The translations under genes were made by a program, and so were the position numbers. Under the pieces are notes generated by a model. It saw nothing but the letters and a program-made list of their open reading frames with translations. It made no database searches and was not told where the DNA came from. Shown here one piece after another: positions 1 through 31,243 of a stretch of 31,243 bases of DNA. The stretch is from NCBI GenBank assembly GCA_963675745.2, contig CAXXWX010000018.1, positions 1 through 31,243 on the forward strand, in the 5' to 3' direction. The stretch is from Phycisphaerae bacterium (GTDB taxonomy: Bacteria > Planctomycetota > Phycisphaerae > UBA1845 > Fen-1342). Numbering within the stretch: the stretch's first letter is position 1; the number at the start of each line of letters is the position of its first letter.

Positions 1-799
1 TGAACACGTGGCCCGTTGTCGGCTTCATTGCGCTGAGGATCGCAGCCGCTGATGCGTTCGGGGTCGGCACGCCGTCGGGGAGTAGCCGGATCTTCCGCAC
101 CTTGCCCGTTGTGTTCGCGGTCTTGTGCTCGGTGAGAATGCAGACCCGCCGCTGGAGGTGTACCTCCCGCCACTCCAGTCGGCAGGCTTCACTCGGCCGG
201 CAGCCGGTCCAGAAGATGAAGCGCAACATGCGGCCGGCTCGCTCGGGAAGCTCGTTGAAAACCTGCTCAAGCACATCGAGATTGATATCGCGCGGCCGGC
301 GTACGGGTTTCTTCACCCTTGGCATCTTCGGCATGCGGGCAATCCACTCGTTCTCATGCGCCCATCGCAGTACGGCAGCCGCCGCGCGTACACAGTGGCG
401 AACCATTTCCGCCGACAACGGCTTGTCGGTTTCCTTGGTGGTCCACTCGCCCGACGCTTTGTCCTTCACGGCGCGGGTCGCGCGTTGCTTGCTGAGGTGC
501 ACGGCGAACCGCGTCAAGGTGTCGTTACCGATGCAGTCGAGGCGATCCCGGCCCGCGTATTGAACAAACCGCCGGAGCCAATGCGAGTAGCAGTCTTGCT
601 CGTTCAACGCCAACCAACCGTCAACCGCGCCCGCTACGGTCTGGGGCCGGGTGCCCGGTGTGGCCTCGAGGCGCTGCGCCATCAGCCGGTGAAACTTCGC
701 GTGTGCTTGCCGCTGATCTTTTCCGAGATTGTGCGTTGTGCCGTCGATACGGACGCGCCAGTTTCCGCGCACAAGGTGTGGCTTGCTTGGTCGTGCCAT
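1..799 (-). CDS. Tyrosine recombinase/phage integrase, 3' part runs off the left edge (absent from the ORF track)
   Basis: Manual translation from ATG at 799 (GGAG upstream): MARPSKPHLVRGNW...RMLRFIFWTGCRPSEACRLEWREVHLQRRVCILTEHKTANTTGKVRKI...TGHVF. Box I TGxRxxE with catalytic Arg, followed by the catalytic Lys region; frame is open to the window edge. Confidence 0.9.
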   Translation of the reverse strand, partial: MARPSKPHLVRGNWRVRIDGTTHNLGKDQRQAHAKFHRLMAQRLEATPGTRPQTVAGAVDGWLALNEQDCYSHWLRRFVQYAGRDRLDCIGNDTLTRFAVHLSKQRATRAVKDKASGEWTTKETDKPLSAEMVRHCVRAAAAVLRWAHENEWIARMPKMPRVKKPVRRPRDINLDVLEQVFNELPERAGRMLRFIFWTGCRPSEACRLEWREVHLQRRVCILTEHKTANTTGKVRKIRLLPDGVPTPNASAAAILSAMKPTTGHVF

Positions 800-1214
800 G
801 GTGATTATCTCCGCGAATGCCCGGCCCGCGCGAGGCGGTCCGGTGTGTGTGCGAACAGCCTCCAGGCGACCCGGTCAACCGTTCCAAGAAACGGCTGGGT
901 CTTCGCAGATTCCCACGACTCGCCTGGAGGTGTTCGACTGGCGCGCAGGCGCGCGCATGGAAGCACGATATGTGAGGTTCTTGGATTCATGACGCCTTCA
1001 TGATACGCCACGCCAGCCGAACCGCAAGCGGAAACCTGCCGCAATCGGCTGGCGCCGGTGGGGGTTGTGCGGATCGTGAAGTGCGGGCCGGTGGCCGGGA
1101 CGTGGGGGGGGACACGTGCACCGGCGCGGCCGACCCGCGAGAATCATGATACGTGACCGGTCGGCGCCAGCAATTCGGTAAAAACCCCGTGGCCATTTCC
1201 CGGTACACTAAGGC

Positions 1215-1640
1215 ATGCACCCGCTGAACCGCCGAATCTCGCGAGCGCTCGCCGTTGCCGCCGTCGTGCTGTTCACGTTGGCGGTCGGGTCGTTGTTCAT
1301 CGGCGCCGACATCGCCGGCCGCGTCGGCGTGGTCTCTGGATTCGCCTACGCGTTCACCGAGCGCATGGACAGTTCAGCGTATGCCGTCTGGTTTGTGAAT
1401 CCACGCCGCACCATGCCGCAACGTCTCGGGGATGCTGTCGGCTTGCCGTGTGTGCGGCGCACCAGCGCCGGCGCTATCGACGCGGTTGAAGTGCCGCTGG
1501 TGTGGCCGGCCGCGTTGTGCGCTGTCGCCGCGTACGTGGTGAGGCGTCGCGGCCGCATTCCGGCCGGTCATTGCATGTGCGGCTATGACCTACGCGGCAA
1601 CACGTCCGGCGTCTGTCCAGAGTGCGGCCGCAAAGTGTAA
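1215..1640 (+). CDS. Small membrane protein with C-terminal zinc ribbon (cargo)
   Basis: Hydrophobic segments; C-terminal GHCMCGYDLRGNTSGVCPECG, a motif common in Phycisphaerae proteins; TACACT -10-like hexamer 5 nt before the ATG. Confidence 0.75.
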   Translation: MHPLNRRISRALAVAAVVLFTLAVGSLFIGADIAGRVGVVSGFAYAFTERMDSSAYAVWFVNPRRTMPQRLGDAVGLPCVRRTSAGAIDAVEVPLVWPAALCAVAAYVVRRRGRIPAGHCMCGYDLRGNTSGVCPECGRKV

Positions 1641-1728
1641 CACCCGGTTCGGATATCAGAGACCACATGAGAGAGTGTGCGGGGTGGCGCCGTGGCACAG
1701 CGCCACCCCTTGCCAAGCACACTACAAA

Positions 1729-3078
1729 CTAGGACCGAGTTTCCAACGACACCGCCCACGACTGCGTGTCGCCGTTCGCCGGCGTCAGCGCGCCGCTCAT
1801 AAGCGAAGCGCCATCGGAACGGAACTTCAATCGAAACGCGATCTGGTCATACTCGAATCGGGTGGACGTATCCAGATCAACCGTCGCACCCTCGCGCACG
1901 CCGAAAACGTAGGTCTTAGGATGGAATAGGACCACATCGCCGGCCGTACCAAGCGTCTGGCAGTGCTCACTCTCTACAACCGGCCTACCATACAAAGTCT
2001 CGAATGGTAGGTCACTCGCACCGCCGGTTGGCTGATACACGGGACTACCGGCGGTACCATCGACGATGGTCATGAACGGCAGTTCCTTGCAGGCCGTCGG
2101 ATTCATCAGCCACATCGAGGTTGGCTTTAGCGCTGGGATCATTCGCGCGCGCATCTCCGCGATGTTCCGAAACACGAGCGTTGCCGCCGCTTGCCCGACT
2201 TCCTTTGAGGCTTCAATCAGAGAGTCGCCGGCATTCAGGATGCCCGTCGCATTGCCGCCCGCGCCAGAGCCCGCGATGATTTGCTTTTCCATCTCGAAGC
2301 GCATGGCCTCCGCAAAGATAGTGTCCATGCGCGTTCGCATCCACGGTGCTGAATCTTGCATGAACTCATTCGAGGCTCTGAACATCGCCGTGTGCTTTGA
2401 ACACGACAGTGTCACCGCCCGCGCGGTCAGTGACTGCGACGGCGTGATCTCTGCGTTTTCGGCTGTGACCGAGAACGAGATACCGTACGGCGCGGTCGTG
2501 GCGTGACTCTCATCATGCCAGAGCGGGATCGACGCCGTGTCAGTCGGCATCATGATAGTATCGACCGCGCTTAGCACGGGCGTTGCCGGGTCGTACGTCG
2601 TCACGAACCGCTGGAGCATCGCGGTCGGCACAGCGAAGCCACCTTCCGAACCGATGCCGATGCTCTGCGCGGTTGCGTAGGCTGTGTCGAGTCTCCGATC
2701 CATCTTGCCATAGCGCGCGTTCTGATACACACCCTGGCACAGCTCCAGAATCGACTCATACTCGCCAGCAGCCGAGCCGCCGACTTCTTCGAGAAACGCG
2801 CCGCCAGCTTTGTGTGTGCCGAGACTCTTACCGAGCGGCATGCTGCAATCCACGCCCGTCTGACGGCCGCGTGAGCTGTGCAAGTACTTGTCAATTGCGG
2901 CAACGCGGTCCTTACTAGCGGATAGCGTTTCGACTTCAACATCAGTCAAATCACGGTGCGCGGCCTTGCAGCCATCACGAATCGCTTGCATGGAGTGTAT
3001 CAGCGCCTCGCGTGACTCTTGAAGATGTTCGACCGCTTCCGGGTCCACCATCTTTAGTCCTTTGTTTACGTTCAACAT
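1729..3078 (-). CDS. Phage major capsid protein, HK97 family
   Basis: 449 aa; helical N-terminal delta-like region, SEGGFAVP, WLMNPT, TLYGRPVVESE and FEYDQIAFRLKFRSDG motifs. Confidence 0.88.
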   Translation of the reverse strand: MLNVNKGLKMVDPEAVEHLQESREALIHSMQAIRDGCKAAHRDLTDVEVETLSASKDRVAAIDKYLHSSRGRQTGVDCSMPLGKSLGTHKAGGAFLEEVGGSAAGEYESILELCQGVYQNARYGKMDRRLDTAYATAQSIGIGSEGGFAVPTAMLQRFVTTYDPATPVLSAVDTIMMPTDTASIPLWHDESHATTAPYGISFSVTAENAEITPSQSLTARAVTLSCSKHTAMFRASNEFMQDSAPWMRTRMDTIFAEAMRFEMEKQIIAGSGAGGNATGILNAGDSLIEASKEVGQAAATLVFRNIAEMRARMIPALKPTSMWLMNPTACKELPFMTIVDGTAGSPVYQPTGGASDLPFETLYGRPVVESEHCQTLGTAGDVVLFHPKTYVFGVREGATVDLDTSTRFEYDQIAFRLKFRSDGASLMSGALTPANGDTQSWAVSLETRS

Positions 3079-3236
3079 AACAACATCCTTCTAAAGATAC
3101 TCCGACTAGTCAGATACTCACGACGCCTCTGCGGGTCGCTTTGGCGCCCGGGTCAGCGTGTTACGCGCTACGGCCGGTCAGTCTTAGGACTCCGCGCCTC
3201 GTCGGCAACCGATAGTCGCGCCGCGTATTCAGTTGT

Positions 3237-4097
3237 CTACTGCTGAGCCGCCAAGAATTCGTCGAGCTCCGCAGCGAACATCCGCCGCAGTGCTGGCGAC
3301 TCGTGTGTGATCGTAAGGTGCTTGCGCATCATATAGCGGGCGACAAACGCGCGGATGCGCAGTGGCGCCACATTAAACATAGTCTCATCCGGCGCGGCAT
3401 CAGAGAGCCCGAGAGCGTAGTCAAGAACAGCCTCGGCCTCAGCCGCTATACCATCGCCGCGATGAAACAAACCATCCGGGTTGGCGGCCGGCTCGTCTAC
3501 GGTGTCGATAGCCTCGAGTGACGCTAGCCGCACGTGCGGATAGTTGTGTTCGTTGTCGGCATCCGGCGAATGGAACGCGCCGTCATCGCGCCTGTGAAGC
3601 ATTGTGAATGAGTTCATCGCGCTGGCATCCGGCGTGAATGCTATCGACGTTCCGAACGCCGCCGAATCCTCGCGCGCGAGGTTCATCACATACTGTGCCA
3701 GGTCGCCGTCCGGCGCATCGTGCGCAGCGGCGTATATGTGCAGGTCGGCGCGCACAACGTCATCGTCGCGGCGAGCATCACGGAACCGGCCAAGTGCCTT
3801 ACCGAGCCCATCGCCGGATAAATCGGGGTGTGTGAACCGAGACTTTATGCCGCCGCCCGTCGCGTTAATCGCGCTCGCCACATCGCTAAGCATGCGACGG
3901 TCAACCCACTCATCATGGCCAACAGCTTCACCACGTGTGAGTATGGCCGCGCCGCGTATTAGACCGGCGCTGTACGCGCCGCCATGCGGGTCGATGCCGG
4001 TGGCGCCGCTGGCGATGCCGCGCGCGATAGGCCCACGATAGAGCCGTGACGGTTTTAGTAGTGCTTGTGCGCGTTTGTCCATTGTCAACGTCCTCAA
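3237..4097 (-). CDS. Probable prohead (capsid maturation) protease
   Basis: SRFTH...FGTSI...IDTVDEPAA resembles the His/Ser and VxxPA motifs of assemblin-fold head proteases; lies directly upstream of the capsid gene. Confidence 0.6.
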   Translation of the reverse strand: MRTLTMDKRAQALLKPSRLYRGPIARGIASGATGIDPHGGAYSAGLIRGAAILTRGEAVGHDEWVDRRMLSDVASAINATGGGIKSRFTHPDLSGDGLGKALGRFRDARRDDDVVRADLHIYAAAHDAPDGDLAQYVMNLAREDSAAFGTSIAFTPDASAMNSFTMLHRRDDGAFHSPDADNEHNYPHVRLASLEAIDTVDEPAANPDGLFHRGDGIAAEAEAVLDYALGLSDAAPDETMFNVAPLRIRAFVARYMMRKHLTITHESPALRRMFAAELDEFLAAQQ

Positions 4098-4510
4098 AGT
4101 GAATCCACATCGAACGGTGGCGCGCCGTCTTCGAGATCATCAGGCGCGGCCCCACAGGTCCGCCGGTTCAAGAGTGCCCGCGTCAGCAGCACGCGGCTCC
4201 ATGCCGCATGTGCCGCATGCTTGGCCACGCCGACGCCGTATCCCGTCGCCTCTGCCGCTTCCAGGGCCTCAGCCGCGACGTGATACGCGTCCTGCGCATC
4301 CAACAACAGGAGCATTGCAGCGACGTCGCAAGTCACATAACCGTAGGCATCAAGGTCGGCACAGGCGTCCCGCAGGACGCGCGCCAGCAGCGGGTCGGAT
4401 ATAACCGCATGGGCGTAAAGGTCGTGCCAGAGCCCAATGTCACTATCGCCGGCCCAGCCATCAGGCGGCCGGATGCGTCGCGCTCGGCTGACTGCTTGCT
4501 CATCAGTCAT
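4094..4510 (-). CDS. Hypothetical protein
   Basis: 138 aa ORF overlapping both neighbours (translational coupling) between terS and the protease. Confidence 0.65.
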   Translation of the reverse strand: MTDEQAVSRARRIRPPDGWAGDSDIGLWHDLYAHAVISDPLLARVLRDACADLDAYGYVTCDVAAMLLLLDAQDAYHVAAEALEAAEATGYGVGVAKHAAHAAWSRVLLTRALLNRRTCGAAPDDLEDGAPPFDVDSL

Positions 4511-4937
4511 TGAAGAATCGCGCCTTTCCGCTGGTCGTCGCCTTTGCCGCTGGCACCCGGAAGTGTGTCCTCGCCGCCGGCGTCAAGCCAAACTCGCCGA
4601 GCAACTTTAGTGTCATGTTCCACAGGCGATCGCGCTGGCGCGCCAGTCTCGCGCGTGTCAAGTCGCCAAGCGGTAGATGCTCGCACCCGTCGCGTGCCTC
4701 GATATAGGCCGCCAGCGCGTCGCACAGAATCGCCAGTGCGGCGCCGTCGCTATCCGTTAGAACGCCAAGCCGTTGCACGTCCGCCGCAACAGCGCGCCAC
4801 AGCTTGCCGCCGCGCTCCGAGATCCAGCGCGGCCGGCGGGGTGTGCCGGGGGTTGGCGCGAGCTCATCCCCGCGCGAAGCCGCCAGCCGGCTACCGCGCG
4901 CCTCAAGTATCAATCGCGGGGTTTTCCGTGGTGGCAT
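4503..4937 (-). CDS. terS: Phage terminase small subunit, P27 family
   Basis: PRWIS..GGKLW...LGVLTDSDGAALAILC...EFGLTPAAR signature. Confidence 0.88.
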   Translation of the reverse strand: MPPRKTPRLILEARGSRLAASRGDELAPTPGTPRRPRWISERGGKLWRAVAADVQRLGVLTDSDGAALAILCDALAAYIEARDGCEHLPLGDLTRARLARQRDRLWNMTLKLLGEFGLTPAARTHFRVPAAKATTSGKARFFND

Positions 4938-5462
4938 TGTCCTGCCTCACTCTCTGAAGGCGCCACGCGGCCGCCATTGAACGTAAGCCGCTGCCGTGGC
5001 GCTCTGGTCCACCCGGGCGCCGTGCGTGCCGTACAGGTCGAAAGGCGGCCGGTTTTTGCATTTGATTCTCGCGAGTGTTTGCGTCGCTCCGCAAATGGTC
5101 CCGACATCGCAGGTCGTGGATTTCTGACCAGGCTTTACCCCCATTGCAATAGACGCCGCGCGCCCGGCAGAGATGGGACCGAGCGCGCGGCCCGCTATGA
5201 CACTCGCCGACGTCGGAGCGCGTTCCTCCCCGACGCCAACGGTACAACGTTGACGCGGCCGGCGGGTGGCTGGGCCGCCGCCACGCCCCACAGCCACGGC
5301 GCCACCCAAGCGCCCGCCGTGCCGTCGCGCTAGGGGGAGACACCCCGCGCGACCTGTGTCCACAGTCGGTATCGCCACCGCACCCACGCGCGACGGCTTG
5401 GATGGACCGCCGCGCGGGATGAGGGGTTGCCGCCGACAACAAGCCGGCGGCGGGTGCCTTGG

Positions 5463-5640
5463 TGTCAATGTAGTGCCGCAACTATCACAACTACCGTCAT
5501 GTGGTACATTGCCAGAGTCTCTAAGGTGGCAGCCTTGGCAGCCTTGGCATTCTAGGCGCGCGTTAGTACCTACATTGCCAAGGATGCCAACATTGCCAAG
5601 GATGCCAACATTTACCTTTAAGGGAGTTTTGGCAATGTAG
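5463..5640. repeat. Iteron cluster, probable replication origin of the satellite
   Basis: TACATTGCCA at 5505 and 5571; 18-bp tandem ACATTGCCAAGGATGCCA x2 (5572-5607); inverted copies at 5463 and 5630; TGGCAGCCT tandem at 5527-5549; immediately downstream of the primase-helicase. Confidence 0.7.
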
Positions 5641-5644
5641 CCTC

Positions 5645-7630
5645 TCACGGCGTGTCCCCCGCGCTGAGTCGTGGGTGCCCGGGTGGCAGCGCCGTTGCCC
5701 AGCCGACAAGCTGTCCCCCTTCGCGGATTTGCTTGGCCTTCGCGCCGACCTTGCCGCGTGCCCGATGCAATGTGCGGATCGCGACGCCTTCCGCCCGCGC
5801 CATTTCCTCCAGGTCTTTGGTCAGGACCGGCCCCGATTCGAGTTTGTCTTCAAGCCAGCTCACGGCCTCATCAAGCGCCCGCTCCGACGATGACGTGTCG
5901 CCGATCGTGGCTTCGGCCTTGAACACGTCATCGGCGGACATTTCAACAGCCCCTTCGAGCCACGCCACGACGCCCGGCGACTCGATACGGAAGCGCAGCC
6001 CCGGCTGTAGCGGGCCCAGGTTGGCCTTGCCGTGCAATAGCAGGCGCTCGCGCGGGTCTTGCGATTCCGCGTCCTTGGCAACGTACCATGCGTTGCGTGC
6101 AATGCCGCTAAAGGCCACCGAGCCCATTTGCCGCCCGATCGCGGATGGGCTCAGGCTCTTATTCAAGTGCGACACGAACACGACGGCGACGCCTTCGCGC
6201 TCGGCAAGTTCGGCGACCGGCCCCAAGACGTTGTAGGTCTCGGAATGCCTGTGCGTGTCAGCACGGCCCAGGAATGCCCCCAGCGGATCAATCACGACAA
6301 GCCGGCAATCGGGCGCCTCGCGGATTGCTTGGCGTAGTGCGGGCAGGTTTCGCCCAAGGTCGAAAAAACCCTCGGTGTCGTCTTCAGTATGCACGCCGCG
6401 CAGCGCGATAATCCGCGTGAGATCAGCCCGGGCAAGTTCAAGGCGCGGCCGCACGACGCGCGACAAATCGTCTTCGCAATGCAGCAAAACAACGCCGCCA
6501 ACCGGCTGCGCTTGGAGCGGATTGTCCGGCCAACCGACGCCGCTTGAAACACGCGCCGCCAAGTCATGCATGAGAGTTGTCTTGCCGGCGCCGGGATGCG
6601 CGTTGAGCATTGTTACTGAGCCCATCGCGATCCGGCCCGGCCAAAGCCATTCAATCGCCGCCGATTCGATGCTCGCCATTGTCAGCAGCACCGCGGAGCC
6701 CGGCGCCGGCTTGGGTCGCTCGGGTTCGGTCTTCGCGGCAAGCGCCTCGATTTCCGCGCGGATTGCATCGGCGCTCAGCGTGTCGCGGTATTCGCCCGCA
6801 AACTCGACAAGGTCTTCACCGTCGCCAAGGTCGGGCAAGCGCAGAATGCGAATGGTCGGACGCGGCGTCAGACCCGCCAGCCGATCGGCAACGGCCTCCG
6901 CGTACTTGTGCCCGGCGTCATGATGATCCGGGAGTATCACAACGTCGCGCCCCGCGAGCGGTGTCCAGTCGGCATTGCCAGCCGACGATGATCCGCCCGA
7001 CGTCGTGCATGGCAAGCCCAGCGCCCGGCCGGCCTCACAGCATTTTTCGCCCTCGACAACGTACAGCGTCCCATCGGCCGGCAGGTCCGCGAGGCGATAA
7101 AGCGCGAACGGTTTCGGCGGATCGGCGATCAGCCACCCGGCGCCGTTGCGTGAAACCGGGCGGTAGGTCTTGTCGCCGTCCAGGCGAATCCTTACGCGCG
7201 AATGATGTTCACCCCAGGTATAAATGGTCTCGACAACGCCGCCGACTTGCTTTGCCGCCGCGTCTGCCGCCGCCTCGACAGACTGATAGACCGGCGCCGG
7301 CTTGCGTGGTAGCTTCGGTGCCGGCCCATGATTTCCCGAACGCCCATTACCCGCCAGCGGAACGCCCAGCGCCGTGCACGCCGCCTTGAAATCTGTGCCG
7401 TGCACACGCCGATACATATCTATGACATCGCCGCTGACGCCACACGCCGCGCTATGACAACGGTAGCGCCAGACTCCGCTTTTCTCGTAGAGTTCGCCGC
7501 TTGGGTGGCGGTCATCGTGAAACGGGCATTTGACCTTTGTCCCGGTGATCGTCGCGCCGTGCTCTTTAAGCACACGCTCTAGCGCGGCACGATCGGACTT
7601 CAACGCATCGAGTGCAGCCGTCGCCGTCAT
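5645..7630 (-). CDS. Primase-helicase: CHC2 zinc finger + TOPRIM + RecA-like (AAA_25) helicase
   Basis: CPFHDD...CHSAAC; VVEGEKC...VVILPD; Walker A AHPGAGKT and Walker B LVVID; ATG 7630 overlaps the upstream stop (ATGA). Confidence 0.88.
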   Translation of the reverse strand: MTATAALDALKSDRAALERVLKEHGATITGTKVKCPFHDDRHPSGELYEKSGVWRYRCHSAACGVSGDVIDMYRRVHGTDFKAACTALGVPLAGNGRSGNHGPAPKLPRKPAPVYQSVEAAADAAAKQVGGVVETIYTWGEHHSRVRIRLDGDKTYRPVSRNGAGWLIADPPKPFALYRLADLPADGTLYVVEGEKCCEAGRALGLPCTTSGGSSSAGNADWTPLAGRDVVILPDHHDAGHKYAEAVADRLAGLTPRPTIRILRLPDLGDGEDLVEFAGEYRDTLSADAIRAEIEALAAKTEPERPKPAPGSAVLLTMASIESAAIEWLWPGRIAMGSVTMLNAHPGAGKTTLMHDLAARVSSGVGWPDNPLQAQPVGGVVLLHCEDDLSRVVRPRLELARADLTRIIALRGVHTEDDTEGFFDLGRNLPALRQAIREAPDCRLVVIDPLGAFLGRADTHRHSETYNVLGPVAELAEREGVAVVFVSHLNKSLSPSAIGRQMGSVAFSGIARNAWYVAKDAESQDPRERLLLHGKANLGPLQPGLRFRIESPGVVAWLEGAVEMSADDVFKAEATIGDTSSSERALDEAVSWLEDKLESGPVLTKDLEEMARAEGVAIRTLHRARGKVGAKAKQIREGGQLVGWATALPPGHPRLSAGDTP

Positions 7631-7923
7631 GACGCGCCCCCTAGGCCCAGCCGCGCCGCGCACAAGTGATACTCGGCGTCTGCCTGCCGTGACCGCCGCG
7701 CCCGCTGGCGCTTACTCTCCGGGTCGCCGAAAAACTGCGCGCTCGGTATGCGCACTGGCGCTGACCGGCCGCGCCCCAACTTCACATAGCGGACCGACCC
7801 ATCGGCCAACATGCGCTCGAGGGATTTCTCGCTGCACTGCAAGAACGCGGCCGCCTGCCGCTTGGTGAACATAGGCGGTGGAGTCGCCATAATGATATCA
7901 GTCTGGGTATCGCGCGCGCTCAT
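7627..7923 (-). CDS. Excisionase-like HTH DNA-binding protein
   Basis: MFTKRQAAAFLQCSEKSLERMLADGSVRYVKLG..VRIP; GGGAG RBS before ATG 7923. Confidence 0.8.
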   Translation of the reverse strand: MSARDTQTDIIMATPPPMFTKRQAAAFLQCSEKSLERMLADGSVRYVKLGRGRSAPVRIPSAQFFGDPESKRQRARRSRQADAEYHLCAARLGLGGAS

Positions 7924-7949
7924 GGTTAACACTCCCGGCGTTGAAAGTG

Positions 7950-8393
7950 CTAATCAGTGATCGCGCGGATTGCGACAGTGAGCCGCTTAGCGTTCTTAAA
8001 CGCCTGCTTGGCCAGCGCGAGCTTCAGCTCCGCCACTTCGACGATTTTCTCGGCGAGCGCTGGAAGGCTCCTGAACGTTTTCGCGCGCAGCTCGCGCGGG
8101 GCCGACTCCCATAGATACTGCGATCTTGCGACCACCACATCCTCGCCCGGTTTGGCCGGGTCGTATTGCTCGACGAGGATGTTGAGGCGTGTCTGTCGCT
8201 TGTAGCGGCCGTAGTCAAGTAAGACGCACTCGTGTGAGCCAGACTCGACACGGACGAACGTGTGCACGCCGACGCGCTTAGTCTGCATAAACGCTTCAAA
8301 GGCGCGAACCGTTGCCAAGGCCTCGTCTTCGGCGGCTCGCATGGCGTCGGCGGATTCGGCAAGTTTGTCGTAGGGGATCTCATTCGTAGGCAT
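7950..8393 (-). CDS. Hypothetical protein
   Basis: Protein-like composition, co-oriented with the satellite operon; start uncertain (8393 or 8432). Confidence 0.6.
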   Translation of the reverse strand: MPTNEIPYDKLAESADAMRAAEDEALATVRAFEAFMQTKRVGVHTFVRVESGSHECVLLDYGRYKRQTRLNILVEQYDPAKPGEDVVVARSQYLWESAPRELRAKTFRSLPALAEKIVEVAELKLALAKQAFKNAKRLTVAIRAITD

Positions 8394-8529
8394 GGCGTTC
8401 TCACTATTGCGTGGTTCTCGCATTAGTGCCAACCGCGCGTTAGCAGCGGCTAGCGGGCCGCAACACAGCGACCACTGTTGTTTGAAGTCTACAACAGCTC
8501 ATATGGGAGTGCCAGCCCGCACCCGATTA

Positions 8530-8835
8530 TTTTTCGTAGCCACGCGCCGGCCGCCTTCGCTAGTTCGCGGCGGGTGTCGATGGGCGGTTGTGACGTTGGC
8601 AATTTTGCCGAAGTCACTCCGCCTGTCCGCGCCCGCTGATTCGCCTTCGCTTGCGCCTCGACGGTCTCGCGCAACAGCAATGCCAATTCGATGCGTGTGA
8701 TATCCGCAAGACGCTTATCGACGTTCCCCACAAAAGGGTCACCAGATATCTGGTGACCCTTTTGTCCGCGACCGATTGGCAACTTCTGCCGCGCCTTGGC
8801 TTCCTGTTTCAGCAACGGCTCTAGCCGAACGCGTG
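8530..8835 (-). pseudogene. Two fused fragments of phage ParB-associated HTH-like proteins
   Basis: LEPLLKQEAKARQ...GQKGHQISGDPF followed by RIELALLLRETVEAQAKANQ...PIDTRRELAKAAG; no credible start codon. Confidence 0.4.
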
Positions 8836-8946
8836 CACCTAAACTCCGGCCAAACCGGCCAAAAACCGGGGAAAACGGGCATATAAAGGTGCGCGCGAAA
8901 GTGCGTTTCGCAAGTGTATAGCCTTGCCAAATGCACATTGGGCCCG

Positions 8947-8992
8947 TGGCTTTGGGTGCCAGAGGTCGCAGGTTCAAATCCTGTCGCCCCGA
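8947..8992 (+). tRNA. 3' half of tRNA-Pro(TGG); att-site fragment, not an intact gene
   Basis: TGGC-TTTGGGT-GCCA anticodon arm, GAGGTC, GCAGG-TTCAAAT-CCTGT T arm, CGCCCCG-A acceptor strand; no D arm or 5' acceptor strand upstream. Confidence 0.9.
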
Positions 8993-9050
8993 TTCGATGA
9001 CCCCTCCCATATAGCGGCAGAAGCCAGCCCGACATTTCAGTTCGCCACGG
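8991..9050 (+). repeat. Cassette left-end sequence, homologous to 19628-19683
   Basis: GATTCGATGACCCCTCCCATATAGCGGCAG...TTTCAGTTCGCCACGG versus GATTCGAGACCCCTCTATAGCGGCAG...TTTCAGCCTGCCACGG. Confidence 0.8.
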
Positions 9051-9118
9051 CGCCAGTCACTTCGCGGGACAAATATCGCCAAAAACCACGCAAGGGGTGG
9101 CAGAAACTAACACGCTGT

Positions 9119-9150
9119 TTGCCTTCTCAGTTCGGCGTGTGTTAGGATTG
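9119..9150 (+). promoter_or_regulatory. Sigma70-like promoter with overlapping operator-like motif
   Basis: TTGCCT-N18-TAGGAT; contains TCAGTTCG-N5-TGTTAGGATTG, also present at 23544-23567 (-). Confidence 0.6.
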
Positions 9151-9154
9151 CGGT

Positions 9155-10723
9155 ATGCTGGTCGTACCGAGCACATCCCGCGTGAATAACCGACATCGAC
9201 TCGCTAAGGCGAGCCGTCAGGCTGAGATCCCCGTACGCCTCCACGTTGTCGGTGCCGAGCTCAGTCTAGCGACGATGTCGTGGTCGGCCTACTGGAAGCC
9301 GGTTCGGGAATACGTGGAGTACGATCGCCGACTGGTGCATCGGCTGGTCCAGCTCAAGAAGTCCTGGCGGTCCATCCTGCGCTTTCCGACCAGCATGCTT
9401 CACCTACGGATGTACTGCTGGCGGTACTTTCTGCTGTTGCATCAGACGCTGCAGATCGCGCGCACCGAGCCGGAGCGTGGCGATCCGATCCCCATGCTAC
9501 AGCGCATCGTCTCGTTCGAGTCGTTTCCAATCGAGGGTAGGGGACTGCCGGGGATCGCGGGCGGAGCGATGTCCAACCGACACCCGGTCTTCCTGCTCGG
9601 GCGTTTGGCGCCGAATCCTCCGCTGGCGACACCGCGGCACCTTCCGCTGGTTCTGCCACTTGGCCAGACAGATCCACACTACTGTTATCGCCAACTGCGT
9701 CTCTCGACGAAGATGGACAACAGCCTGCTCGTCTTTCCGGCGTCGAACATGTCTCAGCGGGCAGCGAGCTTCGGACCGATCGACCGTGCGGCGCGCTTGC
9801 TCAGCAGCAAGCCGGACCCACATTCCTATCCACGCGCCCGACTTCTTGCTCAGCGAGTCCTGATTCCCATGGCGATGGCGCAGCGCCGTGCCGAGGGGCG
9901 GTTTCGTAGCGGCGCCGTGTCGATACTCGATATCGGAGCGGGCACCGGTCACGTCGTGGCCAACGCTTGGCAGGAGGTGATGGCAAGTGGTCGCCTTGGA
10001 GCTCGGGTCAAGGCGTCACTACATTTCATCGACGCGACTGGACCGTGTGCCGGCCGGTCCTTCGGCTTGTCCCGCGAAGCGAACGGGATTGCCAGTATCG
10101 AGTGGACTACGGCTGACTATCGCACGCTGCTCGACGACGATGCTTGGTTGGACGCGCACCGTCCGATTGAATGGGCGTTCTTTTGTCGCGTCTTGTGTAA
10201 CGCGAGTACGATCACACTGGAGCACGTGGACGTCTGCGAAGAGGACGACAACCACGTGCGGGCGGACTCCAATCCGGCGCGATGCCTTGCCCCACACCGA
10301 CAACTTGATGGGCTGGCGGAGCTCGAGGTCCGCACGGTACGCAGACGCCTGGCAAACGGAATCGTGATGCCGCAGTGGTCTCTGACGAGCTATTTCGCCG
10401 CGATGAACGCCGCGAGTGCCCGCGACGTCGGCGTAGTCACTGACGATCAGTGCTGCATTCCGATTCGGCGCTTCAACCCGGCGGCCTTGATCACGGAGCG
10501 AGGCAAGAGCGTGCTGCATCAACTGCTAAACGTGGCGACCGCAACCGTGATCGAAGACCCTGACATCCTGCCAGCGGACCTCGTTGCGCATGCGCGGCAG
10601 TTCGGGCTCAACGAAGCCAGGATTATCCACTGCACGCAGGATGGCGTTCAGACCGAGGTCGAGCACTATATCGTTGCGAAGCAGAACATCGTGAAACACC
10701 TGCCCGGAGAGCGCCTATGGTAG
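9155..10723 (+). CDS. Uncharacterised protein with a class I SAM-methyltransferase-like domain
   Basis: 522 aa; ILDIGAGTGH motif I followed by LHFID; N-terminal half not recognised; alternative start at 9275. Confidence 0.65.
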   Translation: MLVVPSTSRVNNRHRLAKASRQAEIPVRLHVVGAELSLATMSWSAYWKPVREYVEYDRRLVHRLVQLKKSWRSILRFPTSMLHLRMYCWRYFLLLHQTLQIARTEPERGDPIPMLQRIVSFESFPIEGRGLPGIAGGAMSNRHPVFLLGRLAPNPPLATPRHLPLVLPLGQTDPHYCYRQLRLSTKMDNSLLVFPASNMSQRAASFGPIDRAARLLSSKPDPHSYPRARLLAQRVLIPMAMAQRRAEGRFRSGAVSILDIGAGTGHVVANAWQEVMASGRLGARVKASLHFIDATGPCAGRSFGLSREANGIASIEWTTADYRTLLDDDAWLDAHRPIEWAFFCRVLCNASTITLEHVDVCEEDDNHVRADSNPARCLAPHRQLDGLAELEVRTVRRRLANGIVMPQWSLTSYFAAMNAASARDVGVVTDDQCCIPIRRFNPAALITERGKSVLHQLLNVATATVIEDPDILPADLVAHARQFGLNEARIIHCTQDGVQTEVEHYIVAKQNIVKHLPGERLW

Positions 10724-11697
10724 AGGTCACTCTCCGTCAGCGAAAACCGCCAGTCTTGACGCCGTCGTCGTTGCCGTGTTTGCGGCAGGTGGCGACACTA
10801 AACGTCACCGAGGGCTGCGCGCTGGGTTGCAAGTACTGCTATATCCAGGGCTATTCGCATTACCCCGGCGCCGAGCGGGTCGTTCTGTATGAGAACCTGC
10901 CGGAACTCGTCGCGGCGGAGCTGCAACGAAAACGCCGCAAGCCGCGGCGCGTGTACTTCAGCCCGTCCAGCGATGCCTTTCAGTATCCGCCACAGATCCA
11001 GGACGTGTCGCTGAGGGTCATGCGCGTTCTGCTGGAGGCTGGCGTCGAGGTGGCGTTTCTCACGAAGGGCTTCGTGCGGCGGCCGGTTCTGGAGTTGTTT
11101 GCTGATCATGCCGACGCCGTCTTTGCCCAGATTGGGATCACGACGCTGGATCGCGGACTATGGCGGGCGATCGAGCCGTGCACGGCGCCGCCGGAGATGC
11201 GTATCGCGACAATCGACGCGCTGACCCGGATGGGCGTGCATACAACCGCCCGTCTCGACCCGCTGATTCCCGATCTCGCGGACACGGATGAGAATGTACT
11301 TCCGCTGCTGCGGACTCTAGCCAAGGCCGGCGTTCGCGACGCCGCTGCAAGTTACCTCTTCGTTCGGCCGCCGTTCCTGCGACAAGTCGCCTCGACGCTG
11401 GCAACAGTGGCGCCCGGGGCACCTTCGCCCGCGTCCTGGGCAACGCAGACATTTGCGGTCGGCGCCGGCGGCGGCCGGATGATTGGCCTCGATGAGCGAA
11501 GCCGCAGATTCGCTCGTTTGCAGGCACTGGGGGGCAGTGCCGGCGTTCGCATTCGGCCGTGTCGGTGCAAGAACCCCGAGTTGACCGATGAACCCTGCGC
11601 GATCGCCGGTCCTGCCAACAACGCCATACTTGACGTCCAGAATCAAGGCGAATTCACCTTCATGTCCCCGAACACCCAAGCATCGGTGTCTACGTAA
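10717..11697 (+). CDS. Radical SAM protein, spore-photoproduct-lyase-like family
   Basis: GCALGCKYCY (CxxxCxxC), FSPSSDAFQ, FLTKG, RLDPLIP; overlaps the upstream stop. Confidence 0.88.
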   Translation: MVEVTLRQRKPPVLTPSSLPCLRQVATLNVTEGCALGCKYCYIQGYSHYPGAERVVLYENLPELVAAELQRKRRKPRRVYFSPSSDAFQYPPQIQDVSLRVMRVLLEAGVEVAFLTKGFVRRPVLELFADHADAVFAQIGITTLDRGLWRAIEPCTAPPEMRIATIDALTRMGVHTTARLDPLIPDLADTDENVLPLLRTLAKAGVRDAAASYLFVRPPFLRQVASTLATVAPGAPSPASWATQTFAVGAGGGRMIGLDERSRRFARLQALGGSAGVRIRPCRCKNPELTDEPCAIAGPANNAILDVQNQGEFTFMSPNTQASVST

Positions 11698-11704
11698 ACG
11701 TCTG

Positions 11705-11793
11705 TCACGCATCAAGTAACGCGTCCGTCACGCGTTTGGGCAATCTCCTGGCGGACTCCGCAAAAAGTTCTAACCGTGTCCAGTCACTTCGAT
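11705..11793 (-). repeat. att/tail unit 1 (89 bp), encodes RSDWTRLELFAESARRLPKRVTDALLDA*
   Basis: Core GCAAAAAGTTCTAACCGTGTCCAGTCACTTCGAT; colinear without indels with units 2 and 3. Confidence 0.92.
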
Positions 11794-12038
11794 ACTGAAA
11801 AAACGCGATCGCCAGGGGGACCGGCATGTCGTTGTCTGCGCTTAACTTACGGTTACTGCCAGAATTCCAAACGGCGCAGCACAGACGACAGACGATTCGC
11901 GGCTGATGCGGCGAACTCCCTTTCTAGCAAGGACTTGTCGCAGTTCAAACGACGGGCGAGCGGTCTTCGCAAGGCCGATGCCTGGTTCGCGACTGCCACG
12001 GCGGTGTGCGCCAACGCCTATGGGGTTGGCGCCGCGAT

Positions 12039-12497
12039 CTACCGTGTCCAGACCGCCTCACCGATGACTGCGTCGCCATCCACCTGGGGCAGCGTGTCGG
12101 CCTGAGTGGACCAGATGTCCATGCCACGGCGTGCAAGAAAAGCGTGCAGTCGCGTGGCTTGATGTGAGCGTGTGGTGAAGTAGCCGCTCGAACACACCTT
12201 CAGCCGGAACTGGTCGGCATAGGGCTGCACGTAGTACTTGTCCGTGAAGGCGTAAACGACCACCTCGTATTCACCGGCCAGCGCGACCGCGTCAATCGTA
12301 CCTCCGCAGGCTCGGCCGGCGACAAGCAGCGGAAGCTCATCGGCTGGACGGCTCAGCACCACTAAACTCAGACTCGGTACCGCGTCATCGCTGCAGGCGT
12401 CGACGGCAACCGGCTCCCATAAGCAGCAACCGGTTGCCCCAAACCACGCCAGTGCCCCCAAGCCGGTCAGCATGATGGAATGTTGAATCTGTGACAT
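12039..12497 (-). CDS. Putative lipoprotein/secreted protein
   Basis: AGGGAGGT RBS before ATG 12497; hydrophobic signal ending ATGC (lipobox-like). Confidence 0.65.
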   Translation of the reverse strand: MSQIQHSIMLTGLGALAWFGATGCCLWEPVAVDACSDDAVPSLSLVVLSRPADELPLLVAGRACGGTIDAVALAGEYEVVVYAFTDKYYVQPYADQFRLKVCSSGYFTTRSHQATRLHAFLARRGMDIWSTQADTLPQVDGDAVIGEAVWTR

Positions 12498-12622
12498 TGC
12501 ATACCTCCCTTTGTAACTCCTGCGCCTCAGCACGAGGCGGCGAGGATCTGCTCATCTCCAGTTATCATCGCGCGGCGAGCTCCGCCACGTGATAACCCGA
12601 CGCAAATGGTCGACCCTCAAGG

Positions 12623-13999
12623 TCATGGCAACCACTCCGTATCACCAGCAGTCAATCGATGATCAGCCTCCAACAGTCCATGGGCACACGCCGCTCTGGG
12701 TCTAGCGAGCCCGAAGCGCTCCGGACATCGGGCATCGTATGCCGCCGTGGCCAGCGGTCGCAGATCCGAGCAGCGGTCGTCGAGAATGGCGCAGATGTTG
12801 GCGGCGAGAAGTCCGCCGGCAATCATGTTCGTACCAGGTAGTGTCAAGGCCGGATTGGCTGCGCAACTCGCGCTGTCGCGCTCTTCTGCCACTTTGTCCC
12901 GTAGCCCCGGAATCTGGTGCGCGAGACAGGCGGTGCGGCCGGGCAGACAGACTCGCACCTGTGTCGCCAGCGGCGCACTTCCGGCATCTACGAGCGGCAC
13001 ACCGTCCCGCAGACATTGCTCGCTGAGCCAGTAACGGGCAGCCCAGGTGTCCGGACAGGAAATACGCACGTGCGGCCGTGGCAGGTTACGCGGACGCGCT
13101 TCATACGGGATTGCGTACGGCCTGATCGAGGCGCCCCCAGCTACCGTGTCCGCAAGCCGGGCGGCGAAGGCGTGCGCCTTCGGCCGGCCTACGTCAGCGC
13201 TCGTGTAGGTGATCTGCAAGCCGATGTTCTCGGGCGCGACGTTGTCGAAATCGAACAGGTTCAGCGTGCAGCCTGGCCCAAGCAATGGCACCAGTGCTTC
13301 GACCGTGTGGCAGCCAATGCCGCCGAGCCCGATCACGTCGATCACTTTGCCGCGAAGCGCGACGGCCTGTCCCAGCGCGGGATCGTGCCGTTCGCTACCT
13401 GACATGTCCGGCATGTCGCAGGTCACTACGGGAGCGGGCGGGGCGACCGCGCGGACACGACCGGCGTGGAGAACCGCTTCCTGTAGGGCCAGCCCGGCGG
13501 CTATGCGTGAGATCGGGGAGAAGGGCATTCCAGCCGCACGCGAGCCCGCGTCGGCGCGCGCCGCCGGATCTGTCAGCGCCGATCCGGTCCACATGTTCAC
13601 GCGTGTCGAGCTCCATGTGACGGCCAGGCAGAGCGTTCCCTGAGACGTCGCCTGTCGTAGCCAGGTCTGCGCCGCAGACAGGTCGTTACTCAGGTCGATC
13701 ACGATGTCGGCCGCCGGCATCTGGCGCCAAACCGTCGCGGGTAGCCAACTCCCGGGTTCCTGACAGAACGACGAACCGTCAAGCTCCTTGGCGAGATCGT
13801 TGAAGTACTGGATCGCCCCACACAGCCATACACGCCCGAACCCGACGCCTGTGAGTCCGCGGCAGAGCGCCGCGGCCGGGTGGTACGGCATGACGTTGGC
13901 AGGGACGTCGCCGATCTTGATCACCACCGACGTACGGGCCACTCGATCGACGCTCACGCCGACATCGATGACGCGCTGCAAGGCTGGTGCAAGGGGCAT
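12623..13999 (-). CDS. ThiF/E1-like ubiquitin-activating enzyme with tandem degenerate + active adenylation domains
   Basis: C-half: VIGLGGIGC, FDFDNVAPENI, DVGRPKA, CPDTWAAR, PGRTAC, candidate catalytic SC. N-half has degenerate ThiF elements (LTGVGFGRV, PISRIAAGLALQEAV). Confidence 0.85.
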   Translation of the reverse strand: MPLAPALQRVIDVGVSVDRVARTSVVIKIGDVPANVMPYHPAAALCRGLTGVGFGRVWLCGAIQYFNDLAKELDGSSFCQEPGSWLPATVWRQMPAADIVIDLSNDLSAAQTWLRQATSQGTLCLAVTWSSTRVNMWTGSALTDPAARADAGSRAAGMPFSPISRIAAGLALQEAVLHAGRVRAVAPPAPVVTCDMPDMSGSERHDPALGQAVALRGKVIDVIGLGGIGCHTVEALVPLLGPGCTLNLFDFDNVAPENIGLQITYTSADVGRPKAHAFAARLADTVAGGASIRPYAIPYEARPRNLPRPHVRISCPDTWAARYWLSEQCLRDGVPLVDAGSAPLATQVRVCLPGRTACLAHQIPGLRDKVAEERDSASCAANPALTLPGTNMIAGGLLAANICAILDDRCSDLRPLATAAYDARCPERFGLARPRAACAHGLLEADHRLTAGDTEWLP

Positions 14000-14002
14000 G
14001 TC

Positions 14003-15898
14003 TCACCTCACTTGACGACGTCGTTCATTCGCGTCAGGAAGTCGAATCCGCTCCGAGACTTCCTGCTCCAGTTGCCTTCGCAGCGCCGCGCGCTCCGCCG
14101 TCGTAGGCGATCGGTCGCCGACTAGTGCGAGCTGCACTGGAGCTGCTTCCACGCGGCTTCGCCCACACGAACGACACCAGAGCTTCTTCGCACCATGAAT
14201 CGCAGACTCACCGGAGCCGTTCACGATCAGCGAGAAGGCGACAACACTGTTGACGCGCGCTCCGCGCTGTGTGAGCGTAGGTGCACCGGTGGGCGATCTC
14301 ACCAGGCATGACTGTCGCGAACAGCCGCAGCCAATGGCATCGTGTGCGACGCTCTGCGGATTCGGGTGAACCGCTGCGACGTGCTCGACGAAAACCGAAT
14401 TGAGGAACTCGACGTCGGTCGTCGACATGGCGCAGCCGCCGAGATGCCGATGAACGAAGACGATCGGGATGAGTCGGGCTCCTTGACTCTTGCCGAGCTG
14501 CCGAAACTCGCTCGCCGCCGCGAGTACTTGGTGGCCGGAGACTTCTACTGCATCCGACGCGACTTCCTGGCCTGGAAGGAGGATCATGGTCGTCACACGC
14601 TCTGGCTGTTTCTCGTCGGTGGCTCCGAGCAGGGCGTACTCCAGGTCGGGAGCGCCAAAGCCTCGCGTGAGCACGTCAGCGACGGCGAGACACTTCTCCC
14701 ACGCCAGCCAGTCCATCGTGAGCGTGGACGTTGAGCCAACGTGCAGTGCTGGTGGGACAGCTGAAACACGTGGGCGTGATAGTGGCTTGCTGGGCAGGGG
14801 GCGCCGACTTCTGGCCGCAACCGTCTGCGAGTGCGCGCGTCGCGTGGTTCTGCCGCTGGCAATGCGGGCAGCAGCGTCCAGGAACAACACGACGGCCTCG
14901 GCGTCGGTCCATCGGTCCTCGAGCAAATGCGCATACTGCTGCCGGTTTCCGATACACATCGCGCCTACCGTCGACGTGCCGGCCGTTGACAGGAACGCGG
15001 CAGCGCCGGGTGCCCGTTGTGGCTTGTTCGCAAGCCACTCGCGCCGGGTTTGCCCTTTGATGCGGAGACCCACGTAGAACCGGGCACGCGGGTCTTTCGG
15101 CAATCCCGGCACATACGATTCGGGGCCACGGACAAGCACGAAGCGCCCGTTGCGATACTGCAACTGGTGTCCGACCCCGGAGTAAACCACGCTGTACGCA
15201 CCTTCGGATCGCGGGTGATAGAACGAAAGGACGTCTTCGTATCCACGCTCAAGTTCGGCCGCGGAAATCACGCGGTGGTCAGGCCCACCAGCACGCATTT
15301 TCAGGACTCGCCGGGCTACGTTCCGTACGTGAGCAACGTACTCGGCCTGATGCAGCGGGCGCCTGTCGGGCTGCTGCATGTAGGTTGTTCCCCTGACCTC
15401 GGCGACCGGAATGGCGAAGGCCCAGTCAGCGCGCATCGGCTCCAGGGGAACGGCCAATCGGTTTCCCAGCATACAGGGCGTGCGGAACCAGGCCGCCAAC
15501 TCGTCGACCGTAAACCGTGCGCGCGAGCGGACCGAAGTCGACTGATGTACCGAATGTAATCGCTCGGCGAACGAATCCAGCCGCTGCACTACTTCGCCTG
15601 GACACTGCAGCACGGTGTCGTCGCGGGATTCAAGGTACATGAGATACGGAACCAGGTCGCGAGCACAGAACGCCAGTTCAGCCGGATTCCAGGCGCGATT
15701 CATGGCTGGTCTGTCCGGATCATCAATGAGGTTCCGGGCCGTCCAATCCAGGAGCGCCTGCGCGTGCGCTGAGAGAGATCCGATCCGGTGCCAGCGGACC
15801 GGCGAGTCAGACTCGGCCACCAGAACGTCATCGCCGATCAGGTAGACCGGCCTACGGTCCGCCACCTCGAGGAAGCTCATCCCGACCAAGCCGTGCAT
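14003..15898 (-). CDS. Multidomain protein with C-terminal JAB/MPN peptidase and possible E2-like domain
   Basis: LEYALLG...VFVHRHLGGCAMSTTD (JAMM-like E..HxH..S..D); central GAMCIGN resembles the E2 GxxCxG active-site motif; ATG 15898 with AGGAGAG RBS. Confidence 0.65.
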   Translation of the reverse strand: MHGLVGMSFLEVADRRPVYLIGDDVLVAESDSPVRWHRIGSLSAHAQALLDWTARNLIDDPDRPAMNRAWNPAELAFCARDLVPYLMYLESRDDTVLQCPGEVVQRLDSFAERLHSVHQSTSVRSRARFTVDELAAWFRTPCMLGNRLAVPLEPMRADWAFAIPVAEVRGTTYMQQPDRRPLHQAEYVAHVRNVARRVLKMRAGGPDHRVISAAELERGYEDVLSFYHPRSEGAYSVVYSGVGHQLQYRNGRFVLVRGPESYVPGLPKDPRARFYVGLRIKGQTRREWLANKPQRAPGAAAFLSTAGTSTVGAMCIGNRQQYAHLLEDRWTDAEAVVLFLDAAARIASGRTTRRAHSQTVAARSRRPLPSKPLSRPRVSAVPPALHVGSTSTLTMDWLAWEKCLAVADVLTRGFGAPDLEYALLGATDEKQPERVTTMILLPGQEVASDAVEVSGHQVLAAASEFRQLGKSQGARLIPIVFVHRHLGGCAMSTTDVEFLNSVFVEHVAAVHPNPQSVAHDAIGCGCSRQSCLVRSPTGAPTLTQRGARVNSVVAFSLIVNGSGESAIHGAKKLWCRSCGRSRVEAAPVQLALVGDRSPTTAERAALRRQLEQEVSERIRLPDANERRRQVR

Positions 15899-15909
15899 GA
15901 TCAGCTCTC

Positions 15910-16209
15910 CTATCGGATCCCACCGCGGTACGATTCCGAAATCACCACGGTGAGCACTTCGCAACCTGGCGTCGTGTCGCCGTTCGTGGCTATCGGCAGC
16001 GGACCATCAATCCCGAGTGGTGTGCCGGGTCGCTCCAGGTCGTCACCTGCGCGATAGAACTCGGCATCTAGCGGGCGCTTGCTGGAGAGCACGTCGACGA
16101 TCACCTTCGCGGCGTGCGACGTCGGCGCATCCCCCTGAGCCTGCTCAAAGCCGGACCACCCAAAGCCCGCAGCATCCGCGCCCGACGCCTACTCGCCGGC
16201 TGGAACCAC
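15910..16209 (-). CDS. Candidate ubiquitin-like protein ending ...YRGG-IR*; in-frame TAG at codon 7 if started at 16209
   Basis: AGGAGGT RBS + GTG 16209 in frame with ORF 15910-16104; TAG at 16189-16191; GG two residues before the stop; first gene of the JAB/E1 operon. Confidence 0.55.
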
Positions 16210-16392
16210 GACTACCTCCTCAGCCTCCTGATCCACGACCCAAAACCGAAAACCTGAGAATGCGATCGCCCTGCCCCCCAACCCAGAAGTGTCAACCTAC
16301 GACAGGACCGCACAGTTGGCTGCTTCACCCGGGCTGACGTTGCGCCCCCCTCCCGAACAGGCCCTTCTCGTCGCTGTGCTCCGACTGGCCCC

Positions 16393-16441
16393 GGCAGATT
16401 CAAGATCTCGCCTTGAATCTGCCCGACAGCCACGTTATGGT
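16393..16441 (+). promoter_or_regulatory. Promoter overlapped by a perfect 12-bp inverted repeat
   Basis: GGCAGATTCAAG-N7-CTTGAATCTGCC; TTGAAT-N17-TATGGT ending 7 nt before ATG 16449. Confidence 0.65.
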
Positions 16442-16448
16442 ACGGGCG

Positions 16449-17615
16449 ATGATCGACCGAGACTTGGCCCCAAAACTGCGAGCGGCGGCGAAGCAGGTGC
16501 CGGCGGTGACGCTGACCGGCCCGCGTCAGAGCGGGAAATCTACGCTCTGTCGCATGGTCTTCCCGAAGCACGCGTACGCCAACCTCGAGGCCCCCGACGT
16601 TCGTGCCTTCGCCACCAATGACCCGCGCGGCTTCCTGTCTCAGTTCAGCAAGGGCGCGATCATCGACGAGATCCAGCGTGTGCCCGAGCTCACGTCCTAT
16701 CTGCAGGGCCTGATCGATGAGGACGCTCAGCACGGCCGCTGGGTCCTGACCGGCTCGCAGAGCCTGACGATGATGGAGTCGGTCAGTCAGTCATTGGCTG
16801 GCCGAACTGCGGTGCTTCATCTGATGCCATTAGCCCGCAGCGAGTCCCGGCGATTCAGGCGGTACCCGAAATCGCTGGATGAAGCCCTCTTCACCGGCGG
16901 CTATCCGCGCATCCTGGATCAGCGACTTGAGGCTAGCGAGTGGCTCGGTTCGTACGTTCGGACGTACATCGAGCGCGACGTTCGTCTGATCTCGAATATC
17001 GGCGACCTCACCACGTTCCAGCGATTCGTCCAGCTGTGCGCCAGCCGGACGGCCCAACTGCTGAACCTCTCGTCGCTGGCGCTGGACGCCGGTGTTTCGC
17101 AACCAACCGCGAAGGCCTGGCTGTCGATCCTGGAAAGCACGTTCATTGCGTTTCGGTTGCAGCCGTATTTCGGGAACATCGGCAAGCGCCTGATCAAGAC
17201 GCCTAAGTTGCACTTCTACGATACGGGCTTGGTGTGCTGGTTGCTGGGAATCCGCGATCCATCGCAACTCCGCCTGCACCCGCTCCGCGGCGCCATCTTC
17301 GAAACGTGGGTTCTCTCGGAGATCCTCAAGCACCGGCTAAATCGCGGCGAGCACGCCGGTCTCTACTTCTACCGTGATCGACATGGTCTTGAAGCGGATG
17401 TCGTCATCGAGGATGGGCAGAGGCTGACGGTTGTGGAGGCAAAGTCCGGCCAGACAGCCACGACAGAGCTGGTTAACGCAGGTCGACAGGTCGCGGAAAT
17501 CCTCGGTGACGCGGCGCGAGTAGACCGCATCGTCGTGTTCGGCGGCGAACGCGGACAGCGACGGAGCAATGTGAGTATTCTGTCGTGGGATGCCGTGGAC
17601 CAGCAGAAGTGGTAG
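16449..17615 (+). CDS. AAA+ ATPase with DUF4143 domain (COG1373-like)
   Basis: GPRQSGKST, IIDEIQRVP, LTGSQ, GGYP, KTPKLHFYDTGL, C-terminal EAD...VEAKSG. Confidence 0.92.
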   Translation: MIDRDLAPKLRAAAKQVPAVTLTGPRQSGKSTLCRMVFPKHAYANLEAPDVRAFATNDPRGFLSQFSKGAIIDEIQRVPELTSYLQGLIDEDAQHGRWVLTGSQSLTMMESVSQSLAGRTAVLHLMPLARSESRRFRRYPKSLDEALFTGGYPRILDQRLEASEWLGSYVRTYIERDVRLISNIGDLTTFQRFVQLCASRTAQLLNLSSLALDAGVSQPTAKAWLSILESTFIAFRLQPYFGNIGKRLIKTPKLHFYDTGLVCWLLGIRDPSQLRLHPLRGAIFETWVLSEILKHRLNRGEHAGLYFYRDRHGLEADVVIEDGQRLTVVEAKSGQTATTELVNAGRQVAEILGDAARVDRIVVFGGERGQRRSNVSILSWDAVDQQKW

Positions 17616-17732
17616 ACGGCAAAGCGGCGGATAGGTCTTGAAGCTGCGAATGCCTGTTGCTCTCACCTCCGTAGCGTGATTGCAGAGGAGGTGAATTCGG
17701 AGTATGTTCGGGTCGAGTCTCACTCCGGCAGT

Positions 17733-19031
17733 TGAAACTATGAAGCGGAGGTCGCCCCAGGGTGTGAGGCATCCCGGGGCCGTGGTACACCGTGGTCCGT
17801 TGTCCCGGACCATTGTTTCCACACAAGGAGCCTCCCATGAACTTCGTCGGTGTCGACCTCCACAAGAAGACCGCCGTGGTGTGCGTTGTGAACCAGGCCC
17901 GCCAGATCCTGGCGACCCGTCGTCTGGCGTGTAGCGACCCGGACGGCATCCGGAAGTGGTTTGCCACCCTGGAGTCGTTTCAGGTCGTGGTCGAGGCTAC
18001 GGCCAGCTACGAATGGTTCGTGCAACTGGTCGAGCCGCTGGCGGACCGGGTGGTGCTGGCCCACCCTGGCAAGCTGCGGGTCATCGCAGAGACTACGCGC
18101 AAGAGCGACAAGCTCGACGCCAAGTGCTGGCTGAATTCCTCGCGCTCGACATGATTCCCGAAGCCTATCGGCCGGCGCCGCGACAGCGGGAGCACCGCCA
18201 GTGGGTTCGCCACCGTCAGTATCTGCGCGTCCGTGTTGCATCGATCCGGAACCGCCTGCGGCGGGCCTTCTCGAATTACAACGCGGATCGGCCGGCGCTG
18301 TTTACGGCGGCCGGACGGAAGGCAAGCGCGGCCATCGAGCTTTCAGGCGTCGACCGCTTCGCGGTGAACCAGCTCTGGCGTGAACTGGAGTTCTTTGAAG
18401 AGCAACTGGGCGAGGTGCACAAAGCTCTGCAGCAGTTCGCGGCAAAGGCGCCGTCGGCCGAGGCCGCGGCCCGCCGGTTGCTGCGGAGCATCCCGGGGGT
18501 CGGCGAGATCACCACGGAGGTGTTCCTGGCCGAGGTGGCCGACGTGCGCCGCTTCCGGTCGCAGAAGCGGGTCGTGGCCTACGCCGGGCTGGCGCCGACA
18601 GTTCGCGAATCGGCCGGTCGACGACACGAACTGGGCATTACGCACGCCGGTTCGCGGCTCCTGCGATGGGTGGTTTGCCAAGCGGCCTGGCAACTCGTGC
18701 TTCGGGATGCCCATTGGCGACGCATCTTCGAGGCGCTTGCCGCCCGGCGTGGTCGCAAGCGGGCGATCACGGCGGTGGCCCGCCGTTTGTTGTGCGTAAT
18801 GACGTCGATGGTGATGAACGGGCAGGAGTATCGGCACGCCGCCTGACCGGGTGACGCGAAGAAACGGGGATTGACTGGGCCGGGGCGTTCTCGGCCGACC
18901 ACGGAGAAGTCGAGTGAGGGACGTGGACGGAACGACTTTGCGGGCGACCCCGGCAGTGACCATGAGCGTGCGCCCTTCGCGACGCTCGGCGAGTTGAATG
19001 GTGGCGCCCGTCGCATTCGCTTTTCATGGGA
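17733..19031 (+). mobile_element. IS110-family element (possibly IS1111 type); ends approximate
   Basis: IS110 transposase, ~180-bp downstream non-coding region, weak subterminal inverted repeats (ATGAAGCGG at 17740; TCGCTTTTCAT ending 19027). Confidence 0.65.
17837..18846 (+). pseudogene. IS110 transposase with a 1-bp frameshift near 18124
   Basis: AAGGAG RBS; MNFVGVDLHK, VVEAT, KSDKLDA in one frame, continuing as VLAEFL...SIPGVG...YAGLAP..RESAG in another; adding one G (AAG GTG) restores the frame. Confidence 0.88.
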
Positions 19032-19541
19032 CGACTGCATCGTGGCCTGGGTCACGACGGTCGATCCCGAATAGATGGTTGAGCGTTCTGTTTCGCCGGC
19101 CCCCGCTCGAGATTACCAGGAGTGGCAACCCCAGCGGCAAGATGCCCGCAGAGGGTCTCCCTCCGCCTCAGGCTCTGGGAATGTGCGAGAGAGTGCCCGG
19201 CCGTGCGACGCCGGCTGAAATGGGCAGGTTGACCGACGCCGACGGCGACGGGAACGTGCGAAGGCTCTCTCGCCAAACCCTGCACGCCCCACTTGACTTC
19301 GTCCGCTTCGTCGATGGAGAGAAACCCGAGAAAGCCGCCGCCTGATCACAACGCCATCAACGACTTTTGACAATAGCTCGCGCATCCGTCTTCAGTGCCG
19401 CTTCGACGTCCCGGCAGGCCTCGCTCATCTGCTCCGGCTCCACCGGCCCCGACACGATCGGTGTCCCGCGTAGTTCCAACCGGGGCGATTTCAGCTTCGC
19501 GGGCATCTGGGAAGACATCCAAGACGTCTTCTAAACTCTTG

Positions 19542-19630
19542 TCATGCCGCCAGTAACGCTTCGGCGACGCGCTGTGGGAGGCTGGACGCCCCTGCCGCAA
19601 AAAGTTCTAACCGTGTCCAGTTGCTTCGAT
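19542..19630 (-). repeat. att/tail unit 2 (89 bp), encodes RSNWTRLELFAAGASSLPQRVAEALLAA*
   Basis: Core GCAAAAAGTTCTAACCGTGTCCAGTTGCTTCGAT. Confidence 0.92.
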
Positions 19631-19794
19631 TCGAGACCCCTCTATAGCGGCAGGAATCTGCGCATGTTTTCAGCCTGCCACGGAATTCTCCGGTCGGGAG
19701 GTGATTTCTCGCGCTACTGCGCGACTCCGCCGCTCTGCAATGTGGCCGACCCTGTTCCTGGTCCAGTGTCGGCAACGGGCTGCGCGGCGGACTA

Positions 19795-22233
19795 TCAGCC
19801 GGCGCAGCATCCTGGTTTCGGCAGATCGGCGCCGCCACGGCTAGACAGCCCGTAGAGGCGCATCACCTGCCGGTCAATCCTGCTCAGAAGCGCAGGGCGA
19901 CGCGATGGCACCGTGTTGTCGTCAACAAGCGCGGCAGCACACTGCGCAACGGCAGCGCAGATCTTTGCATCTACTTGCTCGCCTGCTATGGGGAGCGGGG
20001 CGCGGCGTAGTGTCTCAAGCCGCAGTGCGTACTGTCCTTCGCCCATGGGAATCGCTCGATGTCTCAGATACTCCTGCATGGGCGAGCTGTTCAGGACGCC
20101 GAGCAGATAGTAGGGGTCGATAGCCTTCGAAGGGAACCCGATCACGATGACGCTATTGTGGCACAGAACGCCATCGGCATCGAACGCGAAGCTGCCAGGG
20201 CGGCCGATCGCGCTTGCAACGATCTTTGGCGCGGCCATTGCCGGTTTCACGTTCACCCTTCGCAAAGCGTACCACGGTCGCTCGGGGTGCATCCGTCGCT
20301 TCAATAGCGGCGACCGTTTCGAGGACAGATACTCGTAAGCGCGCGTGTATTTTCCGGAGAGCCTGTCTTCATCAAGGACGTTGCCCCGGCGATCGTACGG
20401 AAACACGCAGACATGCTGTGGCGCACATTTCCCATACGCGGAGATTCCACGACCGCGGAGCATGGGCACGATCGCGCCCTCTTCCAGCTCAATCTCCTTT
20501 CCGTCTGCCCGGGGCCGTGCGATGACGTGTCCGGAATTCGTCTCAGACACCCGCTGTAAAACGAAGATGTTGTCGGCGCCGGTGCATACTCCGTATGAGA
20601 CGGCAACGGGCAGCCTCGCCAGCGCCGTCCCGACAGACTCCATTTGTTCGAGCAGCGTACGGCATTCGGGCGAGTGGAATCGCCATTCATCGGCCGCCAA
20701 TGCGCATGATGGAATAGGACGCACGACGACCTCCCGATGAGGACCGGCTGATCGGAATAGCGAAGCCAGCTTGTCACGGCACCCACCAGCACCTCTCAGA
20801 GACACATATCGGGAACAGGATCGTTCGTTCGTTTTCCACGCCGTCAACAACGTTGAATGGGCGCTGGCGTCAGGGTAGATGTTCCGATCATCGAACTCCA
20901 CAATCTCGATGACGCGACACTTACTCGATATGAGTTGCCGCAGTGCCCTGCCGCTCTTGTTGCGAAGAAACGCCCCGGAAACGACAGTCGCTAAGCAGCC
21001 GCCGGGAGTCAGCATCTCCAGGGCACGCTCTATGAAGAGCATGTAGAGGTCGAACTGGCCGCTCTGGGCAGTGGCAAACCTGCTGCGGTAATGCTCGATC
21101 TGGCGCTTTTGGCCTCGGTGGAGTCGCTCAAGGCGTACAAAGGGCGGGGCTCCGAGAATGACATTCGGCCGATCCGCTCGGCCCTCAATCGCGCGCACCC
21201 GCAGGAAGTCAGCGCAGCGAACGCCCCTGGCAACTGACTGGATTCGCCGGGTACCCTGGTAATCAGTGCGCTGGGTGAGACAGCTTTCCCAAGCGGTTAG
21301 TAAGAGGCTCTGAAGCGCGAGGGCTGCCGCGACGCGATCCACATCGAAGCCGCGGATGCCGCGCGAGAGGTGGTGCAGCACGTCCGGCGCTCTGAGTGTA
21401 CCCCCCGTTCCAATGAGGAATCGCAACGCAGCCACCAGGAACCCTCCGGCACCGCAGGATGGATCGAGGATGCGCAGCGCGTCCGCCTCGACCCGCTGTT
21501 CGTCCGTCATGAACTTCAGCGCCCGGTGGGTCAGATAGTCAACCAACGGTGCCGGTGTGTAGTGGATACCAAGGTTGCGCCTGGTGCCTCTTGAGCGCCA
21601 AATGGTGGTCGCCTGCGTCTGTTCCACGGACAATTGATGGTAATCTCCAAACACGGTTACCGGTACGTTTGCTCCGTAGACGCAGCATGTCTCGTCGACC
21701 ACACGAGATACCCAATCGCGTTTGACGATACTGCCAGGTATTCGCAGGTCGAAAGAGGATGGCCTGAGGGTGAACGTGGACCGCAAGAGCGGATCTTTGA
21801 TCGCGCGACGTACGGCCCGGTAAAGGCCGTGAACCGACGGACGCGCCGCCCGGCGCAAGCACGCGCCGATGGACGGCGCGATCACTGGATTACGCGCGCA
21901 AATAAAGGTCTGCAGCAATGCAAGGTGGATGATGGCGTCGGTGGCGAACTCAATGGTCCGCGACCCGCTGCGTTTCGGACATGCGGCGCGCCACTCGGCG
22001 ACGATTTCTCGTCGCAGTTCGCGGAGAAACCGTTGGTAAGTGCGCCGCTGCTCCGTCGAAGGGCCGGCGGCACCTTCCAGCAAGTATGGTAGTCTCCGAC
22101 CGAGCGCCGTAGTAGCGGGCATTCCAACAGTCCATCGGCTGTGCCTCGTCCCGCACTCGCGGGACGCGCCGATGGCGGCGCTGCGGCACTGCTTGTCCAG
22201 TAGATTAATGGCCGCGCCACCCGAGATGGGCAA
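19795..22233 (-). CDS. Eco57I/TaqI-like (type IIG-related) N6-adenine DNA methyltransferase homolog with atypical motif IV
   Basis: GIHYTPAPLV, ILDPSCGAGGFL, GFDVD, ILGAPPFV (for GNPPY), FDLYMLFIERA, TaqI-C-like YLLGVLNSS; start may be ATG 22122. Confidence 0.85.
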   Translation of the reverse strand: MPISGGAAINLLDKQCRSAAIGASRECGTRHSRWTVGMPATTALGRRLPYLLEGAAGPSTEQRRTYQRFLRELRREIVAEWRAACPKRSGSRTIEFATDAIIHLALLQTFICARNPVIAPSIGACLRRAARPSVHGLYRAVRRAIKDPLLRSTFTLRPSSFDLRIPGSIVKRDWVSRVVDETCCVYGANVPVTVFGDYHQLSVEQTQATTIWRSRGTRRNLGIHYTPAPLVDYLTHRALKFMTDEQRVEADALRILDPSCGAGGFLVAALRFLIGTGGTLRAPDVLHHLSRGIRGFDVDRVAAALALQSLLLTAWESCLTQRTDYQGTRRIQSVARGVRCADFLRVRAIEGRADRPNVILGAPPFVRLERLHRGQKRQIEHYRSRFATAQSGQFDLYMLFIERALEMLTPGGCLATVVSGAFLRNKSGRALRQLISSKCRVIEIVEFDDRNIYPDASAHSTLLTAWKTNERSCSRYVSLRGAGGCRDKLASLFRSAGPHREVVVRPIPSCALAADEWRFHSPECRTLLEQMESVGTALARLPVAVSYGVCTGADNIFVLQRVSETNSGHVIARPRADGKEIELEEGAIVPMLRGRGISAYGKCAPQHVCVFPYDRRGNVLDEDRLSGKYTRAYEYLSSKRSPLLKRRMHPERPWYALRRVNVKPAMAAPKIVASAIGRPGSFAFDADGVLCHNSVIVIGFPSKAIDPYYLLGVLNSSPMQEYLRHRAIPMGEGQYALRLETLRRAPLPIAGEQVDAKICAAVAQCAAALVDDNTVPSRRPALLSRIDRQVMRLYGLSSRGGADLPKPGCCAG

Positions 22234-22336
22234 CTCCGACGGAACTGATTGCTGCTCACTGCCGCGTTTAGTGAAGCTGCTGACGTGTTTCGTGAGCGCC
22301 GCGCCGACGCCGGACGCAACAACAGGCGACCGGCAA

Positions 22337-23515
22337 TCACAGCACGCAGTTGCAGCGCCCGATGGCGGAGGCTAGCCCTACCGCGTCGAAGATAGCCCGC
22401 TCCTCAAGGCAGAGCCCCACATCAAGACCGGGCTGCATTTCACGGATCACGTCAAGTAGATGCCGATATATGCGTACCCGAATGTCGGCAGCGTAGCGTG
22501 CCCGGCCGTCGCCAGATTTGGTCATCGGTCGCCCCGAAACAAACGTGATAGCAGTTGAGACGCCCAGCTTCGCTTCGGTGAGGCGCGCCGCGTTCGGGTA
22601 GCTGCATATCCCACCGAGCGTGAGGCGATCGAGGCGCACGGTTGTGAGAAGCTCCATCAGGAATCGCTCATAGACACTCTGCCAGTCGGTGATCGGGATG
22701 ATCGGCATGATCACCGCGCGCACCGGATATCCCGCCGCCGCGCATCGGCGCATCGCCTCGATTCGACGCTCGACGGGGGGCACGTTGGCTTCGAACTCGG
22801 CGACAACTTCGCGCGGGTTCAGACTCCACGACAGAATCGTGTGGCCGGCGTGCGGCGGGTCCATCAGATTCTCGACGTCCGCCGCCTTCGTCAGCACAAC
22901 GAGGCGCGCCAGCGGATGGTCCGCAAAGAACGGGATCATGACGCGCGAATAGCCCGTCAGAGGATCCAACGCGAGTCCGTCCTGGAGCTTGCCCAGGTAG
23001 AACGCCGTCCGGCGACCGGCCTTGCGGGCAACGCGGTGTATCCGGTCCAGCACTTCGGGCAGGTTCAGGAATATCTTGACCGTCGGCGAGAAGTAGACGC
23101 CGCGCGTACCCGCCAGATAGCAGTACGTGCAGCCATACGGACAGAAGCCATACGGGGAAAAATGCCAGTAATTGGGGCAGCAGTTGTCGCGCTCCTGGCT
23201 GAGCCCGACGGCGCTCTTGTGCTCGCCCAGCACGAGCGTGTTCTTTCCACGCCGAAGTGCCTCCAGTGGGCCTGTGCAACCGAGATCAACCCGATTGTGC
23301 GGGCGGCCTTCCTGCTCCCAGACCTGCGCCTCAGGGTGAATCTGGCAGATACGCTCAACGAAACGCCGACGCTGCGAATTGGACCGGCTTCCCTTCGTCA
23401 GGACGATCCGCTTTGGGGAGAAATGGGCGGGTCTTCGGGGTACGTAGCGTTCGGTGCACGCAAAGAGCCCGCTCAAGTTCTGTTCCGCAGCCCTCATGCG
23501 CATGCCGCCTTGCAC
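22337..23515 (-). CDS. Radical SAM protein, spore photoproduct lyase (SplB)-like
   Basis: FCPYGCTYCYL, DGLALDPLTG, LTKA, ILSWSLNP, GYPVRAVIMPII; start approximate (23503 or 23497 possible). Confidence 0.88.
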   Translation of the reverse strand: MQGGMRMRAAEQNLSGLFACTERYVPRRPAHFSPKRIVLTKGSRSNSQRRRFVERICQIHPEAQVWEQEGRPHNRVDLGCTGPLEALRRGKNTLVLGEHKSAVGLSQERDNCCPNYWHFSPYGFCPYGCTYCYLAGTRGVYFSPTVKIFLNLPEVLDRIHRVARKAGRRTAFYLGKLQDGLALDPLTGYSRVMIPFFADHPLARLVVLTKAADVENLMDPPHAGHTILSWSLNPREVVAEFEANVPPVERRIEAMRRCAAAGYPVRAVIMPIIPITDWQSVYERFLMELLTTVRLDRLTLGGICSYPNAARLTEAKLGVSTAITFVSGRPMTKSGDGRARYAADIRVRIYRHLLDVIREMQPGLDVGLCLEERAIFDAVGLASAIGRCNCVL

Positions 23516-23543
23516 GCCGCGTCTCCCAGCGAGTGGAGCGAAC

Positions 23544-23574
23544 CAATCCTAACATTAAGCGAACTGATGTTCAA
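23544..23574 (-). promoter_or_regulatory. Sigma70-like promoter with LexA-box-like motifs
   Basis: TTGAAC-N17-TAGGAT with extended TG; contains GAAC-N4-GTTC (23561-23572) and TCAGTTCG-N5-TGTTAGGATTG. Confidence 0.65.
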
Positions 23575-23684
23575 CCGTGCGGCGAAGGCCCAGCGGTTCC
23601 GTCTCATCCGCCGCGGGGTCCGGGCCGCCGCCATAGCATTCCGGGCTCTCCTGGCAACTGGGCCAAACGCGACGTAACATCCTG

Positions 23685-23753
23685 TCATGCCGCCAGTAAC
23701 GCCTCGGAGATCCGTGGTGGCAGGTCGGCGGCGCCGGCCGCGAAAAGTTCTAA
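23685..23753 (-). repeat. att/tail unit 3, left part (continues at 25348-25367 after the IS1380); encodes RSNWTRLELFAAGAADLPPRISEALLAA*
   Basis: Removing the IS and one CTAA copy rebuilds an 89-bp unit colinear with units 1 and 2. Confidence 0.92.
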
Positions 23754-25343
23754 CCCGGATTATTCACGGTTGAGTTGAAAGAGCGGCCTTCGTGTGGTCT
23801 AACTGGTTTTGACCAAACAAGTTGAACCGTGCACGGAGGCCGCCGATGTTTGAACAGACTGAAGCTCAGTTGTTCTTCTCGTTTTTCGCCGATCGCAAGC
23901 TGATTGTCCAGCGTCACGCCGGACAAATTTCCTCGGACGCCGGGCTGTTGCCGATTCGGCAGTTGGACCAGCGGCTGCGTTTTACCGCGCGGCTGGTCGC
24001 CGGCCTGAGCGATGACCGTCACGAACCGCGGCACACACAGCTCGAGATGTTGCGTCAGCGGCTCTACGGAATCCTGGCCGACTACGAAGACTGCAATGAT
24101 CACGACACGCTCCGTGATGATCCGATCTTCAAGATCGTCGCCGATCGATTGCCCGAAGACGATCCGCTCGCCAGCCAGCCCACGCTATCGCGTTTCGAGA
24201 ACGCCGTCACGATCGACACGCTGTGGCAAACGCTCGACTTCCTGGTCGCGACCGGGATCGAGCGGCTGCGGGAGAAGAACGAGGGCCAAATGCCCGATCG
24301 CCTCACGCTCGATCTCGACGCCACCGACGATCCGGCGCACGGGCAGCAGCAATTGGCGTTGTTCCACGGCTACTACGAGCAACACCAATACTTCCCGATC
24401 GTGATCAGCGAGCCGACCACGCAGCACGTGTTCTACGCCGCCCTGCGGCCGGGCAGTGTGCACGCCGCTCACGGTGCCGACGATGACCTGGAATTCGTGG
24501 TCGAGCGTCTGCACGCCGCCCGCGGCGACCTTGCGATTCACGTTCGCGGCGACAGCGGCTTCGGCGTGCCATCGATGTACAAAATCTGCGAGAAAAACCG
24601 ACTGACGTACACGTTCGGCATCGGCGCCAACAAACGGCTGCAGGCCCTGGCCCAGCCGTTACTCGACCGAGCCGTCGCCGAATACGAACACACCGGCGTC
24701 AAGCAACGCTCGTTCACGCACTTCAGCTACCAGGCCGGCTCGTGGGATCGGCCACGCGCTGTGATCGCCAAGGCCGAGTGCCAGGCGGCCGGCACGAACC
24801 TGCGCTTCGTGGTCACCAATCTACAGGTGAACTCCGACGCCGACGCGCAGCGTGTTTACGACGACTACATCCAACGCGGCACAAGCGAACAACGCTTCGA
24901 TGAACTCAAGAACGGTCTGCACGCCGACCGGCTGAGTTGTCATCGCTTCGTGGCCAACTTCTGGCGTCTGCTGCTGCACACGGCGGCGTTCAACCTGTTG
25001 AACTGGTTGCGTGATGACGAGCAGGTGCCGGAGACGTTGCGTACCGCCCAGCCGGCCACGTGGCGGAGTCGCGTGATCAAAGTGGCGGCAACGGTCATCC
25101 AGTCGGCTCGGCGGGTGGTCGTGGCGATTGCTGGCCAGTGGCCACACTGGTCGACTCTTCACACCGTCGCCGTCCGCAGTGGCGCCATCCCCGCCGGCCC
25201 GTAACCCCACCGAAAACCCGCGCCGTCCATCGGGGGAAAGGGGGTCCTGCGCGCCGAATCGCAACACACCCCTCCAATCAACGCCAAACCGCACCGCACC
25301 ATACGCACACACCAAGCAAAAGCCTGACGGTGAATAATGCGGG
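23754..25343 (+). mobile_element. IS1380-family insertion sequence, 1590 bp, 4-bp target duplication CTAA
   Basis: IRL CCCGGATTATTCACGGT; IRR (reverse complement) CCCGCATTATTCACCGT; CTAA at 23750-23753 and 25344-25347. Confidence 0.95.
23846..25204 (+). CDS. IS1380-family DDE transposase
   Basis: GQISSDAGLL, LASQPTLSRFEN, DLDATDDPAHGQQ, RGDSGF, YIQRGTSEQRFDELK; GGAGG RBS before ATG 23846. Confidence 0.93.
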   Translation: MFEQTEAQLFFSFFADRKLIVQRHAGQISSDAGLLPIRQLDQRLRFTARLVAGLSDDRHEPRHTQLEMLRQRLYGILADYEDCNDHDTLRDDPIFKIVADRLPEDDPLASQPTLSRFENAVTIDTLWQTLDFLVATGIERLREKNEGQMPDRLTLDLDATDDPAHGQQQLALFHGYYEQHQYFPIVISEPTTQHVFYAALRPGSVHAAHGADDDLEFVVERLHAARGDLAIHVRGDSGFGVPSMYKICEKNRLTYTFGIGANKRLQALAQPLLDRAVAEYEHTGVKQRSFTHFSYQAGSWDRPRAVIAKAECQAAGTNLRFVVTNLQVNSDADAQRVYDDYIQRGTSEQRFDELKNGLHADRLSCHRFVANFWRLLLHTAAFNLLNWLRDDEQVPETLRTAQPATWRSRVIKVAATVIQSARRVVVAIAGQWPHWSTLHTVAVRSGAIPAGP

Positions 25344-25347
25344 CTAA

Positions 25348-25491
25348 CCGTGTCCAGTTACTTCGATCTTTCGCAGAAACGGGCCCTTCGGCGAGAACGT
25401 CGAAGGGCTTTCTTATTTCGGGAACGAGAGTTACGCCGTCGAGGCGAACGTTCAAACACACGATCTCGAGCAAGCGGCGCTTGGCGCGGTG
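25348..25491 (-). pseudogene. 3' remnant of a large serine recombinase-type gene
   Basis: HRAKRRLLEIVCLNVRLDGVTLVPEIRKPFDVLAEGPVSAKDRSNWTR, recognised as the C-terminal region of tRNA-associated large serine recombinases; catalytic N-terminal region absent. Confidence 0.7.
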
Positions 25492-25660
25492 CCGACACTC
25501 TGGGACAGCGCTGCTGGACCCACGCGGGCGGTTGCGACGTTGCCGGCCGACCCAATCAATAGGTTTGTCGTCGCGCGCTTAGCAGGCACAGCGAGTGACT
25601 TGAGCCGAGCGCCTCGGAGTCGGTTGTGGGGCGGTGACAGTGGATTGGAGCGTTATCGCG

Positions 25661-25950
25661 TCACTCGCTTGTCACATTCTCCGCTCCGTCTTCGCACGGC
25701 GTGTCCGTGCTTTCGATCGTTTCGCGCGCAACAATGTCGCGATACAGCGGGAACTGCCCGTCGGCCTCCGGCGCGTGCAGCAGCCAGTTGGGGCCAGCCA
25801 CGTACACATCGGAGGGCAGCTTCACGCCTTTGTCGGTTTCGCTGAACTTGACGGCCACGACCAGCGGCACATCCGCGTTGGCGGCGAGCTTCTCAGCGAG
25901 GTTCGCGACGCGGGCGGGGATGATGTCTAGGGGGAATCGTCGCCGATGTG
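25661..25950 (-). pseudogene. Possible 3' gene fragment of unknown function
   Basis: Protein-like stretch LDIIPARVANLAEKLAANADVPLVVAVKFSE...YRDIVARE* without a convincing start. Confidence 0.35.
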
Positions 25951-26212
25951 GCCATGGCGCTCGACACGCGTAAGTTGTTCTTTGCCAGCAACAAGGACGG
26001 AATGAAGTGGAGGCACAGGCGGGTTTGGTCACTTGGACATTGTGCCTCCCGCACACGCCAGCCGCCATCATAATGGCTTGGCCGAGAAGGCGTTACGCAC
26101 CATCGAGGGCCGCGCAACTTCCGGAGGACGAGCACAGTGGATACAATCCGGCGCGCCGAACAGAGCCACTCGGTGGGCAGGGGCTCGGAACTACTGCAGG
26201 ACGTTGGATGCT

Positions 26213-27505
26213 ATGAACGCGACAAAGCCGGTCAGCCTCAACCTCAACGTGCGAGGGCTCGGAGAGTCTCCCACGCTGGCAATCAAGGACAAGTGCCGAG
26301 CCCTCGTCCGCGAAGGCCAGCCTGTGTTCGATTTCGGCCTTGGTCAGTCGCCGTTTCCGGTGCCCCCTCCCGTCGTCGAAGCCCTCCGGCTGGCCGCCGT
26401 CGAAAAGGACTATCTTCCGGTGACGGGACTCCCTGCGTTGCGCGAGGCGGTGTCGGAATTCCATCGCGCAAAGGACCACGTGGACGCTCACCCCGATCGC
26501 GTCATCGTGGGACCTGGCTCGAAAGAGCTTATGTTCCTGCTCCAGATTGCCTATTACGGGGAAATCCTGATCCCCACGCCTTGCTGGGTTTCCTACATAC
26601 CGCAGGCTCGAATCATCGGCCGTCGCATCAATCTCATTCAGACGAGCTGGGAATCCGAATGGAAGCTGAGCGCCGCGAAGCTGGCCGAGACAATTGAGCT
26701 GACAAACGACCAGCATCGTCCGCGCCTCCTCGTGCTCAACTATCCCTCGAATCCATCGGGCACGAGCTACTCGCGGGACGAGTTGAAGGAAGTCGCCGAA
26801 GTCGCCCGACGTTTTCAGATCATCGTGCTATCCGACGAGATCTACGGTCAGCTCCACCACGCTGGCGAGCACGTCTCGATTGGGCAGTTCTATCCTGAGG
26901 GCACGGTCCTGAGCTCGGGGCTGTCGAAGTGGTGCGGCGCGGGGGGGTGGCGGCTTGGGACGTTCGTATTCCCGCCCGATCTGGACTGGCTCTGCGACGC
27001 GATGGCCGCTATCGCAAGCGAAACGTACACGTCTGTCAGTGCTCCAATCCAACATGCGGCGGTACGTGCGTTTCACGGCGGTGTCGAGATCGAACGCTAC
27101 CTGTGGCACGCCCGGCGTATTCTGGCGGCACTTGGAAGGCGGTGCACACGTACGCTGACGGAGGCAGGTGTGCGAGTGCACGCTCCGCAAGGCGCGTTTT
27201 ATCTCTTCCTCGACTTCTCGCCATTCAGAGAGTTGATCGCCGATCGCGGACTTGCGACCGGTGCCGCGCTCTGCGACCGACTGCTTAGCGATGCGGGTGT
27301 CGCGATTCTCCCGGGTTCAGCGTTTGCCCGCCCACGCGAGGAGTTCACTGCGCGCTTGGCCTACATCGACTTTGACGGCGCGCGGGCGCTCGCCGCGAGC
27401 GAAAACATCCCGCTGGACCAGGATTTGCCAGACGACTTTCCGGACCGCTGGTGCGAAAACGTCATCGTCGGGAAGCAACGACTGGCAGCGTGGCTGAAGC
27501 CGTAG
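26213..27505 (+). CDS. PLP-dependent aminotransferase class I/II (aspartate aminotransferase-like)
   Basis: FGLGQSPFP, GPGSKE, LNYPSNPSG, LSDEIY, SGLSKWCGAGGWRLG, PQGAFY. Confidence 0.93.
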   Translation: MNATKPVSLNLNVRGLGESPTLAIKDKCRALVREGQPVFDFGLGQSPFPVPPPVVEALRLAAVEKDYLPVTGLPALREAVSEFHRAKDHVDAHPDRVIVGPGSKELMFLLQIAYYGEILIPTPCWVSYIPQARIIGRRINLIQTSWESEWKLSAAKLAETIELTNDQHRPRLLVLNYPSNPSGTSYSRDELKEVAEVARRFQIIVLSDEIYGQLHHAGEHVSIGQFYPEGTVLSSGLSKWCGAGGWRLGTFVFPPDLDWLCDAMAAIASETYTSVSAPIQHAAVRAFHGGVEIERYLWHARRILAALGRRCTRTLTEAGVRVHAPQGAFYLFLDFSPFRELIADRGLATGAALCDRLLSDAGVAILPGSAFARPREEFTARLAYIDFDGARALAASENIPLDQDLPDDFPDRWCENVIVGKQRLAAWLKP

Positions 27506-27942
27506 GTGGACCCGGTGACGCTACGCGTCCACCGGGTATTCAACGGCATCGGCCGATATGTTTCGCAGAGCAAGCGCAAACCCAACCGACCCGGCAGCCG
27601 TACCTTGCACGTCGCGGGCATGGGTTGCGACGGCGTAGTGAACACCTTTGACACGTTGAGTGGCGTCAAGGGCCGGCGAGCGATATCGATCCGTTTCTGC
27701 TGGCGCTTACGCCGACGCCAATGATCCCACCGCGCCGTCGTATGACGAGGAATACCCGACGAAGAACAACCGGCTGCTGTCGTACACGGAAGAGCGACAC
27801 ATGCCGTTACCGCAGGCGGGCAGCGACCGAGCCGCTCTCCGGACTCACTGCCCGGCGAGCCGTCCATGACAATCGTCGTCAGGAGTTCGGGCACGCCGAC
27901 GAAGCTTGCCTCGAGACGAGAACCGGCCTCCGCGTCCGGAAC

Positions 27943-30900
27943 TCAGGTTCCGAACGCCGCCTGAAACTCGGCGAAGTCCGCCATGTCTACATCGCCGTCC
28001 CCATCAATATCGCTGCGCTCAAAGTGCTCAGGATCGCATCCTGGATTCGCGTTCCCCGGGCCCGACATGCAGCCGACTAACAACGCGAAGTCGTCCGCGT
28101 CCACGTCACCATCTCCATCGATGTCCCCCGTAATCACACCCTCACACTCGTCGGGGATGCCGTTGCCGTTTGTGTCGGTGCTGGCCCCGAACTCGATGTC
28201 ACAGGCGTCAGCCACGCCGTTGGTGTTACAGTCGGCCCCGATGCTACCGGTCTCATCGGCGCCCATATCGACGCGACACTGCTGCACGCGCGGTTCGCCG
28301 TCGAGGTCGGTTTCGTTCGGGTCATTGGGGTCAAACAGCGAGTTCGGGTCGCCCGCGTTAATGCACGGCGAGTTCGGCTCGAGGTGCCACGCGTCGCCCT
28401 GCAGCAGCGGGTCGTCCACGATGTTGCCCACGCCCGCGAAGCCGCCGCCTTCGATGCAACTGTATGTGATCGTCACGGCGCCGCGCACCTGTGGGTAGTT
28501 CGGTGCCGTGTTGCCCCACAGCACACAACTTGTCAGAACGGTAGCCCCTTGCGAGTTGTAGAGCGCACCGCCGTGAGACGTGGCGAAGTTATACGTGAAG
28601 GTGCAATTGACCACGATTGCCGCGTCCTCGCCCTGGTACATTCCGCCGCCCAGGTTGCCCTGATTCCCGTTGAACAGACAGTTAACGAGCAGCGCGGTGC
28701 TGCTCCGCGCCATCACGCCTCCCCCACTCGCGGCGTAGTTGTCCTGGAAGAGGCAGTTGGCCAGCACTGGAGCGCTATTCCGCTGGTAGAACCCGCCGCC
28801 GGAGACCGTGGCCGTGTTCGATTCGAACATGCATCTCGTCAGCGTCGGATCTCCGCTGTTGACGTACGCGCCGCCGCCGTCCGAAGCTGAATTGTCCGTG
28901 AATGTGCAGTCCAGCAGAGACGCGTTGTCCGCGGCGTTGTAGAACCCGCCGCCACTCTCAGACGAATTGTCGACAAACTGGCAATAGCTCACCTGCTCGT
29001 CACCCGTCCGGGAGTACATGCCGCCGCCCTGCAAGGCAGCGTTGTTCGATGAGAATATGCAATGGCTGATCGTGGGCGTGCCCGAGGTCTTATAGAGTCC
29101 GCCGCCGCGCCGGCGCGGGCTGTCGTCGACGTGATTCGCGTTCCCCGCGGTGACCGTGAAGCCGTCGAGCACTGCGTCGGCGTTTACACCCGACGCGGTG
29201 ACAACGTGATAGGCGTTATCCTGCCACGCGAAGGCGTTCGGGTCGACCGGAGCGTTCGGGTCATCATTAGCGGCCAGGTCGCCGCTGAGCACCGCAAGGT
29301 AGGCGACCGGGTCACGCGTATCCGGGGCGTTCGGATCGACCAGACCTGCGTAGCCGCCCTGCAACGCGACACCATCGAGCATTGCGAAGGTCGCCGTGCG
29401 TGGGTCGTTGGGGTCGGTCTGCGCGGAGGGCCGGTATACGCCGCCGGCCACGCGGACCTCCACTACGTTTGGATCGGCCGTGGCAGCCGCCAGCGCCTCC
29501 TGCAAGTCGCGGTAGGGCGACTCCCAGCTAATGCCCGTGCCGCCCAGGAGGGCGTCATCATCCACGTAGCGCACTGGTCCCTCGCATGCGTCCGGCACGC
29601 CGTTGCCGTTGTTGTCAAGGCCGGGGTCGGCGGCGATATCGCACTCGTCAGGGATGCCATTACCGTTGCAATCGTGCCCGTAGAGTTCGCATTCGTCGGG
29701 CACGCCATTGGCGTTGCAGTCGTCGAAGGACTCGCACGCGTCGGGGATGCCGTTCCCATTGCAATCCGCGACCGGCACTTTGTAGATGTAGGCCGCCCCA
29801 GAGCCGTCACCGTTATCGTCGTCGCCCCATGCACCCAGGATCGCAAGATCGCCCGACAGGTCGACGCAGCGGCCGAAGTAGTCCTCCGCCGCCCCGTCGC
29901 TTGCCAGGATCTTGGTGACTTGGGTCCACGCCTGACCCGTGTATTCGAACACGTAGGCCGAGCCGGCGAATCGACCGAGGTCGTTGTCGTGGTACGCACC
30001 GACCAGGACGGTATCGCCGGCGACGGCCACGTCGTATCCGAACCACTCATTGGTCCCGATGTCCGCCGCCAGGAGCTTCTGCTCTTCGTTCCAGCTCATG
30101 CCATCGTGGCGGAACACGTAGGCCGCACCGGCGTTGACAGCCGCTTCGTCGTTGTAGTGGGCCCCAATTACGACGACGTCGCCGGACACGGACACACGGT
30201 GACCGAAGAAGTCACTGCCGGCGCCGTCGGATGCCAACAGCTTGGCTTCCTGCGTCCAGGTGCCCGAATAACGGAAGACATACGCCGAGCCGGACCACTG
30301 GCCGTAGTCACCGGAGCGCGATGCGCCGACGAGAACGACATCACCGTCAATGGCCACGTCCTCGCCGAAAGTGTCACCACTCTCACCGTCAGCCGCGACG
30401 AGCTTGGCTTCCTGCGTCCAGGTACTGCCTGAGCGACGGAAGATGTAGGCTGCGCCAGCCGCGCTGGCCACGTCGTCGTCACCTTGTGCCCCAACGATGA
30501 TGACGTCGCCCTGGATCGCCACACTGATGCCGAACCAGTCATTCCCAGCGCCAACATCCGGCAGCAGTTCAGCCTCCTGTATCCAGGCGGCCGGCGGCTC
30601 GGGATCGTAGCGGTAGACGTATGCCGCCCCGGAATTGCCGCCGAAGTTGTCGGCGTAGTGCGCGCCGATTACGACGCGGTCACCGGAAACATCGACGCTG
30701 TAGCCGAAGTAGTCGCCCGGCGCCGCGTCCGAAGCGAGCAGCTCGGCTTCCTGCTGCCAACTGCCGTCCGTGTAGCGGAAGACATGCGCCGCGCCCGCGT
30801 TGTCGTCCGGCTGGTCGTCGCGCAGGTATGCCCCGACGACGGCCACGGTTCCATCGATGGCGACACCGTTGTAACCAAAGCGGTCATCCTCCATGCCGCC

Positions 30901-31243
30901 AACGGCAAGCAGCTTGGTGACCTCGGTAAGTTCGACTTCGCACTCGTCGAGTTCCCAGTTACCGTTGCAGTCCAGGCTCGGGTTGTCGGAGATGTCCTCG
31001 CTGTCAGGTATTCCATTAATGTTGCAGTCAGCGAAGTCGGAAGTCTCATCGGCCCCGATGTCGACGCGGTCGTGCAAGACACGCTCATCACCGTCGATGT
31101 CAATCTGGTTGGGATCGTTGGGATCGTATGGGAAGTTCGGATCGCCGGTATTGATGCAGGGCGAGATGTCGCGCAGGTGCAAGTCGCCGTAGTCGTCATT
31201 TACGCCGTCCCACAGCCCGTCGAAGCCAGGGGAGGGGGCGCGA
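27943..31243 (-). CDS. Large secreted/surface protein (FG-GAP propeller, parallel beta-helix, Ca-binding DCNxNGxPDxC repeats, C-terminal dockerin/EF-hand-like); 5' end beyond the right edge
   Basis: Seven FGxxVxxxGD...GAAYVF repeats, NxA..GGG beta-helix repeats, SPCINAGDP, GDIDGDGDVDxxDF x2; frame open to 31243. Confidence 0.92.
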   Translation of the reverse strand, partial: RAPSPGFDGLWDGVNDDYGDLHLRDISPCINTGDPNFPYDPNDPNQIDIDGDERVLHDRVDIGADETSDFADCNINGIPDSEDISDNPSLDCNGNWELDECEVELTEVTKLLAVGGMEDDRFGYNGVAIDGTVAVVGAYLRDDQPDDNAGAAHVFRYTDGSWQQEAELLASDAAPGDYFGYSVDVSGDRVVIGAHYADNFGGNSGAAYVYRYDPEPPAAWIQEAELLPDVGAGNDWFGISVAIQGDVIIVGAQGDDDVASAAGAAYIFRRSGSTWTQEAKLVAADGESGDTFGEDVAIDGDVVLVGASRSGDYGQWSGSAYVFRYSGTWTQEAKLLASDGAGSDFFGHRVSVSGDVVVIGAHYNDEAAVNAGAAYVFRHDGMSWNEEQKLLAADIGTNEWFGYDVAVAGDTVLVGAYHDNDLGRFAGSAYVFEYTGQAWTQVTKILASDGAAEDYFGRCVDLSGDLAILGAWGDDDNGDGSGAAYIYKVPVADCNGNGIPDACESFDDCNANGVPDECELYGHDCNGNGIPDECDIAADPGLDNNGNGVPDACEGPVRYVDDDALLGGTGISWESPYRDLQEALAAATADPNVVEVRVAGGVYRPSAQTDPNDPRTATFAMLDGVALQGGYAGLVDPNAPDTRDPVAYLAVLSGDLAANDDPNAPVDPNAFAWQDNAYHVVTASGVNADAVLDGFTVTAGNANHVDDSPRRRGGGLYKTSGTPTISHCIFSSNNAALQGGGMYSRTGDEQVSYCQFVDNSSESGGGFYNAADNASLLDCTFTDNSASDGGGAYVNSGDPTLTRCMFESNTATVSGGGFYQRNSAPVLANCLFQDNYAASGGGVMARSSTALLVNCLFNGNQGNLGGGMYQGEDAAIVVNCTFTYNFATSHGGALYNSQGATVLTSCVLWGNTAPNYPQVRGAVTITYSCIEGGGFAGVGNIVDDPLLQGDAWHLEPNSPCINAGDPNSLFDPNDPNETDLDGEPRVQQCRVDMGADETGSIGADCNTNGVADACDIEFGASTDTNGNGIPDECEGVITGDIDGDGDVDADDFALLVGCMSGPGNANPGCDPEHFERSDIDGDGDVDMADFAEFQAAFGT

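Follow-up and report, generated by a model that had tools for sequence, protein, structure and literature searches.

The 31,243 nt of Phycisphaerae DNA analysed here (the window, which is the whole stretch studied) contain what we read, with a probability of about 70%, as an accretion array of integrative elements assigned to a family of large serine recombinases (LSRs) specific for tRNA-Pro. Three cassettes, A, B and C, lie in a row behind a tRNA-Pro 3′ fragment, each ends in a copy of the same repeat unit, and the last copy is followed by the 3′ end of an LSR gene (Table 1). The unit itself appears to be the last 29 codons of an LSR gene, an alternative C-terminal tail, and cassette A has probably travelled between genera as a module that carries no recombinase.

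Layout of the array and its repeat unit

The right end of island X, at the left of the window, is the fragment 8947-8993, which was assigned to tRNA-Pro(UGG) by comparison with intact genes of relatives; the tRNA-Pro 3′ fragment that a sequence-only reading had placed at the head of the array is thereby upheld. This fragment is both the attR repeat of island X and the B-type half-site heading the cassette array, and the tyrosine integrase at 2-799 belongs to the island, not to the array. ARAGORN and Rfam find no intact tRNA in the window, and the assembly has no tRNA-Pro(UGG). As was also noticed from the sequence, segments A, B and C have no recombinase of their own: Pfam gives only an IS110-family Transposase_20 and a DDE_Tnp_1_4 transposase. 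ORFs number 2-6 per cassette and occur on both strands, and PADLOC matches to E1-E2/BilD in cassette B are weak.

Table 1. Features of the locus, in window coordinates.
Feature	Position	Strand	Description and basis
Island X	1..8940	-	Phage-satellite-like; context only, outside the array (Pfam)
Tyrosine integrase fragment, island X	2-799		PF00589; runs off the contig
Capsid, island X	1729-3078		PF05065
Small terminase, island X	4503-4937		PF05119
Primase/AAA_25 protein, island X	5645-7663		PF13481 + PF01807
tRNA-Pro(UGG) 3′ fragment	8947..8993	+	Anticodon stem to one base past the discriminator
Cassette A	8994..11793	+	L-box, two protein genes, unit 1
L-box left end, cassette A	8994-9050
522-aa protein, cassette A	9155-10723		Unknown family (Pfam)
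Radical SAM protein, cassette A	10717-11697		Pfam
Unit 1	11705-11793		Right end of cassette A
Cassette B	11794..19630	+	Ends in unit 2
164-aa ORF, cassette B	12039-12533	-
ThiF/E1-like protein, cassette B	12623-13999	-	Pfam
653-aa protein, cassette B	14003-15964	-	Unknown
DUF4143 ATPase, cassette B	16413-17615	+	PADLOC PDC-S01, E 5e-105
IS110-family transposase domain, cassette B	17956-18846	+	Transposase_20 (Pfam)
Unit 2	19542-19630		Right end of cassette B
Cassette C	19631..25367	+	Ends in unit 3
L-box, cassette C	19631-19683
Methyltransferase, cassette C	19795-22233	-	Eco57I/type II-IIG-like (Pfam, PADLOC)
SPL-like radical SAM protein, cassette C	22337-23515	-	Pfam
Unit 3	23685-23753 + 25348-25367		Split by IS
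IS element within unit 3	23754..25347	+	Terminal inverted repeats, short target duplication
IS transposase	23822-25204		DDE_Tnp_1_4, Pfam E 6e-124
LSR gene 3′-end remnant	25368..25491	-	~41 codons; ~46 including first codons of unit 3

Repeat search and alignment agree on a unit of about 89-92 nt that ends at 11793, 19630 and 25367 and recurs at these three sites without indels, as had been claimed, the third copy being broken by an IS at 23753/23754. The copies are 68-79% identical in their first 81 nt and 92-96% identical in the final 24 nt, and blastn among the 1.5-kb upstream segments (E 1e-9 to 1e-24) puts the similarity of the units far beyond chance. Seven units are found in the whole genome (G000), the four outside the window being located on contig C12 and at the two remaining tRNA-Pro genes, and arrays are present at all three tRNA-Pro loci. 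In the unit 2 region, the final 251 nt of cassette B are 96.8% identical to C12.

On its minus strand, the unit encodes RS(D/N)WTRLELFA…ALLAA*, a frame in which the stop is conserved and third codon positions are about twice as variable as the others (222 versus 124 and 106). Permutation of the columns gives P 0.0012 with 7 units and 7e-5 with 14, and a long ORF upstream of the unit is absent from all copies. Alignments indicate that the unit and the remnant beyond unit 3 are homologous to LSR 3′ ends, in agreement with the earlier proposal of a unit that corresponds to the 3′ terminus of a serine recombinase gene and imitates the tRNA-Pro 3′ end. The last 15 nt of unit 1 match the tRNA at 11/15 positions, which is weak by itself, but the match is validated because other genomes have their cassette boundaries at exactly this point; these boundaries also support the crossover at or next to CGAT that was suggested at the outset.

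The recombinase family and its half-sites

The remnant (25485-25348, minus strand) aligns with residues 467-512 of a 523-aa LSR in the relative G021 at 71.7% identity over 46 aa (tblastn E 7e-11 against the whole genome), and it reads in frame into unit 3, which confirms both its predicted homology to a serine recombinase and its predicted frame. It appears to be the P′ half of an attP-like site, and it contains a GC-rich hairpin (codons RKPFDVLAE) that resembles a terminator. Its identity to P0003, a 224-aa partial protein that is cut at a contig end and has the C-terminus ...KRKPFSLLAERLPVRTSRSDWTRLELFAAGATGLPPRVADALLAA, is 46.8%. Resolvase, Recombinase and zinc-ribbon domains (PF00239 + PF07508 + PF13408) occur together in 67 of the 69 longer P0003 homologues and also in LSRs of relatives, and one scan of genome contigs found 206 relatives of the LSR family. 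Of the LSR, no more than the last ~46 codons are left in the window, and no full-length LSR with the window's own unit type was found among 72 family genomes.

Intact family LSRs in relatives are convergent to tRNA-Pro. The LSR frame ends inside the antisense tRNA-Pro at 22 of 29 loci of family relatives (13 of these 22 frames being 497-620 aa long) and at 44 of 80 loci in a wider sample, and the sequence right of unit 3 directly follows an intact tRNA-Pro at 24 of the 29 loci. In the complete genome G069, units end 40.6 and 42.1 kb beyond tRNA-Pro(UGG) and its adjoining LSR, and a unit lies 55.1 kb beyond tRNA-Pro(GGG) and its LSR; these units are all oriented alike, and each codes for an in-frame tail RGDSTP(V/I)ELF.... 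Both G069 elements carry ParB, a small resolvase and a TrwC relaxase; ParB is also present in G004 and G034, the small resolvase in G069 only, and an integration module with small serine recombinase and ParB is absent from the window. Intact LSRs in relatives head ICE/IME-like elements whose far end bears a tail-coding unit. Since LSR frames end in the antisense tRNA and a tail-coding unit lies at the far end, attP is placed inside the LSR gene.

In 17/17 units and in 4 distant P arms, the distance from the start of a GTTCNAA box to the unit end is 27 nt; to the equivalent point in 91/91 tRNA-Pro T loops it is 22 nt, a shift of 5 bp. In serine integrases, as described in PMC3783163, such a 5-bp shift separates attP from attB half-sites, the distal (zinc-ribbon) motif lying nearer the centre in attB. 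The units and tRNA-Pro ends thus seem to follow the attP-/attB-type half-site rule, and these pairs, with their shifted T-loop box, may be natural attP/attB pairs for tRNA-targeting integrases and a candidate tool. The cassettes share no conserved sequence right of the crossover, where an L-box, an LSR 3′ end or something else is found, and this counts against accretion by an LSR family. Imperfect dyad symmetry about a central dinucleotide, in both half-sites, would be expected of LSR attachment sites; to the eye, the junction of unit 3 and the LSR remnant looks dyad-symmetric, and the right half-sites of the other junctions are mutually unlike.

Probable cassette movement and order of insertion

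Segments A and C are also present in other genera, where their boundaries are identical and their neighbours differ. Cassette A is 89.8% identical over 2818 nt to G028:C109, where it is unit-bounded on both sides, and 86.2% identical over 1023 nt, to the contig's end, to G024:C184; the genes flanking it are 65-70% identical, about 20 points below the cassette. Its exact boundaries are the same in three genomes, with either the tRNA fragment or a unit as left neighbour, its place within the array differs, and the homologous cassettes in other genera likewise have no recombinase of their own, as the sequence-only reading would have it. Cassette C is 77.5% identical over 3833 nt to G031:C20, where it stands directly after an intact tRNA-Pro(UGG) and ends in a unit and an LSR remnant; vertical descent explains this case equally well, because 77.5% barely exceeds the identity of the G031 flanks (68-75%). 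The comparison of relatives, which had been set beforehand as a test, found that cassette number and order vary. In addition, public run X11 yields a 636-nt contig in which a unit-1-like end adjoins an LSR 3′ end. The contigs of the public runs, which represent mixed samples and have short sides at most joints, showed neither a circular junction nor an excised form.

On the reading we prefer, accretion by an LSR family, attP would lie ~29 codons before the LSR stop, the unit with the last LSR codons being the P arm and the gene body across the crossover the P′ arm. Integration at the tRNA-Pro 3′ end would leave the LSR convergent to the tRNA, so that its frame ends in antisense tRNA (tail ...SRGDRI*), and would send the unit to the far end of the element. 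The oldest element in the window would survive as 46 LSR codons only (25348-25491). Cassettes C, B and A would then have been inserted successively at the tRNA-proximal junction, presumably by an LSR, each keeping its right-end unit, and in a final event a tyrosine-integrase satellite, island X, would have inserted into the tRNA. For the cassette insertions, only the half-sites on the left, namely the tRNA end and the unit, may matter. Canonical serine integrases recombine attP with attB only, according to PMC3783163, and insertion at the junction of tRNA and P′ arm would break this rule because that junction is attL. The cassettes would be non-autonomous, CIME-like or SCC-like, with the LSR supplied by an autonomous relative. 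A recombinase acting in trans, put forward from the sequence at the start, could not be sustained as an observation: we infer it, and this genome's 91%-complete assembly contains no intact cognate LSR, for which reason the array is probably inactive now and most likely a fossil.

The locus might instead be a true capture platform, in which a resident LSR convergent to tRNA-Pro acts like an integron integrase, cassettes enter between the tRNA and this LSR, and each incoming unit supplies the LSR with a new functional C-terminal tail. This we consider rather improbable. An LSR or remnant does always adjoin the last unit, the units carry a coding signature, the tail motif (T/R)(P/R)(I/L/V)ELF is kept in LSRs that share only ~55% identity, non-tRNA tails occur in at least ten ORFs of 519-603 aa, and the L-box left end is found at cassette starts only. 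However, intact LSRs head 40-55-kb elements with relaxase, ParB, resolvase and their own far-end unit, which places them with ICE/IME-like elements and not with a fixed capture platform. Genomes also have several LSR copies, one at each tRNA-Pro, and where a window-type unit abuts an LSR, the latter is always a remnant (the window in G000, G031, G008, L116 and L117). In a related proposal, a swap of the last ~29 LSR codons would be a switch: tRNA-fused (...SRGDRI*) and unit-tailed (...ELF...) forms would differ in activity or directionality, and a recombinase-less cassette would re-arm the resident LSR, giving a self-regulating capture platform with one conserved half-site per partner. Such a function for the LSR tail is unlikely; if true, it would mean a capture platform for defence cargo across Planctomycetota that runs against the canonical attP × attB rule.

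Under decay in place, each segment would once have been an autonomous LSR element whose integration module was lost on the spot, shared cassettes would have been inherited vertically, and nothing would have moved without its own recombinase. The LSR remnant at 25368-25491, short LSR-like stretches after some units on C10, and the shared location of cassette C with the remnant in G000 and G031, at an identity close to background, fit this scenario, but the exact boundaries, different left neighbours and excess identity of cassette A do not. In addition, cassettes whose cargoes are unrelated have the non-coding L-box right at the crossover, and the lengths of its indels, not being multiples of three, show that the L-box did not arise by decay of LSR coding sequence. 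Decay alone is quite improbable. It is extremely improbable that the units are transposon or IS ends (e.g. of an IS110-family gene) or attC-like folded sites of another enzyme. Unit 2 does have an IS110-family domain 700 nt upstream, but no such gene is found next to unit 1, unit 3 or the four other copies, ssDNA folds of six units give z-scores of -0.95 to +1.92 against shuffles with no attC-like hairpin, and the homology to LSR 3′ ends also speaks against both variants.

Accretion by an LSR family would explain a recurrent type of variable region in Planctomycetota, in which all three tRNA-Pro genes are landing sites for one LSR family and recombinase-less packets with defence-like or DNA-modification cargo accumulate there, such as PDC-S01, a type II/IIG methyltransferase, radical SAM pairs and, in a relative, DpdE/DpdF-like helicases.

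Comparison with known systems

The array is like an integron in being a row of recombinase-less packets, each ending in a conserved site on one side of the crossover. However, the tyrosine recombinase IntI, folded attC, attI with Pc promoter and mostly single promoterless ORFs of integrons have no counterpart here, where the cassettes comprise 2-6 genes, with both strands used. The label of integron analogue, proposed from the sequence, fails because the units have no attC-like hairpin and the recombinase is not of the tyrosine type. In Mx8 intP/intX and SSV1-type integrases, attP lies inside the gene and integration into a tRNA alters or removes the C-terminus; these enzymes are tyrosine recombinases, whereas here a serine recombinase would exchange only its last ~29 codons. 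CIMEs of streptococcal ICEs, known from accretion-mobilization, are att-flanked, have no recombination or transfer genes and stand in tandem with autonomous elements. The present cassettes are likewise att-flanked and devoid of recombination and transfer genes, but the streptococcal systems use tyrosine integrases and not a serine recombinase. Mobilization by the recombinase of an autonomous element, as in CIMEs, has indirect evidence here in cassette A, which occurs in three contexts at 86-90% identity. In staphylococcal SCC composite islands, LSR-driven cassettes stack at the 3′ end of one gene, rlmH/orfX, through CcrAB/CcrC enzymes, and ccr-less pseudo-SCC depend on others. Both systems have stacked cassettes of which some are recombinase-less, while target and enzymes differ, and the LSR gene spans the attachment site here whereas the SCC recombinase gene does not.

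The closest parallel, by analogy of organization, is with the ssrA islands of Dehalococcoides (DsiB; McMurdie et al. 2011, PMC3146451), and the array would be a planctomycete example of the island stacking already described there. These islands, as that report describes them, are arranged in tandem behind a tRNA-like gene and bounded by its 3′-end repeats, with a ~540-aa serine recombinase on the reverse strand beside attL, whose 3′ end always overlaps attL and whose stop lies in the tRNA-like gene or the neighbouring island (PMC3146451). A ~200-aa serine recombinase and ParB are part of the integration module, and fifteen islands without the module were read as cis-mobilizable elements (PMC3146451). 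The novelty originally claimed for the array is thus lost, since tandem LSR islands, module-less members and a recombinase gene overlapping attL are all present in that account. Tandem islands, tRNA-end repeats and the 3′ end of a reverse-strand LSR over attL are common to both systems, and a module with small serine recombinase and ParB is shared with the relative G069. In contrast, the target is tRNA-Pro (all three isoacceptors) instead of ssrA, and the host phylum, Planctomycetota, and the TrwC relaxase in relatives are unlike the Dehalococcoides islands. What the alignments appear to add is the homology of the 3′ fragment to LSR tails, its coding signature and the T-loop-like box shifted by 5 bp. 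The 2011 authors raised the idea that the recombinase gene is complete only on the circle or beside an island supplying its 3′ fragment (PMC3146451); because the fragment shows the codon-position signature and the ELF motif common to the tails of distant members, our comparison lends this idea sequence-level support, in that the far-end 3′ fragment would be a real part of the recombinase.

The repeated unit as the end of a recombinase gene

Repeat search and alignment of the window, which is an entire contig (C18) of 31,243 bp, confirm the three copies of the repeated unit that the sequence-only reading had reported. The unit is about 92 nt long and its copies end at 11793, 19630 and 25367, at the right ends of cassettes A, B and C, the third being interrupted by an insertion sequence. 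Four additional copies lie on contigs C10 and C12 of the same genome, and together with the window copies they place arrays at all three tRNA-Pro loci. On the minus strand, all copies encode RS(D/N)WTRLELFA...ALLAA with a common stop position, and their variation is concentrated about twofold at third codon positions (222 vs 124 and 106; permutation P 0.0012), with the same coding signature across 14 units from four genomes (P 7e-5). None of the copies, whether from this genome or from relatives, is preceded by a long frame.

A word-indexed search with 40 residues including the unit 2 peptide retrieved P0003, a 224-aa protein fragment at a contig edge that ends in ...KRKPFSLLAERLPVRTSRSDWTRLELFAAGATGLPPRVADALLAA. 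Resolvase, Recombinase and zinc-ribbon domains, those of large serine recombinases (LSRs), occur in 67 of its 69 longer homologues, the large majority of which are about 499 aa and end in ...SRGD(R/W)I. The P0003 tail and these domains uphold the earlier proposal that the unit is the end of a serine recombinase gene. In addition, the LSR remnant beside unit 3 matches residues 467-512 of a 523-aa LSR from a relative, G021 (71.7% identity, E 7e-11), which shows that the remnant described earlier is real and in frame with unit 3. Beyond this remnant, no other LSR family member was found in the 91%-complete genome. Its only Resolvase-family match, a 757-aa frame on contig C16, was rejected as the cognate enzyme: thirteen LSRs of the family gave no tblastn match outside the window's contig C18.

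Other accounts of the unit fared less well. Six units folded as single-stranded DNA were not more stable than shuffled sequences, which rules out attC-like folding, and an IS110 element as mover of the units is ruled out because a gene of this kind is lacking near the other units. Cassette A repeats the end of unit 1 exactly over 12 nt, 60 nt from its start and directly past the conserved left end of the cassette (L-box); this short copy may be left over from a mini-cassette since deleted, or may be due to chance.

Features of the window and their coordinates
Feature	Position (strand)	Content
Island X	1-8940	Tyrosine integrase fragment running off contig, HK97-type capsid, small terminase, primase (Pfam)
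tRNA-Pro(UGG), 3' part	8947-8993	
Cassette A	8994-11793	Ends in unit 1
12-nt stretch	9053-9066	Identical to unit 1 end (CCAGTCACTTCG)
522-aa unknown protein and radical SAM gene	9155-11697	Radical SAM gene is the last ahead of unit 1
Cassette B	11794-19630	Ends in unit 2
Cassette C	19631-25367	Ends in unit 3
Insertion in unit 3	23753/23754	DDE_Tnp_1_4 transposase, terminal inverted repeats, short target duplication
LSR remnant	25368-25491 (-)	
Match to G021 LSR	25485-25348	
LSR codons RKPFDVLAE	25380-25420	GC-rich hairpin, then T-rich sequence on tRNA strand
Large ORF	27943-31242 (-)	More than 1099 aa; seven FG-GAP repeats, Chlamydia PMP repeats, dockerin domain; repeat families D1, D3 and D4 are explained by 40-nt and 67-nt repeats within it

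Recombinase genes at tRNA-Pro and the position of attP

The roughly 100 nt to the right of unit 3 are present in 25 of 72 family genomes. Among 29 fetched loci, this flank lies directly behind an intact tRNA-Pro in 24; in the other five it follows a unit (two loci), a tRNA-Ser (L039) or a 14-nt tRNA-end fragment, or is unrelated (one locus each). The LSR frame ends within the antisense tRNA-Pro in 22 of the 29 loci, with 13 of these frames measuring 497-620 aa, and the sequences to the right of tRNA-Pro (trailers) are the last codons of the LSR. In a wider sample of 80 LSR loci (L131-L210), almost all from Planctomycetota, 44 frames end in antisense tRNA-Pro and 2 inside antisense tRNA-Gln(CTG), 10 continue past the end of the locus, and for 24 no tRNA was called. 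These last include at least 10 ORFs of 519-603 aa with other tails, and several non-tRNA tails have (T/R)(P/R)(I/L/V)ELF in common with WTRLELF of the unit. The hairpin at the RKPFDVLAE codons is found directly behind tRNA-Pro in relatives and looks like a tRNA-Pro terminator, so that LSR-coding sequence may serve two purposes.

The tRNA-adjacent LSR in relatives heads a module with ParB, a resolvase of about 197 aa and a TrwC relaxase. In the complete genome G069, two units of the tRNA-Pro(UGG) element end at distances of 40.6 and 42.1 kb from the tRNA, and the tRNA-Pro(GGG) element has one unit at 55.1 kb, all in the same orientation and with in-frame tails RGDSTP(V/I)ELF... It follows that attP is located within the LSR gene and that the last ~29 LSR codons are exchanged on integration for a few antisense tRNA codons. 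The G069 units were recovered with a relaxed 10-position pattern, which also gave three false matches (two in a methylase gene, one at e2:38134). A 17-unit nhmmer profile had no match at E <= 10 in 19 LSR-adjacent regions, a strict AAGTT... pattern gave two chance matches only, and no tRNA-end repeats were found with up to 5 mismatches in 20. In one G069 region (e1; G069:C1, about 2392900-2394400), where an LSR element of ~40 kb has its far end, two tail-coding units are separated by 1.5 kb, which looks like an intact element followed by a mini-cassette.

The flanking island and the cassettes

ARAGORN and Rfam called no tRNA anywhere in the window, and intact tRNA-Pro(UGG) is absent from the assembly, where GGG and CGG are the only Pro isoacceptors among 47 tRNAs. 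Island X has capsid, small terminase and primase genes but neither a large terminase nor tail genes, a content reminiscent of phage satellites. Its integration site is tRNA-Pro(UGG), with a repeat of ~47 nt, and both the intact tRNA and the remaining part of the integrase lie off the contig. Given this gene content, the tRNA fragment is the usual repeat at the right end of a satellite-like island. A CNNM gene on contig C19 was rejected as the missing upstream flank, having no adjoining tRNA in the assembly. On C10, an SSV1-like reading of a 564-aa ORF crossing tRNA-Pro(CGG) was also rejected: the ORF encodes a class III aminotransferase extended by read-through, and its frame differs from that of the unit.

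As had been noticed, the cassettes (8994-25367) encode no site-specific recombinase, Pfam finding only an IS110-family domain and a DDE transposase; recombinase genes are likewise absent from all examined cassettes of this genome and of relatives G024, G028 and G031. Cassette A is 89.8% identical over 2818 nt to a segment in G028:C109 and 86.2% to one in G024:C184, both preceded by a unit, compared with 65-70% for flanking chromosomal genes. The counterpart of cassette C in G031 shares 77.5% identity with it over 3833 nt, lies behind an intact tRNA-Pro(UGG) and terminates in a unit and LSR remnant; since the G031 flanks are 68-75% identical, cassette C may have descended vertically. Elsewhere in the genome, G000:C20:40918-44693 and G000:C12:1-1928 match L025 (G024:C329, 1-5331) at 87-94% identity, compared with ~65% for flanking genes of the two genera. 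They represent a further mobile segment held in common, and its junction to an L-box cassette differs between the two genomes.

Public sequencing runs were also consulted, leaving window parts without cover in runs X11 and X13 out of the interpretation. In a 636-nt contig of X11, an end like that of unit 1 adjoins an LSR 3' end, which shows a different cassette order in a relative. A joint of 8993 to 25382 was rejected as evidence of excision: one of its sides spans only 26 letters, 14 foreign letters intervene, and it most likely comes from another tRNA-Pro-LSR locus or organism. No circular forms were seen in these contigs of mixed samples.

Conserved and non-coding, the L-box follows the crossover in cassette A, in cassette C and at four further places; none was found elsewhere in the genome. 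Decayed LSR coding sequence is ruled out by indels whose lengths are not divisible by three and by a stop 7 codons upstream in one copy. As for cargo, PADLOC assigns the DUF4143 ATPase of cassette B to PDC-S01 (E 5e-105) and the 812-aa protein of cassette C to type II/IIG methyltransferases, links the ThiF protein of cassette B weakly to E1, and has no match for the remaining cassette proteins. In cassette A and at relatives' loci L026 (5784-8893) and L022 (7609-9702), the gene closest ahead of a unit is a radical SAM gene, partnered by a 522-aa unknown protein or by DpdF/RecQ-like and DpdE/SNF2-like helicases. Such pairs may represent a DNA-modification or defence module that has yet to be characterized.

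Half-site architecture and known systems

A GTTCNAA box starts 27 nt from the unit end in all 17 units and in four distant P arms, and in 91 of 91 tRNA-Pro genes the T-loop GTTCRAR begins 22 nt from the corresponding point. In serine integrases, a zinc-ribbon motif 5 bp further inward distinguishes attB from attP half-sites, and canonical enzymes recombine only attP with attB (PMC3783163). Judged from sequence, the unit would thus imitate the tRNA, as previously proposed, in the sense of a box shifted by 5 bp. The right half-sites of the insertion junctions are diverse, and insertions here appear to use a tRNA, or a unit, joined to anything as their site. All LSRs abutting a window-type unit are remnants, except the truncated P0003.

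A literature search on serine recombinases, tRNA-Pro and Planctomycetes found no account of the present system among the papers listed. The sequence-only reading, which had called the array a serine-recombinase analogue of an integron, was largely right on anatomy; its label and its claim of novelty do not hold. By Pfam content, unit folds and serine-recombinase domains, the array differs from integrons in their defining features, with no attC-like fold and a recombinase of the serine type. The same design is already seen in the Dehalococcoides ssrA islands: tandem islands; a serine recombinase of ~540 aa on the reverse strand whose 3' end overlaps attL; a module including a small serine recombinase and ParB; and fifteen islands without the module, interpreted as cis-mobilizable elements (PMC3146451). 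The window array is a well-resolved further case of already known LSR island arrays.

Follow-up and report, generated by a model that had tools for sequence, protein, structure and literature searches.

What are the ~97-bp units that close the cassettes behind a tRNA-Pro(TGG) gene fragment in this window (the whole 31,243-nt stretch of DNA analysed here), and to what do they owe a conserved reading frame? We consider it probable that each unit unites the element-side, attP-type half-site with the final 28 codons of a gene encoding a large serine recombinase (LSR), carried by Planctomycetota elements that insert at tRNA-Pro 3' ends. We show that 1) the crossover of this LSR family falls within the recombinase ORF itself, 2) an element lying directly at the tRNA gives an enzyme that ends in about 5 tRNA-antisense residues (RGDxI*), 3) the attP configuration, or an element lying between the LSR and the tRNA, gives a ~28-residue tail instead, and 4) the window itself holds three recombinase-less cassettes behind tRNA-Pro(TGG), in an array that ends in a dead LSR remnant fused to unit 3.

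Cassettes behind tRNA-Pro(TGG)

Three cassettes and three units follow one tRNA-Pro(TGG) (Table 1), and none of the cassettes (0/3) carries a recombinase. They range in size from 2.6 to 7.8 kb, each ends in a tail unit, and the cargo is of RM-like, E1-like, PDC-S01 and radical-SAM types; our reading of the region is a tandem series of integrase-less cassettes whose cargo is of defence type. ARAGORN found no whole tRNA in the window. The preliminary description had the tail frame continue into the tRNA fragment as RGDRI*, and this peptide is indeed encoded antisense to the tRNA-Pro(TGG) 3' fragment, at 8974-8991, with a stop 15 codons upstream of it.

Table 1 Features of the window, with positions counted from its first nucleotide
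Feature	Position	Strand	Description
tRNA-Pro(TGG) 3' fragment	8945-8995	+	Anticodon stem to acceptor end; B-type half-site
E-end copy 1	8996-9100		~100-bp conserved non-coding segment, directly after the tRNA-Pro 3' end; nhmmer E 9e-24
Cassette A cargo	9101-11704	+	522-aa protein without Pfam match (9155-10723); radical SAM protein (10717-11697)
Unit 1	11705-11791	-	28 tail codons and stop; reads RSDWTRLELFAESARRLPKRVTDALLDA, ends …LLDA
Cassette B cargo	11792-19541		164-aa ORF; ThiF/E1-like protein (12623-13999); 653-aa ORF; DUF4143/PDC-S01 ATPase (16413-17615); IS110-family transposase (17956-18846)
Unit 2	19542-19628	-	28 tail codons and stop; reads RSNWTRLELFAAGASSLPQRVAEALLAA, ends …LLAA
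E-end copy 2	19629-19731		Abuts unit 2; cassette B/C junction
Cassette C cargo	19732-23684	-	Eco57I/type IIG-like methyltransferase (19795-22233); SPL-like radical SAM protein (22337-23515)
Unit 3, distal part	23685-23753	-	…LELFAAGAADLPPRISEALLAA*
IS1380-type insertion sequence	23754-25343	+	Splits unit 3
Unit 3, proximal part	25348-25365	-	Codons RSNWTR
LSR 3' remnant	25366-25485	-	…CLNVRLDGVTLVPEIRKPFDVLAEGPVSAKD, in frame with unit 3; ~45 codons when counted over 25357-25485

We read E-end copy 1 as the left end of cassette A. The E-end also follows tRNA-Pro(CGG) on C10, tRNA-Pro(TGG) in G031 and tRNA-Pro(GGG) in G002, and could be either a cassette end or the native flank of the tRNA. Cassette C, third in the array here, lies directly at tRNA-Pro(TGG) in G031, where its counterpart is 77% identical over 3.8 kb. 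Units occur downstream of all three tRNA-Pro loci in the genome, with further arrays at tRNA-Pro(CGG) and tRNA-Pro(GGG) on C10.

The IS1380-type element in unit 3 carries CCCG[C/G]ATTATTCACCG as its terminal inverted repeats, is flanked by a TTAG target duplication (23750-23753 and 25344-25347) and encodes a DDE_Tnp_1_4 transposase (23822-25204). Because it splits the unit, the feature first described extends to 25491, and at least this copy is out of use. With the insertion in place, unit 3 reads ...NRE*SGLELFAAGAADLPPRISEALLAA*, and the RSNWTRLELF... of the preliminary description is visible only after in silico removal of the insertion.

Beyond the insertion, the LSR remnant is 46.5% identical to residues 519-561 of the G001 LSR (tblastn, E 8e-7) and also matches residues 157-203 of P0004, a C-terminal LSR fragment described below. 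A weaker match reaches 25515, and the frame of the remnant closes at 25578; the remnant also contains a hairpin, GCCCTTCG…CGAAGGGC. An intact LSR of the family was not found in the G000 assembly (91% complete; tblastn with two full LSRs, E<0.01). The cassettes of the window encode no recombinase: only the ~45-codon remnant is present, joined to the IS-split unit 3.

Tail units and the C-termini of their recombinase family

Searched with a profile built from the three units, the 5.2-Mb genome yielded exactly seven strong copies (E 3e-27 to 6e-12), three in the window and four elsewhere, and the best match beyond them had an E value of 0.56 genome-wide. Across these seven copies, differences at codon positions 1, 2 and 3 number 124, 106 and 222, respectively. 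For 16 distinct 28-codon tails from four genomes, the peptide frame had a pN/pS of 0.44, against 0.86-1.51 in four other frames; a value of 0.45 came from the antisense frame with which the peptide frame has its wobble positions in common, but this antisense frame contains a stop in one copy. The coding selection proposed in the preliminary description is thus borne out, as are the equal peptide length and the same stop position, with 28 residues in 3/3 units (unit 3 after IS removal), and the LAA end of two of the three tails: units 2 and 3 end in LLAA, and unit 1 in LLDA. The LLAA end recurs in 10 of the 16 distinct tail sequences, with synonymous variation within its codons.

The further claim that each cassette end encodes a recombinase tail holds insofar as the unit is homologous to a recombinase C-terminus, but no recombinase is joined to units 1 and 2, which are preceded by non-coding or unrelated sequence. 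Upstream of unit 1 the tail frame meets a stop 44 codons away; upstream of unit 2 it stays open for 98 codons, overlapping the end of a methylase gene, without a Pfam match. The coding-type conservation of such orphan units would stem from their past as working gene ends, and a continuing role in re-tailing a neighbouring recombinase is possible.

Searching 1.84 billion proteins with the unit profile returned 11 matches at E<=1e-3, including P0004 and P0009, two LSR C-terminal fragments that carry the unit tail. P0004, which is metagenomic, ends ...RKPFSLLAERLPVRTS|RSDWTRLELFAAGATGLPPRVADALLAA, that is, in an LLAA tail, in agreement with the earlier view of the unit as a recombinase C-terminus, and where it matches full-length ORFs, the match breaks off at residues 199-203, the unit boundary. 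It was matched by 71 of the 279 genomes of the order; this serine-integrase family, spread through one Planctomycetota order, has the genes of all three tRNA-Pro isoacceptors as its targets. The type-1 LLAA tail occurs in 0 of the 69 full-length database relatives, its link to an LSR running only through P0004 and P0009. By pattern, 54 of these 69 relatives end in R-G-x-x-I; a further 8 count as tRNA-read variants, other long tails are seen in 5, and 2 are undetermined.

Genomic context reveals how these ends arise. At 26 of 30 related loci, the LSR runs antisense into tRNA-Pro (TGG, CGG or GGG), which is convergent with it and overlaps its stop, and ends in RGD[R/W/K]I* or a read-through; two of the remaining four have a long tail and two lie at contig ends. 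The two C-terminal classes predicted beforehand are therefore both represented, and the predicted tail swap has an actual instance in G136, where an intact LSR and its tail are followed by a 3.2-kb mercury-resistance (mer) cassette and then by a second tail unit, the tail of the LSR having been supplied by the mer cassette inserted ahead of it. The LSRs of G001 and G136 combine Resolvase, Recombinase and Zn_ribbon_recom domains in about 500 aa, a domain set seen in relatives whose C-terminal region matches the remnant and units of the window. The enzyme is a serine recombinase and not of the tyrosine type of the actinophages from which the analogy had been drawn; nor does LAA characterise the family as a whole, since further tail types end in ...TRTLLP, ...LQLSA and ...ALASV. 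In this family the ORF spans the crossover, an arrangement that is not operative in the window because no intact ORF is left there.

Half-sites and competing explanations

The unit and the tRNA-Pro 3' end have their first 13 nt in common, 9 of the 13 being identical, and beyond these the motif TT[A/T]GAAC lies farther out by 5 nt in the unit than in the tRNA; the tail type of G136 has the same inner match and the same 5-nt shift relative to the tRNA. The tRNA-proximal ~25 nt of unit 1 form the P-type half-site. Serine integrases, as outlined in PMC3783163, have a zinc-ribbon-type motif that is shifted by 5 bp between attP-type and attB-type half-sites, and at the level of sequence the relation of unit to tRNA matches that of attP to attB. 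The comparison covers right-hand half-sites; the left-arm sequences (X, E and Y1) gave no clear common half-site motif. Strand exchange would occur at the T|CG common to unit and tRNA, next to the acceptor end. For contig joints, the best reading is that other members of the community carry related elements. The array would have grown at the tRNA-proximal junction by one site-specific insertion after another (accretion), through an enzyme that may have worked in trans and that the assembly no longer contains, as has been suggested for the integrase-less islands at Dehalococcoides ssrA. As an assembly of this completeness contains no intact LSR of the family, we infer rather than observe such mobilisation in trans. 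Canonical serine integrases recombine attP x attB only, so insertion into an already occupied site would need relaxed specificity.

A different arrangement, in the manner of an integron platform, would have the recombinase resident by tRNA-Pro, the E-end as native flank and tRNA|E as empty attB, with circular unit|E cassettes captured by an attL x attR-type reaction and the first cassette tailing the enzyme. The junction types tRNA|E, unit|E and unit|X fit such a platform, as does the tRNA-Pro(GGG)|E junction of G002, where no unit was detected within 17 kb. Chromosomal unit|X junctions, moreover, mostly come with a truncated LSR (window, G031, G008, L087 and L093), as the platform would lead one to expect if an active full-length enzyme deletes the cassette between attB and attP; and in G117 an LSR lies ~1.9 kb from tRNA-Met, where a motif scan found no tail. 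We nevertheless judge the platform improbable. E-ends ~80% similar to one another stand behind three tRNA-Pro isoacceptor genes in different genera, which suits a mobile end and hardly a native flank, capture would require a reaction for which serine integrases normally need a directionality factor, and the D5-type primase gene beside the G136 LSR points to a mobile element and not to a resident gene.

Equal length, equal stop position, coding-type conservation and the tandem series of units would also be compatible with units that are 3' ends displaced from an ordinary protein gene of the chromosome, targeted by islands that each bring a replacement end. This is very unlikely, given that G000 has no intact host gene with this C-terminal peptide, that the long proteins carrying it are LSR fragments only, and that three different tRNA-Pro genes have units downstream of them. 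It is likewise very unlikely that the units are integron attC-type sites, or some other structured DNA or RNA element in which the peptide is incidental, despite the cassette-like array and the ~97 bp repeats at cassette ends: neither strand folds better than its shuffled sequence (z +1.43, +1.49, -0.72 and -0.97), the units lack an R''/R' inverted core, the one tyrosine recombinase of the window (2-799) is part of the adjacent prophage-like island, and there is no IntI. Integron (IntI/attC) membership was rejected on these grounds, and the three-base periodicity and conserved stop favour coding. That a unit might be a stand-alone micro-ORF, expressed from the E-end as a protein of ~30-35 aa, is suggested by the C12 copy, which has an in-frame ATG 7 codons upstream with GGAGG before it, and by GGAGG-like runs in several E-ends; with no conserved start, no in-frame start in units 1-3 and most other copies, and the same peptide forming the end of a 500-aa enzyme in P0004, we regard this as very unlikely.

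Possible role of the tail and known systems

If the unit is, as we favour, half-site and LSR end in one, the tail peptide itself may carry a signal. The tmRNA tag of the host, ANNGYRLAA, ends in RLAA, which the LLAA C-terminus of units 2 and 3 resembles, and a clpX gene is present, scoring above the family cut-off. It is a plausible hypothesis, judging from these sequences, that the LLAA end is a ClpXP degron or a directionality switch. More tentatively, and short of calling it likely, the tail could be a state sensor: the 28-residue form, made by a free element or where a cassette has inserted ahead, would be short-lived via LLAA or biased to attP x attB, the tRNA-encoded 5-residue form would be stable or permissive towards other pairings of sites, and cassettes would keep a spare tail because insertion re-tails the integrase. 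Were this true, re-tailing would decide whether the array stays fixed or is mobilised, and the system would be a serine-recombinase, tRNA-anchored counterpart of the integron for defence cargo. The design of this LSR family makes the C-terminus depend on recombination state, and should stability or directionality be under the control of the tail, this would constitute a factor-independent directionality switch, which bears on serine integrase regulation and on the use of these enzymes as genome-engineering tools. Orphan tails also provide a signature for integrase-less cargo cassettes (RM-like, E1-like, PDC-S01, mercury resistance), which integrase-keyed island finders may miss.

Genomic islands at tRNA genes are usually ascribed to tyrosine integrases; the Int protein of myxophage Mx8, unlike the enzyme here, is a tyrosine recombinase. 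Islander (2014, PMC4383910) states that tRNA genes had not been known as targets of serine integrases, and no description of serine integrases at tRNA genes with such an arrangement was found within the limited collection of literature searched. The ssrA islands of Dehalococcoides, whose serine recombinase is DsiB (McMurdie et al. 2011, PMC3146451), are similar in being tandem elements behind a tDNA, some of them integrase-less. As sketched in that account, they lie in tandem downstream of the tDNA, bounded by repeats of its 3' end; DsiB is a ~540-aa enzyme encoded on the reverse strand next to attL, and some islands have no integration module and are read as cis-mobilisable, via accretion. 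There, the target is tmRNA and the repeat 20 bp, whereas here they are tRNA-Pro and a unit of 97 bp that has 28 codons conserved; the portions of that account dealing with these islands describe neither an ORF for the recombinase that spans the site nor C-termini that alternate. Phage-type large serine integrases (LI/A118, phiC31, Bxb1; Rutherford et al. 2013, PMC3783163) have the same domain set and 5 bp motif shift, and the att-site passages of that paper do not describe sites inside the integrase gene or at tRNA genes.

For recombination that changes a protein end, the parallels are phages. Mycobacteriophage BPs and related phages, in the outline given by PMC4557955, have attP inside an ORF, and integration removes 33 C-terminal residues with an ssrA-like degradation tag, an integration-dependent immunity in which recombination state sets protein stability. 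The split gene of BPs is a repressor, whereas here it is the recombinase, with a putative degron suggested by the LLAA end only. Mx8, as summarised in PMC6070905 (Tojo 1996, Magrini 1999), has attP inside the integrase coding sequence, and integration produces a recombinant gene with a new 3' end, whose altered enzyme is active with changed specificity; unlike the tail units here, that summary features no integrase-less cassette array with spare tails. In both Mx8 and the present LSR family, attP thus lies within the recombinase gene and integration switches the C-terminus.

Repeat units and their coding signal

The assembly carrying the window (G000; 5.2 Mb, 28 contigs, ~63% GC) includes it as an entire contig, C18, of 31,243 bp. 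A repeat search of the window identified an 81-nt family at three positions (see table), and six-frame translation recovered the peptides that the preliminary description had assigned to units 1 and 2, as well as the RGDRI C-terminus (followed by a stop) read antisense off tRNA-Pro. The peptide assigned to unit 3, RSNWTRLELF..., is restored by in silico removal of an IS1380-type insertion sequence and is not present in uninterrupted form as the sequence stands. Diverged copies of this insertion sequence occur in public-run contigs at higher summed depth.

Coordinates of the array, its flanking features and related copies in G000 (window positions unless a contig or locus is named)
Feature	Position	Strand	Remarks
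Prophage-/satellite-like island	1-8995		
Tyrosine integrase	2-799		runs off contig edge
Major capsid protein	1729-3078		
Small terminase	4503-4937		
Primase/AAA_25 helicase	5645-7663		
tRNA-Pro(TGG) 3' fragment	8945-8995		50 nt; right end of the island
RGDRI and stop	8974-8991		
E-end copies	8996-9100; 19629-19731; C10 91114-91226; C12 1878-1982		motifs …TATAGCGGCAG…CATGTTTTCAG…GCCACGG…
81-nt repeat family	11695; 19532; 23675		
IS110-family transposase gene	17956-18846		within cassette B
IS1380-type insertion sequence	23754-25343		inside unit 3; inverted ends CCCG[C/G]ATTATTCACCG, TTAG duplication, DDE_Tnp_1_4 transposase (E 6e-124)
Recombinase-homologous segment	25366-25485		just upstream of unit 3
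KPFDVLAEG hairpin	25385-25412; L073 ~6395-6425		perfect 8-bp stem
FG-GAP/dockerin ORF	27943-31242	minus	>1,099 aa, runs off contig edge; seven FG-GAP repeats, dockerin domain, internal ~40-nt repeat families
Class-III aminotransferase ORF	L001 (on C10) 3002-4696		open 159 codons past domain end

A profile of the three units matched seven strong copies in G000 (E 3e-27 to 6e-12), distributed as three in the window, one on contig C12 and three on contig C10, where two lie behind tRNA-Pro(CGG) and one behind tRNA-Pro(GGG). Integrase-less cassettes with orphan tails are found at all three tRNA-Pro genes of the genome, and the same repeat occurs in named Planctomycetota MAGs (Pirellulales, Phycisphaerae and Fuerstiella). 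A 285-bp stretch of C12 (1945-2228) is 94% identical to window 19381-19658; it takes in a cassette end, the unit and the first part of an E-end, the ~100-bp non-coding element of the array. This C12 copy has rve/Mu-type transposase fragments and a relaxase-like gene as neighbours, and the tmRNA gene (12013-12374) lies ~10 kb upstream of it. We also noted a weak eighth match on contig C26 (666118-666189, RRDWMLLELLAGGSTRLSARAVEA, nhmmer E 0.56), ~2.8 kb from tRNA-Ala(CGC).

Differences among the seven copies fall on the three codon positions as 124/106/222, and differing codon pairs in the peptide frame are 137 synonymous versus 183 non-synonymous, compared with ~44 versus 264 in four of the five other frames. 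For 16 distinct 28-codon tails drawn from four genomes, the peptide frame yields a pN/pS of 0.44 (0.49 when restricted to codons 11-27) versus 0.86-1.51 in four other frames; the antisense frame sharing wobble positions reaches 0.45, yet contains a stop in one copy. The final codons, ALLAA and stop, vary synonymously (TTA/TTG, CTG/CTT/CTC, GCG/GCT; TGA/TAA). These figures support the coding selection proposed earlier.

Recombinase origin of the tail peptide

The unit profile, searched against 1.84 billion representative proteins, returned 11 matches at E<=1e-3, mostly short chance ORFs. In a search limited to longer proteins, the only match was P0001, a 75-aa ORF that we rejected as a chance fusion. 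Two database fragments, P0004 (224 aa, N-terminus cut) and P0009, are recombinase C-terminal regions ending in ...VTLCLEKRKPFSLLAERLPVRTS directly followed by RSDWTRLELFAAGATGLPPRVADALLAA. Homology with this region of P0004 is also seen in the segment immediately upstream of unit 3 (...CLNVRLDGVTLVPEIRKPFDVLAEGPVSAKD followed by RSNW...), whose translation shares 46.5% identity with residues 519-561 of an enzyme in another genome, G001 (E 8e-7). Full-length relatives are large serine recombinases (LSRs) of ~500 aa with Resolvase, Recombinase and Zn_ribbon_recom domains. We considered whether the KPFDVLAEG motif upstream of unit 3 is merely a conserved chromosomal tRNA-Pro terminator and rejected this, since P0004 shows it to be LSR coding sequence. 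The same codons form a perfect hairpin (GCCCTTCG…CGAAGGGC) followed by TTTCTTATTTC on the tRNA strand, and in genome G136 a different 10-bp stem (GCCGTTCTGC…GCAGAACGGC), a compensatory pattern; the hairpin and T-run might still terminate the tRNA on the opposite strand, and may represent a putative tRNA terminator encoded within the recombinase gene.

Matches to P0004 were present in 71 of 279 genomes of the order, and its alignment to full-length ORFs ends at residues 199-203, which is the unit boundary. At 26 of the 30 best loci, a tRNA-Pro gene (TGG, CGG or GGG) is convergent with the recombinase and overlaps its stop, so that the protein ends in ...SRGD[R/W/K]I or, if TGA is missing from the T-loop, in ...RGDRIRTCDLL.PNQAL; two loci (G136 and G167) lack a tRNA and carry a long tail, RGDSTP[I/V]ELFVQGIR..., and the other two lie at contig ends. 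Among 69 full-length database relatives, classed by sequence pattern on proteins alone (20 of the 54 R-G-x-x-I by eye), 54 end in R-G-x-x-I, eight are tRNA-read variants, five carry long unrelated tails and two are unclassed; none has an LLAA tail. The two C-terminal classes predicted earlier, tRNA read-through and tail, both occur in relatives.

The idea that the units are recombinase tails is borne out by homology to the LSR C-terminus, but no recombinase reads into them in the window. The tail frame is closed 44 codons upstream of unit 1; upstream of unit 2 it stays open for 98 codons, overlapping the end of a methylase gene in a different frame without a Pfam match, and the RGDRI frame closes after 15 codons. 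Pfam detected one tyrosine integrase in the window, a member of the capsid/terminase/primase island. LSRs of this family had no match in the G000 assembly (91% complete), and its only other serine recombinase, a 757-aa open frame on contig C16, was dismissed as a source, its C-terminus being unrelated. A pattern scan covering one genome per species yielded 20 loci; at none of them did an intact LSR read into a unit with this type of nucleotide sequence, and remnants resembling the LSR-side sequence adjoining a unit occurred at three. Regex scans found no far-end tail unit in four intact LSR elements (L075, L076, L098 and L099), and among the matches listed by a subsequent tblastn search all were at chance level.

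Array structure, half-sites and the route of assembly

Read in tRNA orientation, the junctions run from tRNA fragment/E-end through cassette A to unit 1/unrelated sequence, through cassette B to unit 2/E-end, and through cassette C to unit 3/recombinase remnant. Window cargo includes a type IIG-like methyltransferase, an E1-like protein and a PDC-S01 ATPase. The upstream island, integrated within the anticodon-stem region of tRNA-Pro(TGG), uses that gene independently of the array, as its second occupant. At the boundary, T/CG is common to all junctions, and we infer from the sequences that the exact crossover dinucleotide is placed there. In recombinase direction, the tRNA end reads CGGGGCGACAGGA-TTTGAAC and the unit CGAAGCAACTGGA-CACGG-TTAGAAC, with 9 of 13 inner positions identical and the outer motif displaced outward by 5 nt in the unit. 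The tail type of G136 stands in the same relation to the tRNA end, and exactly this relation is described for serine-integrase attP versus attB half-sites by Rutherford et al. 2013 (PMC3783163).

The array probably grew by tandem accretion of recombinase-less derivatives of LSR elements. Cassette C shares 77% identity over 3.8 kb with the sole cassette at tRNA-Pro(TGG) in G031, and the homology runs on through the unit and ~95-115 bp of recombinase remnant before ending in both genomes; therefore, cassettes A and B were added tRNA-proximally. Genome G136 shows an intact recombinase with its tail, then a 3.2-kb MerT/MerA-like cassette and a second tail unit, with a D5-type primase gene upstream of the recombinase.

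The main rival, an integron-like capture in which the E-end is native tRNA flank, appears unlikely. It would accommodate G002, where tRNA-Pro(GGG) adjoins an E-end with no unit within 17 kb, and the chromosomal junctions between units and LSR-side sequence, mostly with truncated recombinases. However, similar E-ends lie behind three different isoacceptor genes, including tRNA-Pro(CGG) on C10 and tRNA-Pro(TGG) in G031, an arrangement more easily reconciled with a mobile end than with native flanking sequence. A reading of the units as integron attC sites was rejected on account of their failure to fold. In-frame stops in several E-end copies accompany its non-coding character, and both arm types (B'-type and P'-type) are compatible with its sequence; it is conserved behind different isoacceptor genes and between cassettes, and cassette end, native flank, promoter and binding site are candidate roles. 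At L001, the aminotransferase frame traverses the E-end and then the whole tRNA-Pro(CGG) gene antisense.

Contigs from public runs contained no clean joint across a whole cassette and no sign of excision. Two joints (8993 to 25382 and 11793 to 25382) have sides of 26-32 nt with 14 unrelated letters between, and a third, which goes back from 19581 to 11758, resembles a hybrid unit; we attribute all three to related elements carried by other members of the sampled community and see no excision in G000 in them.

Tail ending and known systems

Units 2 and 3 end in LLAA and unit 1 in LLDA. The LLAA ending, present in 10 of the 16 distinct tails and in no other tail type of the LSR family, matches the end of the host tmRNA tag (ANNGYRLAA), and clpX is present in G000. 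The LLAA end is a candidate degron, and the tail a putative determinant of recombinase stability or directionality. Accretion has likewise been put forward for the ssrA islands of Dehalococcoides (PMC3146451), and precedents for a degron or tail switch are the BPs repressor, from which integration removes an ssrA-like tag (PMC4557955), and the Mx8 integrase, whose 3' end is altered by integration (PMC6070905). The literature searched gave no account of a serine integrase that spans its own attP at tRNA genes; the principle of a recombination-altered gene end is already known for a tyrosine integrase and a phage repressor.
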